Assembly: GCA_963712115.1 (NCBI GenBank) | Contig: CAVQGX010000030.1 | Location: 128,001-192,000 of the forward strand | DNA length: 64,000 nucleotides | Source: an uncultured delta proteobacterium | Lineage (GTDB): Bacteria; Desulfobacterota; Syntrophobacteria; BM002 | Direction: 5' to 3' | In this document: in pieces, positions 1-64,000 of the stretch | How positions within the stretch are numbered: position 1 is the first letter of the stretch | Layout of the letters: each line of letters opens with the position of its first letter | Translations under genes and position numbers: made by a program | Notes under the pieces: model-generated | What the model saw: only the letters and a program-made list of their open reading frames with translations | Database searches by the model: none | Told to the model about the DNA's origin: nothing

Positions 1-243
1 ATTAACAGTTGAACTACGCAAACAGAGACTGCCGGTGATGAAAATTCGCTGATTCTCAATGGCAGGCGCGGTCTCAGTCAGCATCCGCGCTGAATGACTT
101 CATTAGTTCCTGCCAACGCAAAGGGATCTCTGGCGCAGTTCATCTGTAATCGGCTTGGCTATCTAACTGGTGATACTTTTGAACATGGAGAGGAAATAAC
201 TTCTACTGGGCTCATGATACTGAGAAATGACCTGGCCGAGTGA
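1..243 (+). pseudogene. Decayed four-helix-bundle (23S rRNA intervening-sequence protein family) gene, cut by window edge
   Basis: Joining frames across several 1-nt deletions gives LTVEL..LP.DE.F.LISQMRRAAVSV..AE..AKGSLAQ..LGYL, the family signature (RRAAVS, AKGS, LGYL); no intact ORF. Confidence 0.6.
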
Positions 244-380
244 CTGTTTGCCGTTCAATCCGTCACAACAACACTGTTTACCGCTTACCGTTCACTGTTT
301 ACGACATATCGATTTCATTGACTTAACAAATCTACCCATGTTATTAAGACACTTCCTCAATCTGATGGAGTAAAGACTCG

Positions 381-1598
381 TTGCTTGAAACGACCGAAAA
401 ACCTACTTCGCCTGTCAAAATTGGAGTGCGACAACACTCCACTCCTATCCTTTTCAGTTTGTGCATACTGACCTTCAGCAGTGCGAACTTGATGCTTAGC
501 TTTTTTCTTCCTGTGTACATGAAAGCACAGGGCCTAACTGACGGTCAAATTGGAACAGTATTTGGGCTTATGTCCATATCTGCTCTGATATTGATGTTTC
601 CTTTGGGTGTCCTTTCGGACCTTTTCCCGCCGCGACGACTAGTGCTTTATGGTGTTTGTATCTTTATTCTTTATTCTTGGCAGATTCTTACGGCGGAAAT
701 TTATTGGCAATTTCTTCTGGTTGCTCCATTGGGGGGGCTAGCAGTTTCTACTTTTTTTATCGTTCTATATGCTTTGTTTTTGAAAGTAATAGACAAGAAC
801 CAGGTTGGCAAGAAAATCGCCTTTTACCAGTCTGGCATGTATCTTGGCCTCGGAATTGGGCCTGCTATCGGTGGACTGCTGATCCGTGAGGGAGGTTTTG
901 GAGCCCTGCTTTGGGGGGTGCTGGCTGGAGGACTGGTTGTTTTGATTCTCGTTTTGAAGTTGCCTGAAACAGACACTATCCGTCTAGATCTGGGCGGTTA
1001 TAAGCGCGACCTCCATCAGGGCCGAATTGTCCTTTTCCTTCTCCTTGTTTTTACTTATCCCATTCATTTTGGGGTTGAGCAGACTGCCCTTACTTTGCTC
1101 ATGAAAGAGAGCCTTGGTTTTTCCTTTACCAACATCGGTCTAGTTTATCTCATGATCGGCATCTGGATGGCTTTCCTTGCTCCTTTTGCCGGGCATCGCT
1201 TTGATACTAGTCAGAGCCTTCGAGCTCTTCTTATCTGTGGATTGGCCATTTCTGGAACTTTTCAAATTCTTACCGCCATGGTCTCCTCCCTTCCCTCTAT
1301 GGTCATAGTGCGGCTCCTCCACACCGTAGGTGATGTAATGATGATCCTGTCAATAGGAGTGATGACTGCTGCTTTTTTCCCCGAGGCGAGAATGGGAGGC
1401 AACTCTGCAGTTGTTGTGGCCATTCGTACCTGTGGCATATTCACGGGGAATTTAGGATCTGGTTTCATCAATGGTGCACTGGGCTACGGTTACAGCTTTG
1501 CCATCAGCGGAGGTGTCCTCCTACTTTTTGTAATCTTGACAGGCGGTGCCATGGGACGCCTCCTGATAGTCAACAAGGACTCGGACTCCTCTAATTAG
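381..1598 (+). CDS. MFS transporter
   Basis: 405 aa, about 12 hydrophobic segments, motif A-like GVLSDLFPPRR, second-half repeat AGHRFD; start codon uncertain. Confidence 0.85.
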   Translation: MLETTEKPTSPVKIGVRQHSTPILFSLCILTFSSANLMLSFFLPVYMKAQGLTDGQIGTVFGLMSISALILMFPLGVLSDLFPPRRLVLYGVCIFILYSWQILTAEIYWQFLLVAPLGGLAVSTFFIVLYALFLKVIDKNQVGKKIAFYQSGMYLGLGIGPAIGGLLIREGGFGALLWGVLAGGLVVLILVLKLPETDTIRLDLGGYKRDLHQGRIVLFLLLVFTYPIHFGVEQTALTLLMKESLGFSFTNIGLVYLMIGIWMAFLAPFAGHRFDTSQSLRALLICGLAISGTFQILTAMVSSLPSMVIVRLLHTVGDVMMILSIGVMTAAFFPEARMGGNSAVVVAIRTCGIFTGNLGSGFINGALGYGYSFAISGGVLLLFVILTGGAMGRLLIVNKDSDSSN

Positions 1599-1780
1599 TC
1601 AAATAGTCAACTCGTCGATTAGTCAATTCGGCCATTAGTTAATTGGTCAATTAGTGGACTAGTCAATTAGTGAAATCGTTGAGGGTAAAGAGCAGCCGGT
1701 AAGCGATTCAGAGGTAATGGGTAATAGGTTATGGGTTATGAGTGACAACCTATCACCTATGGCCTATAAACCATCACCGG
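1596..1780. repeat. Intergenic mosaic repeat: TAGTCAAT octamers then GGGTAAT/TTACCCA-type heptamer inverted pair
   Basis: tagtcaaatagtcaac..attagtcaattag; ggtaatgggtaataggttatgggttatg / acctatcacctatggcctataaaccatcacc. Confidence 0.85.
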
Positions 1781-1788
1781 CGAGGCCC

Positions 1789-1826
1789 GTAGGTCGGATG
1801 GTTCCGCGGAGCGGGTTCATCCGACA
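1789..1826 (+). repeat. REP-like palindrome with GTAG tetranucleotide
   Basis: GTAG-GTCGGATG...CATCCGAC-A; same architecture as enterobacterial REP sequences. Confidence 0.6.
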
Positions 1827-2390
1827 ACAATTTACTGAACCACCGAGCTATTTGATATCACAAGGAACAAAGTATCTACAGTTTATTTACATTTTTTTAC
1901 AATTAATTAACAATAAGTTTTTCCATAACAGTAATCTACAGTATATGTACAACTTTGGTACAAATTAGAAACGAATAAATAACAACTTTAAAATAAAAAA
2001 AATTTTATATTGACAATTTGATATGTTTTGAGAGAATGCGTTCATTATTGAACATATATATACCTACCAAGTGATCTAATATCGACTTAAGTTGGGCACA
2101 ATGCGAGTCTTCAATCGCGCTAATGTCAACTGCTTCCAGTAAACTTGATTGAGTTATCAACCCATACTTCTATCTCTACTGTCGGTGGCAGACTGTAACC
2201 GAGTTGGCGAAGCTATGCTCCAGTTACGCTGGAGCACGAGACGGGAGGTCGGGCAAGACGGCGATACGAGAAATCTCTTCAACGGATTTGACTATTTGAC
2301 AATTCGACGAATTGACCTAACTGTGAGCTGTGAGCTTTCAGCTGTGAGCTAAGTTGACAACTTTGACGACTTGAAAGATCGGAGAAAAAA

Positions 2391-2597
2391 ATGATCCTCC
2401 GCTTATGCCTTTCATGTAATTATCACGAAATAAGAGAAGAGCTCGAAACCAGGGTGACCTATTGTCTTAAGGAAAACTGCTGGTCTCAGTACTCGAAGTG
2501 TGTGGCTACAAGAGCCATAGAGCGATTCTTGGAACAAGAGCGCATCGAAGTGCCACCATTCTTTTCGGCCTTATCTCACTTATACAGCGAGTTCTAA
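2391..2597 (+). CDS. Small Cys-rich hypothetical protein
   Basis: 68 aa, GGAG 6-7 nt upstream of ATG, CxxC plus CxxxxC and a further C. Confidence 0.6.
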   Translation: MILRLCLSCNYHEIREELETRVTYCLKENCWSQYSKCVATRAIERFLEQERIEVPPFFSALSHLYSEF

Positions 2598-2751
2598 CCT
2601 GATTATTTCCTGTTCTGCCATCTGTCATCCGCCCTCTGCTTTCTGACTTCTGTTCTCTAATCTCTGACCTCTGGTTAAATGAAAAACGGACGACCGTGGT
2701 GTATAAAGGAATTACCGAAAAACCAAAACACACCACAAAGTAGGTCGTCCA

Positions 2752-3804
2752 ATGAAAAAGGTAGCATATCTGGCTATAGATGTACATGCAGGTCACTGTG
2801 TTCTCGGCCACATGGATTTTGATGGAACTTTTATTGGAAACAGAAGATTTCCCACATCCGAGCGACACATTATCCAGGCCCTCAAAGCTGTTAAAGCAAA
2901 GGAGAAGTATCTGGCACTGGAAGAAAGTAACCTTGCCTATTGGGCTGCCCAGGTGGCCAGACCCTATGTAACCGAAGTCATCTCCTCTGATCCCAGGGAG
3001 AACGCCTTGATCTACCGCAGTGCCAACAAGAGAGATAAGGTTGATACCCACAAGTTGTGCCGTCTTCTTAGACTGGGGGAGTTGAACCGGGTTTATCATG
3101 CTGAAAATGATGACCGCGCCATATTTAAGTCGGCGGTTCAACACTATATAGATCTTCGCGATCAGCAGGTGGTGTTGAAGAACAAGATTAAAGCTATGTA
3201 CCGTCACTGGGGTGTTATTGAGGTAACAGGCCAAGCCGTCTATGGCACCAGCCGTGATGATTATCTGCAAAGGGTGAAGCATCTTCATATTCGCAATCAA
3301 CTTCATCGTCTCTATTGTCTAATGGATGAAACCGAGTCCATGCAAAAAAGAGCTCTTAAGGCAATGAAGCAACTCGGGCGTAAATATCCTGAGATCAAAG
3401 AATTCGAAAAGATGCCTGGCATAGGGGAGATTCTTTCCCATATTTTCGATGCCTTCATTCAAACTCCCCACCGCTTTGCTCATAAGCGTAAACTCTGGCG
3501 CTATTGCCGCTTAGGGATCACCGATCGCTCCAGCGACGGTAAACCGCTGGGATTTAAACGGCTGGACAGATCCGGTGTCTCAGAACTCAAAGCCTTGAGC
3601 TATCGAGCATGGCTTGGTGCCATGGGAGGCGATAACGAGGTTAGAAAGTTTTACTCACGCTCCTTGCGGCAGACTCTAAGCCATGTCCATGCCAGACTCA
3701 ATACCCAGCGAAAGATCATTGCCGTCATGTACGGCATGTGGAAAAGAGGAGATGCCTATAGGCCTGAACTGTTCCTGGATTCGCCACAGATGAACGTTGT
3801 CTAA
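2752..3804 (+). CDS. IS110-family transposase/recombinase (DEDD)
   Basis: AIDVH, LEES, KRDKVD catalytic residues; MPGIG; C-terminal SSDGK serine motif. Confidence 0.93.
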   Translation: MKKVAYLAIDVHAGHCVLGHMDFDGTFIGNRRFPTSERHIIQALKAVKAKEKYLALEESNLAYWAAQVARPYVTEVISSDPRENALIYRSANKRDKVDTHKLCRLLRLGELNRVYHAENDDRAIFKSAVQHYIDLRDQQVVLKNKIKAMYRHWGVIEVTGQAVYGTSRDDYLQRVKHLHIRNQLHRLYCLMDETESMQKRALKAMKQLGRKYPEIKEFEKMPGIGEILSHIFDAFIQTPHRFAHKRKLWRYCRLGITDRSSDGKPLGFKRLDRSGVSELKALSYRAWLGAMGGDNEVRKFYSRSLRQTLSHVHARLNTQRKIIAVMYGMWKRGDAYRPELFLDSPQMNVV

Positions 3805-4176
3805 AGGAGACAGCACCATTAACTGGACTGAAGTGCGCAGACCAGTCCGGCGGATCCGGGTTGCCGGGTGAGTCTCGATCAATAGAAGTCTAGCCACCCC
3901 CGATGCTTCGGGGCGACAGGCTCGACCTCTGGATAGGCCCCCGGCCTTTATACCCAATGTGACCCTAGTCATTTTCCTCTCAGGAAAAACAGACTCATAT
4001 ATGTGACTGGAAAGAACACGGCCCGCACTGTCATGTTGATCCGATCACCCGACTGTGTATGCACACTTCATAAGTTAAGTGATGGTCTGCTCCCACATGG
4101 CCAACAAGGCTCACGGTCGTCCTGTGAAGTCAAAAACTCGATTTCACGGTAATGGATAAGTTTTTCTTTACTTCAC
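3805..4176 (+). ncRNA. Putative bridge/seek RNA region of the IS1111-type element (exact ends unknown)
   Basis: About 370 nt non-coding with hairpins; contains GACCTCTG (3924-3931, target plus core) and ATATGTG (3999-4005, donor plus core). Confidence 0.6.
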
Positions 4177-4475
4177 TTTTCATATGTGACCTCTGATAAA
4201 AACGACTTCAACGATTTAACTAATTGCCTAGGTAATAGGTGATGGGTTATAGGTTTTTGCCTCTTACCCATGACCTTTTGTTCCTTTCCCGCCTGTCTCG
4301 CATTTTTCGCTTTATACCTACCGCTTACTGCTTACCGCGTAACCTTTACTAATACCTAATAATCTTTTCCCACATCTCTTTTTCCCCACCCTACAGCCGC
4401 AGCAAATCACCCACCTCTGAGCAGCCTTCAATTCCATCCACCGCATAACCCTTAATAAAATCAGTTAGGAAAGCA

Positions 4476-4550
4476 TTTTTACCCATTTTATACCGGGTAT
4501 GTTTTGGGTAAATTTACCCATTTCTTACACGGTAAAAAATGGGTAAATTT
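4476..4550. promoter_or_regulatory. Array of TTACCCA/TGGGTAA half-sites, candidate transcription-factor binding sites
   Basis: Perfect 16-bp palindrome TGGGTAAATTTACCCA at 4505-4520 flanked by two more half-sites. Confidence 0.4.
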
Positions 4551-4769
4551 GTGATTCAAGGTTTGAGGTAAAGATTTTTTGCTGTTTGCTGCTTAGAGCG
4601 TGTTAATTGTCGTTCATGAGAGGTTAGGAGATTTGTTCTTGAGCGTTGAGCTGTTAGTTGTTAAGGTCAAAACTTCTACAACTTGACCTAATGGGCGACG
4701 TCTATGCTACTATTTGAGATGATACTTATGAGACTTTAAATATCCGCTTACTGCTTATTAGAAAAAGAG

Positions 4770-5843
4770 GTGAATATGGAATTTCTTCACAAATGGCTGC
4801 CTCAGGTTTGGGCCTTTATGAATGAATCGAAGGTAATTGGTGGGGTTATTATTGTGGTGGCTTTTGCCATCCTGGCGTGGTTGGTAGATTTCATTGTGGA
4901 TCGTGTGCTCACTGCCCTGGTGCGCAAATCCAAGTTCCACTTAGATGACAAGATCCTAGAGATAATCCATCGACCTGTCTGGGTCAGCATCGTGCTAGTG
5001 GGGGCTATAACGGCTGTCCAATGGATTTCTCCTCGACCGCCTTTCCCTTTTATCTTAACAGCAGCATTGAAAAGTCTTTTGGTCTTGATCTGGGTTTTTA
5101 CTATCAACCGCATAGTACTGCGGATAGTTGAGGATTGGGTTCGCCACTGGCGCGAAGCGGGTCGTGAGGGGAGCGAGATCATCGGCCTGGTGGGAAACAT
5201 CACCAGGGTATTAGTTCTTGCCGGTGGGATTTTTCTCCTTTTGTCAATCTGGAAGATCAACATAACCCCTTTGCTCGCATCTGCAGGTATCGCAGGTGTG
5301 GCAGTTGCCCTGGCCGCAAAGGAGACGCTTTCAAACTTTTTCGGCGGTGTTACCGTCCTGCTCGATCAGCCATATAAAGTGGGGGATTACATAGTTCTTG
5401 ATTCAGGCGAAAGGGGTGAAGTAGTAGAAATTGGCCTTCGGAGCACGAGAATCACGACCAGGGATGATGTTCAAATTTCCATACCGAACGCAATCATCAC
5501 CAACACCAAGGTCATAAACGAAAGCGCCCCCGAGCCCCGTTTCCGGGTACGGATCAAAGTCGGGGTGGCTTACGGGAGCGATGTTGATCAGGTGGAAGAA
5601 ATTCTCCTCGACGTGGCTCGCAACAATCCGCACGTGTCGCCCCAACCCAAGCCTCGGGTGCGGTTTCGTGTTTTTGGGGATTCATCTCTGGATTTTGAAC
5701 TACTGTGCTGGGCCCATCGGCCCCATGACAAGGGAAGGATAATTCACGAACTGAATCGGGACATTTATAAAGTATTTGGTCAGGAAGGTGTTGTTATTCC
5801 CTTTCCTCAAAGGGATGTACATGTTCATGCGAAAAGCACATAA
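4770..5843 (+). CDS. MscS-family small-conductance mechanosensitive channel
   Basis: LLASAGIAGVAVALAAKETLSNFFGG, GLRST, IPN, C-terminal IPFPQRDVH. Confidence 0.93.
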   Translation: MNMEFLHKWLPQVWAFMNESKVIGGVIIVVAFAILAWLVDFIVDRVLTALVRKSKFHLDDKILEIIHRPVWVSIVLVGAITAVQWISPRPPFPFILTAALKSLLVLIWVFTINRIVLRIVEDWVRHWREAGREGSEIIGLVGNITRVLVLAGGIFLLLSIWKINITPLLASAGIAGVAVALAAKETLSNFFGGVTVLLDQPYKVGDYIVLDSGERGEVVEIGLRSTRITTRDDVQISIPNAIITNTKVINESAPEPRFRVRIKVGVAYGSDVDQVEEILLDVARNNPHVSPQPKPRVRFRVFGDSSLDFELLCWAHRPHDKGRIIHELNRDIYKVFGQEGVVIPFPQRDVHVHAKST

Positions 5844-5992
5844 AAAATTGGTGAGCGGTAAACGGTTAGAAGCAAAGAATTATATTTTAAAAATACTCTT
5901 TAATTAATAATCCTTATACCGCTTACTGCGTCTTTATGCAAGGTGGTAGCCAGCAGCTTGGAACTTGGGATTTTAGACTTGGAACTTGAAGT

Positions 5993-6925
5993 ATGGAATG
6001 CATATTACTCGGCAGCGGCGGCATGATGCCAATGCCGTATAGGCTTCTTACTTCACTGGCGGTTCGGTTCAATGGCAGAATCTACATTTTCGACGCCGGT
6101 GAAGGCACCCAGCTTGGATTGAAAAAAACCAAGATAGGCATACGCGGGTTGAATGTCCTGGCGGTGAGTCATCTCCACGCCGATCACTGTCTTGGCATTC
6201 CTGGCATTATGATGCTGAAGGCACAAATCGAGGACCCTGAACCACTCACCATAATAGGCCCCCCCGGAATCAAACAGTTCGTGGAACAAGCCCACGCTAA
6301 CCTTGGTTTCTTCTTGAATTTTACCGTTAGCTTTTTGGAATGGTCAGAGCAAAACAGTGAGGTGGCTTACGAAGATGGCAAGATTCGGATCATCTGGCAT
6401 CCACTAGAACACAGCCGCTTCTGCCTGGGTTATCGTTTAGAGGAATTAGATCGACCAGGAAAATTTAAACCTCACCTAGCTACATCCCTTGAAATTCCAA
6501 AGGGGTCTCTTTGGGGCAAATTGCAGCAAGGTGAGTCGATCACCCTTGAAGATGGCACGGAGATCTCACCCGAACAGGTTTTAGGTCAGCCAAGGAGGGG
6601 ACGCCATGTAGCCTATGTGGTAGACACCAGGCCTTCAAAGGGGGTTTACCGGCTCTGCCAAGATGCGGACATTGCTTTTATGGAAGGCATGTTCCTGCCT
6701 GAGCACTCTGAACATGCGGAGGCCAAGGGACACCTTACTGTGGTGGATGCAGCCCGCATTGCCGGCAGGGCTGGGGTACGTCGTGCTGTACTGGTTCACA
6801 TCAGCCCGCGCTATAATAGTGATGAGCTATCTCTTCTGGCAGAAGCAGCCAAATCTCGCTTTAACGGGGCGGAGGTTGGTGAAGACTTTAAAGTCTACCA
6901 GGTACCGTTGCCGGAAGATGATTAA
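5993..6925 (+). CDS. rnz: Ribonuclease Z
   Basis: LLGSGG, FDAGEGTQ, HLHADH metallo-beta-lactamase motif, flexible arm, HISPRY. Confidence 0.93.
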   Translation: MECILLGSGGMMPMPYRLLTSLAVRFNGRIYIFDAGEGTQLGLKKTKIGIRGLNVLAVSHLHADHCLGIPGIMMLKAQIEDPEPLTIIGPPGIKQFVEQAHANLGFFLNFTVSFLEWSEQNSEVAYEDGKIRIIWHPLEHSRFCLGYRLEELDRPGKFKPHLATSLEIPKGSLWGKLQQGESITLEDGTEISPEQVLGQPRRGRHVAYVVDTRPSKGVYRLCQDADIAFMEGMFLPEHSEHAEAKGHLTVVDAARIAGRAGVRRAVLVHISPRYNSDELSLLAEAAKSRFNGAEVGEDFKVYQVPLPEDD

Positions 6926-6927
6926 GA

Positions 6928-7093
6928 ACGCATAGCGCAAAGCGCAGAGCGCAGAACGTCGCGATAGGTGATGGGTAATGGGTAATCGGTGAGAGGTAAC
7001 CTATAACCTATGACCTATAAACCATTACCCGGCGAAGCCGTGATTTGAACGATTTGACTAATTGACTAATCGACCAATCAACCAATTGACTAA
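6928..7093. repeat. Intergenic mosaic repeat (AGCGCAT, GGGTAAT pair, AACGATTTG, ATTGACTA)
   Basis: Degenerate tandem 7/9/8-mers read directly from sequence. Confidence 0.85.
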
Positions 7094-7104
7094 ATACGAA
7101 GGAA

Positions 7105-7281
7105 ATGCCTTTGAGTCGCAGAGGGCGATTTGGAAAATATGGAGACCTCAAGAGGAAATCGAGGCTGAGGGCGGCGCGACTTGCTAAGCGCAAGAGATTC
7201 GGAGCAAATGCGTATTTGCCTGGAGGGCGGAGGAAGGCAGCAGGCAGCGGGCAACGGGCAGCCGGCAAAGGGCGGAAGTGA
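7105..7281 (+). CDS. Small very basic protein (58 aa), below the ORF-track cutoff
   Basis: MPLSRRGRFGKYGDLKRKSRLRAARLAKRKRFGANAYLPGGRRKAAGSGQRAAGKGRK; unique sequence between two repeat tracts. Confidence 0.5.
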   Translation: MPLSRRGRFGKYGDLKRKSRLRAARLAKRKRFGANAYLPGGRRKAAGSGQRAAGKGRK

Positions 7282-7520
7282 GAGGGCAGAGTGTTTCAAG
7301 GCGAGAAAAGCGAGAAAGGCGAGTAAGGCATAGGGTATGGGGAAAAGCGGCAGGCAGTGTCGTTATCCGTTATTAGTTATTTGTTATTGGGGACATCTAA
7401 AGACAGCGAGTTAAGAACAGAGTTTCTGCGAATAACGGATAACAAATAACAAATAACATCTTATACCGCTCACTGCTTACCGCTTACGGCTTACGAAAAC
7501 TAATTGACCAGTTGACCAAA
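7235..7520. repeat. Intergenic mosaic repeat (GGCAGCA, GGCGAGAAA, GGCATAG, GTTATT/AATAAC pair, CCGCTTA, ATTGACCA)
   Basis: Includes a 39-nt block identical to 10772-10810. Confidence 0.85.
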
Positions 7521-7534
7521 CAGTAAGGAAAAGA

Positions 7535-7888
7535 ATGGGGAGAAAGCCGAATCCATTGCTGCAAGAGTTCTTGGACGAGGACCTTCCTCTGCCGGAAATT
7601 GACTGGCAAACAGTGCCACCAGGGGTGAACCCAATGGATGCCTGGGACATGTTTGACGAAAACATAGAGGGTTGGGTGCCTATTTGGTTTCCCACCGGTG
7701 ACCTATTAAGCGGTAAGACATTTACCGAGTTTGAGCGCGCCTATTTTTTTAACGACGACCTTGAAAGAATTCTGAAGGCCATGCGCCGCTGGCCTTTGTG
7801 GGGAAATCCAGTTCAAAAGAAGCAGGCGGTAGCAATTGCTCTTTTGCATTTGTATTGCGAAGTGAGCAGGCTTTGTGCGAAAGTCTAG
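7535..7888 (+). CDS. Hypothetical protein
   Basis: 117 aa, protein-like Trp/Pro-rich composition, AAGGA upstream. Confidence 0.75.
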   Translation: MGRKPNPLLQEFLDEDLPLPEIDWQTVPPGVNPMDAWDMFDENIEGWVPIWFPTGDLLSGKTFTEFERAYFFNDDLERILKAMRRWPLWGNPVQKKQAVAIALLHLYCEVSRLCAKV

Positions 7889-7914
7889 CCCAAAGCGGGC
7901 GGCGCTTTGGGCTG

Positions 7915-8110
7915 CAGGACGGGAGGTCGGGCGAGACGAGCGAGACGGGATCAAGGGTCAGAAGACAGAAGACAGAAGACAGAATGCCGCATTTCGGATT
8001 GCGGATTTCGGATTTGGGATGTGAGATGAGAAACGAGAAATACCGCTTACGGCCTACTGCTTACCACTTAAGAAAACAAATTGACTAATCAACGAATTGA
8101 CTAATTGACT
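7915..8110. repeat. Intergenic mosaic repeat (GCGAGAC, CAGAAGA, TTTCGGA, CCGCTTA, ATTGACTA)
   Basis: Read directly from sequence. Confidence 0.85.
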
Positions 8111-8127
8111 TGACACGAGGCGGAGAG

Positions 8128-10692
8128 ATGACGATGTCGAACTTGTATTTTTGCAAATATTTCCCTGAAACCGTTGAGGAGGATAACTTCCTCCTTCCTG
8201 ATGCCAAACCCCAGTGGAATCCCTCCAGAGACATAATACTAACCCATGTCTACTTGGATCTTGTTTTTCAATTGGAAGGGAAGAAGCTGGCGGGAAAAGC
8301 AAAGATCGCCTTTGCCTCCATCAAAAAGGAACTGAAGAGCATTTTTTTCGACTGTTGCGAATTAAAAATCGAGCGAGTAACCTCCGAAAGCGGACAAGTG
8401 CTGAAATTCAAGCAGAACGATCGAGGTGTAAAGATATATTTAGCTGAGTCTATGGGCCGCGACCAAAGTAGTACGATTAACCTTGATTATCAGGTGGAGG
8501 ACCCACGGTTAGGACTATATTTTACTGGACCAGATGAGCACTATCCCGACAAGCACTGGCAGGTTTGGAGCCAGGGTCAGGACGAGGACAACAAATACTG
8601 GTTTCCCTGCGTGGATCACCCCAGGGAAAAAGTCACCAGCGAGATTAGGGTGAAAGTAGACAAACCTTACGTAGTGGTCAGCAACGGTGTACTCAGGGAT
8701 CGATATGAAGATGGGGATGGTCGGTTGGTATATCACTGGTCAATGGAAAAACCGCACAGTATCTACCTCATTAGCCTGGCCATTGGGAGTTTTACCGAAT
8801 TATCGGATTGTTTCGAAGATATTCCTCTATCTTTTTATGTGCCCGAAGGCCGCGAAGAGCAAGGTCAGCGATCTTTCGAGAAGACAGCTGAGATCATGCA
8901 ATTCTTTTCAGAGAAGACCGGCATCCGTTACCCCTATCCACAGTATTCGCAGGTGATTGCTCAAGACTTCATCTTTGGAGGTATGGAGAATACCACCGCT
9001 ACTACCTTGACAGAAATGACTTTGCATGATGAGAGGGCTCATCTCGATTTCACCAGTGAACATCTGGTGGCGCACGAGTTAGCGCATCAATGGTTTGGGG
9101 ATCTGGTCACCTCCAAAAGCTGGAGTCACAGCTGGCTCCATGAGGGTTTCGCTACCTATTTTGACCTGCTCTACACCGAGCACGCTAAAGGAGAAGATGA
9201 ATTCTATTACCGCTTGCTCGAGAATCGGGAGACCTATTTCGAAGAGCACGATTCGAAGTATAAGCGATCTATCGTAACTAACGTCTACAGCCAACCCATT
9301 GATCTCTTTGATATGCACCTATACCCAGGTAGTGCAGCCCGACTTCATATGCTTAGACGACTCCTGGGGGAGGAGGAATGGTGGGAAATTATCAACCTTT
9401 TTCTTAAGAAACATAGGGATTCGGTAGTGGAGACAGTTGATTTCGCCCGCTGCATTGAGGAGGTTACCGGTGACAATTACGACTGGTTTTTAGACCAGTG
9501 GTTTTTTAGGCCAGGTTTTCCCTTGCTTGAATGTTCTTTCGAGTATCAGGACAAAGAAAAGACTTTGGTTTTCCATCTCAAACAGAATCAGGATGGTGAA
9601 AAGGAACAGCCACCGTTCCGCTTTCAGCTAATTGTTCGGCTGGCAGATGACAAGGGGGGAGGGGAGGATGTCCGGCTACAGATAGATGAACGGGAGCACC
9701 ATTTCTACATCCCTGCAGCTCAAGAACCTTTTATGGTTCTAGTTGACCCTGAGGATAGCGTTTTAAAAAGGTTGAAATGGAAAGCAGATAGCGGAAAACT
9801 ATGCAATCAACTGAAAAAAGCTAAGAATGTGTTAAAGCGCATTGAAGCGGCTGCTGAATTGGCAAAGGTGGGCAGTCGTGAGGCAGTGGCTGCTTTGGAA
9901 GAGTCGATGCACCAGGACCCGTTTTGGGGAGTGTCAGCACGTGCTGCTAAGGCACTGGGTGAAATTCGCACAGAGAAAGCTATGAAGGCTTTGATTGGCG
10001 GACTGAAAATCTCACACCCGAAAGCGCGTCGTGCTGTGGTAAAAGCTCTCGGAAATTTCAAGGAAGAGCAAGCTTTCAAAGCCCTAAAGCCTCTGGCGAA
10101 GAAAGACCCTTCTTATTTTGTTGAGGCTGAGGCGGTTTACGCCATCGCCCGCACTAGGATAGAGGGCGCATTTGGAGTGCTCGAGAGTGCCCTGGCGAAG
10201 GACTCTTTCAATGAAGTAATTCGGTGCAAAGCATTGGAGGGGTTTGCGGAACTGGATGATGACCAGGCCCTGCCCATACTTTATGAACACTCCCGTTATG
10301 GCAAAGCAGAAATGGTTCGAGCACAGGCCCTGCGAACACTGGGTATGATGGGGAAAAGTAGACCCAATAACAGGGAGATTTTAGAGAAGATAGGTGACGC
10401 TTTCCGGGCCCCAAGCGGTCCCAGGTCTTTTCGTGCTAAGTTGGCTGGTATCCAGGCCCTGGAATCGCTGAATCGGGAGGATGGAATTCCCATTCTAAAG
10501 AGGGTGGCCGAGGCAGAGTTGGATGGCCGCCTTGTGCGCAATGCCAGAATGGCCATAAGAAAGATCGAGAAAGGCAAGGACAAGGGTGAGGCTATTCAAA
10601 AGCTGGAAAAGAGGTTGGACGATTTTGCGGAGGAAAACAAAAAGCTGAAGGATCGCCTGGATAGACTTGAGATGCAAGCCAGTGAGGAGTAG
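8128..10692 (+). CDS. M1-family aminopeptidase (PepN-like) with C-terminal HEAT repeats and coiled coil
   Basis: GGMEN and HELAH-X18-E motifs; repeated ARAAKALG/RAVVKALG HEAT units; ATG after GGAG preferred over TTG at 8110. Confidence 0.92.
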   Translation: MTMSNLYFCKYFPETVEEDNFLLPDAKPQWNPSRDIILTHVYLDLVFQLEGKKLAGKAKIAFASIKKELKSIFFDCCELKIERVTSESGQVLKFKQNDRGVKIYLAESMGRDQSSTINLDYQVEDPRLGLYFTGPDEHYPDKHWQVWSQGQDEDNKYWFPCVDHPREKVTSEIRVKVDKPYVVVSNGVLRDRYEDGDGRLVYHWSMEKPHSIYLISLAIGSFTELSDCFEDIPLSFYVPEGREEQGQRSFEKTAEIMQFFSEKTGIRYPYPQYSQVIAQDFIFGGMENTTATTLTEMTLHDERAHLDFTSEHLVAHELAHQWFGDLVTSKSWSHSWLHEGFATYFDLLYTEHAKGEDEFYYRLLENRETYFEEHDSKYKRSIVTNVYSQPIDLFDMHLYPGSAARLHMLRRLLGEEEWWEIINLFLKKHRDSVVETVDFARCIEEVTGDNYDWFLDQWFFRPGFPLLECSFEYQDKEKTLVFHLKQNQDGEKEQPPFRFQLIVRLADDKGGGEDVRLQIDEREHHFYIPAAQEPFMVLVDPEDSVLKRLKWKADSGKLCNQLKKAKNVLKRIEAAAELAKVGSREAVAALEESMHQDPFWGVSARAAKALGEIRTEKAMKALIGGLKISHPKARRAVVKALGNFKEEQAFKALKPLAKKDPSYFVEAEAVYAIARTRIEGAFGVLESALAKDSFNEVIRCKALEGFAELDDDQALPILYEHSRYGKAEMVRAQALRTLGMMGKSRPNNREILEKIGDAFRAPSGPRSFRAKLAGIQALESLNREDGIPILKRVAEAELDGRLVRNARMAIRKIEKGKDKGEAIQKLEKRLDDFAEENKKLKDRLDRLEMQASEE

Positions 10693-10942
10693 GCAGAGGG
10701 CATAGGGCATGGGGATATGGGGCGAGACGAGAGGTCGGGGTGAAGAGAGTTCAGGTGATGGGTAACAGGCAGCAGGCAGTGTCGTTATCCGTTATTAGTT
10801 ATTTGTTATTCAGGAGAGCTGTCGCAATGAGCTGCCTTAACGATTTCAACGGCTTGAACGTCTTCAACGGTTTTAACGAATTGACTAGTCGACTAATTAA
10901 CTAATTAACGATTTAACGAGTTGACCAGAACCTGGAACTCAA
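10693..10942. repeat. Intergenic mosaic repeat
   Basis: GGGCATA, GCGAGAC, GGTGATG, GGCAGCA, GTTATT, AACGATTTC, ATTGACTA modules in order. Confidence 0.85.
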
Positions 10943-11052
10943 AGGTAAATTCGGATGTCTTGTAAAGTAAGTGACTAACCAAGCCTGCCCTTGAATAGTT
11001 GGGTGGTTTCTATTATGCTGAAAACAAATTGCTATTTAGGAGGCCTAAGCCA

Positions 11053-11841
11053 TTGACCGTCAATATAGAGATTCTCTCAGAAGTTGAACTCCATGAACCT
11101 CTTCTCCTTGCAGCGTGGCCAGGAATGGGACACGTTGCTCTGAAAGCCTTTGTTTTCTTGCACGAGGCACTTAAGGCCCAGAACTTGGCGTTTGTTGAAG
11201 AGGCTGAATTTTTTCGTATCCCCGGCATCTCAATCCAGGATGGGTTAGTTCAGTCCACTCTTTTGCCCAAAAGCGGCTTCTACTATTCGAGGCGGGACGG
11301 TAAGGCAAACGATCTCTTGTTTTTCGTGGGTGATCAACAGCCGGTAGGCGGAAAGGAGTACCATCTGGCCTCTGCACTGCTGAATTTTGCTGGCAGCCTA
11401 GGAGTTAAGAAGGTCATAACCGCTGCTGCTATGCCGACTGCCATTAACCACTATCAGCCTTCTCAGGTATGGGTCACTGCCACACACCATAACCTTCTTT
11501 CTGATCTATCACCCTATTGCGAAAAAGTGCTGCGGGAGGGACAAATCTCCGGAATGAACGGGCTGCTGCTAGGAGTCGCAAAACAGTTGGGGATGGAGGG
11601 GTTTTGCCTATTGGGAGAGATACCCTTTTATACTACTGAGATTGAAAACCCAAAAGCCTCAATGTCTGTACTGCGAGTGCTGGGTAAGATTTTAGGCTTG
11701 CGGTTAGACTTGAGGGAATTGGAAGAGCTCGCAGAAGAGACGGAGAAGGAAATAGATAACTATCTACTTGAGCTGCAGCAACGGGAACAAGAGGAAGACA
11801 AGCAAACCGAAGATCAGGAGGGACCGGTTACAGTTCATTGA
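11053..11841 (+). CDS. PAC2 (proteasome assembly chaperone 2) family protein
   Basis: AAWPGMGHVA, GDQQP, ISGMNGLLLG, CLLGE, PKAS; AGGAGG before TTG 11053 (ORF track starts 10999). Confidence 0.85.
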   Translation: MTVNIEILSEVELHEPLLLAAWPGMGHVALKAFVFLHEALKAQNLAFVEEAEFFRIPGISIQDGLVQSTLLPKSGFYYSRRDGKANDLLFFVGDQQPVGGKEYHLASALLNFAGSLGVKKVITAAAMPTAINHYQPSQVWVTATHHNLLSDLSPYCEKVLREGQISGMNGLLLGVAKQLGMEGFCLLGEIPFYTTEIENPKASMSVLRVLGKILGLRLDLRELEELAEETEKEIDNYLLELQQREQEEDKQTEDQEGPVTVH

Positions 11842-11988
11842 CGGTAAGCAGTAAGCAGTAAGCGGTGAGCAGAAGACAGAGATTAATATCAGAGAACTGA
11901 AGCAATACGTTAAGAAATACCCAAAGCTTAATCCGTGATTTGGCTTCTAATGCGCTTCAGTTCTTTTTTATTGTGTGGATGAAAGTCT

Positions 11989-12522
11989 ATGGTGCTTGAA
12001 GAAGAACAACAGGTTAGACTTTGGTTACAACTAGCCCATGAGGCTTACGGTGATCAGCAGGTACTGCGGGCCCTCCATTACTTCCACCGTGCTCTGGATT
12101 ATGCTCAAGAGAAAGGAATGAATGAGGAAACAGCCTCGGTGTGCCGGGACTTGGGATATGTTTACGCTCGAGAGGAGTCATTTGACAAGGCGCTCGCCTG
12201 CTTTGACCAGGGCTTGGCGATCACAGAGACCGAACTATCGATCCGAGCTGGGTTAATGGCCAACAAGGCGAGCGTGCTCGTCAGGTTAGGGGCATATCGC
12301 CCGGCATTAGAGCTGTTGGAAAAAAGTTCTGATTTGATTCGCACAGCACATAACGATTTTTCGAATGCGCCCGGAGAATTAGTTCACTCCTATGCTGCCA
12401 TGGTCAGAATGGCAGATGATCTGCGCAAGGTTGTTGACCTCCTCGACATGGGTGTTCGAGCGGATCGGATTCAGGTTGATATCAAACGGTATGAGCCACC
12501 GTGGTTTTCGGGTAAGCACTAA
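11989..12522 (+). CDS. Tetratricopeptide-repeat protein
   Basis: ALHYFHRAL, LGYVY..ALACFDQGL, ALELLEKS TPR-like helices. Confidence 0.8.
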   Translation: MVLEEEQQVRLWLQLAHEAYGDQQVLRALHYFHRALDYAQEKGMNEETASVCRDLGYVYAREESFDKALACFDQGLAITETELSIRAGLMANKASVLVRLGAYRPALELLEKSSDLIRTAHNDFSNAPGELVHSYAAMVRMADDLRKVVDLLDMGVRADRIQVDIKRYEPPWFSGKH

Positions 12523-12710
12523 GCAGAGGTCAGAGGTCGGAGATCAGAAGTCAGATTTCAGCTGGCAGCTCGCACCCGGCAGCTCGCAGGTTAGGTTAAT
12601 TAGAGAATTAGAGAATTGGGTAAGTCTCAGAAAACGTTACAGTTCACCGTTTACCTTTTACCATTCACTTAAACTAATCAACCAATCAACTAATTGACTA
12701 TTTAACTAAC
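12523..12710. repeat. Intergenic mosaic repeat
   Basis: CAGAGGT, GGCAGCT, AATTAGAG, CCGTTTA, AATCAACT/ATTGACTA. Confidence 0.85.
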
Positions 12711-12720
12711 CGAAGAACAA

Positions 12721-13773
12721 ATGAAAAAAACCGCTCCAAGTAAAAAAACCTGCAACCTGATGCAGCAGGGCTATCGTCCAGGGAGTTGCCTTGTGGCGAC
12801 AGGAAACAAACGCCAGTTGGCCTGTGAGGCAACCCTGCGTCTACAGGAAGGTGAGTGGCAGCGTCTAATCACCAGCATGCATCTTTCCAGACCCGAAAAT
12901 TATTTCTCCATCTATCAATCAGGATGCAACCTTTCCTGTAGAAAGTGTCATTCCTGGTATTTCAGTAAAGAGGCAACAGGGGAGTGGCTCAGCCCCCATG
13001 ATATTTTTCTAAATGTAAAGAACTACGAGATGCAGGTAACACTCGTGGAGCCGAGGGAACGCTGTACAGCTTGGCATGCACACGAATCTTGCCACTGTTG
13101 CGGTTCCTGTGTTCTGACTGGTGAGAGGTCCCCTCGCTGTCCCGGGGTTTTAGAGCCTCAAGACATTAACATAAGTCCCCAGGGTTTTGGTCCGGCAAGA
13201 AATATCGTTGGTTTCACCGGTGGAGACCTCACCTGTCGCCCAGATTTTTACTCCCAGTGCGCTCAGCTTATCAAGGAAAATACCAACCTTTGGGTCCTTA
13301 TAGAAACGAACGGGTATGGATTGACTCCCGAGAATTTGGACATGCTGAGAGAGAGTGGTACTGACGGCTTCTGGCTCGACATCAAGGCCGAAAATTCAGA
13401 CCGACATCAGTGGCTAACAGGCTGCGACAACCAATGGATTCTACAACTGCCAGAGGAGATGCTTAAGAGGAATTTCGTTGTTGAAGTACTCTCCCTCTAT
13501 ATACCTGAGGTGGTGGAAGCTGAAGAGTTGGGAAGGATTGCCAGCCGTTTGGCCGCTGTTGATCCAACTATTCCTTTCACCATTCTGGCATTTTTTCCTC
13601 AATACAAGATGAAGGATGCACGAACTCCAACTGTTGAGGACATAGTCCGAGCTTACGAGAATGCTAAAGCTGCTGGACTCACAAGCATTAGGCTTGGTAA
13701 TTTGGGTGTGTTTGCTAAGACTGTGGAGGACTACCGTTATCTGGAAGAATATGTGGACAGTGATGCCTATTAA
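12721..13773 (+). CDS. Radical SAM protein (PFL-activase-like fold) with extra Cys cluster
   Basis: CNLSCRKC, FTGGD, ETNG, DIKA; additional CHCCGSC...C. Confidence 0.88.
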   Translation: MKKTAPSKKTCNLMQQGYRPGSCLVATGNKRQLACEATLRLQEGEWQRLITSMHLSRPENYFSIYQSGCNLSCRKCHSWYFSKEATGEWLSPHDIFLNVKNYEMQVTLVEPRERCTAWHAHESCHCCGSCVLTGERSPRCPGVLEPQDINISPQGFGPARNIVGFTGGDLTCRPDFYSQCAQLIKENTNLWVLIETNGYGLTPENLDMLRESGTDGFWLDIKAENSDRHQWLTGCDNQWILQLPEEMLKRNFVVEVLSLYIPEVVEAEELGRIASRLAAVDPTIPFTILAFFPQYKMKDARTPTVEDIVRAYENAKAAGLTSIRLGNLGVFAKTVEDYRYLEEYVDSDAY

Positions 13774-13774
13774 A

Positions 13775-14016
13775 CGCATAGCGCAAAGCGCATAGCGTCT
13801 CCATAGGTGATGGGGAATAGTTCACAGGTAATAGGTAATGAGTGATGGGTGAGAGGTCAGAGGACAGAATTTCGAATTTGGGATTGCGGATTTCGAAATG
13901 TTTGAAGGTCTCTACGATTCCTACGACTTCTGCGATTTGAACGAGATACTGCTGACCGCTTACTGCTTACCGCTTAAGAAGAGAATTGACTAATCAACTA
14001 ATCGACGAATTGACTA
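13775..14016. repeat. Intergenic mosaic repeat
   Basis: AGCGCAT, GGTGATG, CAGAGG, TTTCGAA/TTGCGGA, TACGACTTC, CCGCTTA, ATTGACTA. Confidence 0.85.
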
Positions 14017-14102
14017 AAGCTGATAGGTTTGAAAAACATCTTGCGTCGATACGAAAATCTCGTTTAGAATTAAAGGCTAGTTAACAAATAGGGAGAAGAA
14101 GA

Positions 14103-14378
14103 ATGGGAAATTGGACAGTCAAGAAGGTGCCCATCACAGCTGACAGTGGAGATGTGGAGGAGCGTGAGGGTATAATTGAGGGTCAGGGCTCAGTCATGCT
14201 AGACGATTGTCCCTTCAAGCAAGAAGTTACAGATGCAACAGGGAAGGTGATCAAAGTTGAGTGCGCCGATGACACTGGAGTCAGAAAATGTGAACCTGAT
14301 GCGGAAGATTGTAAACTCCAACAGTGGATGGATTCGGTTAAAGCATTTATACGTCAAATCGATGTCGACGCCCTGTGA
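14103..14378 (+). CDS. Small acidic hypothetical protein with 4 Cys
   Basis: 91 aa, GGGAG upstream, TTGCGT-N18-TAGAAT at 14041-14070, GC hairpin plus T-run at about 14419-14455. Confidence 0.7.
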   Translation: MGNWTVKKVPITADSGDVEEREGIIEGQGSVMLDDCPFKQEVTDATGKVIKVECADDTGVRKCEPDAEDCKLQQWMDSVKAFIRQIDVDAL

Positions 14379-14459
14379 AATTTGTGCCACTGCCCAACGG
14401 GGCATTAGTTTAGAAAGGAACGCGGGTCAGGAGTGTATCTCTCCCCCGCGTTTTTGGTC

Positions 14460-14850
14460 TCGAGCGCAAGGCGCATGGGCACTTCGCGCGGCAAGGCGGG
14501 AGGTCGGGATTAGCTGGAAAGGCGAAAAAGGGTTATCAGGTTATAGGTGACGGGTGAGAGGTCAGAGATCAGATGTCGGAGGTCAGAAGACAGACGACAG
14601 ATTTCAGCAGGCAGCAGCAGCAGGCAGAAGTCAGAGGACGGAGGTCTGAAGTCACTAGGACAGTTGTTCATAGTTCAGAGCGTTCAAAGTTTAAAGTTAG
14701 AACGAATTATAGGCTGATCTTTTGGGAAGTAACGTATAACAAATAACGAATAACATTTCGTGCGGTTTACCGTTTACCGTTCACGGTTTTACGACTTGAG
14801 CGACTTTAACGATTTCAACGATTTTAACGGTTTAACCGTTGACGGTTTGC
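14460..14850. repeat. Long intergenic mosaic repeat
   Basis: At least nine repeat families in succession. Confidence 0.85.
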
Positions 14851-14910
14851 TTTGCACCTTTTAAATTCAAACTATCGCCTCAAAGACTTGCACAAGTAGA
14901 GAAACCTTAA

Positions 14911-15984
14911 ATGAGAATCATACGGAGAGAAACGCATAAAATTCATGTTGGGAACGTTGCTGTTGGCGGCGATGCCCCAGTAGTAGTACAGTCCATGTGC
15001 AGTACTGACACTCGAGATATCCGCGCCTCCTTGCAGCAGATTAGCCGTCTGGCTGAGGTGGGTTGTGAACTTATTCGACTCGCCGTACTGGATGATAAGG
15101 CAGTAGAGGCCTTAAAAATCATTAAAGAGGAAGCTCCCATACCCCTCATCGCTGATATTCATTTTGATCATCGCCTCGCTCTAGGTGCACTAAAGGCGGG
15201 TGTGGATGGTTTGCGGATCAACCCCGGAAACATCGGCGGTGACAAAGCTGTGGCCAAAGTGGTACGGGCAGCCGCTGAGCGGAGGGTTCCCATTCGCATT
15301 GGGGTGAACTCCGGGTCTTTGGATAAGGACCTGCACCAGCGCTACGGCGGTGCCACCCCAGAGGCCATGGTGGAAAGTGCTCTTCGCCAGATACAATTAC
15401 TGGAATCCCTACAATTTCATGAGATCAAAATCTCCTTGAAGTCATCCGATGTTATGACCATGGTGGATTCTTACCGCCTCCTTGCTGACAAGGTTGCTTA
15501 CCCTCTGCATTTGGGTGTAACTGAAGCGGGGACTTTGATCAGTGGCACGGCGAAGTCAGCAATTGGCATTGGCCTGTTGCTGGCTGAGGGTATTGGTGAC
15601 ACTATTCGGGTATCGCTTACCAGTGACCCCATCGACGAGATAAAGGCCGCCTATGAAATCCTCAGGGCACTGAAGCTGCGGGAGAGAGGAGTAGAAGTAA
15701 TTTCCTGCCCCACCTGCGGTCGCTGCGAGATAGACATTATAGGTCTGACCCACGAAGTAGAGAAGCGGCTGTTAACGGTCAAAACCCCACTAAAGGTAGC
15801 TATCATGGGATGTGTGGTCAATGGACCGGGAGAGGCGAAGGAGGCAGATGTGGGCATTGCAGGTGGACGAGGCCAGGGAATTCTTTTCAAGAAAGGGGAG
15901 ATAGTCGAGAAGCTAGCTGAAGACGAGTTGATGCCCAGGCTTCTCAAGGAAATTTCGTCAATGGTTGATGAGGAGATTCTCTAG
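14911..15984 (+). CDS. ispG: HMBPP synthase
   Basis: VQSM, ADIHF, RINPGN, RIGVNSGS, CPTCGR, MGCVVNGPGE. Confidence 0.98.
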   Translation: MRIIRRETHKIHVGNVAVGGDAPVVVQSMCSTDTRDIRASLQQISRLAEVGCELIRLAVLDDKAVEALKIIKEEAPIPLIADIHFDHRLALGALKAGVDGLRINPGNIGGDKAVAKVVRAAAERRVPIRIGVNSGSLDKDLHQRYGGATPEAMVESALRQIQLLESLQFHEIKISLKSSDVMTMVDSYRLLADKVAYPLHLGVTEAGTLISGTAKSAIGIGLLLAEGIGDTIRVSLTSDPIDEIKAAYEILRALKLRERGVEVISCPTCGRCEIDIIGLTHEVEKRLLTVKTPLKVAIMGCVVNGPGEAKEADVGIAGGRGQGILFKKGEIVEKLAEDELMPRLLKEISSMVDEEIL

Positions 15985-16012
15985 CGCTGCGCGCAGACGA
16001 CATCAAGTAAAA

Positions 16013-16140
16013 ATCAGAGGTCAGAGATCAGATGTCGGAGGTCAGAAATCAGATGCTGGAGGTTAGGGCTAAAGCTGATTTCTGATCTCCGACTTCTGAC
16101 CTCTGTGATGGACGATTTCAACGATTTCAACGGTTTAACT
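16013..16140. repeat. CAGAGGT/CTGACCT heptamer inverted pair plus AACGATTTC nonamers
   Basis: 47-nt block 16068-16114 matches reverse complement of 50282-50328 with one mismatch. Confidence 0.9.
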
Positions 16141-16181
16141 TTAGTTGATCTATTTTACACCATGCGGCATGGGGGAGGTAA

Positions 16182-17621
<1,440 letters not shown>

Positions 17622-17749
17622 CTGGCGAGACGCGCGAGACGCGCGAGACGTGAAAGAGCTGGAGTACTGGAGTTCTTTTACACTCGACCTCCAGTCTCGC
17701 CCGACCTCCCGTCTCGCTGTTTATGCGCCTCGCGCATAAAGAATTCGTT

Positions 17750-19906
17750 ATGATTCGTCTCAACGATATAGTCGATCAAGTCCTCTCCTATCACCCCGAA
17801 GCTGACGTCAGTCTGATCGAAAAAGCATACGTTTACTCAGCTAAGGTACATGCAGGACAGGTGCGACTATCGGGTGAGCCCTACCTTATGCATCCCCTAG
17901 GGGTGGCCGACATCCTGGCGAGGATGAGACTCGACGTTTTCAGCATAGCCTCTGGTCTTCTCCACGATACTCTAGAAGATACCGACACTAAACTGGATGA
18001 CTTGAAGCGTCTTTTTGGCACCGAAGTCACTCAAATAGTCGATGGCGTGACCAAGATCGGTAGATTTGAGTTTAGCAGTCACGAGGAGCGCCAGGCTGAA
18101 AACATGCGCAAGATGATCTTGGCCATGGCCGATGACATTAGAGTAGTTCTGATCAAATTGGCAGACAGGCTTCACAACATGCGTACCCTAAATTATCACG
18201 TTGTGGGGAAACAGCGGCTCATAGCCCGGGAGACGATGGATATTTATGCTCCCCTGGCAGGAAGGTTAGGCATTGACTGGATCAAGACCGAGTTGGAGGA
18301 CCTTTCTTTCTCCTACCTAGACTCTGATGTTTATGAGGAGATTGTCAGCGGTTTGAAGAGAAACGAAGGAGAGCGTGAACGCTATATCAAAGAAGTCAAG
18401 GATGTTATCGAGGAGAAATTAGCAGAACTAGACCTGAAGGGGAAGGTAAGCGGTCGACCGAAACACATCTACTCCATCTACAAAAAAATGATCGTCCAGA
18501 ACCTGGACTTAGAGCACATTTATGACATCATAGCCTTCCGGATTATCCTAAACAGCATTCGCGAATGCTATGAGGCTTTGGGGGTGATTCATTCCTCGTG
18601 GAAACCTATCCCGGGCCGTTTCAAAGACTACATTGGCATGCCCAAGGCCAACATGTACCAATCCTTGCACACCACGGTAATTGGACCCTACGGCGAAAGG
18701 GTCGAGATTCAGATTCGCACAGAGGAGATGCATCGCATCGCCAATGAAGGGATTGCGGCACACTGGGTGTACAAAGAAGGAAGGAGTGTTCCAGAAAGCG
18801 ACAGCAAGCGTTTCACCTGGCTTCGCGAACTGCTGGAATGGCAACAAGACCTCAAGGACCCGAGAGAATTTCTCGAAACGGTTCGAGTGGATCTTTTCCC
18901 CGATGATGTCTACGTATTTACCCCAAACGGGGATGTAAGGGCTTTTCCACGAGGCTCCACACCGATAGATTTTGCCTACAGCGTTCATACCGAAGTAGGG
19001 AATCAATGCACCGGAGCGAAAGTTAATGGGAAGTTGGTGCCACTCAAGTACGAGTTGAAGAACGGTGACATCGTCGAGATTATCACCTCTTCCAAGCACG
19101 TGCCCAGTAAAGACTGGCTCAAGATAGTAAAAACCTCCAGAGCCCGGACGCGCATTCGTTACTGGATCAAGACCGAGGAGAGAGAAAGGAGCATTACTCT
19201 CGGCCGGGAAATCTGCGAACGTGAATTTCGCAAACATGGTAAGAATTTCACCAAATACCTCAATTCTGACGAATTTCTCCAAGTAGCCAAATCGTTCTCT
19301 CTCCAGAAGGTGGAAGACCTACTCGCCAGTATCGGCTACGGGAAGATCTCCGCCTTGCAAGCTATTGGCAAACTAACGAGTTTGATAGAGCCGGAGGAAA
19401 AACCGGACGAACTCTTAATAGAGCGACCGGAGCGCAAAGAACGGCCCTTGCACCGAGGCGGAGTTTTGGTGAAAGGGGTGGATGACATCTTGGTGCGGTT
19501 CGCCAAGTGCTGCAACCCCCTGCCCGGTGAGCAGATTGCCGGCTTTATCACTCGGGGAAGGGGCGTGTCGGTTCACCGGGCGGACTGCCCGAGCTTGCTC
19601 AGCAGTGGCTTTGAGCGGCGAATCGAGGTGGACTGGGACAGAGACGCCGAAGAGGTCCATCCTGTAGGGTTAGCCGTGATTTGTGCCAACGTTAAAGGCA
19701 TGCTGGCCGCCATCAGCGGCGCATTGAGTAATCATGATATCAATATTTTACAGGCCAACGTTCGCACCCGAGTCGACAATCGAGCAGAATGTAAGTTTGT
19801 TGTAGAAGTCAGGGACACCGACCATTTGTTGGGTGCAATGGCGGCGGTGCGGAAGATCAAAAATGTAATCGACGTGCAGAGGTCTTCTGTTTTGGATGTT
19901 CAGTAA
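17750..19906 (+). CDS. relA: Bifunctional (p)ppGpp synthetase/hydrolase RelA/SpoT
   Basis: HD domain (LLHDTLEDT), YQSLHT, EIQIRT, TGS, AKCCNP and ACT domains. Confidence 0.96.
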   Translation: MIRLNDIVDQVLSYHPEADVSLIEKAYVYSAKVHAGQVRLSGEPYLMHPLGVADILARMRLDVFSIASGLLHDTLEDTDTKLDDLKRLFGTEVTQIVDGVTKIGRFEFSSHEERQAENMRKMILAMADDIRVVLIKLADRLHNMRTLNYHVVGKQRLIARETMDIYAPLAGRLGIDWIKTELEDLSFSYLDSDVYEEIVSGLKRNEGERERYIKEVKDVIEEKLAELDLKGKVSGRPKHIYSIYKKMIVQNLDLEHIYDIIAFRIILNSIRECYEALGVIHSSWKPIPGRFKDYIGMPKANMYQSLHTTVIGPYGERVEIQIRTEEMHRIANEGIAAHWVYKEGRSVPESDSKRFTWLRELLEWQQDLKDPREFLETVRVDLFPDDVYVFTPNGDVRAFPRGSTPIDFAYSVHTEVGNQCTGAKVNGKLVPLKYELKNGDIVEIITSSKHVPSKDWLKIVKTSRARTRIRYWIKTEERERSITLGREICEREFRKHGKNFTKYLNSDEFLQVAKSFSLQKVEDLLASIGYGKISALQAIGKLTSLIEPEEKPDELLIERPERKERPLHRGGVLVKGVDDILVRFAKCCNPLPGEQIAGFITRGRGVSVHRADCPSLLSSGFERRIEVDWDRDAEEVHPVGLAVICANVKGMLAAISGALSNHDINILQANVRTRVDNRAECKFVVEVRDTDHLLGAMAAVRKIKNVIDVQRSSVLDVQ

Positions 19907-19966
19907 TCGGGAGTGATTGCTTAGTTCTGGAGGTATTCCATAATTCCGACTTTGAGCGGAGCAAAT

Positions 19967-20158
19967 CTAGGCAGGTTTAAGCACCTTGCCCGACCTTAGA
20001 CAACGCGTACAGATTTTAATGTAGCGGACAACGCCGTTCTGTACTGAACGAACCCGCTGTAAATTGGGATACCATCGCCTTTTGGTTTTGTTATTAGCGT
20101 GACTGACATTGTGCCCCGTTTGAGGGCCTTTCCCGCATATCTGGCAAACCTTGGACAT
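19967..20158 (-). CDS. rpmB: 50S ribosomal protein L28 (Zn-ribbon form)
   Basis: [29 protein letters not shown]. Confidence 0.97.
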
Positions 20159-20353
20159 TATTTCATACCTCCAATCGGAGTGGCTAATCTCAAATTCTGC
20201 CTAATATTGCTAAGTCGACAAATAAGCCTAGCACATTTCCCAGTGCACAACAATCGAGCTTTTTAACACGGCCAGTCCAATTTGACAAGACAAAAAAGTA
20301 AATTCTCATATTGGCTTGGCACAATATAAAATTGATGGATGTGCCATATGAGA

Positions 20354-21394
20354 TCACTCAATCACTACAGGGGGTTCCTTTTTCTCCCGACTGTGAATCG
20401 TCCCTATGTGGAAGGCCTTTTCACCCATGCCGTGAAGCAACTCGAGGGCCCCTTCCAAATGTTTCGCAGGTAAAACCAAGACAAAACCGATGCCGTTGTT
20501 AAAGACCCGGTACATTTCGTGGTCGGAAATTTTTCCATGCTGTTGGAGGAATGAAAAAATGGAGGGCACCTCCCAGTTTCCTCCTCTGAGTCGGGCCTGG
20601 CAGGCCGATGGAAGGATTCTGGGTAAGTTGTCGTAAAAGCCTCCACCGGTGATGTGAGCCATTCCCGAGATCTTGAATTCTCGCAAAGCCACGTGAACGG
20701 TCTCTGCATAAATGCGAGTGGGGCGCAAAAGTTCCTCGGCAACGGTGCAGCCGCATGGCGGAATAACGTCGTTGGCAGAGAGGCCTAAATCCTGGAAGAT
20801 GATACGCCGGACTAAAGAATAGCCATTGCTGTGGAGACCACTAGAGGCGAGGCCGATAATTTCATCTCCCACACGGATATCTGAGCCGTCGATGATGGAG
20901 TCCTTTTCCACTGCACCGACAGCAAAACCTGCGAGATCGTATTCACCCTCACCGTAAAAATCTGGCATCTCAGCTGTTTCACCGCCGATGAGAGAACATT
21001 TTGCCTGGCGACAACCTTTGGCTATACCGGTGATGATGTCGGTTACCAAATCTAAATTCATGCGACCTATGGACAAGTAATCCAGGAAAAAAAGCGGCCT
21101 AGCCCCCTGGACAAGGATATCGTTAACACTCATTGCCACCAGGTCGATACCCACTGTGTCGTGTTTGTTTGCCAGACAAGCAACTTTGAGTTTGGTGCCA
21201 ATTCCATCAGTTGAACTCACCAGAACTGGTTGTTCGTAATTAAGGTGGCCGAGAGAATAAAGGCTGCCAAAGCCGCCCACATCGGTGATAACGCCAGCGT
21301 GAAAGGTAGATTTGACCACTGGTCTAATCCTGGCGACTAGCTCGGATGCAGCATCGAGATCCACGCCAGCTTCCTTATACAAATCTCTACTCAT
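20354..21394 (-). CDS. purM: Phosphoribosylformylglycinamidine cyclo-ligase
   Basis: TDGIGTK, FFLDY, GGETAEMP, SSGLHSNGYSL, HITGGG. Confidence 0.98.
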   Translation of the reverse strand: MSRDLYKEAGVDLDAASELVARIRPVVKSTFHAGVITDVGGFGSLYSLGHLNYEQPVLVSSTDGIGTKLKVACLANKHDTVGIDLVAMSVNDILVQGARPLFFLDYLSIGRMNLDLVTDIITGIAKGCRQAKCSLIGGETAEMPDFYGEGEYDLAGFAVGAVEKDSIIDGSDIRVGDEIIGLASSGLHSNGYSLVRRIIFQDLGLSANDVIPPCGCTVAEELLRPTRIYAETVHVALREFKISGMAHITGGGFYDNLPRILPSACQARLRGGNWEVPSIFSFLQQHGKISDHEMYRVFNNGIGFVLVLPAKHLEGALELLHGMGEKAFHIGTIHSREKKEPPVVIE

Positions 21395-21653
21395 AATTTA
21401 GCCTCCATCTGCATGCAGATACCCGACTATCGGTATTTCAATAATTGCCGTTAAGGTCCAATCCTAGACTAGGCGAAGAAGCGACTTAGGACCCTACTTC
21501 TGTTGGTGCCGTAAAGGGCGTGCTTTTTATTGCCTTAACCTCATTCTAGATAATGGGTTAGAGGGGTGTCAATTGCTTTAGTGGTAGGGAAAAACTTTTT
21601 GACAAGGGTTACGCCTTGCGGTATTTTTACCAAATCTCAAAAAACAAGGGACG

Positions 21654-22841
21654 GTGACTATGAGTGAGCCATTGATAAAGTTCAGCCGCATGCGGCGACT
21701 ACCTCCTTATGTTTTTGCCCAAGTGAACGAGCTCAAAATGAAGCTAAGGCGCGAGGGCAAAGACATCGTTGATTTGGGTATGGGCAACCCTGATTTACCG
21801 ACTCCCCAGCACATCATCGACAAATTGCTCGAGGCAGCCCAGAAACCGCACAACCATCGCTACTCAGCTTCCCGGGGTATTACCAAACTGAGAGAAGCCA
21901 TAGCTGACTGGTACGGACGCCGATATGACGTGGATATAGATCCGGATACAGAGGCAGTTGTGACCATTGGGGCCAAAGAAGGGCTTTCTCACTTGGTGCT
22001 TTCTCTAATAAGTCCAGGAGACGTTGTTTTTGCCCCTAATCCTACTTATCCAATTCATCCTTATTCGGTAATCATCGCTGGTGGAGATTTGCGAAGTATA
22101 CCAATCGAGAAAGGTCGAGACTTCTTTGAGGATTTGCAGGTGGCGACCAAACAGACCTGGCCGCAGCCGAAGATGCTGATAATCTCATATCCCCATAATC
22201 CTACTACAGAGGTTGTGGATCTAGACTTTTTCCAAAAGATCTGCGATTTCGCCAAAGAACATGAGATCATTTTGGTACACGATTTGGCCTATGCTGATCT
22301 AGTTTTTGATCAAGAAATGGCCCCCAGTTTTCTCCAGGTGAAGGGTGCCAAAGATATCGGAGTCGAATTCTTTTCCCTGTCAAAAAGTTACTCCATGCCA
22401 GGATGGCGTGTTGGCTTCTGTGTCGGCAACGCTGAAATCATTTCAGCACTAACACGAATAAAGAGTTATCTTGATTACGGGATCTTTCAGCCTATCCAGA
22501 TTGCTTCAATTATTGCGCTTAACTCGGACCAGGCTTGTGTCAAGGAGATAGTCGAGATCTACCGCTCTCGACGAGACGTTTTAGTGGATGGCTTGAATCG
22601 TGTTGGCTGGCCTACTGACAAGCCTAAAGCGACTATGTTTGTCTGGTCGAAAATTCCCAAAGAGTTCTTAGAAATGGGATCAGTGGAGTTTTCCAAGTTC
22701 TTAATTCGTGAAGCCGGGGTTGCAGTCTCTCCCGGGCGAGGCTTTGGAGAATACGGCGATGACTACGTGCGTTTCGCCTTGGTGGAGAACGAAGAACGAA
22801 CCCGCCAGGCTCTACGTGGGATTCGTCGTGTACTGCGCTGA
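21654..22841 (+). CDS. alaC: Class I/II PLP aminotransferase, AlaC-like
   Basis: [35 protein letters not shown]; next to hom. Confidence 0.85.
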
Positions 22842-22882
22842 TATGAAGCGCGTCGAACATCTATAGGTGGGCGGTTTTTTGG

Positions 22883-22927
22883 AAGACACCAGAAAGGGAA
22901 AAAATTTCCCCTTTCTGGTGTCTTTTT
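22883..22927 (+). terminator. Intrinsic terminator
   Basis: AAGACACCAGAAAGGG/CCCTTTCTGGTGTCTT stem followed by T-run. Confidence 0.8.
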
Positions 22928-22952
22928 GATCTGCCCATAGGCGCATTAGGAA

Positions 22953-23067
22953 GCGAGACTGGCGAGACTGGCGAGACTGGCGAGACGTGTTTCACAGCTA
23001 CTGATTTAAACTATCGACCACGTCTTTTTCGCTCTCGCACGTCTCGCCCGACCTCCCGTCTCGCTGT
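22953..23067. repeat. GCGAGACTG nonamer tandem and inverted GTCTCGC units
   Basis: About four tandem copies; 27-nt block 23041-23067 identical to 17694-17720. Confidence 0.9.
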
Positions 23068-23138
23068 CCGATACACAGTCATAGTATGATTTGAAAACAG
23101 TATAGCATCCAACTATTAATCAGAGTGCAGGATAGATT

Positions 23139-24461
23139 ATGAAGGACATACAGATAGGTTTAATTGGACTTGGCACGGTGGGCTGTGGTTTGGTTAAGGT
23201 TCTAGAGGACAACAGCAAGATTCTTCAAGAACGGCTAGGTGTGCCGCTAAGACTCAAAAAGGTGGTGGATATCGACCTGGAAAGACCTAGACCGGTCTCT
23301 CTTCCAAAGGAAGTTCTTTCCACCCAGGTAGAGGACATTCTGGCGGATGAGGAAATTCAAATTGTTGTGGAGCTCATAGGAGGCATGGAGCCAGCCAAGA
23401 CCTTCATTTTGGAGTCGATGAAACGGGGCAAACACGTGGTCACCGCCAACAAAGCTCTGCTGGCTATTCATGGCAGTGAGCTGTTCGCGGTAGCCCGGGA
23501 ACAGGAGGTCAGCATCGCTTTTGAGGGAGCCGTTGGCGGTGGCATTCCTCTTATTCGCTCCTTGCGTGAAGGCTTGATAGCAAACCGGATCGGCCACATC
23601 TATGGGATTCTAAATGGTACGGCAAATTACATTCTCACCCGCATGGCTCGCGAGGGAACTACTTTCGCCGAAGCCCTCAGCGAGGCGCAGGCACAGGGCA
23701 TTGCCGAAGCCGACCCCCGTTTGGACGTTGAGGGAGTGGACGCAGCCCACAAGATAGCTGTTCTCAGCTCACTTGCCTACTGTTGTGAGATAGATTTCGA
23801 TCAAATTCACATAGAGGGTATTTCCCAGATCGATCCGTCTGATATCCAGTTTGCCGAAGACTTCGGCTATCAAATAAAGCTCTTGGCCATTTCACGCAGT
23901 GACGGGGAGAGGATCGAAGTGAGGGTGCATCCAACAATGATTCCCCAAGAGCACATGCTGGCCAAGGTTGAGGGCGCTTACAATGCTGTCCACATTTCTG
24001 GCGATGCTGTGGGTGACGTCATGTTTTACGGTCTGGGTGCCGGCATGATGCCTACAGGTAGTGCGGTGGTCAGTGACCTGCTGGACCTGGGGCGAGATCT
24101 TCTGGCTGGCAGGGGTGTGAGAATTTCGCCCTTGGCCTGTGACGGCAAAGCGGTGGTGCAACGCAAGATCAAGCCCATGGAAGAGTTGGTAATCAATTAC
24201 TATTTCAGATTCTCGGCGATGGATCGCCCAGGGGTGCTATCTAAGATTTCCGGTATACTTGGTAGTCATGACATCAGCATTGCCTCGGTGATTCAGAAGG
24301 GCAGGCAGGTAGAAGGCTCAGTGCCCTTGGTAATGATGACTCATGAAGCAAGAGAACGTGATGTTCGTCTGGCCCTAGCTGAGATAGATGAACTTAAGGT
24401 GGTTACAGCAGCCACCAAGCTAATTAGGGTAGAGAACGAAACGTCAGTTGCTAATTCCTAG
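23139..24461 (+). CDS. hom: Homoserine dehydrogenase with ACT domain
   Basis: GLGTVG, VVTANKA, GILNGTANYIL, DVEGVDAAHK, DRPGVL. Confidence 0.97.
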   Translation: MKDIQIGLIGLGTVGCGLVKVLEDNSKILQERLGVPLRLKKVVDIDLERPRPVSLPKEVLSTQVEDILADEEIQIVVELIGGMEPAKTFILESMKRGKHVVTANKALLAIHGSELFAVAREQEVSIAFEGAVGGGIPLIRSLREGLIANRIGHIYGILNGTANYILTRMAREGTTFAEALSEAQAQGIAEADPRLDVEGVDAAHKIAVLSSLAYCCEIDFDQIHIEGISQIDPSDIQFAEDFGYQIKLLAISRSDGERIEVRVHPTMIPQEHMLAKVEGAYNAVHISGDAVGDVMFYGLGAGMMPTGSAVVSDLLDLGRDLLAGRGVRISPLACDGKAVVQRKIKPMEELVINYYFRFSAMDRPGVLSKISGILGSHDISIASVIQKGRQVEGSVPLVMMTHEARERDVRLALAEIDELKVVTAATKLIRVENETSVANS

Positions 24462-24686
24462 GTGTTCACCTGGCAGCCTCAAAAGAAAAGAGGTCAGAGG
24501 TCGGAGGTCAGAGGGCAGATGGGTAATTAGAAAATTAGAGAATTAGAGAATTAGTTAAATACTCAAGTAGTTACCGTTTACCATTCACCTTTCACCATTT
24601 ACTAATGCTGATCAACTACCTGCTTGCTGCCTGCTGCAGGCTTTGCTTCAAGCCAAATCCGACAGGCGAAAAACGAGTGTTATGAA

Positions 24687-25910
24687 ATGGAAGACCGCAA
24701 ATCGAAATACCTGATTTTGGTGGGCGATGGAATGGCCGATGAGGCTCAGAAAGAGCTAGACGGCAAAACACCTCTAGATGCGGCTCAAACTCCCCACATG
24801 GACCGACTTGCCTCCAGTGGTATTCTTGGACTGACTGAGACAATTGGGCCTCACCAAGAGCCTGGAAGTGATGTGGCAAATATGGCCATTTTGGGTTACG
24901 ACCCTGATCGATTCCATACTGGACGCGCTCCTCTGGAAGCCGCCAGTATGGGAGTTAACCTGTTGCCCGGCGAAGTGGCTTTCAGGTGCAATCTGGTGAC
25001 AATTGAAATCAATCCTGACGGGGAGCTCATTTTGGCAGACTATTCAGCGGGCCATATATCCAGCGAAAATGGCAGAGTACTCATTACAGCTCTACAGAAA
25101 AGCTTGGGAAATGAATGGTTCCAGTTTTATCCAGGGGTCAGCTACCGCCACCTTCTTGTCTGGCGGGGCGGGCGATCTGATCTCACCATCACTCCTCCCC
25201 ATGACGTCATCGGTCAGCCGGTAGCCGAATACTGGCAGGTGTACCACGAAGTCCCCGATCTTAGATCCCTAATGGAATCTGCCCGTGAGGTTCTAGGGGA
25301 ACAGGAGTTGAACCGGCAGTTTGTTGCACAGGGCAAGCGACCAGCCAATGCCATCTGGCTTTGGGGACAGGGGTTAGCTCCCGTCATGCCGAGCCTAACC
25401 GAACGGTTTGGCATTCGGGGGGTGGTTATTTCAGCAGTGGACTTACTGAAAGGACTGGGGATTTGTTCTGGTCTCGAGGCATTGTCAGTTCCAGGGGCCA
25501 CCGGATATTTGGACACCAATTATAAAGGCAAGGTTGTCGCAGCTCTGGATGCTTTACAGGATAAAGATTTTGTCTATTTGCACGTAGAGGCCCCAGACGA
25601 GGCATCTCACGAAGGGAACCTGGGGCTAAAGATAGAAGCCATAGAGGCCTTTGATGCCAATGTGGTTGGACCGATACTTGAAGAATCCAGTAATTTGCCC
25701 GACCTTCGAATAATGGTTATTACTGATCATCTGACTCCCATCCGAACTCGCACTCACGCCAAGGGACTTGTTCCCTTTGCAGTTTGTGACTTTCCTGCTG
25801 GCCAGGTTACCAGCCGGAGAGGGTTTTCTGAAGGAAATGCGGCAGGAACTGGACTGGTTGTCAAGCCTGGGCACATGTTGATGGAGAGGTTTATCAAAGG
25901 CGATTTTTAG
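24687..25910 (+). CDS. apgM: Cofactor-independent phosphoglycerate mutase, ApgM type
   Basis: GDGMAD, GSDVAN, HVEAPDEASH, DH..P; ATG 24687 preferred because the upstream extension lies in repeat. Confidence 0.9.
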   Translation: MEDRKSKYLILVGDGMADEAQKELDGKTPLDAAQTPHMDRLASSGILGLTETIGPHQEPGSDVANMAILGYDPDRFHTGRAPLEAASMGVNLLPGEVAFRCNLVTIEINPDGELILADYSAGHISSENGRVLITALQKSLGNEWFQFYPGVSYRHLLVWRGGRSDLTITPPHDVIGQPVAEYWQVYHEVPDLRSLMESAREVLGEQELNRQFVAQGKRPANAIWLWGQGLAPVMPSLTERFGIRGVVISAVDLLKGLGICSGLEALSVPGATGYLDTNYKGKVVAALDALQDKDFVYLHVEAPDEASHEGNLGLKIEAIEAFDANVVGPILEESSNLPDLRIMVITDHLTPIRTRTHAKGLVPFAVCDFPAGQVTSRRGFSEGNAAGTGLVVKPGHMLMERFIKGDF

Positions 25911-26150
25911 CAAAGGGCATAGAGTAAAAAATCAGGGGTCAGGGGTCAGAGGACAGAAGAAGAGGACAACTGGCAGGAGGCAGCTAGCAGGTAGTTAATT
26001 AGAGAATTAGACAATTGGAGAATTAGTGAAGGAAGTCGGTTATTTACGGATTAACCGTTTACCGTTTACTAATAACTAATTACCTAATCAACTAATTAAC
26101 GGTTTTAAAGATTTGAACGACTTCAACGTTTTCAACGGTTTTAACGATCT
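25911..26150. repeat. Intergenic mosaic repeat
   Basis: GGGCATA, CAGGGGT, GGCAG, AATTAGAG, CCGTTTA, AACTAAT, AACGACTTC. Confidence 0.85.
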
Positions 26151-26161
26151 GTGAAAAGAGA

Positions 26162-26599
26162 ATGACTGAATCCTTTCGGGCAGAGCAAAGAGTGTTATAC
26201 GGTGATACCGATTCCATGGGGGTAGCCTATTATGCCAATTACTTGAAATGGTTCGAAATCGGTCGCACCGAGCTCTTCCGAACCGTTGGGAGCACTTATC
26301 GGTCGTGGGAAGGGCGTGGTTGTTTTCTGCCGGTATATGAAGCTTATTGCCGCTACCACAAACCAGCCCGCTATGATGATATTATCCGCATAGAGACCGC
26401 CTTTTCTCTCGGGGGCAAACTGAGACTGCGCTTTGATTATCGACTTTTCCACAAAGAGAATGGAACGCTTCTGGCAGAAGGATATACTGTGCATGTGTGC
26501 ACGGATAGAGATGGTCGAGTGATCAAGCCCCCACCAGAGTTGAGAAAACTTCTCAAGCAAATGGAAGAAATGTCAAGCGACGAGCATGGTAAGGAGTAG
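26162..26599 (+). CDS. YbgC/FadM-family acyl-CoA thioesterase
   Basis: YGDTDSMGVAYYANYLKWFEIGRTE, PARYDD. Confidence 0.9.
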   Translation: MTESFRAEQRVLYGDTDSMGVAYYANYLKWFEIGRTELFRTVGSTYRSWEGRGCFLPVYEAYCRYHKPARYDDIIRIETAFSLGGKLRLRFDYRLFHKENGTLLAEGYTVHVCTDRDGRVIKPPPELRKLLKQMEEMSSDEHGKE

Positions 26600-26751
26600 G
26601 TAGCTCTTCCTAGGGAGAATGGAACAGCGGGACGTTCTCCACATGCGTGACGAGTATTGGTGCGAAAGGCGAGAAAAGTGTCAGGCGAGAAAGGGAAAAG
26701 ACACACGGCGCGGGGCGTAACCCTTTGCTACGAGCGGAGTAAATCGGAGAA

Positions 26752-27489
26752 ATGTTGATAATTCCTGCCATCGACTTGAAAGAAGGGCGATGTGTGCGCT
26801 TGCAGCGAGGAGTAATGTCTACGGCCACGATCTATTCCGACAATCCGGCTTTGACAGCAAGACGGTGGGAAGCGCAAGGAGCCCAATGGCTGCACGTGGT
26901 GGACTTAGATGGTGCCTTTGCCAAGAAACCCAAGAACCTGGCGGCCGTTGCTGCAATTGTCGACTCCGTTGGTATACCAGTTCAGGTGGGCGGGGGTGTG
27001 CGCACGCTAGAGACTCTTGCTGCTTATCTTGAGATAGGAGTGGAGCGTGTGGTAATGGGGACAGCTGCCCACAGTAATCCGGAAATATTGGTGCAGGCTT
27101 GTCAAAGTTTTCCAGGGAAAGTTGTTTTGGGGATAGACAGCCGCAAGGGTAGAGTTGCAATTGAGGGATGGAGCCAGACCACTGATGTAGGGTCAGGGGA
27201 CTTGGCAGTCAGGTTTGAAAACCTGGCTCTTGCAGCTATTGTCTACACTGACATCTCCAGAGACGGCATGCAGACTGGTCCAAATGTAGAAGCGACCCGA
27301 CAGCTGGCTCGAGCGGTGAAAAGGCCTGTTATTGCATCAGGGGGAGTGGGGAATCTTGACCATATCCGAGCACTCTTGCCCCTTGAACAAGACGGGGTAA
27401 TAGGAGTGATTGTTGGTCGTGCACTCTATAGTGGAAGTGTGGAGTTGAGTGAAGCCATTGCTCTGGCGAGGGGAATTCCTGGGGCATAG
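26752..27489 (+). CDS. hisA: ProFAR isomerase
   Basis: IPAIDLKEGRCVRL, HVVDLDGA, QVGGGVR, YTDISRDG, IASGG. Confidence 0.97.
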   Translation: MLIIPAIDLKEGRCVRLQRGVMSTATIYSDNPALTARRWEAQGAQWLHVVDLDGAFAKKPKNLAAVAAIVDSVGIPVQVGGGVRTLETLAAYLEIGVERVVMGTAAHSNPEILVQACQSFPGKVVLGIDSRKGRVAIEGWSQTTDVGSGDLAVRFENLALAAIVYTDISRDGMQTGPNVEATRQLARAVKRPVIASGGVGNLDHIRALLPLEQDGVIGVIVGRALYSGSVELSEAIALARGIPGA

Positions 27490-27685
27490 GGCATAGGGTA
27501 AAGAGTTAGAGGTCAGAGAACAGAGGTCAGATATCAGAGGACAGAAGGCAGGAGGCAGAATTTCGAATTGCGGATTTCGAAATGAGAAATTACCGCATTG
27601 TGATTTCAGCGAATTTAAGGATTTGAACGACTTGAACGTTTTCAACGGTTTCAACGATTTGACTAATCGACTGATTTTCGATTTG
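27480..27685. repeat. Intergenic mosaic repeat starting inside the hisA stop region
   Basis: GGGCATA x2, CAGAGGT, TTTCGAA/TTGCGGA, AACGATTT, TTGACTA. Confidence 0.85.
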
Positions 27686-27703
27686 AACAAAGCTTGCTTT
27701 TGG

Positions 27704-27731
27704 TTGACAAATTCTGAAGAAAAGCTATAAT
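27704..27731 (+). promoter_or_regulatory. Sigma70 promoter upstream of the yqeY-mutS2-dnaG-rpoD cluster
   Basis: TTGACA-N16-TATAAT. Confidence 0.75.
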
Positions 27732-27754
27732 TACAAGTTTAAGTGCACAATTGC

Positions 27755-27915
27755 ACAACCAGAAGAACCAATTGGGCGGCACGAAGGGGAAATGGCTTGC
27801 CGGCATCCTAATTAAGCTCCGCAAACAAGCACATTACTAGAACCGAAAAAGGAAAGAGCTGGCGGCAACCATAGGGGAGCTGAAAGGGATGGACAAAAGA
27901 GGAAGAGGCCAATGA
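27755..27915 (+). pseudogene. rpsU: Decayed ribosomal protein S21 gene
   Basis: From 27799: AGILIKLRKQAHY*NRKRKELAATIGELKGM versus S21 pattern AGIL.E.RKR.HYEKPS..RK.K.LAA; the frame ends in TGA overlapping the yqeY ATG; canonical position. Confidence 0.7.
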
Positions 27916-28358
27916 ATCTCCAGGCTGAAATTTCTGCAGCACTGAAGGATGCCATGCGGGCAAAGGATGAGGCCAAACTGGCCAGCCTGAGGTTGGTGCT
28001 CACTGCCATTAAGAATAGGGAGAAAGAAGTCCGCCGGTCCCTTGAGAATCCAGAAATTATTTCGCTCATCTCTACCCAGATTAAACAGAGAAAGGAATCC
28101 ATAGATTATTATCGTAAGGCCGGCAGGGACGATTTGGTAAAGGCAGAAGAAAGCGAACTTCAGATACTACAGGCCTACATGCCGGAGGAGCTTTCCGCGG
28201 AAGAGATGTCTCAGGCACTTGATGAGGTTATTTCTGAGGTTGGTGCCGTCAGCATAAAGGACATGGGCAAAGTAATGAAGGCAGCCATGGCCAAGCTGGC
28301 GGGCAGGGCGGATGGCCGTGTGATTAATGAAATGGTTAAGGCAAAACTTTCTGGCTAG
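27912..28358 (+). CDS. GatB/YqeY domain protein
   Basis: LKDAMRAKD, KQRKESI, AGRDDL, DMGKVM, GRADG. Confidence 0.93.
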   Translation: MNLQAEISAALKDAMRAKDEAKLASLRLVLTAIKNREKEVRRSLENPEIISLISTQIKQRKESIDYYRKAGRDDLVKAEESELQILQAYMPEELSAEEMSQALDEVISEVGAVSIKDMGKVMKAAMAKLAGRADGRVINEMVKAKLSG

Positions 28359-28711
28359 CTCCGAACTGTTTGGACTAAAATCGGAGTGTAACAGCTTTTT
28401 GGGGCACATTTTAACAACTTGCATCTCACATTCAACTACATCTCCTTCTCATCTAGTGGCACGACCTGTCCAGGAGGCAGGCTTGCAAATACTCTTCGAT
28501 TTATCAGCGAGCAGTAATTCTCACTATGCTTTTTCATTAGAAGCCGAGAAAACTGGTCCTTTGCGCAAGATCAGAGGTCCATGGCTTTGCCCTTAAAAAT
28601 GTCCAGGGGATTTGAAGTATGGGGTGAGCTCAAAGACAGGCCCTGAGGGCCTGGATGGTTTACCCTAGTTGAGAGCATCAAGCCGTTGCTTTCTTCCCAC
28701 CATGGAGTGAT

Positions 28712-31159
28712 ATGGACAGCCAATCTCTTCGTGTCCTTGAGTTTCAACATATCCAAAGCTTTCTACAGTCACTTGCCCTCACTGGACCTGGACGGCAAGC
28801 AGTGGCGCATGTCCGTCCCATAACGGACAAAGAGCAAATCCAGGTCTTGCTCGACCAAGTAACAGAACTCAAGGAATATCTGCAAATCGGTAATTCGCTG
28901 CCCCTCGGAGGCATTCATGAACTTGTTAGTACCATTGAGCAAGTGAGTGGTTCCGGGCAATCGTTGCAGCCTGCTGAGCTCCTTGACGTGGCTGAGACCT
29001 TGAGAGCGACTAGTACACTGCAGCAGTTGGTGAGCCGCTGCGAGGCACAGTATGGCAGACTGGCAGATCTCCTGGGGAATCTGGAGCCGATACCGGAGTT
29101 GGAAAGGAAGATCAGTCGAGCTATTGATCATCGAGGTCAAATAAAAGACGGAGCTAGTCAAGAACTTGGGCGAATCAGAAAAGAGATTGGCGATGTGCGC
29201 AAGCGTCTCCATGAAGAGCTCGAAGAAGTTTTGGAAAAGCAGGCTTCCCAGAAGACGCTACAGGAGAAGCTAATTAGCGTTCGCAACGACCGGCTGGTAA
29301 TTCCTCTCCGCAGTGGTGCCAAAGGGGCGCTAGAGGGTATTGTGCACGCTACTTCCCACAGTGGTGCCACCTGCTTTGTAGAACCGCTCTCTGCTGTACC
29401 TCTCAACAACCGACTCAGTCAAGCCCGGAGTCGCGAACGGGAAGAGGAAGCACGAATCCTCCGGGAATTGACCGACGCTGTGTTGGCAGCTGCAGAAGTT
29501 ATCCGACACAACGAGAGCTGGTTGGGATTCATAGACTGTGTACATGCCAAGGTCCGCTTGAGCACTCTTCTCATTGCTCGTGCCCCCCAGATTGACGACG
29601 GTGGCAGGATACGACTACTTCAGGCTTCCCATCCCATTTTAGCTTTGCAGGAAGGGGCCCAGAAGACCTCTTCATTACCCTCTGCGCTGACTGAAGTAGT
29701 CTTGGGGGCTGAAGTATCTGAAAGGAGCAAATCCGAGCAGACAGAGGTTGTGCCAATAGACCTCTACCTCGATGAAGATCAAAAGACCATGATAATCAGC
29801 GGTGCGAACACTGGAGGTAAGACTGTATCTTTGAAAACCCTTGGTCTTTTAGGTGCTATGGTGCAGGCCGGGCTACACATTCCAGTGGCTGAGGGTAGCG
29901 AATGGCCGGTGCTGACGAATATATTTGCCGAAATTGGTGACGAACAAGACGTGCGGGCCCATCTGAGTACGTTTTCAGCCAGAATCCAGAGATTGGTGAC
30001 AATGTTGAAAAAGGTTGACCGTCGCTCTCTTGTGCTGCTCGATGAAATCGGAACTGGCACTGATCCAGCGGAAGGTGCTGGCCTTGCGTTGGCCCTGCTG
30101 GATCAACTCAGGAAACAGGGGCCCTTTGTTATGGTTACAACCCACTACCACCTTATTAAGGCATACGGCATGCTCCATGAAGAGGTGGAAAACGTTTCAG
30201 TGGCCTTTGATGAAAAGAGTGGGCGTCCCACCTATCAGTTGATTTATGGTCATCCTGGAACCAGTAATGCCCTACAGATAGCCGCCGACCTCGGCATGCC
30301 CTCGAACATTTTGGAGACAGCCCGAGGCTATGTCGATAAAGACGAGAGTAGAGCAATTGATTTGATTCGAGAACTGACTGATACTTTGAGGAGGACCAAG
30401 ACCGAAGAAGAGCACTTGAGATCACAGCGACGGAAGTTGGAACTTGCGCAGGATGAATTGGTGCAACAGCGAAGCCGGCTTGTCGAGTCTCGTGAGAGGA
30501 TTTTAAGCGAACTGCGGGAGCAAGGTGGGGAGTTAATCGAAGGGGCCGAAAAAGAGCTGAAATCAGCCATTGCCCTTTTACAGAAAGCCGGCATGCGAGA
30601 GGCGATGGGGGTTCGTAAGAGGGTTAGGGAGGTCAAAAAAGAGCTGCGGTCCGCACTGAAATCACAAGCACAGCCAGAGTATAGGGGGGTGAAACCTTCT
30701 GCGGAAGGGCAGTTGGTTCGTCTGCGCGGTCTTGGCTCCAGTGGAACCCTTGTTAAAATAAAAGACCAAGGACGTCGCGCAGAAGTGCAAGTGGGCCCGA
30801 AGCGGGTGGAAGTGGACATGGAGGTCCTTGAACTCTTGACAACTGAGCAGGGTGAAGACAGCAGAACAACAAGGATGAACGGGATTAGAATATTTCGTGA
30901 GGAACCTGAGACCTGTCAGCAGCGATTGCACTTGGTGGGGCTCAGGGTGGAAGAGGCACTTCCTCTACTGGATAAAGCGATTGATCGGGCGCTTATGGAT
31001 GGTTGCAGCCAAATTCACGTAGTTCATGGACACGGCACCGGAAAGCTGCGCAAGGCGGTGCAAGACTTCCTCAGTGACCATTCCGTGGTCAAAGGGTTTC
31101 ATCCTGAAAACCAGAGCGCTGGAGGCACCGGGGTTACAGTGGTTGAGCTCAAGGACTGA
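28712..31159 (+). CDS. mutS2: Endonuclease MutS2 with Smr domain
   Basis: GANTGGKT, LSTFSA, LLDEIGTGTDP, TTHY, HGHGTGKLR. Confidence 0.95.
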   Translation: MDSQSLRVLEFQHIQSFLQSLALTGPGRQAVAHVRPITDKEQIQVLLDQVTELKEYLQIGNSLPLGGIHELVSTIEQVSGSGQSLQPAELLDVAETLRATSTLQQLVSRCEAQYGRLADLLGNLEPIPELERKISRAIDHRGQIKDGASQELGRIRKEIGDVRKRLHEELEEVLEKQASQKTLQEKLISVRNDRLVIPLRSGAKGALEGIVHATSHSGATCFVEPLSAVPLNNRLSQARSREREEEARILRELTDAVLAAAEVIRHNESWLGFIDCVHAKVRLSTLLIARAPQIDDGGRIRLLQASHPILALQEGAQKTSSLPSALTEVVLGAEVSERSKSEQTEVVPIDLYLDEDQKTMIISGANTGGKTVSLKTLGLLGAMVQAGLHIPVAEGSEWPVLTNIFAEIGDEQDVRAHLSTFSARIQRLVTMLKKVDRRSLVLLDEIGTGTDPAEGAGLALALLDQLRKQGPFVMVTTHYHLIKAYGMLHEEVENVSVAFDEKSGRPTYQLIYGHPGTSNALQIAADLGMPSNILETARGYVDKDESRAIDLIRELTDTLRRTKTEEEHLRSQRRKLELAQDELVQQRSRLVESRERILSELREQGGELIEGAEKELKSAIALLQKAGMREAMGVRKRVREVKKELRSALKSQAQPEYRGVKPSAEGQLVRLRGLGSSGTLVKIKDQGRRAEVQVGPKRVEVDMEVLELLTTEQGEDSRTTRMNGIRIFREEPETCQQRLHLVGLRVEEALPLLDKAIDRALMDGCSQIHVVHGHGTGKLRKAVQDFLSDHSVVKGFHPENQSAGGTGVTVVELKD

Positions 31160-31409
31160 GCGCTTTGAGCTCAGTCCACACACTAAGCACTTATAAAAGT
31201 ATAAGATAACCATTTGATAAAATTATTTAAAATAGTTTTGATTTGAAAAACTAGTTTAAGTTTGTTGATGCAAATTAAATGGCTTGATTTTGGCGGATGG
31301 AACCAACATCTCTAAGCTTTTGACTAATTTTTTAAGCAGTGCTTGTTGCCGAGTTATTAGTGCCTACTGCCTAGTGTTTAGTGCCTAGTGGACAAAGTGG
31401 GGACCAAAA

Positions 31410-33185
31410 GTGGGTCGAATCAATCGAGAGGTAATTGAAGAGGTCAGAGCCAGTGCCAACATAGTTGATGTGGTGGGCTCTTATGTAGCTCTCCGCAAGA
31501 GGGGCAAGAATTATCTCGGCAATTGTCCATTTCATTCTGAAAAAGAGCCGTCGTTCACTGTGAGTAACGAGAAGCAGATTTTTCACTGCTTCGGCTGTGG
31601 CGCCAGCGGCAGTGTTTTCGATTTCGTCATGCGGACGCGAAATCTCACCTTTGCCGAGGCCGTGAAAGAGTTGGCTAATCGTTTTGGTATTCCTCTACCC
31701 CAGGAAAAAGATACACCTCAGGCAAAGAAGATCCGTGAGATGGCGGAGCGGTTGCGTCAGCTTAATAGCCTGGCAGCCAGTTATTTTAACCGAAGTTTGC
31801 TGGATAGAAGTTCTGGGAAGATAGCCCGAGAATACTTGCGAAGTCGAGGTATGGGCGATGAAACTATCCAGGATTTCCAGCTAGGTTATGCTCCCAAGAG
31901 TTGGGACGGCCTGAAACGCTTTCTTATAAGAGAAAAAGTTGATCTGAAAGTGGCGGCTCAGGCGGGGCTATTGGTGCAGAAATCTGAGGGGGACAGTTAT
32001 GACCGCTTTCGAAACCGGCTGATGTTTCCCATCAAGGATATGAGAGGCCGGACCGTTGGCTTTGGGGGTCGTGCTCTGGATGACAGTATGCCCAAGTACC
32101 TCAACAGTCCTGAAACCCTAATATTCCATAAAGGGCGAACCCTATACGGACTGTCTACAGCGAAGGAGGCGTGCCGAAAAAACAATGAGACTTTGGTGGT
32201 GGAGGGCTATTTCGATCTTCTGGCTCTCTACAACAAGTCTATCCATCAGGTGGTTGCACCTTTGGGCACTGCTCTTACCCTCCACCATGTAAGAATGCTG
32301 AGTCGTCTTGCGCCTCAAGCGGTATTGGTCTTCGACGGAGACGACGCGGGTATGAGGGCTGCCTTGCGCAGCTTGGAGTTTTTCCTCAGAGAAAAACTAC
32401 CGGTTCGGTTTTTGCCCTTACCGGAGGGGATGGATCCCGACGATTTTATAAACAAAGAGGGTAAAGAACCGTTTATGCAACTCCTCAGCGAGGCCAAACC
32501 CTTGATGGAGGTTTTTCTGGAGCAGTCACTTTCAAGCTACGATGGTTCGGTGGAGGGCAGACTGAGGGTAGTCCGCACAGTTACACCTATGCTTAGACTT
32601 TTGGACTCACCCATAGCGCAAGAAGGCTACTTGCGCATTCTGGACCAGCGGTTAGGGGTGAGTGAGGAAGTACTCCGGGCGGAATTGGCCATGACTGGTA
32701 GTCGTAGGCCGTCAACTGCAGTTTCCCCGAAAAGGGAAAAAGAACCGGAACTTCCAGAGTGGGAAGAGGGAATTATTCGTATTTTGGTAAATTACCCCCA
32801 CTGGATCCCGACCCTTAAAGATAGCTCATCCCTAGATAGTTTTCAAAGAAAAGACTGGGCGGAGGTCGGTCGACTCCTTATTAAATACTACCGGGAAGGT
32901 GGAAAACTGGATCTGAGTGGGTTATTAATGGACGTGCAAAATGAACAGATCAGAAATTTGATAAGCAGTTGGTCTTTAGAAACAAGCCCTTGGCGAGAAG
33001 AAGATGCCCATGCTCGTCTTCGGGAGTATTTTGCTGGAATCAGTTCCAGCAGACGTCGGTTACAAGATGATTTGAAAAGACTGAAGGAGGAAATTCAGGC
33101 TGCAGAAGGTCGCCGAGACGAGAAGCTTATGGCAGAGCTCTTGGCGGAGCTTCAGGCTAAGAAGGCAGCCTTGTTGGCTGGCTGA
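31410..33185 (+). CDS. dnaG: DNA primase
   Basis: CPFH..CFGC Zn finger, FGGR, KYLNSPET, EGYFD, FDGDDAG, DPDD. Confidence 0.97.
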   Translation: MGRINREVIEEVRASANIVDVVGSYVALRKRGKNYLGNCPFHSEKEPSFTVSNEKQIFHCFGCGASGSVFDFVMRTRNLTFAEAVKELANRFGIPLPQEKDTPQAKKIREMAERLRQLNSLAASYFNRSLLDRSSGKIAREYLRSRGMGDETIQDFQLGYAPKSWDGLKRFLIREKVDLKVAAQAGLLVQKSEGDSYDRFRNRLMFPIKDMRGRTVGFGGRALDDSMPKYLNSPETLIFHKGRTLYGLSTAKEACRKNNETLVVEGYFDLLALYNKSIHQVVAPLGTALTLHHVRMLSRLAPQAVLVFDGDDAGMRAALRSLEFFLREKLPVRFLPLPEGMDPDDFINKEGKEPFMQLLSEAKPLMEVFLEQSLSSYDGSVEGRLRVVRTVTPMLRLLDSPIAQEGYLRILDQRLGVSEEVLRAELAMTGSRRPSTAVSPKREKEPELPEWEEGIIRILVNYPHWIPTLKDSSSLDSFQRKDWAEVGRLLIKYYREGGKLDLSGLLMDVQNEQIRNLISSWSLETSPWREEDAHARLREYFAGISSSRRRLQDDLKRLKEEIQAAEGRRDEKLMAELLAELQAKKAALLAG

Positions 33186-33226
33186 GTAAACAATAAAGCC
33201 AACCTTTCCAAAGGGGAGATGGTTTG

Positions 33227-34996
33227 ATGGCAAAGAAATCCAATATGGAAGACCTTAGGCGACTTATCTCGATTGGCAAGGAAAAAGGGTATCTTACCTA
33301 TGACGAGGTCAATAGCGCACTTCCCGATGAACTAGTATCTTCGGAGAAGATCGACGACATGATGATGATTTTCGATGAGATGGACATCGAGATCATCGAC
33401 TCTTCCCAAAAGGGAAAGGTTCTCAAGGAAAAGATCGACAAGGATTCCGAGCGCATGGATGATGAGGAAGATACTCTGCCTTTAGAGGAAGACGCTGGTG
33501 GTAGGGTTACGGATCCGGTCAAGATGTATCTCCGCGAGATGGGCATGGTCTGTCTATTGACTAGGGAGGGAGAGGTAGAAATAGCCAAAAGAATAGAGCA
33601 AGGCGAACAGGAAGTAATTGACGCCATTATTGACACTCCCATTGGGGTGAAGGAGATCCTCAATCTGAAGGGGAAAATTGCCCAGGACAAGCTTAGAGTG
33701 CGTGATGTTTTGAAAAATCTGGACGAGGATTTTGAGGAATACTCCAGCGTGGAAGAAGACAGGGAGAAAGAGCAGTTGATAAACTTGCTGGAGGAAGTTC
33801 AGCAGATGTATGAAGAGAATCTGAAATCGGAGGAATTAATCCTTTCAAGAAGCCTCGAGGGTGAAAAGCTGGAAGCTGCCGAGGAATCTGTTCGCGTCAA
33901 TAGGAAGCGTATTGCTGAACTTTTGAAGAACCTCAGATTGGAAAAGCGGCAAGTAGATAGGATTGTCATCAAACTTCGGAGCTGTGTGGAGAGGATTGAA
34001 AAGGGTGAGGTGGAAATTGAGCGATGTATGCTTCGCACTGGAAAACCAGTTCAAGAACTGCGTCGGTTATTCCGACACGTAAAAAACAATCCTGATTCTC
34101 TGGGTCAGGTTGCCAAGGAGCTCGGCCTCAAGCCGGATGACTTTCTTGAAATGGAAAAGACCATCAAGAATGGCCGGCGTCGCATCCGACGAATTGGACA
34201 AGAGGCCAAGATGGACGTACGCACCTTGAAACAGATCATGCGGCAGGTAGATGTCGGTGAGGCCAAGGCCAAAGAGGCAAAAAGGGAGCTGGTGGAGGCC
34301 AACCTTCGGCTGGTGGTAAGTATAGCAAAGAAATACACTAACAGAGGGCTGCAGTTCCTAGACCTAATTCAAGAAGGCAACATTGGTTTGATGAAAGCAG
34401 TGGACAAGTTTGAGTATCAGCGTGGCTATAAATTCAGCACTTACGCCACTTGGTGGATTCGCCAGGCGATTACTAGGGCCATTGCTGATCAGGCCAGGAC
34501 AATACGCATTCCCGTGCACATGATCGAGACCATCAACAAGCTCATCCGAACTTCAAGATACCTTGTTCAGGAACTAGGAAGGGAACCAACACCTGAGGAA
34601 ATAGCTGATAAGATGGAATTTCCGTTAGAAAAGGTGAGAAAGGTTCTTAAGATTGCCAAGGAACCCATTTCCCTTGAGACCCCGATAGGCGAGGAAGAGG
34701 ACAGTCATCTGGGTGATTTCATAGAAGACAAAAAGGTAACGTCGCCGGTGGATGCAGTTATAAACCTTAATCTATCTGAACAAACACGCAAGGTCCTCTC
34801 CACCCTGACACCTAGGGAGGAAAAGGTACTCCGCATGCGGTTCGGCATAGGAGAAAAGGCGGATCATACCTTGGAGGAGGTGGGGCAAGATTTTGCCGTT
34901 ACCAGGGAGCGCATACGCCAGATTGAGGCCAAAGCCTTGCGAAAACTTCGACATCCAAGCCGGCGGAAGAAGCTCAAAAGCTTTATTGATAGCTAA
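33227..34996 (+). CDS. rpoD: RNA polymerase primary sigma factor
   Basis: [53 protein letters not shown]. Confidence 0.98.
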
Positions 34997-35156
34997 CCAA
35001 GACCATTGAATGTCGAACATCGAACCAGGAACCGCAGAATTATGAAATGCTCACTTCGATCCGCCTGAGGCATATTCAATATTTTGCGTTTTAAAATAGG
35101 ATGGAAAGCGTAGTAGGATGGCTCCATTCTGCATTGAATGAACGGGGATATTTCCC

Positions 35157-35185
35157 TTGACAAAGCAGATTCCGGCCAATATAAA
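35157..35185 (+). promoter_or_regulatory. Sigma70 promoter for the tRNA
   Basis: TTGACA-N17-TATAAA about 50 nt upstream of the tRNA. Confidence 0.7.
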
Positions 35186-35234
35186 GACAAAATTCTACTT
35201 AATGCTATGCGTTATGGGAATTGTGAGAAGAAAC

Positions 35235-35310
35235 GGGCCCATAGCTCAGCTGGCAGAGCCACCGGCTCATAACCGGTCGGTCCCTGGTTCGAATCCAGGT
35301 GGGCCCACCA
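35235..35310 (+). tRNA. tRNA-Ile2 (anticodon CAT, lysidine type)
   Basis: 76-nt cloverleaf, GGGCCCA/TGGGCCC acceptor, CAT anticodon, encoded CCA; downstream of rpoD as is typical for Ile2; lacks initiator features. Confidence 0.88.
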
Positions 35311-35321
35311 ACTAATGTGGC

Positions 35322-35502
35322 ATGAAGATTGGAGTCTATTACATAAGGCAACCCGTGGAGAGGGGAAAAATGTCTCTCTCCGGGGGACAAGGATCGGTCT
35401 GGCAATGGAAGACCGAGATTCCGAGGGACTCGGGAAAAAGGGTGCGGCAAATAGGCTGCACCCTTTTTTTATGGCAGGGCTAGAACCTAGTCTTACGGGT
35501 GT
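35322..35502 (+). pseudogene. Possible relic of a Nif3/YbgI-family gene
   Basis: Fragments MKIG, GDK/IGLAMEDRDSE and MAGLEPSL resemble the Nif3 N-terminus WDN.GL..GD....V..ILVALDP; expected position before the zinc-ribbon gene. Confidence 0.35.
35435..35470. terminator. Bidirectional-type intrinsic terminator
   Basis: AAAAAGGGTGCGGC-aaatag-GCTGCACCCTTTTTTT. Confidence 0.8.
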
Positions 35503-35659
35503 TACAAGATCAAGACTAAGAAATTATTGGAGTACTGGAGGAATTTGATTGCGGATTTCGGAAGTAATAAAGGTTCTATGATTTGTATTTTATTACTTAT
35601 AATCGGAAATCTGAAATCTAAAATGGTTATTACTCCATTCAATAATAGGGAGGAATACC

Positions 35660-36409
35660 TTGCAAAATACTTTAAAACTTCTCATTGAGCTTCAAGAGAT
35701 CGAAAAAAAGGTCAGGGCCCTTGCAGAGCAAAAGGCTCGCGCTCCCGTACAGATTGCAATGATGAAAGAGGAAGAAAATAAGGCGGGAGGGAGAGTGGAA
35801 GAAAAACAGGAAATGCTCAAATCGGCTCAGAGATTGCGAAAGGAACTGGAGCGTGAGGTCGAGGACCTCGAGAGGCGGCAAAACAAGAGCAAGCAGAGGC
35901 TTCTGGAGGTTAAGAGTAATAAGGAATATCAGGCCATCCTGAAAGAAATCGACGACATCGAAGATCTTATCCGAAGGCGGGAAGACCAAATAATTGAACA
36001 GATGGAAGTGGCCGAATCTCTGGCGGAAGAAATTCGGGAGCACGAACGCTTGCTGTCAGAGGCCCATAAGAGGCTAGAACAGGAAGGTGCTCAGCTAGAA
36101 AAGGAGGCGGCGAAGGCGGATACGCTGATTGCCAGCCTTGAGGAACAGAAGGAACGCCTCAAGCCGCAGATCCCTGCAGCAATGTGGCAAAAATATCAAT
36201 TGTTGAGTGCCAACCGAGGAGGGATTGCTCTGGCGCCAGTCAACCAGTGCACATGCCAGGTATGCCACATGAACCTGCCCCCCCAGATTTTTATCGATCT
36301 GCAGAAAAATGAAAAGATGATGCACTGCCCAAATTGCCAACGGATTATCTACTGGGTGGGTCACGAAGCTTATAAACAGTCGTGCCAGGTCCCGGGAGAG
36401 CCAGAGTAA
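35660..36409 (+). CDS. Coiled-coil plus C4 zinc-ribbon protein (DUF164/CT398-like)
   Basis: KSNKEYQAILKEI, CQVCHMNLPPQ, CPNCQRII. Confidence 0.92.
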   Translation: MQNTLKLLIELQEIEKKVRALAEQKARAPVQIAMMKEEENKAGGRVEEKQEMLKSAQRLRKELEREVEDLERRQNKSKQRLLEVKSNKEYQAILKEIDDIEDLIRRREDQIIEQMEVAESLAEEIREHERLLSEAHKRLEQEGAQLEKEAAKADTLIASLEEQKERLKPQIPAAMWQKYQLLSANRGGIALAPVNQCTCQVCHMNLPPQIFIDLQKNEKMMHCPNCQRIIYWVGHEAYKQSCQVPGEPE

Positions 36410-37060
36410 ATGGATCTGCAAAACCCGGTTGACCGTCACAGATTAAGCCGTCTTCTAGAACTGCTGGGTAAGCGGTTGAGTGGTGAATTGCTCGGAGCGG
36501 AGTTTGCAGATCTCAGCCGAGAAGATTTGCGAGCTCTCTTTGATCAACTAGCTGCACATATGCGTCGCTGCAGTGAATGGACGGATGCTGCCAGCACTAA
36601 GCAGGACGTACCCAGAATGAGCGGATCACTCTATTGTGATGGAGCCTCGAGGGGCAATCCAGGACCGTCCGGGGCTGGGGTAGTAATTTTGGATAAAAAT
36701 GGAGAGCAGATTTTCGAATTGAGTCGTTTTCTCGATAATGCCACCAACAATGAAGCAGAGTACAAAGCGCTCATAAGAGGACTGAGCGCGGCTGCGGATG
36801 TTGGCATAAAGCGGGTGCAGATTTTTTTGGATTCTGAACTGGTGGTGAACCAACTACTTGGGACATACAAGGTTCGCAATCCTCGCTTGCTCCAATTGTT
36901 TGAGGAAGCAACGTCCAGATTGCGGCTGTTTGACGAATATGCTATTTTTCATATAGGTCGCGAATTGAATCAAAAAGCAGATCGACTGGCCAATGAGGCC
37001 ATAGATCGTGGTCTGCGGGGGGGAGATAGAGAAACGTATCGTTTGAAGGAGAGAGAATAG
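36410..37060 (+). CDS. rnhA: Ribonuclease HI-family protein with N-terminal extension
   Basis: DGASRGNPGPSG, TNNEAEY, DSELVVNQ, ADRLAN. Confidence 0.88.
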   Translation: MDLQNPVDRHRLSRLLELLGKRLSGELLGAEFADLSREDLRALFDQLAAHMRRCSEWTDAASTKQDVPRMSGSLYCDGASRGNPGPSGAGVVILDKNGEQIFELSRFLDNATNNEAEYKALIRGLSAAADVGIKRVQIFLDSELVVNQLLGTYKVRNPRLLQLFEEATSRLRLFDEYAIFHIGRELNQKADRLANEAIDRGLRGGDRETYRLKERE

Positions 37061-37451
37061 AGTAGGTCAAATGATCGCTGCTCCGCTCCTGCCGCTTTGC
37101 GGCAGACGGGGGAGAGGAAAGTCCGAGCTCCAAAGGGCAAGGTGCTGGGTAACGCCCAGTCCCGGTGACGGGCAGGAAAGTGCCACAGAAAGTAAACCGC
37201 CGGGGGAAACCTTTGTTTCCCGCGGTAAGGGTGAAAGGGTGAGGTAAGAGCTCACCAGCTCCAGTGGTGACATTGGAGGCTAGGTAAACCCCACCTGGAG
37301 CAAGACCGAATAGGAGAGCGCCAAGGGTGGCCCGTCCGAGCTCTCGGGTAGGTCGCGTGAGGCCTCGAGTAATCGGGGCCCTAGATGAATGATCATTGTC
37401 CCTCGGGGAGTGATCTCCGAGGGGTACAGAACTCGGCTTATTACCTGCTCT
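37059..37451 (+). ncRNA. rnpB: RNase P RNA (type A)
   Basis: GAGGAAAGTCCGAGCTC, GGAAAGTGCCACAGAAA, GGTAAACCCC, ACAGAACTCGGCTTA; P1 AGAGTAGGT/ACCTGCTCT; T-run follows. Confidence 0.96.
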
Positions 37452-37527
37452 ACTCTCCCTTTTTTTATTTGGGAATCCTCGTACCCCTTCAAATTAGTCC
37501 CCATCGTTCTCTAACCGTCTATAAGTC

Positions 37528-38226
37528 ATGCGTGTTGTTGCCATAATTCCAGCTGCAGGTGCAGGGCGGCGCATGGGAAGCGTCGTCGAAAAGCAGTTTT
37601 TACATTTAAGGGGAATTCCCATCCTCGCCCGCACACTAAGAGTGTTTGATCAGAGCCCAGAGGTTGATGGGATAGTGCTGGTGGTGGCTTCTCAGCAGCG
37701 CCAAGCCTTGGAGAGTGAGGTTCTTGGCCCGCATCCTTGTGAAAAGCTGCTTCGAGTTATAGATGGAGGACCTGAGCGACAAGATAGTGTGGCCAATGGA
37801 CTGCGAACCATTCCGCTCGAGTGTGATTTGGTGGTGGTTCACGATGGCGTACGACCCCTGGTGAGTGTTGACCTACTGGGGGCGGTGCTGGAGGCGGCCC
37901 ATCATCATGGGGCAGCAATAGCAGCCATACCTGCGGGCGACACAGTAAAACAGACAGAGAATCAAAAGGTGGTTGCCACCTTGGAGCGTGAGACCATTTG
38001 GTTAGCACAGACGCCCCAGGCTTTTCATGCCAATCTTTTGCGAAGGGCTTACGAGAAGGCTGCTAGGGATCGGGTAGTTTTGACAGATGATGCTGCGCTG
38101 GTGGAACGAATTGGAGCGGCTGTGCATCTGGTCCGCGGCTCCCCAGAGAATATCAAGGTCACCACCCCATTCGACTTGGTGGTGGCGGAAGCCATTCTTG
38201 CAGGGCGCGAAGCGCAAAGAGCATAG
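37528..38226 (+). CDS. ispD: MEP cytidylyltransferase
   Basis: PAAGAGRRM, RQDSV, HDGVRP, QTPQAF, TDDA, NIKVTTP. Confidence 0.97.
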   Translation: MRVVAIIPAAGAGRRMGSVVEKQFLHLRGIPILARTLRVFDQSPEVDGIVLVVASQQRQALESEVLGPHPCEKLLRVIDGGPERQDSVANGLRTIPLECDLVVVHDGVRPLVSVDLLGAVLEAAHHHGAAIAAIPAGDTVKQTENQKVVATLERETIWLAQTPQAFHANLLRRAYEKAARDRVVLTDDAALVERIGAAVHLVRGSPENIKVTTPFDLVVAEAILAGREAQRA

Positions 38227-38283
38227 CGCAGAGCGTGTTACTCTTAACTTTAAACTTTGAACTTTGGACTTGGAACTTAGAAC

Positions 38284-38772
38284 ATGATCCGGATAGGGTT
38301 TGGTTATGATGCGCATCGCTTGGTGGTTGGCAGAGCTTTGATTCTCGGCGGAGTGAAGATCCCATACGACCTTGGCTTGCAGGGTCACTCTGACGCTGAC
38401 GTCTTAATCCATGCTGCCTGTGACGCACTGCTCGGCGCTGCGGGGCTGGGGGATTTGGGGAGTCACTTTCCAGATACGGATCCTGAGTTGGAGGGAGTGT
38501 CCAGTGTCGCAATCCTTAAAAGAGTTGCGGGCATGGTGCGGAATGGAGGCTTTGAGTTGCAGAATTTGGACACCACAGTGGTAGCTGAGGCACCGAAACT
38601 GGCTCCATACATTGAGACGATGATTGCAACAATTGCTGACGCCCTGGAGGTGAACCCCAGGCAAGTGAGCGTAAAGGCCACGACCACTGAAGGCATGGGC
38701 TTCACCGGGAGAGGTGAGGGCATGGCCGCCTACGCGGTGGCTGCTCTCACGGTAGGTCAGGGTAATGGGTGA
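38284..38772 (+). CDS. ispF: MECDP synthase
   Basis: RIGFGYDAH, GHSDADV, VKATTTE. Confidence 0.97.
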   Translation: MIRIGFGYDAHRLVVGRALILGGVKIPYDLGLQGHSDADVLIHAACDALLGAAGLGDLGSHFPDTDPELEGVSSVAILKRVAGMVRNGGFELQNLDTTVVAEAPKLAPYIETMIATIADALEVNPRQVSVKATTTEGMGFTGRGEGMAAYAVAALTVGQGNG

Positions 38773-38855
38773 TAGGTCATAGGTCAAAGGTTATAGGTTG
38801 ATACCCATCACCCATAACCCATAATCTATAACCTTTGACCTGACGATTTGACTAA
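38752..38855. repeat. GGTNATA/TATNACC heptamer inverted pair overlapping the ispF 3' end
   Basis: ggtaatgggtgataggtcataggtcaaaggttatagg / cccatcacccataacccataatctataacctttgacc. Confidence 0.9.
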
Positions 38856-38903
38856 TATTACAAATAATCTGAGCTGATAGAAAGGCCCAAGGGATTTGAG
38901 ACT

Positions 38904-40394
38904 ATGACCATCCGGATTTACAACACCTTGAGCAGCCAGAAGGAACCTTTTGAACCCTTACAGCCGGGTCGTGTATACATGTATGTCTGTGGGATCACCG
39001 CCTATGATCTCTGCCATGTTGGACACGCCCGATCAGCCATTGTCTTCGATGTGATCTACCGCTATCTGCAATATCGGGGATTCGATGTGGTTTGCGTGCG
39101 GAATTTTACTGACGTTGATGACAAGATTATCAAGCGGGCTCAAGAAGAGGGCACCGACTCGCACGCCATCGCCGAACGTTACATAGAGGCCTTTCATGCA
39201 GACATGGACCAGTTGGGTGTGGCGAGGCCGAGCTATGAACCGCGGGCAACCCAGTTTATCCCCGAGATGATAGAGCTCATCGAGATTTTAATAGAAAAGG
39301 GATACGCTTATCAGGTCGACGGTGATGTTTACTTCGCAGTGGAAAAATTCTCGGGCTATGGAAAGCTTTCTAAACGCAAGCTGGATGAGATGATTGCCGG
39401 GGCTCGAGTTGCAGTGGAGCCCGGCAAAAAGAATCCCATGGATTTTGCTCTGTGGAAAGCAAGCAAACCAGGGGAGCCGGCATGGCCAAGTCCTTGGGGA
39501 GAAGGACGTCCGGGCTGGCACATAGAATGTTCTGCCATGAGCACCAAATATTTGGGCAGCACTTTTGATATTCACGGAGGAGGCAAAGACCTCATTTTCC
39601 CCCACCATGAAAACGAGATTGCCCAATCTGAAGCAGCCTTTGGAAAAATCTTTGCTAGATACTGGGTACACAATGGTTTCGTTAACATTAACCAGGAAAA
39701 GATGTCGAAGTCTCTGGGCAATTTCTTCACCATTCGGGAGGTATATGAACGTTATCAACCAGAGGTCCTCCGTTTGTTTCTTCTCGCGAGCCATTACCGA
39801 AGTCCGGTGGATTTTTCCCCCGAAAGCATGGCTGAGGCAGAAAGAGGTCTCGAGAGGTTTTATCACACCATAGAACAGGTGAGTGAACTTGTAGGAGACC
39901 TTCCCAGCTCAGCACAGTTACCTACTATTGAGGACCCTGAATTCAGCAGCTTGCGGAATAAAATCGATAGTATCCCGACAAGATTTCAGGATGATATGGA
40001 TGACGATTTCAACACTGCAGCAGCACTGGGACAGCTGTTTGATTTGTGCAGGGCTCTGAATCGTTTTCAAGACAGCCGATCGCGGAAGCCAACTGCTGAG
40101 GAGAAAAAGCTGCTTGCGCAGGGAGTCCACCGCTTACGTGAATGTGCTAACGTTCTGGGTCTTTTGCAGCGGTCACCCGAAGAATTCTTCCGAGAGCACA
40201 GGCGGATGACGCTGGCGATACTGGGTATCGGCCAGGAAGAGGTCGAAGGGCTGATCGCAGAAAGAGCCCTGGCGAGGAAAGAGAAAAACTGGGCTCGTGC
40301 AGATGAGATAAGGGACAAGCTGGCCGAGATGTCCATTATCTTGGAAGATAAGCCTGAGGGCACGCGCTGGCGGGTCAAGACGGCCAGCGCCTAA
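38904..40394 (+). CDS. cysS: Cysteine--tRNA ligase
   Basis: YVCG, HVGH, GRPGWHIECS, FPHHENE, KMSKS. Confidence 0.98.
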   Translation: MTIRIYNTLSSQKEPFEPLQPGRVYMYVCGITAYDLCHVGHARSAIVFDVIYRYLQYRGFDVVCVRNFTDVDDKIIKRAQEEGTDSHAIAERYIEAFHADMDQLGVARPSYEPRATQFIPEMIELIEILIEKGYAYQVDGDVYFAVEKFSGYGKLSKRKLDEMIAGARVAVEPGKKNPMDFALWKASKPGEPAWPSPWGEGRPGWHIECSAMSTKYLGSTFDIHGGGKDLIFPHHENEIAQSEAAFGKIFARYWVHNGFVNINQEKMSKSLGNFFTIREVYERYQPEVLRLFLLASHYRSPVDFSPESMAEAERGLERFYHTIEQVSELVGDLPSSAQLPTIEDPEFSSLRNKIDSIPTRFQDDMDDDFNTAAALGQLFDLCRALNRFQDSRSRKPTAEEKKLLAQGVHRLRECANVLGLLQRSPEEFFREHRRMTLAILGIGQEEVEGLIAERALARKEKNWARADEIRDKLAEMSIILEDKPEGTRWRVKTASA

Positions 40395-40399
40395 GGTTA

Positions 40400-40572
40400 A
40401 TTTGTCAATTAGTTGATAGGCCAATACGTGAAAGGCGTTGAAATCGTTAACCACAGAGGTCAGAAGTCGGAGATCAGAGATCAGCCTTACCCCTGACCTC
40501 CGACATCTGATCTCTGACCTCTTAGGTCTATCTGCTGCCTGCTGCTAGCTTTCTGCTGCTTGCTGACCCCTG
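40400..40572. repeat. Mosaic repeat oriented with minus-strand glnS
   Basis: Same module order as plus-strand spacers when read on the minus strand; 40452-40485 identical to 50289-50322. Confidence 0.88.
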
Positions 40573-42266
40573 CCTTCCTTCATCTTCTTCTCAATCTTGG
40601 CCCAGGTGTCGCGTAAAGTCACCGTCCGATTAAATACCAACTTATTATCGGAAGAATCCGGGTCAAGGCAGAAGTATCCGAGTCTTTCAAACTGATAGCG
40701 ACTTCTTGGGGTGGCGCCAGCTAAGGAGGGCTCCAGACGACAATATTGCAAGCTCTCGAAAGAGTTCGGATTCACATTGCTTTTGAAGTCGCTGCCGTCC
40801 TCGACTTCTTCGGGGTTCGGCTTTAGGAAGAGATGATCGTATAACCGCACTTCCGCCTCGATGGCGTGGGCAGCTGAAACCCAGTGCAAAGTCCCCCTTA
40901 CTTTGCGCCCGTCCGGTGACCAGCCGCCTTTTGTGGCGGGATCATAGGTGCAGTGGAGCTCAACCACCTCACCGGTTTTTTTATCCTTCACCACATTTAC
41001 ACAGGTAATGTAGTAGCCATAGCGTAGCCTTATTTCACGCCCGGGGGCCAGACGAAACCACTTTTTCGGGGCATCTTCTCGAAAGTCATCCCGTTCCACG
41101 TATAGGACTCGGGAAAAGGGAACCATGCGTGTTCCCATGGTGGGGTCTTCAGGATTGTTTATAGCCTCCAGTTCCTCCACCTTGTCTTCAGGATAATTCT
41201 CAATTACCACCCGGAGGGGCCGTAAAACACCCATTACGCGAGGAGCGTGTCTATTCAAATCTTCCCGAATGCACCACTCGAGCAACTTTATATCGACCAT
41301 ACTGTCTTTTTTTGCCACCCCAATACGTTCAGAAAAATCTTTAATTGCCTCAGGCGTATATCCCCTTCTACGGAGACCGGATATAGTCGGCATCCGAGGA
41401 TCGTCCCACCCACGGACATACCCCTCTTCCACCAGCCGTAGCAGTTTTCTTTTGCTCATAACGGTGTGGGTCAAATTCAGGCGTGCGAACTCTATCTGTT
41501 GCGGTTGATAGACACCTAGCTCCTTGAGGAACCAGTCGTATAGGGGGCGATGGTCTTCAAATTCCAGCGTACAAATTGAATGGGTGATTCCTTCAATAGA
41601 ATCGCAGAGACCGTGCGCCCAGTCATACATAGGGTAGATACACCATTTATCGCCCGTCCGATGATGCTCAGCATGCAGGATTCGGTACATTACCGGGTCC
41701 CGCAAGTTCAGATTGCCCGAGGCCATGTCGATTTTTGCCCGGAGCACATGAGTGCCGTCTTGAAACTCACCCGCTCGCATAGCTTGAAAAAGACCTAGGT
41801 TCTCCTCAATTGAGCGGTTCCGGTATGGGCTCTCCTTACCGGGTTCTGTCAGGGTTCCGCGGTATTCCTTGATCTCTTCCGCGCTCAAGCTGTCCACGTA
41901 AGCCTTGCCTTTCTTAATGAGCTGTACTGCGTAATCGTACAACTGCTCAAAGTAGTCGGAGGCGTAGTAAAGGCGGTCGTCCCAATCGAACCCTAGCCAG
42001 CGGACATCTTCTTTGATTGACTCCACATATTCGACTTCTTCTTTAGTAGGGTTGGTGTCATCAAAGCGCAGATTGCAGAGGCCACCATAACTTTCGGCGA
42101 GGCCAAAGTTGAGACAAATGGATTTGGCATGTCCAATATGCAAGTAGCCATTCGGCTCGGGAGGAAAGCGGGTCATTACTCGACCATCGTATTTGTTTGT
42201 TTTAAGGTCCTCCTCGATGTTTCTTTTAATGAAATGGGTAGGAGGGGCAGGATCCGTTAAAGCCAT
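40545..42266 (-). CDS. glnS: Glutamine--tRNA ligase
   Basis: [41 protein letters not shown]. Confidence 0.97.
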
Positions 42267-42575
42267 AATCGCGGCTCCTTTCGCTTTCTCAATTTAATAT
42301 TAATATTAATATGACAAACAAGTTATTATATTTCTCCGTGGCATACTATTCAATGGATAAAAGGAGTAGGCGGCAGGTCTTGCCACCGTCTTCACCAAGT
42401 CCTATAATTTCCATTCCCATCAAAGGTTTTTGTAGGAGAAAGCTCTGCTTGCGACAATATGGATAATAGGTGATAGGTTAGAGGTTATTGGTGATGGATG
42501 AACCCGTGTTTCTAGCCTATGACCTATAACCCCTAATCTGCGTCAGCCGATTATTGAGGAGACGGTGTAGTCGGA

Positions 42576-44570
42576 ATGAAGCCCTTCCAACTGGTTACAG
42601 ACTTTGAGCCCCGGGGCGATCAGCCCGGGGCGATCGAAGCCCTAGCGGACGGTGTAATGCAGGGGCTCAAGCACCAAGTGCTGCTAGGGGTCACCGGCTC
42701 AGGCAAAACTTTTACTATGGCAAATGTCATCGCCAAAGTTCAAAAACCGACCCTGGTTATTGCTCCCAACAAGACCTTGGCGGCCCAGCTTTATGGGGAA
42801 TTCAAGAGATTGTTTCCCCACAATGCGGTGGCTTACTTTGTCTCTTACTACGACTACTACCAACCCGAAGCTTATGTTCCCCAGACGGACACCTACATTG
42901 CCAAGGATGCCTCAATCAATGAAGAGATTGACAAGATGCGACACTCGGCCACCCGCTCCTTGCTCGAGCGGCGTGACGTCATAATTGTAGCTAGCGTCTC
43001 TTGTATTTACGGACTGGGTTCCCCAGAGGCCTATCAGGGCCTACTGCTCCACCTTGATCGAGGACAGCAAATTGAGCGGGAGAAAGTACTGAGAAAGTTG
43101 GTGGAAATCCATTATCAGCGCAGTGATATGGATTTCCACCGGGGTACCTTTAGGGTCAGGGGTGATGTGGTGGAAATCTTCCCCGCCCACGAGGAAGAGC
43201 GGGCCGTTCGGATTGAGTTCTTCGGGAACGAGGTGGAGCGCATACTCGAGATTGACCCGCTATGGGGAAAGGCGGTAGGGGAGCTGTCCCGACTGGCAGT
43301 TTATCCAGCGAGTCACTATGTTACCACGCGGCCAATGTTAGAGCAGGCCATTAAGAATATACAAGCTGAACTCCAGGAAAGATTAGTTGAATTAAGGGGG
43401 CAAGGAAAGCTACTGGAGGCCCAGCGGTTGGAAGAGCGATGCCGTTTCGATTTGGAAATGCTCCAGGAGCTGGGGTACTGTACGGGGATTGAGAACTACT
43501 CGCGCCACCTTACGGGCCGGGCACCAGGGGAACCGCCGCCTTGCTTGCTGGACTACTATCCGGATGACAGCCTTTTCTTTATCGATGAAAGCCACATCGC
43601 CGTGCCGCAGCTGCAGGGAATGTATCGTGGAGACCGGTCAAGAAAGCTTACGCTGGTGGATTACGGATTCCGTCTTCCTTCCGCCCTAGACAACCGGCCG
43701 TTATCCTTTGAAGAATTTGAGGTTGTAGTGCCGCAGCTTATTTATGTGTCGGCCACCCCGGCAGATTATGAGCTGAGGAAGGCCCAGGGAGTTGTAGTAG
43801 AGCAGATAATCCGGCCGACAGGGCTTATGGACCCGCAGATCAGCGTGAGGCCGGCCGAGCATCAGGTTGATGACCTCATCGGCGAGATCCGTCGCCGTGC
43901 AGAGCGCAATGAAAGAATTCTTGTCACCACTCTGACCAAGAGAATGGCGGAGGATCTCACCGAGTATCTCACAGACATGGGCATAAAAGTCCGCTATCTC
44001 CATTCTGACATAAATACCATCGAGCGAGTGGAGATCATCCGCGATTTGAGACTTGGGCGCTTTGATGTGTTGGTCGGCATAAATCTACTGCGAGAAGGTC
44101 TTGACATTCCGGAGGTTTCATTGGTCTCCATCCTGGATGCAGACAAAGAGGGGTTTTTGCGTTCGGCAAGATCACTAATTCAGACTTGCGGCAGGGCAGC
44201 TCGGAATGTGGCTGGCGAGGTAATTCTCTATGGAAGCGAAGTAACCCGATCAATGAGCAGAGCAGTGGAGGAGACCAACAGAAGACGCCTGATGCAGGCA
44301 GAATATAATCGAAAACATGGGATTACCCCGGAAAGCATTAGGAAGGAAATTCATAATATCCTGGATTCCGTTTACGAGTGTGACTATGTAACCGTACCGA
44401 CTGTAGAGGAAGAAATTGTAGAATATAAGACAGTTGAAGAATTGGATCAGTACATAGCAGGATTAGAAAAACAGATGAAAGAGGCGGCCACCAACCTGGA
44501 ATTCGAGGAAGCCGCCCGTTTGCGAGATGAAATAAGGGATCTCAAAGAACAGAGGTTGGAGGTTTATTGA
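42576..44570 (+). CDS. uvrB: Excinuclease ABC subunit B
   Basis: [35 protein letters not shown] domain. Confidence 0.98.
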
Positions 44571-44696
44571 CGCGCTTAGCGCGTCAATAGCGAGACTGGA
44601 TGTCGGGGGGAAAGCGATTTGATGTCCCCGTCTCGCACCTCTTGCCAGTCTCGCACGTCTCGCAATTTGCTGTCGTTGGTAATTGGACACACTAAC

Positions 44697-46556
44697 ATGA
44701 CCAAACCCAACAAACTTAAGGAAAAGCTGGACAACTTTCCCTCAAGCCCTGGTGTTTATCTTATGAAGGACTCCCGGGGCAAAATTCTCTACGTGGGGAA
44801 AGGAAAGGACCTGCGCAAGCGGGTTCTTTCATACTTCCAGGGAAAGGATCACTCTTCTCCCAAAATCAGGGTGCTGGTCAAGAAGGTCTCGGATTTAGAG
44901 TTCATTATCACAGGTTCAGAGAAAGAGGCACTTATTCTTGAGTCAAATCTTATCAAACACCACCGGCCCCGATACAACGTAGTCCTCCGGGATGACAAGA
45001 GATACCTGGTCCTGCGCTTGGATCCGAAGGAAGATTATCCAAGGCTAACCCTGGTGCGGAGCATCCGTAGAGACGGTGCCCTTTACTTTGGCCCATACGC
45101 TTCAGCCCATGCAGTGAGGCAGACTCTCAAGATGTTACACGGTATGTTCCCTTTGCGTCAGTGCAGTGGCCGCAAGTTTAAGAGCCGCCAGCGCCCCTGT
45201 TTGAATCACCAGATGGGCCGTTGCCTTGGATTGTGCGCCGGCACCGTCACACCTGGGGAATATGCGCCGGTAGTTGAGCAGGCCGTGCTTTTCTTGAGGG
45301 GTCGCACTCGGGACCTGCAGATTAAATTGCGGCGGGAAATGGAGCGAGCTGCTGATGGGCTCGAGTTTGAAAAGGCCGCTATGTATCGAGACCGTCTGAA
45401 AGCGGTGGAAAAGACTCTGGAGAAGCAGCTAATGGTTTCTTCCCGCTTTCGAGATCAGGATGTGATTGGCACGCATGAATCCGGAGAAAATCTTGGCCTG
45501 GCAATCCTCTTTATCAGAGAAGGCCGCATGGTTGGGAGTCGGGCCTTTGTCTTCAAAGACAGTAAGAACAGCGCGCCGGAGATATTGCGCGGTTTTATTC
45601 TGCAATATTACGACAAGGGCAAGTCGATCCCTGAAGAAATATTGATGAGTGAATCTGTCTTAGAACAAGATTTACTGGCGGAATGGCTATCAGACCTTAA
45701 AGAGAAACGGGTCACCCTTCGGGTCCCTAAAAGAGGAGAGGGTAGGCGCTTATTGACCATGGCCTGTCAAAATGCAGCGAACTATGTAATGAGTGAAATG
45801 CCAAGGCCTACCGATCCTCTTCCTGCGTTGGAGCGATTACAACAAAGGTTGGAGTTGGAATCTTTTCCCCATCGCTTGGAGTGTGTTGACATATCCAATT
45901 TCCGCGGCCAGTTTCCGGTGGGTTCGCTTGTGGTTTTTGAGGATGGTGAGCCGGACAAATCGGCCTACCGCAGGTATCGTATCCGGGATGTTGTTCAGAT
46001 AGACGATCCAGCGATGATGGCTGAAGTTATAAAACGAAGGTTCACTGATGAACGAGACTCGAAAGTGTTGCCAGATCTTCTCGTGGTTGACGGTGGAAAG
46101 GCGCAACTTAACCAGACCATGGCGATCCTTGATGACCTCGACTTGAAGTGGATGGTACCGGTGGTGGCCCTGGCGAAGAAGCAACGGCCAGCAGAGCAGG
46201 CTGAACCAGGTAAAAGTGACCGGCTTTATCTGGCGGGAAGAAAGACTCCTTTGCTACTTAAGAATGATCCGCCATTACAATTTCTCCTTGGCCGCCTGCG
46301 CGATGAGGCCCATCGTTTTGCCATAGAGTATTATCAAAAACGTCACCGCAAAAGCACACTTCACTCCCGACTGGATGATATTCGTGGAATAGGACCTAAA
46401 CGACGTCGCGCTTTGATTCAATATTTCGGCTCGGTAAAGCAGTTGGCTAAAGCCACTGTTGAGGAAATTAGTGAGGTTGCAGGGGTCAGCAGTAAACTGG
46501 CAGAAGAGATCTTATTTGCTTTGAGAAGTAATTCCTCTGACAAAATGACAATTTAG
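44697..46556 (+). CDS. uvrC: Excinuclease ABC subunit C
   Basis: GVY..YVGK GIY-YIG, Cys cluster, DISN, DGGKAQ, RDEAHRFA, HhH; ATG 44697 preferred. Confidence 0.97.
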   Translation: MTKPNKLKEKLDNFPSSPGVYLMKDSRGKILYVGKGKDLRKRVLSYFQGKDHSSPKIRVLVKKVSDLEFIITGSEKEALILESNLIKHHRPRYNVVLRDDKRYLVLRLDPKEDYPRLTLVRSIRRDGALYFGPYASAHAVRQTLKMLHGMFPLRQCSGRKFKSRQRPCLNHQMGRCLGLCAGTVTPGEYAPVVEQAVLFLRGRTRDLQIKLRREMERAADGLEFEKAAMYRDRLKAVEKTLEKQLMVSSRFRDQDVIGTHESGENLGLAILFIREGRMVGSRAFVFKDSKNSAPEILRGFILQYYDKGKSIPEEILMSESVLEQDLLAEWLSDLKEKRVTLRVPKRGEGRRLLTMACQNAANYVMSEMPRPTDPLPALERLQQRLELESFPHRLECVDISNFRGQFPVGSLVVFEDGEPDKSAYRRYRIRDVVQIDDPAMMAEVIKRRFTDERDSKVLPDLLVVDGGKAQLNQTMAILDDLDLKWMVPVVALAKKQRPAEQAEPGKSDRLYLAGRKTPLLLKNDPPLQFLLGRLRDEAHRFAIEYYQKRHRKSTLHSRLDDIRGIGPKRRRALIQYFGSVKQLAKATVEEISEVAGVSSKLAEEILFALRSNSSDKMTI

Positions 46557-46577
46557 TATTATTATTTAAATATTTAA

Positions 46578-46690
46578 GGTTTCAGTGTTCAGTGTTCAGG
46601 TTTCAGCTTTTATGTTTCTTTTTCCTGACACCTGAAACCCGAAACCCGACACCTAAGACCCTGAGATTTGGTGCTTGGAATTTGTAGTTT
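46578..46690. repeat. TTCAGTG/CCTGAAA heptamer inverted pair
   Basis: ggtttcagtgttcagtgttcaggtttcag / ctgacacctgaaacccgaaacccgacacc. Confidence 0.85.
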
Positions 46691-46769
46691 TGCAATGGAC
46701 GCAGGGGGCAGCTCAAAGCCGGACACTTTGGAATTATTCTATTGATTGCCCAGAGAGGAGAACAGGCAG

Positions 46770-48245
46770 ATGGAAGAGGTAAGAGTTCGTTTCCCGCCCA
46801 GTCCCACTGGATACTTACATATCGGTGGAGCCAGAACCGCTATCTATAACTGGCTTTTTGCTCAAAAGACAGGAGGAAAGTTTATCCTCCGCATTGAGGA
46901 CACTGATGTTGAACGGTCCACCAAAGAATCTATCAGGGGCATTGTGGATGGGCTCGACTGGCTTGGAATAACCTGGGACGAAGGTCCTTATTTTCAATCG
47001 GCCTATGCGGATGATCACCGGAGAGCGGCGCAGAAATTGGTGGAGATCGGTCATGCTTACAAATGCTTCTGTACCCAAGAGGAACTGGAAGGAAAGCGAC
47101 AAGAGGCAAAAAGGAGAAAGGAAGACTATCATTACGACGGCACCTGCCGAAACCTTTCTGTTGATGAAGTAAAGCGATTGGAGGCTGAGGCCAGACCCTA
47201 CGTGATTCGTTTCAGGGTGGTTCGTGGTCCAGGGGGTGTGGTTTTTCAAGATGCGGTTTACGGAGTGATAGAGAAGAAATACAGGGATATTGAAGACTTC
47301 GTTATCCTTCGCTCCGATGGTTCTCCCCTCTATGTTCTTTCCAACGCCGTGGATGATATCCGCGATCGAATTACCCATGTGATTCGAGGTCAAGACCATC
47401 TGGCCAACACACCCAAGCAAATAATGATTTATGAGGCCCTTGGAGAAAAGTTGCCCCGATTCGCTCACATGCCACTTACTCTGGATCCACAAAAGCGCAA
47501 GATTTCCAAAAGGGCTCACGGTGAGGTGGTGTCAGTGCAGTATTATCGTGAGCGGGGCTTCTTGCCCTGGGCTCTGGTTAATTTCCTTGTTCTCCTGGGA
47601 TGGTCCACTTCAGATAATCGGGAGATTTTTTCTCAGGCGCAACTCATTGAGGCTTTTTCTTTGGAAGGCATCAACCGGGCAAATTCCGTATTCGACATTC
47701 GCAAGGATGACCCCAAGTTCTTCACCGATCCCAAGGCGATAAGTATCAATGCCCATTACTTACGAACTATTGAGGTTGAAGAGTTGTTGCCTTACGTACA
47801 AGCAGAAATGGAGGCAGCCGGGTTGTGGGATCCCGCCTTCGGTTCCGAAAAAAAATCCTGGTTTGCCTCCACCGTGGACCTCATCCGCAGCCGTTACCAC
47901 ACCACAAAAGATTTCGTCAATCTGGGACGATGTTATTTTGCAGATGACTTCCCAATTGAAGACCAGGTGCTGCGCAAGAACATCTTGAAGCATGAAAATC
48001 TCAAACAATGGCTGCCCTTGATGGCGGACCGGCTAGAAGAACTGGAAGAGTTCACCGTCGATCTGATAGAGCAGGTTATCCGTGACCTTGCTGCCGAGTT
48101 GGATGTCAAGGCAGGGATTCTCATAAATGGCGCACGGGCTGCTGCTACCGGGCAGGCTGCCGGGCCCGGTCTTTTCGAGGTGCTCGCAGCTGTGGGTAAA
48201 GAGAGAGTGCTGCACCGTCTGCGAGAAGCCCCCAATTTGTATTAG
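46770..48245 (+). CDS. gltX: Glutamate--tRNA ligase
   Basis: RFPPSPTGYLHIGGAR, RIEDTD, HVIRGQDH, KISKR, anticodon domain. Confidence 0.95.
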   Translation: MEEVRVRFPPSPTGYLHIGGARTAIYNWLFAQKTGGKFILRIEDTDVERSTKESIRGIVDGLDWLGITWDEGPYFQSAYADDHRRAAQKLVEIGHAYKCFCTQEELEGKRQEAKRRKEDYHYDGTCRNLSVDEVKRLEAEARPYVIRFRVVRGPGGVVFQDAVYGVIEKKYRDIEDFVILRSDGSPLYVLSNAVDDIRDRITHVIRGQDHLANTPKQIMIYEALGEKLPRFAHMPLTLDPQKRKISKRAHGEVVSVQYYRERGFLPWALVNFLVLLGWSTSDNREIFSQAQLIEAFSLEGINRANSVFDIRKDDPKFFTDPKAISINAHYLRTIEVEELLPYVQAEMEAAGLWDPAFGSEKKSWFASTVDLIRSRYHTTKDFVNLGRCYFADDFPIEDQVLRKNILKHENLKQWLPLMADRLEELEEFTVDLIEQVIRDLAAELDVKAGILINGARAAATGQAAGPGLFEVLAAVGKERVLHRLREAPNLY

Positions 48246-48363
48246 AAATAACACACCGCCTGCCTCTAAATCCCCCATAAATTTTCCTTTAGGCGAAGAG
48301 GATATGGCTGATCAGTCTTCTCTGACGCTGGCACGTTTCTTGAACGTATTACTCCCTGCACTA

Positions 48364-48558
48364 TAACCCGGATGTTTTATGAATTACTTACTACGACCAC
48401 GGATATGGTCATCCTTCCGTGCGTCCTCGGGTGTTGGCCCCTGCGACGTACCATTCAGGTACGCCTCGGATCCAATCCCGCGGTACCGCGGGACGGTTGC
48501 CCGGTGGCACGCCCATCTTCGTGGTCTCGTGACAGCAATTCATGAAACATCCGGGCTA
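48364..48558 (+). mobile_element. MITE copy 1 (195 bp)
   Basis: TIRs TAACCCGGATGTTTTATGAA / TTCATGAAACATCCGGGCTA; internal palindrome TCCCGCGGTACCGCGGGA. Confidence 0.88.
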
Positions 48559-48625
48559 AGACTTTTAAAGATGCGGAGAAGAATTTTGAGTGGAACTTAG
48601 CTGGTCAGAGAGGAGTAGGTGTTAA

Positions 48626-49135
48626 ATGACACTCGGTGAACTGCCTTCTAGCGGAATTTACATTGATATTGCTTTAGGGCTGGTGGTACTGCTAGTGCTG
48701 TTCTATCAGATGGCCGCACAGCAGAGAGCAAGGAAAAAAATTGGCGAGCTGGAGAAACGAATCGCCGCAGCTGAGGAAGTCCAGGCGGCGGTGTTCGCCA
48801 ACTTGGAAAAGAAGGCTAATGCATTAAAGGAAATAGTCTTTGAGAAAACAAAGCCCATGACTAACAAGCTCAATGAACTCTCCAAGAAAGCCAGCATAAT
48901 GCTCGAGAAAAATGAAGCGGTCCGACGTGAGTTGGAAGATCAAATAGGACCCCTCAGATCTTCAATAGATGAAACAACTACCAAATTTAATTCCTCCCAG
49001 GATGCCATAAGGCAAGTGGTCCAAGATGGTAAGAACGAGATCGAGAGAATGACAAAAGAAGTAGAAGGGTTTAAAGAGGAAATCAAAAAAGTAAAAGATT
49101 TCATCCGGGACGGCATTATTGACGTTGAGCTATAG
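48626..49135 (+). CDS. Single-TM membrane-anchored coiled-coil protein
   Basis: GAGGAG RBS, hydrophobic IALGLVVLLVLFY, then heptad-rich charged helix. Confidence 0.8.
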   Translation: MTLGELPSSGIYIDIALGLVVLLVLFYQMAAQQRARKKIGELEKRIAAAEEVQAAVFANLEKKANALKEIVFEKTKPMTNKLNELSKKASIMLEKNEAVRRELEDQIGPLRSSIDETTTKFNSSQDAIRQVVQDGKNEIERMTKEVEGFKEEIKKVKDFIRDGIIDVEL

Positions 49136-49138
49136 CCC

Positions 49139-50233
49139 ATGAAAGAAAGCAACGCTACCATCCTTTTCGCCGACCTCATGAATTCTACGGAGTTGGCCAA
49201 GAACCTTACCCTGCTGGAATACGATGACATGCTCGTCGATTTTCAGAACACCATGTTCGAGGTGGTTTCTCACCACCTGGATTACTTTGGATATGAAGGG
49301 GAGGGCGTGGACTCGGAATGGTCAATCTCTGGAGACGAACTTAGAGTTTTCCTCTATTCCGACAACATGGATTTCGATATTCGCAGCGCCCTGCTGATAG
49401 CCACCAAGATCAAACTTGCCTGGCTGTCTTCAGGCTTCAACCAAAGAGTGCTCAGCGAACAGCGGCTGGTATCTCGTATCGGAGTGGGTATCAATTGCGG
49501 CAAGGTGATAAAAGATGTCAGGCCATGGCGGGTGAAGATAGGCAAGGCGGGGCAAAATATTGAAGGTTACGCCATCAATCTGACCAAGCGTATAGAGTCA
49601 GCCTCGCGGGAAGGCAACGTTTATCAGATCATGGTCGGTGCCAGTCTCTACAAGAGATGTCAGCAAAACAAACGAATGAATGTGGCTTTCAGCCACCCGA
49701 GGAGTCTGGTTTTTAAGGGTCTTGGCCAAAAAATACCGGTGTACGAGGTTGTTTCTTTTATCAACTTCGAGATATTGCCCTCCATGCCCGCCCCCTTACA
49801 AGAGGGTCTCATGGAAAAGATGGAGAACACCGTTCGAGATGCTATGCCCGAACCGTGGATTTTTATCGTTCTCTTGCGTTCTTACATTTCCATGTTGGCC
49901 TCAAGTCGCGACGAGTACGCCGATGTCAAAGCAGTGGAGCTTGCCCAACAGGCGCTGGACGTGGTGGATTACAAGCCGGTTATTTACAATATGCTGGGGT
50001 GGCTTTACACTAATGGTAAAAATGTTCGGAATTTGGAAATGGCCTTTCACTATCTTGACCAGTGTCTAGGCCTAGAGCCCAAGAATGAAGCTGCCCTTTT
50101 GCACCGGGCTAGAATTCTAGAGGAGATGGGCCAGACCGATCTTGCCCGGCATGCCTATCAAGAAATTCTATTTCAAAACCGAGAACACCCCATAGCAAGA
50201 AGAAAACTTGCCCAGTACCAGGTCGCCAATTAG
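49139..50233 (+). CDS. Class III nucleotidyl (adenylate/guanylate-type) cyclase domain plus C-terminal TPR
   Basis: ATILFADLMNST, SGDE, IGVGINCG, AINLTKRIES; TPR-like YNMLGWLY..AFHYLDQCL..P. Confidence 0.85.
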   Translation: MKESNATILFADLMNSTELAKNLTLLEYDDMLVDFQNTMFEVVSHHLDYFGYEGEGVDSEWSISGDELRVFLYSDNMDFDIRSALLIATKIKLAWLSSGFNQRVLSEQRLVSRIGVGINCGKVIKDVRPWRVKIGKAGQNIEGYAINLTKRIESASREGNVYQIMVGASLYKRCQQNKRMNVAFSHPRSLVFKGLGQKIPVYEVVSFINFEILPSMPAPLQEGLMEKMENTVRDAMPEPWIFIVLLRSYISMLASSRDEYADVKAVELAQQALDVVDYKPVIYNMLGWLYTNGKNVRNLEMAFHYLDQCLGLEPKNEAALLHRARILEEMGQTDLARHAYQEILFQNREHPIARRKLAQYQVAN

Positions 50234-50389
50234 TGTCGATAAAACCGTTTACATCGTTGAAGTCGTTCAAATCGTAGAAACCGTCCATCACAGAGGTCAG
50301 AAGTCGGAGATCAGAGATCAGCTTTAGCTCTGACCTCTACCTGCTGCCAGCTGTATTTCCCCATGCCCTTTGCGCTATGCTCTATGCCC

Positions 50390-50929
50390 TCAAAAAGAGA
50401 TGGGCTCAACATCGTCCTCGTTGAGTTCTACTGAAACCGCCTGTTGAATAATATCTATGGCCACTACCAATCTTGATTTCTCATGCTTCTTGCGAACCAA
50501 AATCCCTTCACAACCATAGAGAGGGCCATTGACAATCCTTACTAGCATTCCTTCCTTTAAATAGGGATGAACCGTAAGCACAGTGGCGTTGCTGAGAAGT
50601 GTTATCAGGCTGCTCATCTGACTGTCAGGTACTGGCAGGGGGCCGTCCTCGTTGCGAACTATTCGGACAACTCCAGGTGTCTGCAAAATCTTCAATTGTT
50701 CGTAGTTGTCGAGTGAGGCACGCACAAAGAGGTAGCCAGGGAAAATCGGCATCTGGATCTTTTTGCGTCGGTCCCTCCGTTTACTCCAGCGCTCCATCTG
50801 CGGCAAGAGACAGTCGAAGGACTTGGCCAGCAAACGAGAGTATACCTTGCTCTCGTGGCGAACCTGGGCGTAGACGGCATACCAAGCTGGTGTCATATGA
50901 GAGACCGGATCTGTCATTACTTGTTCCAA
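50390..50929 (-). CDS. NusG-paralog antiterminator (UpxY/LoaP/RfaH-like)
   Basis: WYAVY..RHE, WSKRRDRRKKIQMPIFPGYLFV, TPGV, KOW motif VRIVNGPLYGCEG. Confidence 0.9.
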   Translation of the reverse strand: MEQVMTDPVSHMTPAWYAVYAQVRHESKVYSRLLAKSFDCLLPQMERWSKRRDRRKKIQMPIFPGYLFVRASLDNYEQLKILQTPGVVRIVRNEDGPLPVPDSQMSSLITLLSNATVLTVHPYLKEGMLVRIVNGPLYGCEGILVRKKHEKSRLVVAIDIIQQAVSVELNEDDVEPISF

Positions 50930-51000
50930 TATGAAGATATTATCCAGCCAGAATCTCTGGATGGATATTACTAATGCAATCCTTAAAGAAACGGTCCCCC

Positions 51001-51218
51001 TAGCCCGGATGTTTCATGAATTGCTGTGGCGAGACCACGAGGATGGCTGTGCCACCGGGCAACCGTCCCGCGGTACCGCGGGATTGGATCCGAGGCGCAC
51101 CTGAACGGTACGTCGCAGGGTGAGCTTGTCCTGAGCCCGTCGAAGGAACACCCGAGGACGCCCGGAAGGACGGTCATATCCGTGGTCGCAGTAAGCCATT
51201 CATGAAACATCCGGGCTA
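51001..51218 (-). mobile_element. MITE copy 2 (inverted relative to copy 1, 23 bp longer)
   Basis: Perfect 20-bp TIRs TAGCCCGGATGTTTCATGAA; CTAG at both ends. Confidence 0.9.
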
Positions 51219-51435
51219 GTGTTTCAAAGGATGGTATCGCTCCGTTCTTCTGGTTGTCAAGAATTAATTGGCGGGCCGAATTACCCATTGAATACCCTCC
51301 TTGATACCACTTGACAAAGCAGGTTAAATAAACGAAATAATAGGAACCTTCAGCTAGCCGCGTCATTCACGAATCCTTTTGGAGTTACCCGTAGACAATC
51401 TACCTGGTAATATCGCCAGTAAGGGAGCCGCTGAT

Positions 51436-52227
51436 ATGGCTCAGTTGCAAGTTCAAGATCTTCACTTAATTTTTGGCGGCTTAACCGCTCTCAACGGCAT
51501 TAGCCTTTCGGTACATTCAGGTGAAATTTTTGCCATCATTGGTCCCAACGGTGCTGGTAAGACCTGCATTCTGAATTGTATTTGCAGGTTCTACCATCCG
51601 GACCAGGGCAGCGTTACCTTTGAAGGCCAGGAAATCACCAATTTTGCCCCCCACAAGATAGCAGGATTGGGCATAGCCCGAACTTTTCAGAACATTGAAC
51701 TGTTTCAGGGAATGACTGTGTTGGACAATATTAAGCTTGGGGCACATGTCCACTTGCAATCTGGTTTTCTCGCCGGCGGCTTTTACTGGGGTAAAGCTCG
51801 CAGAGAGGAGATAAAGCTCAGGCGGGAGGTGGAGGAACAGATCATTGACTTGTTGGAAATCCAGGCTATTCGCAAAAAAATCGTTGGCACTCTGCCTTAC
51901 GGCTTGCAGAAGCGAGTAGAATTGGCCCGTGCTCTGGCCATGAGGCCAAAGATTTTACTTCTAGATGAACCCATGGCAGGGATGAATTTGGAAGAAACAG
52001 AGGACATGGCTCGCTTTATACTAGATATTAATGAAGAGAGGGGAGTGACTATAGTTCTTATCGAACACGATATGGGCGTGGTCATGGACATTTCAGACCG
52101 GGTTTTCGTGCTTGATTTCGGCACTAGAATTGCCGAAGGGCCGCCGGAAGAGATCCAGCATAACGAACACGTGATAAATGCCTATTTGGGCGGCTCGGAT
52201 GCGGCATTTTCCAAATTGGGAATTTAA
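51436..52227 (+). CDS. HAAT/Liv-type ABC transporter ATP-binding protein (LivG-like)
   Basis: GPNGAGKT, RTFQN, LPYG, LLLDEP, IEHDM. Confidence 0.92.
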   Translation: MAQLQVQDLHLIFGGLTALNGISLSVHSGEIFAIIGPNGAGKTCILNCICRFYHPDQGSVTFEGQEITNFAPHKIAGLGIARTFQNIELFQGMTVLDNIKLGAHVHLQSGFLAGGFYWGKARREEIKLRREVEEQIIDLLEIQAIRKKIVGTLPYGLQKRVELARALAMRPKILLLDEPMAGMNLEETEDMARFILDINEERGVTIVLIEHDMGVVMDISDRVFVLDFGTRIAEGPPEEIQHNEHVINAYLGGSDAAFSKLGI

Positions 52228-52231
52228 GACC

Positions 52232-54238
52232 TTGGTAACAAACTCGTTGACTGCGATAAGAAAAGATATTGAAGGTAAGCCCCTTCCTGTGCTCTTGCAA
52301 CGCAATGCACTCCGCTACAACGACAGCCGGGTGGCCTTGCGTGAGAAAGAATATGGCATTTGGCAACCGGTAACCTGGCAAAGGTATTATGATCACGTTA
52401 GGTATTTTTCCCTAGGTCTCAAGGCTTTAGGCTTCAGAAAAGATGACAAGCTAGCGATTATCGGAGACAACCGACCTGAATGGGTTTATGCGGAGTTGGC
52501 AGCACAATCTCTTGGCGGCATTCCCCTTGGTATCTACCAGGATTCCATTCTGACGGAAGTAGCCTACATTATAAATCATTCTGAAGCTCGAATAGTTATT
52601 GCTGAAGACCAGGAGCAGGTGGACAAGATCCTTGAGATGAAGGATGAACTGCCCTTGCTCGAAAAGATCGTGTACACGGATCGTAAGGGTATGCGCCACT
52701 ATAACGAGGATGAGCTCCTTTACTTTCCAGATTTGGAGAAACTCGGTAAGGACTACGAGGGTGAACACCCGGGGCAATTTGAAGATGGTTTGGGGGCATT
52801 AAAAGACTCGGAAATCGCCCTCATTTCTTATACCTCGGGCACCACCGGATTTCCCAAAGGCTCCCTGTTGACTCACCGCAACATGTTGCAAATGGCCCTC
52901 AACCTGCACGCGGTGGACCCCAAACATGAGTCGGACGAATTTGTCTCATTCCTGCCATTGCCCTGGATCGGCGAGCAGATGATGGCGGTGTCAAGTGCCC
53001 TGGCCATTGGTTTCACGGTAAACTTTCCTGAGGAGCCTGAAACTGCTAACGTCGATCTTTACGAAATTGGTCCCCACGTTATGTTTTCACCTCCCCGTGT
53101 CTGGGAAGGAATCTCCAGATCAGTGATGGTCAAGCATCTGGATGCCAGCTGGCTCAAGCGCAGGCTCTACAAATTGGCCATGCCTGTGGGCTACCGGATG
53201 GCAGACTTCAAGTTTGCCAGAGCAAAAGCCCCCTTTGGTTGGCGGCTTATCTACGGTCTAATGCACCTGTTGGTATTCAGGGCGCTAAAGGATCGGTTGG
53301 GATTCGCCCAATTACGGAGTGCTTCCACCGGTGGCGCCGCTTTGGGGCCTGACGTGTTCCGTTTCTTTCATGCCTTAGGTGTCAACCTTAAACAAATCTA
53401 CGGTCAGACGGAGATTTCGGGAATCTCTTGTATCCATCGTGACGGGGATATTGATTTTGACACTGTGGGAAAGCCCATTCCAGAGACTGAAATCCAGATC
53501 CATAACCCTGATCCCTCAGGAGTTGGAGAAATTGTCTCTCGGAGCCCAGCTCTATTTCAGGGGTATTACAAAAATCCTGAGGAAACCAAGAAGACTTTGC
53601 GGGAAGGCTGGCTGCATTCAGGTGATGCCGGCTACATAAACGAGGATGGCCATCTGGTCTGCATTGATCGCATCTCTGATCTGATGAGCCTGGAAGACGG
53701 GACTCAGTTTTCTCCCATGTACATAGAAAACAAATTGAAGTTCTGTCCGTACATTGTTGAAGCAGTGGTGCTCGGTCATGAGAAGCCCCACGTTACAGCG
53801 ATTATTTGCATAGACTTTAAACACACGGGCAAATGGGCAGAGGATCGTCGCATAGGTTACACTACCTATACAGATTTGGCTGGCAAAACAGAAGTCTATG
53901 ACCTGATTGAGCGTGAGGTGGTGCGAGTCAATCGCAGCCTGCCGGAAGGAGCTAGAATCCAGAAGTTCCTTCTATTGTATAAAGAATTGGACCCGGACGA
54001 TGAAGAACTCACCCGGACCAAGAAGGTGCGTCGCAAGTTCATCAATGAGAAGTATATCAAGGAGATCGACGGTCTTTACAGCAATCAACAAAGCTTGGAC
54101 ATAGAGTCAATCATCCGCTACCAGGATGGCAAAACGGCCACCTTGAATACCACGCTGCAGGTGCGGACGGTGAAGCCTCCTGAAGAGTATGCAGCAACAG
54201 AGCGGGTTTCTCTGTGGAAGAGGGTTTTTGGTGGATAA
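52232..54238 (+). CDS. Long-chain acyl-CoA synthetase (AMP-binding)
   Basis: YTSGTTGFPKG, YGQTE, GWLHSGDAG; start approximate. Confidence 0.9.
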   Translation: MVTNSLTAIRKDIEGKPLPVLLQRNALRYNDSRVALREKEYGIWQPVTWQRYYDHVRYFSLGLKALGFRKDDKLAIIGDNRPEWVYAELAAQSLGGIPLGIYQDSILTEVAYIINHSEARIVIAEDQEQVDKILEMKDELPLLEKIVYTDRKGMRHYNEDELLYFPDLEKLGKDYEGEHPGQFEDGLGALKDSEIALISYTSGTTGFPKGSLLTHRNMLQMALNLHAVDPKHESDEFVSFLPLPWIGEQMMAVSSALAIGFTVNFPEEPETANVDLYEIGPHVMFSPPRVWEGISRSVMVKHLDASWLKRRLYKLAMPVGYRMADFKFARAKAPFGWRLIYGLMHLLVFRALKDRLGFAQLRSASTGGAALGPDVFRFFHALGVNLKQIYGQTEISGISCIHRDGDIDFDTVGKPIPETEIQIHNPDPSGVGEIVSRSPALFQGYYKNPEETKKTLREGWLHSGDAGYINEDGHLVCIDRISDLMSLEDGTQFSPMYIENKLKFCPYIVEAVVLGHEKPHVTAIICIDFKHTGKWAEDRRIGYTTYTDLAGKTEVYDLIEREVVRVNRSLPEGARIQKFLLLYKELDPDDEELTRTKKVRRKFINEKYIKEIDGLYSNQQSLDIESIIRYQDGKTATLNTTLQVRTVKPPEEYAATERVSLWKRVFGG

Positions 54239-54418
54239 TGTTTAACGCATTATCCAGCGAGGCGAGAGGGCGGGCGAGACAGGAGGTCGGGTAAAAGCAA
54301 GGTTTGATTCCAAAGAATTCCACGTCTCGCTCGTCTCGCCATTTTTTGCCGATTTGCTTGGGTTCAGCGAAGAGCTATTGCCCGGCGCAATAAGGTCTTT
54401 ACAGTTTGAGGAGGCCAG

Positions 54419-55315
54419 ATGAGTCCAGGATTTCTCCATTTCGCCCAGTTAGTGGTTACTGGCTTGGTTATCGGCAGCGTGTATTCCCTCGTGGCCCTTG
54501 GTTTTGTTCTCATCTATAAAGCCACAAGTGTTATCAACTTCGCCCAGGGTGAATTTGTTTTGGTTGGTGCTTACATCTGTCTCGACCTCATATTGCGTTT
54601 TCAAATTCCCTTTGTTTGGGCTTTTTTCCTCACTATGGTTTTTTCGGTAATCTTGGGTCTGTTGGTGGAACGGCTGACTCTGAGACCGCTCATAGGGGAG
54701 CCCATCATCACTGTAATCATGGTAACTATTGGGCTGGCTACAGTGCTCAGGAGCACGGTAACCCTTTTCTGGGGAACTCAGATAAAAGTGTTTCCTTCAA
54801 TCTTTCCTCAGGAACCTCTGAACTTCCAGGGCATAGTTATTTCGGAGGTTTATCTCTGGACCCTGGGGTTCGCTCTTCTTTTTATGGCTATTTTCGCTGT
54901 ATTCTTCAAGTACTCCAGGGCTGGAATCGCCATGCGCGCCACCGCTGCTGACCAGCAGGTTTCACAATCAATGGGCATCAGCGTCAAGAAGATTTTCGCT
55001 ATCTCTTGGTGTATTGCCGCAGTTGTCTCCGGAGTGGGTGGCATTCTAATAGGCAACATAAATGGTATAAATGTCACCCTGGCAGATTTCGGCCTCAAGG
55101 TATTTCCCGCAGTTATCCTTGGAGGTCTCGACAGTATTGTGGGAGCAATCATTGGTGGCTTAACCATAGGCATTCTGGAAAACCTCATGGGAGGCTACCT
55201 TGACATGTATTTTGGCGGTGGGGTGAAGGAGGTGGCTCCCTTCGTGGTTTTGGTGGTGATCCTTATGATCAAGCCTTACGGCCTATTTGGCACGGTGGAA
55301 ATAGAGAGAGTCTGA
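54419..55315 (+). CDS. HAAT ABC transporter permease (LivH-like)
   Basis: YSLVALGFVLIYKA..INFAQG, GIAMRA, ILGGLDS. Confidence 0.92.
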   Translation: MSPGFLHFAQLVVTGLVIGSVYSLVALGFVLIYKATSVINFAQGEFVLVGAYICLDLILRFQIPFVWAFFLTMVFSVILGLLVERLTLRPLIGEPIITVIMVTIGLATVLRSTVTLFWGTQIKVFPSIFPQEPLNFQGIVISEVYLWTLGFALLFMAIFAVFFKYSRAGIAMRATAADQQVSQSMGISVKKIFAISWCIAAVVSGVGGILIGNINGINVTLADFGLKVFPAVILGGLDSIVGAIIGGLTIGILENLMGGYLDMYFGGGVKEVAPFVVLVVILMIKPYGLFGTVEIERV

Positions 55316-55368
55316 CAAACGGGGAAGTCGGAACGCGGAAGGCGGAACTATTTACCATGGGAAAATGA

Positions 55369-55470
55369 ACCACAGAGCACACGGAGGCCACAGAGAATTA
55401 GTTTGAGCATCTGAACTGGTTAAAATACTAAATGTACTAACTTCCTCTGTGTTCTCTGTGCTCTCTGTGT
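55369..55470. repeat. CACAGAG/CTCTGTG nonamer-period inverted pair
   Basis: accacagagcacacggaggccacagaga ... ctctgtgttctctgtgctctctgtg. Confidence 0.85.
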
Positions 55471-55531
55471 TTTTAACTTTCTTTCGAACAAAGATTTTGC
55501 TCACGAGATAAGGGAAAGATGGTCAGCGCCA

Positions 55532-56599
55532 ATGCCTACTGGTCTGTTTTATACTAAATACCAAGATGACGAGAAGATCTTCCATACTCTCTGGGTAAGA
55601 ATCTGGATGGGGGCTCTTCTCATTTTCCTTTTCGTGGGTTTCCCCTTTGTTGCTTCTCCTTTGAGCGGTTTTTTCGGCTTTAGTGTGCAACATATGGCCA
55701 ACATGATCGGTATTTTTATTATTGGCGCCCACGGCCTTAATCTTCTCACCGGCTTCACCGGTCAGATCTCCCTCGGTCATGGGGCCTTTATGGGAGTTGG
55801 TGCTTTCACCTCGGCGATTCTTTTTATGAAAGCTGGATGGCCCTTCTGGCTCTCCCTGCCGGCTGCAGGGTTGGTAACCGCCGGAGTGGGTATGATCTTT
55901 GGAGTTCCGTCTTTGCGCCTCCGGGGGCTCTATCTGGCCATCGCCACCATGGCTGCTCAGTTTATCATTGGGTACGCCATGCGTAACTGGACATCCCTTA
56001 CCGGAGGGAGCGGTGGTCTGAACGTAGACCGCCCCAGCATTTTTGGTTTTGCCCTAGATACTGATCTGCGTTACTACTACTTAATCCTTGTATTGGCCAT
56101 TTTTTCCACCTTATTTTTGAAAAACTTACTTCGCACCAAGACCGGTCGGGCCATGGTGGCCATTCGCGACCGCTATCTTTCAGCTGAAATAATGGGGGTT
56201 AACCTGTTCAAATACCGGCTTCTTGCCTTCGGAATCAGTTCCTTCTACGTAGGGGTTGCTGGGGGGCTTTTTGCCCACTACAATCTGGTTGTCAGTGACG
56301 AGCACTTTACCATGTGGCTTTCCATCCATTATTTGGCCATGGTAATCATCGGTGGTTTGGGCCATGTTTTGGGGGGTATCTTCGGGACCATCTTTATGGT
56401 ATTACTCCCTGAATTGCTGCGTATTCCAACTGAGATACTAAGCAACATCTATCCCAACATTTTTGCTATCTTCGGGACCTTGAGAGAACTGGTGTTTGGC
56501 CTGGTTATTATTCTATTTTTGATTTTTGAACCGGATGGTCTGGCTGCGCGCTGGCACACTGTACGCGCCTATTGGAAGTTGTGGCCCTTTTCTTACTAG
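55532..56599 (+). CDS. HAAT ABC transporter permease (LivM-like)
   Basis: GLNLLTGFTGQISLGH, YLAIAT, GRAMVAIRD, IIGGLG. Confidence 0.92.
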   Translation: MPTGLFYTKYQDDEKIFHTLWVRIWMGALLIFLFVGFPFVASPLSGFFGFSVQHMANMIGIFIIGAHGLNLLTGFTGQISLGHGAFMGVGAFTSAILFMKAGWPFWLSLPAAGLVTAGVGMIFGVPSLRLRGLYLAIATMAAQFIIGYAMRNWTSLTGGSGGLNVDRPSIFGFALDTDLRYYYLILVLAIFSTLFLKNLLRTKTGRAMVAIRDRYLSAEIMGVNLFKYRLLAFGISSFYVGVAGGLFAHYNLVVSDEHFTMWLSIHYLAMVIIGGLGHVLGGIFGTIFMVLLPELLRIPTEILSNIYPNIFAIFGTLRELVFGLVIILFLIFEPDGLAARWHTVRAYWKLWPFSY

Positions 56600-56747
56600 T
56601 GTGCGAAAATATACAGTCCGCCGATGTTAGGAGAGGAGGTGAGAAAGGACTGGAATAAGACCTACAGGGTAAAAAAATGCCAACAAGGATGGAGCCAAAG
56701 TGGCTGCCACCCTACTGATAACTGAAAAATAGAGGGGGAGGGAGATA

Positions 56748-57968
56748 ATGAAAAGGATGAAGATTTTCCAATGGGCCTGCGTGGTATTGCTTGTGACTGG
56801 ACTGGTGTTCTGGGGCTGTGGCAAGAAAGAGGCTGAACCCCTCAAGATCGGTGGCATCTTCGACATCACTGGCGCCACCTCGGGAGTGGGTAAGGACTAC
56901 GCTCAGGGCGCTAAAGATGCCGAACGTTACATTAACGAAAATGGCGGGATCAATGGCCGCAAGATTCAGTTAATTGCCAATGACTATGCCTACAAGATTC
57001 CGGAAGCCGTAAGCCTTTACAAGCAATACAAGGACGTGGACAAGGTTTTTGTCATCCAGGGATGGGGTACGGGAGACACCAATGCGCTGAAACAGCAGGT
57101 TAATAATGACAAGATTGTTTATATTTCAGCGTCTTACGACTCAAACCTCAACGATCCGTCCAAGACTCCCTACAATTTTTATGTCGGAACCAGCTATTCG
57201 GACGCCATCCGCCTTGCAATGAAGTTTGTCAAAGACTCCTTTAATGAGATGTTTCCGGATGCGAAGAATCGGGCTCCCCGGGTAGTTTTTATCTACCCTG
57301 ATCACCCCTATGGCAAGGCTCCCATACCTGCTGGTAAGGCAATGGCTCAGGAGCTGGGTATCGAAGTGGGGCCAGATGAAATTGTCGGATTGAGGGCGAT
57401 CGACGCCACCAGCCAGTTGTTGCACATGAAGGAGTTTGATCCTGACTGGGCCTGGGTTGGTGGCACAACTCCTTCCACTTCTGTAGTGGTGAAGGACGCT
57501 GCCAAACTTAATCTCCGGACCAAGATCATCTCTAATGTCTGGGGATTTGATGAAAATATTATCAAGCTTGCAGGTGACGCTGGCAACGAGCGCATTTACG
57601 GCATGGCACCCTTCGCTTTTTGGGGGGAAGATGTTCCCGGGATGAAAGCTGCCATGGAGTCAGCAAAAAAGAGCTCTCCGGATGCCAGCTATACTGTGCG
57701 CTACATTCAAGGATGGACGGCAATGATGGTCATGTGGGAAGGTCTCAAGCTCGCCGATAAGGCTGGCCAGCTGAACGGACCAGGACTTAGGGCGGCTCTT
57801 GAGACTCTTGAGAATTTTGATACCGGTGGACTAACTGCAACTGTTTCCTTTACGCCGACTGACCATCGTCCCAATACTGCCCTGCGGATCTTTAAAATGA
57901 GCGACAACAAGTTGGTCCCGGTGAAGGCTGTCTCCATTGAAAGGGAAGACCGTTTCCTGGGCTGGTAG
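56748..57968 (+). CDS. HAAT ABC transporter substrate-binding lipoprotein
   Basis: Lipobox FWGC, DITG, GGINGRKI, GWGTGDT, TPTDHR. Confidence 0.9.
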   Translation: MKRMKIFQWACVVLLVTGLVFWGCGKKEAEPLKIGGIFDITGATSGVGKDYAQGAKDAERYINENGGINGRKIQLIANDYAYKIPEAVSLYKQYKDVDKVFVIQGWGTGDTNALKQQVNNDKIVYISASYDSNLNDPSKTPYNFYVGTSYSDAIRLAMKFVKDSFNEMFPDAKNRAPRVVFIYPDHPYGKAPIPAGKAMAQELGIEVGPDEIVGLRAIDATSQLLHMKEFDPDWAWVGGTTPSTSVVVKDAAKLNLRTKIISNVWGFDENIIKLAGDAGNERIYGMAPFAFWGEDVPGMKAAMESAKKSSPDASYTVRYIQGWTAMMVMWEGLKLADKAGQLNGPGLRAALETLENFDTGGLTATVSFTPTDHRPNTALRIFKMSDNKLVPVKAVSIEREDRFLGW

Positions 57969-58019
57969 TCAAGAAGCGCATAGCGCTTCCATGTGCGAGA
58001 CGAGCGAGAGTCGGTGATA

Positions 58020-58799
58020 ATGGGAATTACCCTCAGATCTTTTAGTTCCCATCTCGCCCGACCTCCCGTCTCGCCCGACCTCCGGTTTCGTCCGACTTCC
58101 GGCCTCGCTTTTCATGCGGTTTGTTCTCCCATAGGGAATATCTTTTGCCTGGTTTATTTGCTCACAGCCGTTAGTTGCGCCTACCTCCGGCCGCACCTGA
58201 CGCCAGCAGAACTGAGCGAACGGCTTCAGTATTGTCAAGACAGATTTCTGGAAGAGTTGGTTAACATCACTTTATCCAAGGGCTATGAGGCAGTCAACGG
58301 CGAGGGTCGAGCCAGGCAAGTCCTGGAACTGAATAATTCGCGTTCCGTTACTATTCACCGGCAGTTTTTCGAAGTGCAACCTTATGGGGATGGACTATCG
58401 GAAGTATTTTTCTTGGAGAACAGAGGCTCTGTAAACCACTCGAAGTTAAGCAGTTTCCCACGCCATGCCCGGAGAGCCATCAGAGATTTTCTGAATGGAT
58501 TACCCAAAGACAGGAGGAGTCAGTACAAACCACTGTTGATCCGGCAGGAGAAGCTCTCGCGCCGGATGATCTTTTATGAGACGGATAGGGGAAAAAAGAC
58601 TTTCGAATTCACTCGTAAGGTGGGTTGTTTAGAGATAAGCAATTTATACGGACTTTACCCTCTACCAGATGGGCCATTCATTTTTTTCGGGCAGGAAAGA
58701 GAAAGACTCTCCAGGAAAGATTTTCTGCAAGCAGACGATCATTACCAAGATCTGGTAAACAATTTCCTCAGAGAGTTTCGCGGGGAAATCAAGCTATGA
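58020..58799 (+). CDS. Hypothetical, probable lipoprotein (start uncertain; 5' part runs through repeat)
   Basis: Long ORF in operon direction with hydrophobic stretch ending AVSC. Confidence 0.6.
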   Translation: MGITLRSFSSHLARPPVSPDLRFRPTSGLAFHAVCSPIGNIFCLVYLLTAVSCAYLRPHLTPAELSERLQYCQDRFLEELVNITLSKGYEAVNGEGRARQVLELNNSRSVTIHRQFFEVQPYGDGLSEVFFLENRGSVNHSKLSSFPRHARRAIRDFLNGLPKDRRSQYKPLLIRQEKLSRRMIFYETDRGKKTFEFTRKVGCLEISNLYGLYPLPDGPFIFFGQERERLSRKDFLQADDHYQDLVNNFLREFRGEIKL

Positions 58800-58982
58800 C
58801 ATGGCTTTTCCTATCCGCCTTTTGGGGAGTAATGGAGCATAGACGATTGATGATTTTAGATTGTAGATTGCAGATTGAAGATTTTTGTCGAAGATTGAAA
58901 TAATAAAAGATTTTGATGCGAAATCTTAAATCTGAAATCAGTAGAGGTGGATTGAGGCTGACTTCGGATAAAGGATTCGTGG

Positions 58983-59783
58983 ATGGCTTTGCTCAACGTA
59001 AACAACATCGAAGTAATATACAACGACGTTATTCTGGTACTGAAAGGGTTGTCCTTGAGCGTCAACCAGGGACAGATTGTTTCACTTCTAGGTGCAAATG
59101 GAGCAGGTAAGACTTCCACTCTCAAGGCTATTTCCGGATTGCTAAAGACCGAGGAAGGGGAAGTCACCGATGGGGTTATAGAGTTTGAAGGCGAACCCAT
59201 TCATCGTCTTGAACCAGAGGAGATTGTTCGGCGGGGTATTTTTCAGGTTATGGAAGGCAGGAGAGTATTTGAGGATCTAACCGTAGAAGAAAACCTGATA
59301 GCAGCGGCCCATCTACAAAAGGGACGAAAAAAGATTAAAGGGTTACAGGAATTGGTTTATTCCTATTTCCCGAGGATCAAAGAACGGCAAAACGCTCTTG
59401 CCGGCTATTTGAGCGGCGGGGAACAACAGATGCTGGTTATTGGCAGGGCACTCATGGCCCAACCAAAACTTATGCTGCTGGATGAACCGTCCTTAGGACT
59501 CAGCCCCCTGTTGGTGGGTGAAATCTTCCACATAATCAAGAAGATCAACGAAGAACAGAAGACCACAATTTTGTTGGTTGAGCAAAACGCTCGACTGGCT
59601 CTGACCATATCTGACTACGGCTATATCATGGAGAACGGACGGATCGTCCTGGATGATACTGTGGAAAAGCTGCGGGACAATGAGGACGTGAAGCGATTTT
59701 ATTTGGGCTTGACTGAAGTGGGTACTAAACGCTCTTACCGGGATGTTAAATATTACAAACGCCGTAAGAGGTGGCTGACCTAG
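58983..59783 (+). CDS. HAAT ABC transporter ATP-binding protein (LivF-like)
   Basis: GANGAGKT, EGRRVF, LSGGEQQM, DEPSLGL, VEQN. Confidence 0.93.
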   Translation: MALLNVNNIEVIYNDVILVLKGLSLSVNQGQIVSLLGANGAGKTSTLKAISGLLKTEEGEVTDGVIEFEGEPIHRLEPEEIVRRGIFQVMEGRRVFEDLTVEENLIAAAHLQKGRKKIKGLQELVYSYFPRIKERQNALAGYLSGGEQQMLVIGRALMAQPKLMLLDEPSLGLSPLLVGEIFHIIKKINEEQKTTILLVEQNARLALTISDYGYIMENGRIVLDDTVEKLRDNEDVKRFYLGLTEVGTKRSYRDVKYYKRRKRWLT

Positions 59784-60030
59784 GCAGCGGGCAGAAATAA
59801 GAGGTCAGAGATCAGAGGTCGGAGGTCAGACGAAAGAAGACAGCTTGCAGTGTGGTTATCCGTTATTACTTCTTCGGGTGATTTGTTCCTATGAGCTGTT
59901 TTAAAGGTTTCTACGATTTCTACGACTTTTACGGTTTCAACGATTTGAACGACTTGAACGATTTCAACGGTTTTAACGATTTGACCATTTGACGAATTGA
60001 CCAATTGACTACTAGGCTATGGGCATAGCG
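59783..60030. repeat. Intergenic mosaic repeat with long AACGATTTC run
   Basis: About nine nonamer units followed by ATTGAC octamers. Confidence 0.88.
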
Positions 60031-60044
60031 AAAGGCTGGTAGCT

Positions 60045-60434
60045 ATGACACTTCACTCCTATGTGGGCAGCAACACGATTATAAAGGGCAATCTTGAGTG
60101 CAGTGAAGATTTTCTCGTGGAGGGCGCCGTTGAAGGCAACCTGAGTTCCGAGGGCCTAATAGTCTTGGGGAAGGACGCGGTGGTTAAAGGTGAGGTATCG
60201 GCAAAGGAAGTTGCCATTTCAGGAATTGTCGCGGGTACAGTAAGATGCTCGGAAAGACTTGAAATCTACGAGTCTGCCAAAATCATAGGCACAATTCAGG
60301 CGCCTGTCCTCAAGATGGCCGCAGGCGCACAGATTGACGCCAGAATAATAATGTCTCGGAAAGTTGACGACGTTGAGCTTATTTCTCAATCCCCCGAAGA
60401 TTCATATCCCTCACTGGTCAAGTCCGGCAACTAG
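60045..60434 (+). CDS. Bactofilin (polymer-forming cytoskeletal) family protein
   Basis: IKGNL..VEGAVEGNL..VKGEV..ISGIVAGTV beta-helix repeats. Confidence 0.88.
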   Translation: MTLHSYVGSNTIIKGNLECSEDFLVEGAVEGNLSSEGLIVLGKDAVVKGEVSAKEVAISGIVAGTVRCSERLEIYESAKIIGTIQAPVLKMAAGAQIDARIIMSRKVDDVELISQSPEDSYPSLVKSGN

Positions 60435-60552
60435 AGTTGTCAGTGGTCAGCAGTCAGTGGCAAGGCATGGGGCATAGGGCTAAAAGGAAAACTCTATGCG
60501 CCAAGCTCCATGCTCCAGGCGGTGAACGCAGTGAACCAACAACGGACGATAA

Positions 60553-61023
60553 TCATTCCGGCATTGGTTCCAAAGTCAATTCGTGACTGATATCGATACA
60601 GCCAATCACGCTCTGTGCCCCAGGACACAGGGGCAGGTAAGTATTCAGGGCTTCCCTGGCATCTTCCCATTTTTCCTCTGGGGCTTTGAGCGTATAGTGG
60701 ACTTTGATCCGTGTAATTTTCAGAACTTTGTCAACCTCTTCAATATCACCTGTTACCTCAGCCTCATATAGATGTTCGAAGGTTCGAATTTTTTTGCCGG
60801 CCAGTACCACGGCCAGTGTGCCCATCATTCAGCCGCCCACCGCGCCGACGATGTGATCCAAAGTGGCGGCGTGCTCTTGTTCAGGTTCTACCTTGTAAAA
60901 ATCCTTTATTCCACCGTGGATGCCATAATAAACCGGTTCACCAAAGCCTTTGATGAGGGCCTTCCTGGTTGGTCCCTTCTCTCTCGTAATGGTGATCTGT
61001 GAACTGTGCACAACCTTACCCAT
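60553..61023 (-). CDS. OsmC/Ohr-like selenoprotein (156 aa; Sec at in-frame TGA 60829-60831)
   Basis: Two abutting in-frame ORFs join as AVGG-U-MMGTL at the OsmC catalytic Cys position; second Cys in LCP; AGGAGG RBS. Confidence 0.85.
60797..60816 (-). promoter_or_regulatory. Putative bacterial SECIS hairpin
   Basis: CTGGCCGT-GGT-AC-T-GGCCGG starting 12 nt after UGA; G-containing apical loop and bulged U. Confidence 0.6.
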
Positions 61024-61043
61024 GATTTCCTCCTAATTTAATC

Positions 61044-61475
61044 CTAGCTTCGCAGCAGGTCATCAACTGGCGTAGCTTTTTCGAGTATATCTCCAAGGCT
61101 CAGGGAGAAAAGCTGTTGCTTGAGCATATCCGTCATTCCGACCCAGATCTCCCTCGTTGGACACTCGGTAGCACGATAACAGAGCTCGGGTTCCAAGACA
61201 CAATCTACGACCGATAGTTTTCCTTCGAGTGTCTCAACTATCTCGCCCACACTTATCGCTTCAGGCTTTCTCGCCAGCATGTAGCCACCGCGTCTCCCCC
61301 TAACACTTCGAATAAGACCGGCCCCTCTTAGCAAGATGATTAGCTGCTCAAGATACTTGGCGGAAAGATCCTGTCGCTTGGCGATCTCAGCAAGTGGTAC
61401 AGGCCCATCAGCATAGTGCTGAGCCAGATCAACCATCAGTCGAGTACCGTATCTACCGCGCGTCGAGAGTCTCAT
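61044..61475 (-). CDS. Rrf2-family transcriptional regulator with three Fe-S ligand Cys
   Basis: MRLSTRGRYG, YLEQL, SVRGRRGGY, C-x6-C-x5-C. Confidence 0.93.
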   Translation of the reverse strand: MRLSTRGRYGTRLMVDLAQHYADGPVPLAEIAKRQDLSAKYLEQLIILLRGAGLIRSVRGRRGGYMLARKPEAISVGEIVETLEGKLSVVDCVLEPELCYRATECPTREIWVGMTDMLKQQLFSLSLGDILEKATPVDDLLRS

Positions 61476-61650
61476 AAAGCCTCCCCAATACATACAATAT
61501 ATATAGATTAGCTAGAGATTAACAGGCTACACACCGACTGTCAAAACAAATCTTTGAAAATGCTACAGCGAGCGCATTCCCCGTCTCGCCCGGGCGGGAC
61601 TGCGGGGGTAGCAGGCGAACTACAATAAAATGGAATCTCTTCTTTACATT

Positions 61651-61846
61651 TAGCCCGGATAATTTCATGAATCACCTGCTGCGACCACAGATATGGCCGT
61701 CCTTCCTGGCGTCCTCGGGTGTCGATCCCTGCGACGGACCCTTCAGGTACGCCTCGGATCCAATCCCGCGGTACCGCGGGACGGTTGCCAGCTGGCACGC
61801 CCATCTTCGCGGTCTCGCAACAGTAATTCATGAAATATCAGGGCTA
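61651..61846 (+). mobile_element. MITE copy 3
   Basis: TAGCCCGGATAATTTCATGAA ... TTCATGAAATATCAGGGCTA; interior similar to copy 1. Confidence 0.88.
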
Positions 61847-63313
61847 GGGAAAGAGTTGTTCTGGAGAATCTTCGGAGTTGGGTTTGGACTTAAGTTGAAT
61901 AGTGACCAGGACCTTTTTGTTCTGTCCGGGAAGCAGTCTAAGAGAAGCCGGAGAGAGTACCACTGGAACTTCCACGATTTTCTCTCCACTTTGAGGTTCT
62001 ATGTCGCCTACACTGATAGGCTCGGTTTTTAGGCTAAGCATATTGTTGAGCGTTGATAATGGGCCGGTTACCCTTACAGAACCCGGTCTGACCCTTATTC
62101 TGTCAATCAGATATCCGGGGGGGGGAGATCCAACTATATTTGGCTCTACCGCTATTTCTCTCTCTACTCGAGTTTCCATTTCTAATCTTATTGCCGCTGG
62201 GGTTATACGTACCACCTCCAGACCTAGTGGTAGTTCGATATTGTCTCCGTTCAACACAATTCGGTGAAATCCCGCTTCAATCGCACTGAGATCCAAGAAA
62301 GCACCCACCTGTTCTGGTTTGAGAGCGCTAACAAGCCTGCGTTTACCAGTAATTTGTACTTCTACTCTCTCGGCAGATGATCTCCTGAGTTCTAGGCTCT
62401 CCGGTATGTTACGAAAATCCACCGCAGTGGTAACATTAATCAGAGATAATTGCTTGCCCGAGTAGATTCCCCAGGAGGCCGAAACCAGCAGGAAGGTTAG
62501 TAGAAGGCCACCAGCTTGAATAAGCAACTCCCTCACCCTGGTTCTTGGTTTTACGGCTGTGTAAGTCCCCAGGAGCAATCTACCTAGCACCATCTGGAGT
62601 TGAGGCGGTTTAGGGACCAATTCCACTTCACCCCGATGTACCACCGAGACCTCGCCACGCTCTTCGGATACTACTACTATGACCACATCAGTCATCTCAC
62701 TCAGACCAATGGCGGCTCTGTGTCTGGTCCCGTATTGTCGGGGTAAACCCTCTTTTTTAGTTAAGGGCAAGTATGCCCCAACTAACTTGATCCGGTCTCC
62801 CTGTATTATTGCCGCGCCGTCATGCAGAGGACTTTCTTTGGCGAAGATGCTGGCCATAATTTCAGGGCTCCACTTGCCTTGGAGAGTAATTCCTTCACTC
62901 AAGTGTTCGGCCAACCTGTCTCGCTGTTGGAAAACAAGCATAGCACCTATTCTGTTCTTGGCCATCTTGAAGGCCGTCCTCTCTACCTCAGGCAGGTCAA
63001 TTGTCCCAGGTTGGTAAGGTCGACCTAGGAAAAGACGAGCGGGGCTGGTCTGAATTACAACGTCGCGGATTTCATTTCTGAAAACCACCACGATGACAAG
63101 CACAGCAATAGCACCTAAACCCTGGAAAAACCAGCTGGTGAGTATAAGGCCGCTTGCCTGGGCAAGGGTGTGACACACCCAAAGGAATAGAAGGCCTAAG
63201 AGTATTTGTAAGGCCGTAGTTCCACGGAAGAGGAGAAACAGCCTGTGGATAAGAAAGCTGATTACCAAGATGTCTACAACATCTTGCCATTTGAAAGAGA
63301 AAAGGAAATCCAT
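61844..63313 (-). CDS. Diadenylate cyclase CdaA fused to YbbR (CdaR-like) domains
   Basis: Three N-terminal TMs, HDGA and GTRHRAA motifs, VSEERG, a further TM, then two YbbR-like repeats. Confidence 0.9.
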   Translation of the reverse strand: MDFLFSFKWQDVVDILVISFLIHRLFLLFRGTTALQILLGLLFLWVCHTLAQASGLILTSWFFQGLGAIAVLVIVVVFRNEIRDVVIQTSPARLFLGRPYQPGTIDLPEVERTAFKMAKNRIGAMLVFQQRDRLAEHLSEGITLQGKWSPEIMASIFAKESPLHDGAAIIQGDRIKLVGAYLPLTKKEGLPRQYGTRHRAAIGLSEMTDVVIVVVSEERGEVSVVHRGEVELVPKPPQLQMVLGRLLLGTYTAVKPRTRVRELLIQAGGLLLTFLLVSASWGIYSGKQLSLINVTTAVDFRNIPESLELRRSSAERVEVQITGKRRLVSALKPEQVGAFLDLSAIEAGFHRIVLNGDNIELPLGLEVVRITPAAIRLEMETRVEREIAVEPNIVGSPPPGYLIDRIRVRPGSVRVTGPLSTLNNMLSLKTEPISVGDIEPQSGEKIVEVPVVLSPASLRLLPGQNKKVLVTIQLKSKPNSEDSPEQLFP

Positions 63314-63328
63314 GAAATATCCGGGCTA
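63311..63328. repeat. Solo MITE terminal inverted repeat containing the cdaA start codon
   Basis: CATGAAATATCCGGGCTA. Confidence 0.8.
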
Positions 63329-63436
63329 GAGAAAAATGTACCACCCCGAAGGGGTTGAACAGCATCTGCCTCCAACTACACAAGTTACAGAACTAGCAAG
63401 ATTCATACTTGAATGCAAGTGTACTCAAAAGACTTT

Positions 63437-63740
63437 TTGTCAGTTGTCCGTGGTCCGTTGCGAGAAAGCATAGAGCATAGGATTATACGGGCGAGACGGG
63501 CCCTTCGACAGGCTCAGGGTAAACTCACGAGAGGTCGAGCGAGACGGGATCAGGACTCAGAGGACAGCTGGCAGGGGGCGGGTAACTGCCAGAGGTCGGA
63601 GGTCGGAAGTCAGAGGACAATCTTCCTGTGAGCTAACTGACGATTTCTACGACTTCTACGGTTTCTACTATTTACCGCTTACCAATTACTAAAACTAATC
63701 AACTATTTGACCAATTGGCGCCATGCAATGCGCTCTGTGG
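63437..63740. repeat. Intergenic mosaic repeat oriented toward tRNA-Arg
   Basis: AGCATAG, GCGAGAC, CAGAGG, TACGATTTC, CCGCTTA, ATTGAC and closing (T)GCGCTC modules. Confidence 0.85.
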
Positions 63741-63833
63741 GCGAAAACAGAAACCCCTTGCAAACAATTGGTCATTGGTGTAAGAATTTTTCACGATTCT
63801 AGACAAACATCTCTTCAATAAGCCAGCCTAAAT

Positions 63834-63910
63834 GCCCCCGTAGCTCAGGCGGATAGAGCTCCGGATTCCTAATCCGGGCGTCGCAGGTTCGAGTCCTGCC
63901 GGGGGCACCA
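63834..63910 (+). tRNA. tRNA-Arg (CCT)
   Basis: 77-nt cloverleaf, CCGGA-TTCCTAA-TCCGG anticodon arm, GGTTCGAG T-arm, encoded CCA. Confidence 0.95.
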
Positions 63911-64000
63911 AAATAAAAAAACCCGGCCTTGATCTGCCCCCAAGTGGGCTCTAAGGGTCTTTCAATCACAGGGGAGTCAGCTGGTGTAATCGAGTGGTCG

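Follow-up and report, generated by a model that had tools for sequence, protein, structure and literature searches.

Tandem heptanucleotide repeats (STRR) are known from the cyanobacteria Nostoc, Anabaena and Calothrix, where hundreds to thousands of intergenic copies with a lineage-specific vocabulary are present. Extragenic mosaics of a different kind are the REP/BIME sequences of E. coli and the REPIN doublets with their RAYT transposases, which consist of few short motifs in alternating orientation and form hairpins as doublets. REPs are single imperfect palindromes; REP/BIME sequences are located behind stop codons inside operons and are targets of IS110-family elements. Neisserial intergenic mosaic elements with dRS3 repeats are also short-repeat mosaics and represent integration sites for IS110/Piv-type recombinases.

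The following reports are cited from the accessible parts of their text. For the Nostoc heptamer repeats, the function is described as still unknown (10.1101/2022.06.06.494920). Geobacter metallireducens contains paired tandem hepta-, octa- and nonanucleotide repeats designated 'predicted global regulator binding sites', which comprise 3-5 tandem units of 7-9 nt, mostly in opposite-strand pairs at variable distance, and exist in multiple copies (PMC2700814). The heptamer TAACTGA of marine Beggiatoaceae forms intergenic direct repeats of 2-6 copies with a patchy phylogenetic distribution and with sets located directly upstream of start codons, and a post-transcriptional role has been proposed (PMC4679880). 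Here, we analyzed spacer repeats of a sulfate-reducer-type bacterium which resemble the unexplained cyanobacterial heptamer repeats.

Repeat arrays in the intergenic spacers

In the window, i.e. the whole stretch of 64,000 nt analyzed, the initial annotation had described strings of repeats filling most spacers. The TRF output comprised 112 rows at the positions named there, nearly all with a period of 7, 8, 9 or a multiple thereof, and with our own ORF-based gene model, at least one array was detected in 30 of the 45 spacers. Units of one array are degenerate and match each other at 63-88%. All 12 families originally proposed were recovered and accommodate 54 of the 81 distinct window arrays (period 7-9), whereas the other 27 belong to further families. 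The following features were found.

2663..4196, plus strand: IS110-family insertion sequence (ORF 2752-3804) inside an ACCTCTG heptamer array
6925..7100: mosaic directly 3' of the RNase Z stop, AGAGCGC x4.4 (overlapping the stop), GGTAATG x3.4, TAACCTA x3.4, TTGACTAA x5 (TRF, sequence)
7235..7494: mosaic of AGGCAGC, AAGGCGAGA and a GTTATTA/AATAACA inverted pair predicted to form a hairpin (-25.3 kcal/mol, z -3.7), followed by TACCGCT (TRF, sequence)
7959..8110: CAGAAGA, ATTTCGG and AATTGACT arrays reaching the predicted start of an aminopeptidase N-like gene (TRF)
10692..10917: GGCATAG array over the stop, then GTTATTA, TTCAACGGC, TTAACTAA (TRF)
12524..12709: CAGAGGT, CAGCTCG, AATTAGAG, TTACCGT, AACTAATC; arrays are 74% of a 198-nt spacer (TRF, sequence)
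13775..13976: CGCATAG array at the stop, then ATAGGTA, GAATTTC, CTACGATTC, TACCGCT (TRF)
14553..14848: GGTCAGA x14.7, ATAACAA, GTTTACC and AACGATTTC arrays upstream of ispG (TRF)
16014..16165, plus strand (sense): composite hairpin element of AGAGGTC-type arm, loop, ACCTCTG-type arm, TGATGGAC linker and AACGATTTC array; RNA fold -53.3 kcal/mol, z -6.9
17625..17717: GCGAGACGC x2.9 with inverted partner CGACCTCCAGTCTCGCC (TRF)
24489..24599: AGAGGTC, AATTAGAG, ACCATTC arrays (TRF)
25932..26148: TCAGGGG, CAGAGGA, AATTAGAG, ACCGTTT, ACTAATTA, AACGGTTTC arrays, 66% of the spacer (TRF)
27482..27660: mosaic of ~200 nt with GGGCATA units (TRF, comparison with the congener G002)
38246..38283: AACTTTG x5.4 array filling the ispD-ispF spacer to the ispF ATG, without Shine-Dalgarno motif (TRF)
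40436..40565, minus strand: copy of the composite hairpin element between the convergent genes cysS and glnS, in sense orientation relative to glnS and comprising a GGCAGCA-type array, the hairpin and a tail of AACGATTTC/ATTGACTA type (sequence, RNA fold)
50242..50390, minus strand: truncated composite element copy behind the UpxY-type NusG paralog, with AAATCGTTG, CAGAGAT and CCCTATG arrays
59792..60009: AGAGGTC, TTTCAACGA x8.3 and TTGACCAA arrays between a livF-like and a bactofilin gene (TRF)
48364..48560: dispersed repeat of ~200 nt, recurring at 51001-51218, 61649-61846 and in relatives

The last repeat stands outside the array system. An abundant GC-rich MITE is present in the genome.

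A genome-wide scan demonstrated that spacers differ from coding DNA, with 1947 intergenic period-7 tandem arrays (1.74/kb) compared to 168 in coding DNA (0.044/kb), a 39-fold higher density. Dinucleotide-preserving shuffles of the spacers (n = 3) yielded 17, 26 and 18 arrays versus 1849 real ones (~90-fold). Spacers of the genome carry ~2600 TRF arrays with a period of 7-9, and more than 300 distinct canonical heptamers were counted, convergent spacers included. These counts refer to a metagenome bin, in which contamination amounts to 6% and some contigs are present in duplicate, and to a gene model from our own ORF caller with imprecise start positions. The intergenic repeats are confirmed as real and hold across the genome.

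Genome-wide, array length peaked at 30-32 nt and showed no decay. Heptamer arrays had four (n = 729), three (n = 550) or five whole units (n = 130), and octamer and nonamer arrays reached median lengths of 28-29 nt; the basic module is ~30 nt long and contains a unit of 7, 8 or 9 nt, drawn from a genus-specific vocabulary, in about four degenerate copies. Among 1896 arrays, inverted pairing with an array of the same family was observed for 405 compared to 56 direct cases, with a median gap of 29 nt between inverted partners. The purine arm preceded the pyrimidine arm in co-directional (113:32), convergent (23:8) and divergent spacers (14:9), and the X+ array stood ahead of X- in the families AGAGGTC (22:0), ACTAGGC (14:0) and AGCGCAT (8:0), as did AGAGGTC+ ahead of AACGATTTC+ (18:0). 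The order of modules is non-random, as had been proposed, the minority-order fraction being 0.108 versus 0.294 in 200 shuffles (minimum 0.262). Inverted pairs in which the purine-rich arm leads are a common arrangement of the modules, which are strung into composite blocks of 70-200 nt.

Copying between loci and turnover between species

Multi-module blocks of 100-180 nt are repeated at unrelated loci with 93-98% identity, and 44 spacer pairs (duplicated loci removed) have array-rich segments of 80-400 nt in common at ≥93% identity. The composite hairpin element gave 38 full-core BLAST hits (74-100% identity), counting the query, double hits on the two strands and contigs present in duplicate; of the 36 hits in spacers, 26 lie behind a sense gene end. 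Particular variant-unit patterns also recur from locus to locus, and blocks are copied between unrelated spacers. Neither sharp common boundaries nor a target-site duplication was found at the composite element copies, for which recombination would be as likely as classical transposition.

AGAGGTC-type arrays were present in all 17 same-genus genomes searched (13-429 hits versus 0-6 for a control pattern), which are not independent samples, and the surroundings of ispG in relatives contain the same array families. Genes of the congeneric species compared are 80-92% identical, and orthologous spacers in G002, G012 and G007 contain other modules and have other lengths. The orthologue of 12524..12709 is much shorter in G002 (17 nt unaligned by BLAST) and is represented by unaligned gaps of 314 and 171 nt with different modules in G012 and G007, respectively. 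In G002, the unaligned gap corresponding to 25932..26148 is shorter (59 nt) and differs in module content, the mosaic at 27482..27660 is missing, and the composite hairpin at 16014..16165 is kept in place. Both DNA run X1 and an RNA-library contig of X15 contain a variant in which 21 nt replace 13854-14007. Between congeneric species, whole mosaics come and go or are exchanged for others. Arrays gain and lose whole units, with unit-sized indels of 9 and 14 nt relative to G002 (one 9-nt unit at 17625..17717) and of 21 nt in a DNA run.

With moderate confidence, we regard the arrays as dispersed mosaic repeats of the spacers that form a lineage-wide system, which is STRR/Geobacter-like in kind, resembles the BIME/REPIN elements of E. 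coli and Pseudomonas in organisation and would propagate at the DNA level. Spread might occur by non-autonomous transposition, or arrays might be copied onto each other by virtue of their homology; the unit number would change through slipped-strand mispairing, and selection by transcription and translation may determine which orientation and position survive.

Position relative to genes and possible roles in RNA and DNA

Arrays are nearly absent from coding DNA and clustered on the stop-codon side of spacers. Genome-wide (n = 1195), 19.7% of the stop-side distances amounted to a few nt compared to 9.6% under random placement, and the initial claim that arrays start a few nt behind the stop applied to 10 of the 25 co-directional array-bearing window spacers. 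The first array extends over the stop codon in about 10% of cases (9.9% versus 1.4% under random placement, n = 1195), and at least one stop is supplied by an array: at 27482..27660, the TAG stop of the upstream gene comes from the first GGGCATA unit (gene end ..PGA* versus ..QGRAL* in G002). Purine-rich modules behind stops were found as originally described, the first array exceeding 60% purine on the sense strand in 20 of 25 co-directional window spacers. Tracts of AACGATTTC or ATTGACTA type, supposedly just before the next start, were the last module in ~9 of 25; however, genome-wide medians of 81 and 134 nt from the start make this a tendency only. The proposed flip with the gene strand is present but largely automatic, since the purine-then-pyrimidine dyad reads alike on either strand, and co+, co- and convergent spacers do not differ in their left/right pattern.

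Arrays inside operons were confirmed for ispD-ispF-cysS, as were the gene identities ispD, ispF, cysS, glnS, UpxY-type NusG paralog and Liv-type ABC. This location would suit an RNA-level regulatory code, also suggested initially, in which tracts or hairpins on polycistronic mRNA are read by an RNA-binding protein or the ribosome and arrays would set stability, processing or Shine-Dalgarno-independent translation of adjoining genes, similar to proposals in the accessible reports on TAACTGA repeats (PMC4679880) and Nostoc heptamers (10.1101/2022.06.06.494920). The sense bias of nonamers of the AACGAYTTS type (31:2) points in the same direction, and the AACGATTTC family (49:10) and GGCAGCA (35:8) are also biased, but most heptamer families reach only ~1.5:1 and divergent spacers are also filled (301 heptamer arrays). 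With an array ≤20 nt from the predicted start, a Shine-Dalgarno-like motif was found in 8.6% of 81 genes versus 42.8% of 3109 others, a comparison which rests on the approximate start codons of our own gene model. In array spacers, the stability of the sense RNA was higher by 3.3 kcal/mol (179 vs 112), and for 30 of 35 copies of the composite hairpin the sense strand gave the better fold (at 40436..40565, -47.2 kcal/mol on the minus versus -37.7 on the plus strand), although these copies are related and their strand bias counts as one observation. RNA-library contigs cover arrays; coverage by itself is no proof of transcription. Mismatches between arms carry no transcript-strand signature (G.U 108 versus A.C 109), and orthologous congener spacers contain different or almost no modules, a turnover unlike the behaviour of a regulatory code. 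The mosaics are no conserved regulatory code, and a code at the RNA level appears rather unlikely; a secondary role of the mosaics as mRNA hairpins and unstructured leaders lacking a Shine-Dalgarno motif is probable. Inside operons, the mosaics are presumably co-transcribed. For the DNA-level system favoured above, selection by transcription and translation would explain why G-poor nonamers are strongly sense-biased towards the downstream gene, why the purine arm comes first and why sense RNA is slightly stabler.

Double-stranded DNA sites for an oligomeric protein, for example a global regulator or a nucleoid protein, as put forward for the paired repeats of Geobacter metallireducens, would be consistent with a module constant at ~30 nt for any unit length, with opposite-strand pairs at variable distance as in the Geobacter classes (accessible text of PMC2700814) and with arm mismatches devoid of a strand signature. 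Nevertheless, one or a few proteins would be unable to read more than 300 distinct heptamers, arrays gather at gene 3' ends and not at promoters, and turnover between congeners is rapid, making such sites improbable.

Mobile elements and comparison with known systems

The initial annotation had favoured layered footprints of small gene cassettes, inserted behind stop codons with their own inverted-repeat pairs and later deprived of cargo. Inverted pairing of same-family arrays and mosaics abutting stop codons would be expected from such insertions, and one real cargo exists, the IS110-family element, which is bounded on both sides by ACCTCTG sequence and present in three full genome copies (99.5-99.8% identity). 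This element, with near-identical copies elsewhere, invaded a pre-existing array and is not a cassette leaving arrays behind. Genes with arrays ≤150 nt away on both sides (n = 277) were enclosed by matched repeat pairs no more often than by chance (same-family inverted 9 versus 6.6 ± 2.4 in shuffles, direct 4 versus 3.8 ± 2.0), and the loop between partner arrays is short (median 29 nt). Orthologous spacers of four congeners differ by module swaps with no gene inside, as seen in four syntenic regions, rare cargo loci elsewhere being possible; the small ORFs in large spacers (7535-7888, 14103-14378) are kept in place in three relatives. The cassette origin is not supported and is very improbable. 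No autonomous partner or enzyme of the arrays was found; four Y1-transposase hits were obtained (three IS200-like genes and one weak), none flanked by main arrays.

Independent microsatellites of local origin by replication slippage, against which the initial annotation had argued, are hardly credible, since unit-sized indels and the statement in the accessible text of PMC4679880 that heptamers prevail among the longer repeat units of many bacteria are opposed by the peaked length distribution, the degenerate units, a limited common vocabulary with variant-unit patterns copied between loci, recurring multi-module blocks, non-random order and inverted pairing.

The dispersed mosaic repeats favoured here share features with each of the known systems. 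With REP/BIME they have in common the mosaic build, hairpin pairs, stop-codon placement in operons and IS110-family targeting, but they consist of tandem 7-9-nt units, and no array-flanked RAYT was found in the genome. The Neisserial dRS3 mosaics are likewise intergenic, built from short repeats and targeted by IS110-type elements, whereas they consist of unrelated units other than tandem heptamers. Intergenic heptamer direct repeats also characterize the Beggiatoaceae TAACTGA system, which in the accessible text is a single heptamer mostly just before starts, in contrast to the many families, mostly on the stop-codon side and often in inverted pairs, described here. As in STRR, tandem heptamers occur in many intergenic copies with a lineage-specific vocabulary, but in another phylum and with other unit sequences, accompanied by 8- and 9-nt units, a module fixed near 30 nt, inverted pairs with the purine arm first and a mosaic with defined module order. 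The Geobacter repeats have the same architecture, and their class MTYCTGA x5 overlaps the ACTTCTG/ACCTCTG family, as far as the accessible text describes (PMC2700814); in contrast to 16-49 sites per class, ~2600 arrays are joined here into spacer-filling mosaics.

Abundance and anatomy of intergenic arrays

The source genome (G000) comprises 4.9 Mb in 70 contigs with about 49% G+C. A search with IspG grouped the window with uncultured "Deltaproteobacteria/Syntrophobacterales/Desulfobacteraceae" bins, protein identity being 78-83% for the six nearest loci and at most 68% for all remaining loci. The genes in the window are ordinary housekeeping genes (RNase Z, an aminopeptidase N-like gene, ispG, ispD, ispF, cysS and glnS), together with a UpxY-type NusG paralog and Liv-type ABC transporter genes. 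Scanning the window against Rfam yielded RNase P RNA and two tRNAs only, and no family reached the gathering score in the spacers.

TRF analysis of the window returned 112 rows, nearly all with a period of 7, 8 or 9 or multiples thereof. These rows, as well as inspection of the sequence itself, confirmed the mosaics at the places named in the initial annotation. Arrays, that is tandem runs of 7-9-nt units, were present in 30 of 45 spacers and occupied up to 74% of one spacer. The 12 unit families originally proposed accommodated 54 of the 81 distinct window arrays, whereas the remaining 27 belong elsewhere. For genome-wide counts an ORF-based gene model was made for this analysis (4009 genes, coding density only 77%), in which stop codons are exact and starts approximate. 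The suggested preference for intergenic DNA was clearly demonstrated, with 1947 period-7 arrays in intergenic compared to 168 in coding DNA (1.74 versus 0.044 per kb); arrays covered 7.1% of intergenic but 0.32% of coding bases. Real spacers contained 1849 period-7 arrays, dinucleotide shuffles of the same spacers 17, 26 and 18. An assembly artefact was ruled out, as independent assemblies, single-contig chromosomes among them, contain such arrays too, and so do public DNA-run contigs. The G000 assembly does contain duplicated or strain-variant contigs (the pairs C34/C35, C43/C70 and C50/C57 bear near-identical loci), and its contamination is given as 6%. Within the window, a low-scoring 268-aa ORF (57993-58799) includes a tandem array of 17-nt units (TCCCGTCTCGCCCGACC x3.6) at 58047-58108; the ORF may be spurious and overlie a mosaic, or a mosaic may have invaded a gene.

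Heptamer arrays contained four whole units in 729 cases, three in 550 and five in only 130. The length distribution is peaked and shows no decay, with a mode of 30-32 nt for heptamers and a median of 28-29 nt for octamer and nonamer arrays. The module therefore measures about 30 nt, irrespective of unit size. Units inside one array are degenerate (63-88% matches by TRF in the window). A same-family partner in the same spacer was inverted for 405 of 1896 arrays and direct for 56, inverted partners being separated by a median gap of 29 nt (95th percentile, 250 nt). Among untied pairs, 113 of 145 in co-directional spacers had the purine-rich arm in front, as had 23 of 31 in convergent and 14 of 23 in divergent ones. 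The few inverted pairs of different families were nested once, disjoint twice and crossing twice.

Order, polarity and sharing of modules

The order of modules is not random, as the fraction in minority order was 0.108 compared to 0.294 in shuffled controls. AGCGCAT, GGCAGCA and ACTAGGC arrays lie nearest to the upstream stop codon, AGAGGTC arrays deeper in the spacer and their complements beyond those, while AACGATTTC and ATTGACTA arrays are located toward the downstream gene. One series of modules recurs as a composite element with the same variant-unit pattern at many loci: a GGCAGCA array, AGAAC, a four-unit AGAGGTC-type arm, a loop of roughly 10 nt, an ACCTCTG-type arm, TGATGGAC and an AACGAYTTS array. 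BLAST with this element gave 38 full-core matches at 74-100% identity, a number that takes in the query, double matches on both strands and duplicate contigs; 26 of 36 intergenic matches lie in sense behind a gene end. Three copies or part-copies are found in the window.

Copies or part-copies of the composite element in the window
16014-16165, composite element, copy or part-copy
40436-40565, composite element, copy or part-copy
50242-50390, composite element, copy or part-copy

Multi-module blocks of 100-180 nt at 93-98% identity were common to unrelated spacers in 44 pairs, counted after removal of duplicated loci. Taken together, peaked lengths, non-random order and blocks occurring at unrelated loci uphold the view that these are not independent microsatellites. 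The arrays do not conform to a MITE, which has defined ends with terminal inverted repeats, a target-site duplication and an autonomous relative: in anchored copies of the composite element similarity fades at variable points without common sharp ends. Separate from the array system, a classical MITE is dispersed over G000:C46:95988-96189 and more than 100 other places. It is GC-rich, measures about 200 nt, has terminal inverted repeats of 16 nt and accounts for most 150-250-nt matches between spacers.

Copies of a dispersed repeat of roughly 200 nt in the window, also matching contigs of the congeneric genomes G012 and G007
48364-48560, dispersed repeat
51001-51218, dispersed repeat
61649-61846, dispersed repeat

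The mosaics had also been described as flipping with the gene strand. For paired heptamers this is automatic, because a purine-then-pyrimidine dyad is identical on both strands; the left/right dyad pattern was alike in spacers between plus-strand genes, between minus-strand genes and in convergent spacers, and weak in divergent ones. Nevertheless, a real bias toward the sense direction was observed for AACGAYTTS nonamers (sense to antisense 31:2; 49:10 for the broader AACGAYTTS-type family), for GGCAGCA arrays (35:8) and, at about 1.5:1, for the heptamer families.

Placement directly behind stop codons, another feature of the initial annotation, holds for a minority of spacers. Arrays nevertheless pile up there, which is also real polarity: the first array lay within 5 nt of the stop in 19.7% of 1195 cases (9.6% under random placement) and overlapped it in 9.9% (1.4%). 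At 27482 the TAG stop codon comes from the first GGGCATA unit, and the protein ends in ..PGA* here and in ..QGRAL* in the congener G002. An array inserted into a dispensable 3' tail, as in this case, therefore seems to start at the stop codon, and judged from such sequence comparison insertions of this kind would explain the stop-side pile-up. At 27482-27489, where the GGGCATA array begins, the empty G002 allele already has GGGCAT twice; arrays may seed at resident microhomology.

An RNA-level code of hairpins or binding tracts had been offered as an alternative reading of the mosaics. In its favour, sense RNA of array-bearing spacers folds better by 3.3 kcal/mol (179 versus 112, p about 1e-6) compared to 1.0 kcal/mol in array-free spacers, and the sense strand of the composite hairpin was the stabler one in 30 of 35 related copies. 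On the other hand, mismatches between arms carried no transcript-strand signature (G.U 108 versus A.C 109 in 150 pairs). The consensus fold of 35 aligned hairpin copies retained only eight pairs and showed no compensatory change, as the arms pair in slipped registers; this result is neutral as to structure. The composite hairpin has no T run; intrinsic terminators with a GC-rich stem and T run numbered 26 in the window region 6001-26000 compared to 21.4 +/- 4.7 in shuffles, and the same scan revealed no enrichment of sigma-70-like promoters. An SD-like motif preceded 8.6% of the 81 genes whose predicted start lies no more than 20 nt from an array, compared to 42.8% of the others, a simple motif of this kind being present at only about 43% of predicted starts genome-wide. 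Arrays reach the start codon of ispF (38227-38283), RNase Z (5960-5992) and a radical SAM gene (12672-12720), none of which has a Shine-Dalgarno sequence. RNA-library contigs extend into arrays, which is no proof of transcription. An RNA role of the arrays is possible as a secondary one.

Cargo, turnover and distribution

The proposal that mosaics are footprints of cassettes with deleted cargo was not borne out. Genes lay between same-family inverted arrays in 9 of 277 cases (6.6 +/- 2.4 in shuffles) and between direct arrays in 4 of 277 (3.8 +/- 2.0), no more than expected by chance, and the small ORFs within big spacers are conserved in relatives. The only true cargo is an IS110-family element, with both Pfam domains above threshold and a non-coding 3' part of roughly 390 nt, which is present in three full copies at 99.5-99.8% identity.

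Copies of the IS110-family element in G000
Window 2663-4196, with ORF 2752-3804
G000:C30:40881-42416, full copy
G000:C47:2216-3747, full copy

In every copy the left flank ends in TGACCTCTG and the right end of the element has GTGAC(C/T)TCTG; the element therefore inserts into ACCTCTG arrays. It is a natural example of a tandem-heptamer repeat serving as insertion target, in parallel to IS110 relatives that target REP or dRS3 repeats.

Among relatives, G002 (83-92% nucleotide identity) and the corresponding G012 and G007 contigs (80-92%) are collinear with the genes of region 7501-35380, but the spacers of this region are not conserved. The TPR-to-radical-SAM spacer measures 198 nt here, while BLAST leaves 17 nt unaligned in G002, 314 nt in G012 and 171 nt in G007; in these relatives it is made of other modules of the same vocabulary. 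A mosaic of roughly 200 nt (27494-27696) is missing from G002. Some spacers are orthologous and differ by whole units (9 nt and 14 nt). Four public runs, which represent contigs of related strains at 90-99% likeness and hold no transcript ends, strand or level, likewise showed variants in unit number and modules, such as loss of 21 nt from the array at 11847 and a stretch of 21 nt in place of 13854-14007. Contigs of these runs break at arrays, and gaps in their coverage carry no meaning.

A three-unit AGAGGTC pattern (up to 3 mismatches) was detected in all 17 same-genus genomes with 13 to 429 matches each, compared to 0-6 for a reversed control pattern. It occurs weakly in three of four other genera of the family and in almost no other family of the class; across the phylum, where up to 2 mismatches were allowed, 36 of 401 genomes had matches. 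The pattern is abundant in a few unrelated families, led by G363 with 157 matches and followed by G338, G171, G114 and G327. As ACTAGGC and AACGATTTC arrays were each found in none of these five genomes, the idea of a whole vocabulary common across the phylum was abandoned. Two contigs of G363 (G363:C31 and G363:C2), a genome of another family of the phylum with 43% G+C, contain equally dense 7/8-mer mosaics with their own vocabulary; some of their arrays are perfect and have 10-11 units, exceeding the modules of roughly four units in G000. The phenomenon is thus recurrent and patchy and its vocabulary lineage-specific. The 17 congeneric genomes, at least three of them seen as a single contig (G002, G011 and G013), provide a tractable comparative case.

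Origin of the modules and comparison with known repeat systems

Fixed module length, constant purine-first dyads and block-wise copying of variants fit a defined molecular process better than passive slippage. That a dedicated enzymatic system writes or copies the modules of about 30 nt into spacers is nevertheless an unlikely, speculative reading; candidate writers would be a single-strand HUH-type or recombinase activity, or a template-repeating polymerase. If it were true, the same kind of machinery would underlie the heptamer repeats of cyanobacteria, Beggiatoaceae and several Desulfobacterota lineages. With thousands of arrays, fast turnover at otherwise collinear loci and an array-targeting IS110-family element, the genus is a rich case, and reconstruction of gains and losses across it could reveal how the repeats move and any influence on operon expression. 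In practical terms, the mosaics fragment short-read assemblies, and because stop codons are created or shifted by them, they also bear on how the lineage is annotated.

Cyanobacteria have been known for decades to carry tandem heptamer repeats in intergenic DNA, and such repeats were later noted in giant sulfur bacteria and Geobacter. Like the cyanobacterial STRR, the arrays consist of tandem heptanucleotide units in many dispersed, mainly intergenic copies. The STRR1-3 units were absent from the top 60 canonical heptamer pairs of G000 by frequency, a list drawn from spacers including convergent ones, and the vocabulary here is genus-specific. With REP/BIME/REPIN the mosaics have in common extragenic location, alternating orientation and hairpins, but REP-type repeats flank a RAYT (Y1 transposase) gene and no RAYT-like partner was found in G000. 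Four PF01797 matches were obtained, three of them IS200-like genes of about 150 aa; the C56 gene has another repeat, of 16 nt, at its flanks, and the main arrays do not flank the weak match on C20. At G000:C56:7580-8362 the IS200-like Y1 transposase gene adjoins tandem 16-19-nt repeats of AAATGACGGCGAAGCC type, and the two may represent a REP-like family and its dedicated transposase; similar units of AATGAC plus a small hairpin often adjoin heptamer mosaics elsewhere.

Paired tandem hepta-, octa- and nonanucleotide repeats of Geobacter metallireducens are listed as putative regulator sites (PMC2700814). These comprise 3-5 tandem units of 7-9 nt in opposite-strand pairs at variable distance, as do the arrays described here with their mode of four units, and one heptamer class overlaps units of G000 (PMC2700814). 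Besides STRR and the Geobacter repeats, the closest described cases include the TAACTGA direct repeats of Beggiatoaceae (PMC4679880), placed mostly ahead of start codons; TAACTGA is not among the top heptamer families of G000. No earlier description of such repeats in Desulfobacterota was found in the literature searched, mostly outside subscription journals. What sets the system apart from earlier descriptions is its scale, the module of roughly 30 nt, the purine-first dyads, the ordered mosaics and the block copying, together with fast turnover within a set of 17 congeners and the targeting of an array by an IS110 element.

Follow-up and report, generated by a model that had tools for sequence, protein, structure and literature searches.

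The element and its boundaries

The window analyzed here is a 64-kb stretch of DNA (contig C30, positions 128001-192000) from an uncultured Desulfobacterota lineage; coordinates are those of the window unless a contig is named. An insertion sequence occupies 2674-4186 on the forward strand, and measures 1513 bp, or 1515 bp when one core TG is included. It consists of a non-coding left end of 78 nt (2674-2751), a gene for a transposase of 350 aa (2752-3804), and a non-coding region of 382 nt downstream of the gene (3805-4186). Two other full copies in the same genome are 99.5-99.8% identical to it over exactly this span, and the span is skipped by a contig in each of two public sequencing runs (X2 and X17).

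At the two junctions, the sequence reads TGACCTC-TG|GTTAAATG...CATATG|TG-ACCTCTG, with a single TG on each side. The left junction is atctcTGACCTC-TG-GTTAAATGAAAAA (2660-2686) and the right junction is TTTTCATATG-TG-ACCTCTGat (4177-4197), both recovered letter for letter as the preliminary description of this DNA had given them. In context, the left side is ...atctc TGACCTC TG | GTTAAATGAAAAAC..., where 2674 is the first base of the element, and the right side is ...CTTTTCATATG | TG ACCTCTG ataaaa, where 4186 is the last. We refer to the heptamer TGACCTC at 2665-2671 as the left target flank, to the TG dinucleotides at 2672-2673 and 4187-4188 as the left and right copies of the core, and to the heptamer ACCTCTG at 4189-4195 as the right target flank. 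Across the family of relatives described below, a TG lies directly beside the element in 44 of the 46 distinct junctions on the left and in 34 of the 36 on the right. A specific site, a short core present at both junctions, and no target duplication are expected of the IS110 superfamily, and all three are found here. That the two flanks of the window copy are identical over 9 nt is because the target is a tandem repeat.

The ends carry two pairs of inverted repeats. The subterminal pair is 7 bp long, with arms ATGAAAA (2679-2685) and TTTTCAT (4177-4183) placed 5 and 3 nt from the ends, and it is conserved in the family, where ATGAAAAAC is kept on the left and CTTCACTTTTCAT on the right. The second pair is 11 nt long and 100% complementary, with arms GGACGACCGTG (2688-2698) and CACGGTCGTCC (4112-4122), the latter conserved in 4 aligned close relatives. 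A sigma-70 promoter scan of the integrated element reported 0 promoter-like sites. Joining the two ends in a circle would create a possible promoter, with TTTACT (4167-4172) and TTAAAT (2675-2680) separated by 17 nt, and a TG before the -10 box; it scores only 8 of 12. Junction promoters occur in this insertion-sequence family.

A divergent transposase

The 350-aa open reading frame has a DEDD/RuvC-like N-terminal domain and a PF02371 C-terminal domain, with matches to the profiles PF01548 (38.3 bits, cut-off 29) and PF02371 (33.4 bits, cut-off 21.3). The NCBIfam model transpos_IS110 (NF033542) matches along its full length (6-333) with 82 bits, under the cut-off of 140, so that we regard the protein as a divergent member of the IS110 superfamily. 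In the PDB, the IS621 and ISCro4 transposases resemble it weakly, though specifically, and the alignments lie in their C-terminal domains (E = 7e-5 for IS621). In an alignment of 12 relatives, D10, E57, D95, D98, S261, and G263 are invariant. By analogy with IS621, we take the first four to be the DEDD tetrad and S261 to be the serine. The C-terminal motif region, LGITDRSSDG, is a partial match to the G-x-x-P-x4-S/T-G motif (GL-P----S(t)G), as it has no proline. A search of 72,556 plasmids returned a single match, with 21.7% identity.

Copies in the genome and in relatives

We searched the genome (70 contigs, 4.9 Mb) for further copies. Two are full copies, one at C30:40892-42407 (winB) and one on contig C47 (winC). 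A 0.6-kb copy at C30:24571-25182 (winE) is without the transposase gene and keeps the ends and the non-coding region, and there is an internal fragment without ends at C30:230902-231910. In all 4 end-bearing copies (the 3 full ones and the transposase-less one), the left boundary is TGACCTCTG|GTTAA and the right boundary is CATATG|TGACYYCTG. The left flank TGACCTC is identical in the 4 copies, and the right flanks of the window copy, winB, winC, and winE are ACCTCTG, ACTTCTG, ACCTCTG, and ACTCCTG, respectively; this variation is as expected of target DNA. The window copy and winC have 3 differences in 1513 positions, and 2 of them fall in the guide blocks discussed below (3887 in the T guide, and 4003 in the donor block). 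The variant of winC is also found in winE, which means that two guide variants, with A or C at 3887, coexist within one genome.

Relatives with 88-91% protein identity are present in 3 of the 17 other genomes of the genus, at loci whose public records are metagenome-assembled genomes under the labels Syntrophobacterales, Desulfobacterota, or Desulfobacteraceae. At E <= 1e-50, none of the other 104 class genomes gave a match, such that at this threshold the matches among the 122 class genomes examined are confined to the genus. JGI metagenome contigs contribute 56 further loci, mostly with 63-99% identity. Unrelated flanks or different boundaries at other copies were named in the preliminary description as evidence against its reading; the 4 end-bearing copies, the 3 congeneric genomes, and the 56 metagenomic loci share the boundaries and the heptamer flanks, and thus leave that reading standing.

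The heptamer arrays as target

The 7-mer ACCTCTG/CAGAGGT has 23 exact matches in the window, whereas 200 shuffles averaged 7.46 and never exceeded 14. Approximately 9 of its 21 clusters are in heptamer arrays, and TRF reports 11 rows with CAGAGGT-type units plus the insertion site itself, so that the original count of at least ten spacers holding this repeat was about right. Genome-wide, TGACCTCTGACCTC occurs 27 times where 0.03 are expected. These arrays belong to a larger landscape: TRF finds 112 rows of period 7, 8, and 9 arrays in the 64-kb window, among which there are many unrelated units, and a strict count puts the period-7 arrays of the genome at 369, with 35 on contig C30 versus 0 in a shuffled copy of it.

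How many of these places could receive the element? There are 381 occurrences of GACCTCTG in the genome, of which 104 precede a right flank that has at most one mismatch to a T-guide complement, and 4 are occupied. The proposal that the element uses the heptamers as a multi-copy safe harbour thus stands with respect to the multi-copy target, with about 104 candidate sites and 4 of them occupied. As for the safety of the harbour, the intergenic position of the sites suggests that insertions there may be harmless or neutral.

A candidate guide RNA

The non-coding region folds with a free energy of -138.7 kcal/mol (z = -4.45), and 0 of 100 shuffles folds as well. Using 37 sequences, RNAalifold proposes 59 base pairs, 11 of them with compensatory changes. 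Together, the fold z-score and the covariation point to a conserved structured RNA at 3843-4055, a candidate seekRNA or bridge RNA. An outer stem from approximately 3843 to 4055 encloses a 5′ domain, which has a loop with two of the guide blocks (T and B), and a 3′ domain with the donor block.

The putative T guide AGAAGUC (3884-3890) is complementary to the top strand of the core G and the right flank; the match is perfect for ACTTCT, and has one mismatch for ACCTCT. The putative B guide GACCUC-UG-G (3924-3932) has the same sense as the left flank, the core, and the first base of the left end; the last 6 nt of the left flank equal 3924-3929, and over a longer stretch 3924-3935 matches 2666-2677 at 11 of 12 positions. 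The putative left-donor guide AUAUG-UG + AC (3999-4007) has the sense of the right end of the element and the TG, plus the following 2 nt of the right flank in what looks like a handshake extension. The T and B guides sit on opposite sides of a hairpin. Since both target flanks are one word, 6 of 7 positions are complementary between the two guides, which are in part base-paired with each other in the RNAalifold structure.

An Rfam scan of 2500-4400 reported 0 matches at E <= 1. No right-donor guide for the left end emerged from the mutual-information scan described below, or when the 5′ part of the non-coding region was inspected. One segment considered for that role, 3966-3976, was rejected, as it forms the stem of a hairpin and shows compensatory changes. 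In the RNA libraries, 3847-4089 is covered by contigs of X15 and 3719-4196 by contigs of X17. The X17 contigs also hold the flanks and the empty site, so that they may derive from DNA carry-over, and we have not counted them as expression; the RNA would presumably be expressed and processed from the element.

Empty sites and the position of the left end

We aligned the contigs of four public runs to 2300-4600. In X2 (DNA) and X17 (an RNA library), one contig each joins 2664 to 4187, skipping 1522 nt, with 9 ambiguous letters at the joint. The X2 contig has a depth of 55.5 and extends 153 and 414 nt on the two sides, with 3 and 28 other letters, respectively. This proves a presence/absence polymorphism at the window site.

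The only empty allele of the window site reads atctc-TGACCTC-TG-ataaaa. It has one heptamer, and the skip is 7 nt longer than the 1515 expected. The excision product TGACCTC-TGACCTC-TG, which the preliminary description had predicted, was not seen. As an observation in its own right, the filled window allele has one heptamer more than this empty allele.

The sites of the other copies are informative in this respect. The site orthologous to that of winB is empty in 6 congeners, where the arrays have 4, 4, 4, 4, 5, and 6 units, and in two of them (G012 and G014) the empty site is TGACCTC-TGACTTC, the exact two-unit target predicted for winB. Moreover, the X17 contig is also without 7 nt in another array, at 2321. 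Given the variation in array length at the winB site, the 7-nt loss in X17, and the TG counts in the family, we put the discrepancy down to array-length polymorphism, which is the likely origin of the one-heptamer empty allele; the window copy itself would have entered a site of two heptamers. Because the MFS-MscS spacer differs among the 17 congeneric genomes, no empty orthologue of the window site was found in them. For winC, the arrays of G016, G012, and G007 are so dissimilar that they could not be aligned. No joint of the circle type is present among the contigs of the four runs, and contigs cannot show rare forms.

The same observations can be read in a different manner, with 7 more nt assigned to the left side of the element: the left end would be ACCTCTGGTTAAATG..., the core would be the TG at 2665-2666, the target would be a single TGACCTCTG, and 3924-3935 would read the donor. 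This explains directly why the X2 and X17 empty allele has exactly one TGACCTCTG and a skip of 1522 nt, and why the 7 nt beside GTTAAATG are identical in the 4 genome copies while the right flank varies. It also agrees with the match of 11 of 12 between 3924-3935 and 2666-2677, and with loci L048, L049, and L050, which share ATCTCTG beside the left end with three different upstream flanks. However, a TG is found 7 nt further left in only 22 of 46 distinct left junctions, compared to the 44 of 46 that have it abutting the shorter end, and the near-identical loci L034 and L044 differ in the 7-mer beside the left end (TCTTCTG and TCGTCTG). A longer left end would leave no RNA segment to read the left flank. 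Furthermore, the TGACCTC-TGACTTC that G012 and G014 hold at the empty winB site, the arrays of 4 to 6 units at that site among congeners, and the 7 nt by which the X17 contig falls short at 2321 all speak against it. We consider this displacement of the left end improbable.

Still less probable, to the point that we give it little credit, is an insertion that duplicates the heptamer, such that the two guides read opposite strands of a single TGACCTCTG, and a staggered exchange produces a 9-bp direct repeat by which arrays gain units. The window copy is indeed flanked by a 9-bp direct repeat of TGACCTCTG, of which the empty allele has one copy; one unit could serve both guides, given that they are complementary at 6 of 7 positions; and the junction of L048 is 9 nt longer than that of L036, apparently at the same site. 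On the other hand, the right "repeat" differs from the left one in winB and winE (ACTTCTG and ACTCCTG versus ACCTCTG), and in many relatives the left and right flanks beyond the TG are unrelated. We know of no IS110-family element that makes such target duplications. What is described for these elements, in the portions of the two reports concerned with the exchange (PMC11187229, PMC11208160), is a conservative exchange at a short core. The preferred reading is that of an element at 2674-4186 inserted between two units of an array.

Guides and flanks vary together

When the 4 congeneric non-coding regions are aligned, the variable positions cluster at 3887-3889, 3924-3927, and 4006-4007. The same blocks are the variable ones in an alignment of more than 50 sequences, and the rest of the RNA is conserved.

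To compare guides with flanks, we used the 4 copies of the genome itself and 61 loci (L034-L094), dropping incomplete or duplicate loci. For the B guide and the left flank (42 distinct pairs), a mean of 4.83 of 6 positions are compatible, compared to 3.73 when pairs are shuffled (maximum 4.19), and for the T guide and the right flank (36 distinct pairs), the mean is 5.69 of 7 compared to 4.32 (maximum 5.00), with 0 of 20,000 shuffles reaching the observed value in either case, figures that overstate independence because relatives share guide and target by descent. Despite the shared descent, several separate guide/target switches are visible. As examples for the T guide, L034 has AGACGAC with the right flank TCGTCTG, L039 has AGAGGAC with TCCTCTG, L063 has TGGTGTC with ACACC, L064, L065, and L071 have TGGTTTC with AAACC, and L073 has TGAGGCG with CGCCTC. 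For the B guide, GCCCTC goes with the left flank GCCCTC in L046, CGTCTT with CGTCTT in L084, and AACACC with GACACC in L063-L071.

The other measure does not presuppose where the guides are. In 32 non-redundant loci, all variable columns of the RNA were scored by mutual information with all variable positions of the flanks and ends, and positions of the guide blocks rank at the top. Base 1 of the right flank equals 4006 in 26 of 32 loci, left-flank position -5 equals 3925 in 22 of 32, left-flank position -3 equals 3927 in 26 of 32, and right-end position -2 equals 4002 in 32 of 32. Base 2 of the right flank covaries with 3887-3889 as a complement (32 loci). In agreement with the donor block reading the right end, the block variants ATACG and ATGTG accompany the right ends CATACG and CATGTG.

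The agreement is not perfect. The T guide of the window copy has one mismatch to its own right flank, winC and winE have 1-2 mismatches, and several loci (L042, L081, and L087) show a poor fit between guide and flank. This imperfect pairing and the lack of a matching Rfam model are what could be said for a target chosen by the protein or by sequence homology alone, with the guide-like blocks as leftovers or chance matches, an explanation that we find hardly credible because variation in this otherwise conserved, structured region is limited to the blocks, which shift with the flanks across relatives of 63-99% identity, and because targets differ while the transposase stays similar (for instance, GACACC/AAACC versus GACCTC). 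The covariation of guides and flanks supports the programming of the element by an RNA, as had been proposed.

Proposed mechanism

We conclude that 2674-4186 is very probably an IS110-superfamily insertion sequence, active now or until recently, whose layout is of the IS1111 type, and which is RNA-guided and uses heptamer arrays as a multi-copy target. In the mechanism that we propose, the 3′ non-coding region would encode a structured guide RNA (a seekRNA or bridge RNA), in which the T guide (3884-3890) would pair with the right target flank on its top strand, the B guide (3924-3932) with the left flank and the TG core on the bottom strand, and the block 3999-4007 would match the element's own right end and core. 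A putative circular donor junction, CATATG-TG-GTTAAATG, would recombine at the TG between adjacent heptamers (TGACCTC-TG-ACYYCTG), and insertion would proceed without target duplication. Since both flanks are copies of one tandem unit, any array with at least two suitable units would offer a site, and the intergenic heptamer arrays of the genus would thus amount to a multi-copy target. Point changes in the guides would retarget relatives to other heptamer variants.

A broader scenario is that the clade co-diversifies with the heptamer repertoire of the host, that single-base changes in the guide retarget copies even within one genome, and that insertion and excision may change the number of units, helping to generate and remodel the arrays as well as using them. 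In its favour are the two guide-block differences between the window copy and winC, the additional heptamer of the filled window allele, and the 9 nt by which L048 exceeds L036. As a whole, we regard this scenario as unlikely.

The mechanism is the known one of seekRNAs and bridge RNAs. What appears to be new is the class of target, adjacent units of a tandem heptamer array, and a divergent clade from sediment Desulfobacterota that would constitute a natural series of reprogrammed guides. Among open-access papers and bioRxiv, we found no IS110/IS1111 element that targets heptanucleotide tandem repeats.

The RNA-guided recombinases of IS110 and IS1111 elements are under development as programmable tools for genome insertion. 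The clade gives approximately 40 natural guide/target pairs on one conserved scaffold, with 63 to 99% protein identity, a series that shows which guide positions are read and the number of mismatches tolerated. Short tandem repeats, with identical target halves, join palindromic REPs, attC sites, and transposon ends among the known targets of the family. For the host genus, hundreds of unexplained intergenic arrays of 7-9-nt units become linked to a mobile element that uses them, and this link helps to account for the breaks between contigs when genomes of these sediment bacteria are assembled from metagenomes.

Comparison with known systems

In IS1111-type elements, as described in the relevant parts of two reports (PMC11187229, PMC11208160), the RNA is 3′ of the gene; within it, the match to the top strand precedes that to the bottom strand, with an overlap between the two at the junction. 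Here the top-strand match (T, 3884-3890) is likewise 5′ of the bottom-strand match (B, 3924-3932). The element also resembles the seekRNA IS1111 family (ISEc11, ISPa11, ISKpn4, and ISPst6; Siddiquee et al. 2024, PMC11187229), insofar as that account covers it, in having a DEDD transposase of 330-350 aa, a long non-coding region downstream of the gene, subterminal inverted repeats (7-17 bp by the criterion used there) with short terminal extensions, and a separate target for each lineage. It differs from that family in that the target is two adjacent tandem heptamer units, so that the guides are mutually complementary, and from the catalogued members in its distant protein (82 bits in the NCBIfam model compared to the required 140, and 21.7% identity for the plasmid match) and in a motif without the proline. 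The initial assignment as IS1111-type accordingly holds for the layout (the 3′ RNA region, the subterminal inverted repeat, and the T guide 5′ of the B guide), whereas the transposase is very divergent.

With the bridge RNA of IS621 and the IS110 group, as presented in the main account (Durrant et al. 2024, PMC11208160; PDB 8wt6), the element shares a single RNA with segments that would read target and donor, a 2-nt core common to donor and target with no target duplication, and guide extensions that match the partner DNA after exchange, here 3932 G and 4006-4007 AC. The differences are that the RNA follows the gene, where that of IS621 is in the left end; that TG is the core; that the protein aligns with IS621 in its C-terminal domain only (E = 7e-5); and that a right-donor guide was not found.

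IS110-family elements that target REPs were reportedly treated by Tobes and Pareja in 2006. Like such elements, of which ISPpu9 is an example (PMC12288879), the element studied here inserts in a dispersed, multi-copy intergenic repeat, and has an orphan copy of the RNA gene without a transposase (C30:24571-25182). Unlike them, its target is a short head-to-tail tandem repeat and not a palindromic REP, and its host is an uncultured Desulfobacterota lineage.

Heptanucleotide repeats in spacers are not unique to this genus: the STRR sequences of cyanobacteria are intergenic heptanucleotide direct repeats. The TAACTGA repeats of Beggiatoaceae (MacGregor 2015, PMC4679880) also form many short intergenic arrays of a 7-nt unit. 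In the part of that report that describes them, the Beggiatoaceae arrays are not linked to an insertion sequence, whereas here unrelated units of period 7, 8, and 9 coexist, and an insertion sequence very probably uses the heptamer arrays as its target.

The repeat landscape around the element

In the intergenic DNA of the window (1-64000), short arrays with periods of 7, 8 and 9 and numerous unrelated units form a mosaic; Tandem Repeats Finder (TRF) reports 112 rows, with units such as TACCGCT, GGCATAG, AATTAGAG, AACGATTTC and GCGAGACGC. Longer repeats are also present. One of them, at window 4476-4547 (query 288-365), is palindromic and about 72 nt long. Sequences 75-97% identical to it lie in either orientation on many contigs, in nearly all of the 17 congeneric genomes, and it probably belongs to the genome's family of dispersed palindromic intergenic repeats. 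Two other dispersed repeats, one of about 187 nt at positions 747-935 of locus L003 (query 48-235) and one of about 97 nt at positions 1250-1345 of locus L002 (query 451-546), are present many times over, at 88-98% identity, in every genome of the genus, and they look like MITE-like elements adjoining other copies of the insertion sequence.

Junctions that depart from the pattern

Among the related loci, the near-identical L036, L048, L049 and L050 have the right flank TGTGTCCTCTGTGCCTCTGTGGTGAA in common and left flanks that are unlike one another. Compared with L036, L048 has 9 additional nucleotides (CGTGATCTC) at the left junction, the flank matching otherwise. These differences could reflect array dynamics at the junction; alternatively, the right flank may be a repeat in its own right. 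As for L042, its right flank (TTCACCTACTTCGG) does not resemble the heptamer and does not fit the T guide, the block of the candidate guide RNA complementary to the core G and the right target flank, which expects TCGTCT. A rearrangement adjoining the element is possible there.

Variation and surroundings of the full copies

Relative to the window copy, the full copy at C30:40892-42407 (locus L003) carries 3 substituted and 3 inserted bases, clustered at 2708-2720 within the left-end leader, along with a further T>G at 2741. Contigs from public sequencing runs also carry 2741 T>G, together with 2790 A>C. The leader thus circulates in two variants.

On the right flank of locus L003 there is a promoter-like site (TTGACA-17-TATAAA) and a tRNA gene (GGGGACGTAGCTCAGTTGG...), with the copy about 45 nt upstream; both site and gene are kept in 8 congeners. 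Around the full copy on contig C47, the first 613 nt of contig C46 are identical (100%) to part of C47, an overlap of contig ends in the assembly, adjoining the element.

Partial copies and the non-coding RNA region

The same genome holds two partial copies. One, at C30:230902-231910 (locus L004), is an internal fragment with both ends absent, matching query 437-1445 at 99.7% identity and containing the guide region. The other, a 0.6-kb derivative outside the window at C30:24571-25182 (locus L005/L006), sits in a TGACCTC array and has no transposase gene. Its left end has diverged (79% over 75 nt, with one A fewer in GTTAATG), and its entire non-coding RNA region is retained at 99% identity. 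This derivative may be a non-autonomous, RNA-only copy; ssr9 of ISPpu9 is reported to be one.

Follow-up and report, generated by a model that had tools for sequence, protein, structure and literature searches.

The closest described counterparts of the locus analyzed here are the bridge RNA of IS621, which belongs to the IS110 group (Durrant et al. 2024, PMC11208160; Hiraizumi et al. 2024, PMC11208158), and the seekRNAs of the IS1111 group, which are described for ISEc11, ISPa11, ISKpn4, and ISPst6 (Siddiquee et al. 2024, PMC11187229). According to the relevant sections of these reports, the RNA of the IS1111 elements is encoded in the right end, with the segment matching the top strand being located 5' of the segment matching the bottom strand (PMC11187229; PMC11208160). 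Subterminal inverted repeats of 7-17 bp are described for this group, and in many of its members the donor-binding bases are found in a multi-loop (Durrant et al., PMC11208160). For ISEc11, an 82-nt seekRNA is reported to be sufficient for transposition (PMC11187229).

The layout of the locus matches that of the IS1111-type seekRNA/bridge RNA. The locus is located in a stretch of 64,000 nucleotides, referred to here as the window, and the parts of the element described below are on its + strand. It is highly probable that positions 2672-4188 of the window constitute an intact IS110-family insertion sequence whose layout is of the IS1111 type and whose 3' noncoding end encodes a two-module bridge RNA (seekRNA). 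This is directly supported by the anatomy of the element, by three guides each of which covaries with its DNA partner, and by the fold of the RNA.

The element extends from the core TG at 2672-2673 to the core TG at 4187-4188, with the body between the cores covering 2674-4186, and these two TG copies are the sole bases that are common to both junctions. The left core is preceded in the host flank by the left target arm (LT), GACCTC (2666-2671), which is matched by the RNA at 3924-3929, and the right core is followed by the right target arm (RT), ACCTCTG (4189-4195). The left subterminal inverted repeat, AAATGAAAA (2677-2685; ATATGAAAA in most relatives), is the reverse complement of the right one, TTTTCATAT (4177-4185), with 8 of the 9 positions matching in the window copy and all 9 in most relatives. 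The noncoding region downstream of the recombinase gene (3805-4186, referred to as the tail) is 382 nt long, as compared with 78 nt upstream (2674-2751). The genome holds three full copies (the window copy, L002, and L003), being 99.6-99.8% identical or better, and two partial copies. The full copies carry the same junction strings, ...GACCTC-TG-GTTAAATG... at the left junction and ...CATATG-TG-ACYYCTG at the right one; the LT sequence is the same in all three, which are at separate loci, and RT reads ACCTCTG, ACCTCTG, ACTTCTG, and ACTCCTG across four copies. An IS110 family element is expected to insert site-specifically, with a core dinucleotide at either junction and no duplication of the target. 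The junctions of all copies fit the order LT-TG-element-TG-RT. No empty orthologous site was found, the left flank being matched in a sister genome in which the intergenic repeats differ, and the placement of the core is therefore taken from the junctions alone. Extending the right end by 2 nt, which would shift the core to the right, is in conflict with the identities of the donor guide. In two lineages, the first core position is C instead of T, and the RNA is altered likewise.

Other sequence features are observed at and near the ends. In the left end, a leader hairpin can be read from GGACGACC (2688-2695) and GGTCGTCC (2743-2750), which adjoins the ribosome-binding site and the start codon of the gene. 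Both arms of this hairpin (2688-2750) are kept in nearly all relatives, and in view of this conservation across the family, masking of translation is its probable role. The left arm of the leader hairpin is also complementary to a third copy, CACGGTCGTCC, located at 4113-4123. Another hairpin is found across the stop codon (3795-3822, TGTCT ... AGACA), and at this site the more distant relatives have AATAGGG ... CCCTATT instead. Outside the element, at 4475-4549, there is a long imperfect palindrome (TACCCATTTT...AAAATGGGTA). In an Rfam scan of 2300-4700, no family match is found in 3805-4186, and the only matches are two weak ones to microRNA models at this palindrome.

The reconstructed uninterrupted target, GACCTC-TG-ACTTCT (GACCTCTGACTTCT), is a stretch of a heptamer tandem repeat and has 26 intact occurrences in the genome, in which GACCTCTG occurs 381 times. 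The number of period-7 arrays in this genome is 151, as compared with 6-12 for periods 5, 6, 8, and 9. Short period-7 tandem repeats crowd the intergenic DNA, for example at 2600-2673, 2320-2350, and 4230-4420 of the window, and the sister genomes of the genus have period-7 repeats too (many short matches). No report of IS110 elements that target heptanucleotide tandem repeats was among the papers listed in a literature search. One of the genome copies, L005 (G000:C30:24571-25182, minus strand), is a derivative of ~640 bp without the recombinase gene. Its left end is diverged; behind this come ~100 nt of other sequence, 45 nt from the 3' end of the gene, and then the complete tail with the right end. 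The derivative is flanked by a proper target (GACCTCTG ... ACTCCTG) and may be a nonautonomous element with its own guide RNA.

Three close and two distant relatives are present among the GTDB genomes, and within the class 4 of the 122 genomes have a match, with the genome of the window being counted. The protein collection has 1422 relatives at E <= 1e-20, and in a metagenome scan 478 relatives were confirmed among 595 candidate stretches, from which the best 80 (62-95% amino acid identity) were used. Altogether 86 loci were obtained, of which 74 have a complete tail, and 68 tails were aligned; the left junction is available for 61 of these and the right junction for 67. Six tails of more than 450 nt that carry insertions were left out of the alignment, as was the L015 locus (33% identity), which has no comparable tail. 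The row of L095, with a truncated left end, was kept and counts against the guide reading. In the six tails that were left out for their insertions (L039, L090, and four other loci), these are 100-200 nt long, that of L039 falling inside the hairpin of the donor module.

In the initial annotation, a left-target guide followed by the TG core had been read at 3924-3931. The string GACCTCTG is indeed found there, and the exact 9-mer GACCTCTGG is common to the left junction (2666-2674) and 3924-3932. This 9-mer has on average 0.56 matches in shuffles of the window (64 kb, both strands), and the expectation on one strand of the 382-nt tail is ~0.002. The left-target guide (LTG, 3924-3932) thus read consists of GACCUC, the core UG, and one further base, G, being the same as the first base of the element. 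The guides were searched for by mutual information (MI) between tail columns and junction positions in the 68 aligned tails, which resulted in three patches. Positions 3929 to 3925 are identical to the left-flank bases -1 to -5 in 0.95, 0.93, 0.89, 0.80, and 0.67 of the sequences, respectively, and 3930 is identical to the first core base in 0.98. In the shuffle test, 234 of 312 LTG positions match, as compared with a mean of 127.7 (sd 8.0; z 13.2), and in a control with the register shifted by one base only 87 of 312 match, which is a null result. The shuffle tests were done on unique guide-target pairs with 5000 shuffles, none of which reached the observed value, and they ignore relatedness; the argument rests on the direct identity or complementarity that recurs in ~40 distinct guides. 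Examples of such LTGs are the RNA sequences ACTCCCCG, AACACCTG, and AAGTGTTG, with the flanks ACTCCC-CG, GACACC-TG, and AAGTGT-TG, respectively, and the lineages with a CG core have CG in both guides.

The right-target guide (RTG), AGAAGUC (3884-3890), is the reverse complement of the core G plus ACTTCT. Positions 3889, 3888, and 3887 are complementary to the right-flank positions +1, +2, and +3 in ~0.64 of the sequences, and the shuffle test gives 140 of 252 versus a mean of 97.2 (z 6.6; 42 pairs, with gapped rows dropped). When read as GACTTCT, its pairing is complete (7/7) with copy L003 and 6/7 with the flank of the window copy, where an A is opposite a C. Position 3890, which adjoins an invariant UAG, is a C in most members and pairs with the core G in 34 unique cases; in 13 cases it is best placed opposite flank position +1, nine of them with A or G and four with C. 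The RTG register is thus not uniform, which counts against the reading, and with 3890 at flank position +1, U3891 could wobble with the core G. Position 3879 of the target module also covaries with flank position +1 (MI 0.80, complementary in 0.57). Initially, GTCA at 3968-3971 had been mentioned as one candidate for a right-arm guide. This string is present, but the right-target guide is at 3884-3890, and GTCA is not a guide, as it sits in the almost invariant helix AGUC 3967-3970 / GACU 3992-3995.

The left-donor guide with its core had likewise been proposed at 3999-4005. The string ATATGTG is found at these positions, and the exact 9-mer ATATGTGAC is common to 3999-4007 and the right junction (4182-4190), with 0.33 matches on average in the window shuffles (64 kb, both strands), which corresponds to ~0.001 in the 382-nt tail when a single strand is counted. 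The left-donor guide (LDG, 3999-4007) consists of AUAUG, the core UG, and the 2-nt AC, being the same as the first bases of the right flank. Positions 4001, 4002, and 4004 are identical to right-end positions -3 and -2 and the first core base in 0.91, 1.0, and 1.0 of the sequences, and in the shuffle test 77 of 84 match versus a mean of 63.3 (z 5.0), this being based on 12 unique pairs only. The right ends ATGTG, GTGTG, ACGTG, ATGCG, and GCGCG are each mirrored at 3999-4005. In a relative at 37% protein identity, ATAGATGC stands in the equivalent place of the RNA, after GGCUCAG, and it is the same as the right end, the core, and the first flank base of this relative. The copies within the genome are of two alleles, in which L002, L004, and L005 have 3887 A>C (in the RTG) and 4003 G>C (in the LDG), these being the sole differences between the tails of the genome copies. 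In these three copies, the C at 4003 faces an unchanged right end, which counts against the LDG reading.

The right-donor guide (RDG) is tentatively placed, by the symmetry of the modules, at 3956-3965 (AAUGUGACCC), which has the same position relative to its UAG-hairpin as the RTG. Among 346 columns, this segment is the best strict complement to the core plus the left end, with a score of 6.36/10 (mean 2.53, sd 0.94; z 4.1), and in the window copy ~7 of its 10 positions pair when counted by hand, with wobble included. The left end with which this guide would pair is almost invariant. Two other locations were considered for the RDG. One of these, near the stop codon (CCATTAAC at 3817-3824), fails to follow the left-end variants, and the right-end association of the other (GATCCGRTYACCC at ~4040-4052) is patchy and looks phylogenetic.

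Both bottom-strand guides continue beyond the core, as had been pointed out initially for the first 1-2 nt across the recombinant junctions. Position 4006 is identical to flank position +1 in 44 of 63 unique cases, and in four more it is a U opposite a top-strand C; for 4006-4007 jointly there is agreement in 19 of 48 cases versus 10.5 expected, and 6 of 5000 shuffles are as high. The G at 3932 is the same as the first base of the element, and both of these bases are invariant. It is conceivable, albeit rather doubtful, that the two bottom-strand guides of this clade read across the crossover, either as a 'handshake' on those guides or for recognition of the integrated junction in excision. 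In IS621, the handshake bases are described as flanking the top-strand guides (PMC11208158; PMC13626964).

The fold of the RNA was analyzed with RNAalifold, using 60 distinct tails, and by counting pairs on a specified structure. The structured core (3833-4028) is closed by GUGC 3833-3836 / GCAC 4025-4028, and this helix encloses both modules, with a compensatory pair in three sequences. Overall, 92.6% of the cells are paired, both sides are changed in 22 of the 36 pairs, and none of 500 shuffles is as high; when the structure is slid along the alignment as a control, 36-50% are paired. The closing helix of the target module (GCCGGG 3863-3868 / CCCGGC 3940-3945) is 100% paired, with four of its six pairs being compensatory. 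The hairpin of this module (3892-3922) is formed by AGCC/GGCU and CCCCG/CGGGG, having compensatory changes in 2/4 and 5/5 pairs, and that of the donor module (3967-3995) by AGUC/GACU and UUUUCCU/AGGAAAA, having them in 3/4 and 7/7 pairs. The helix GG 4009-4010 / CC 4023-4024 is also among the supported helices. For GGGU 3858-3861 / ACCC 3952-3955, a compensatory change is never seen in the 60 sequences. A pairing of GAGUCU 3870-3875 with AGACUC 3991-3996 was dropped, as the compensatory changes belong to AGUC 3967-3970 / GACU 3992-3995. The target module follows the plan [top-strand guide]-UAGCC-hairpin-GGCUC-[bottom-strand guide]-UGG, and in the donor module this plan recurs, UAGUC and GACUC taking the places of UAGCC and GGCUC. 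The donor guide is located in a multi-branch loop. The AGGCC (3935-3939) and GGCCT (3943-3947) strings, which the initial annotation had read as a hairpin, are present; the local hairpin itself shows no compensatory change, with one pair failing in 24 of 60 sequences, and it is replaced by the long-range helix in which CCCGGC 3940-3945 pairs with GCCGGG 3863-3868. In a single-sequence fold, the stability is not unusual (z -1.5), and the two target guides are paired with each other.

The covariation of the guides with their targets across homologs (z 13.2 for the LTG, 6.6 for the RTG, and 5.0 for the LDG), the shuffle tests, and the compensatory fold together establish that the target and donor guides proposed initially are real. 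The LTG with its core at 3924-3931 covaries with the left flank, and the LDG with its core at 3999-4005 covaries with the right end, each of them within a fold that has compensatory support. The central reading, a bridge-type RNA in the 3' noncoding end with the target module preceding the donor module, also holds.

A promoter scan finds no sigma-70-like promoter in the linear element, and no terminator-like site is found in 3805-4186. When the ends are joined, the hexamer TTTACT (4167-4172) is at 17 nt from TTAAAT (2675-2680), and these would be the -35 and -10 hexamers of a putative promoter that is formed only in the excised circle, as judged from the sequence. In the relatives, the -10 hexamer is TAATAT in 43/67 and the -35 hexamer is TTGACT in 33/67. 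In ISEc11 and ISEc21, promoters of this junction type have been described (PMC11187229). RNA-library contigs of four studies cover the tail, among them X2 (3764-4084, with two differences), X1 (3847-4089), and X6 (3843-4153); their strand is not given, DNA may be present in these libraries, and in three runs parts of the element are without RNA-contig cover. These contigs are a weak hint that the tail is transcribed.

It has also been considered that the guide RNA is a short seekRNA consisting of the target module only (~3863-3945), with 3999-4007 functioning at the DNA level, for instance as a duplicate of the right end within the element or as a binding site of the recombinase. This agrees with the sufficiency of the 82-nt seekRNA in the transposition of ISEc11 (PMC11187229) and with the covariation of the donor guide being limited to 12 unique pairs, but it is quite improbable in view of the helix 3833-3836 / 4025-4028, in which a compensatory pair is seen in three sequences and which surrounds both modules, and of the donor hairpin, which is compensatory in 10 of its 11 pairs. 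Moreover, the RNA-library contigs reach 4084-4089, and 3999-4007 is placed with respect to its hairpin just as the LTG is with respect to its own. It is very improbable indeed that the matches are due to chance or to low-complexity host repeats and that the tail is a 3' untranslated region with a terminator or stability element, since, even if the target is common (GACCTCTG occurring 381 times in the genome) and Rfam is without a family for the region, the tail would by chance have only ~0.002 and 0.001 matches, the guides change together with the flanks where the targets differ from the repeat (as for ACTCCCCG and AAGTGTTG), there is no terminator-like site in 3805-4186, and the covariation already contradicts it.

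The recombinase gene, tnp, of the IS110 family (2752-3804) encodes a protein of 350 residues. It has matches to PF01548 (DEDD, RuvC-like; 38.3 bits, cut-off 29) and to PF02371 (Tnp domain; 33.4 bits, cut-off 21.3), and the score with the NCBIfam equivalog model of IS110, NF033542, is 82 bits, being below the cut-off of 140. Among 72,556 plasmids, the identity of the best match is 21.7%. The low identity in the plasmid database and the NCBIfam score below the cut-off indicate that this recombinase clade is divergent. The supplementary tables of the IS1111 and bridge RNA papers, including Supplementary Table 5 of Durrant et al., may include this clade. The relatives with a solved structure are only IS621 (E 7e-5) and ISCro4, which match in the C-terminal domain alone. 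Residues D10, E57/E58, D95, and D98, which are candidates for the DEDD residues, do not vary among 20 relatives in a sequence alignment. In the region of the catalytic serine, S261 corresponds in the alignment to the serine within the YESG stretch of IS621, and on our reading of the published G--P----SG motif this serine would be S241 of IS621.

By analogy with IS621, ISEc11, and related experimental systems, the RNA would be bound by the recombinase, a circle would be the intermediate, and strand exchange would occur at the core. In the proposed mechanism, the recombinase, having a DEDD nuclease and a serine domain, would be guided by the RNA in bringing the excised circle into alignment with GACCTC-TG-ACYYCT, and the strands would be exchanged at the TG, such that the insertion site would fall inside the heptamer tandem repeats of the host. 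The natural covariation, taken together with the IS621/ISEc11-type systems, suggests that the RNA is programmable.

The tail of the element encodes a well-supported yet expected example of a guide ('bridge' or 'seek') RNA of the kind described in 2024, and the 2024 picture of RNA-guided recombination is left unchanged. What is contributed is a natural case of RNA-guided recombination, mapped well, in a divergent clade that lives in sediment, and the ~40 distinct natural LTGs that are matched to their sites provide a data set on guide rules such as the length, the tolerance of wobble pairs, and the register. It is also evident from this element that heptamer tandem repeats can act as landing pads.

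When compared with IS621, the RNA has the same two modules, target and then donor, and in each module a guide with the sequence of the top strand (left arm plus core) is accompanied by one that is complementary to this strand (right arm), the latter being tentative in the donor module; the core dinucleotide at both junctions and a recombinase with RuvC-like and serine domains are shared too. It differs in that the RNA is in the right end instead of the left, the order of the guides within the module is reversed, the core is TG instead of CT, a multi-branch loop contains the donor guide, and the RTG pairs only with the second core base in most members, and the IS621 protein matches the recombinase of the window only in its C-terminal domain (E 7e-5).

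The similarities with the IS1111 group concern the long noncoding region downstream of the recombinase gene, the subterminal inverted repeats (here 9 bp), the length of the recombinase (330-350 residues in the group, 350 in the window protein), the location of the top-strand-complementary segment 5' of the bottom-strand-complementary segment, the hexamers of a promoter, putative here, that are split between the two ends, and the use of a host repeat as the target. Unlike in that group, where the targets are REP, attC, or transposon ends, the target is here a heptamer tandem repeat, and the bottom-strand guides continue beyond the core for 1-2 nt, reaching into the recombinant junction. With 21.7% identity in the best plasmid match, the recombinase is far removed from those of the IS1111 group, and the likeness to this group is one of layout.
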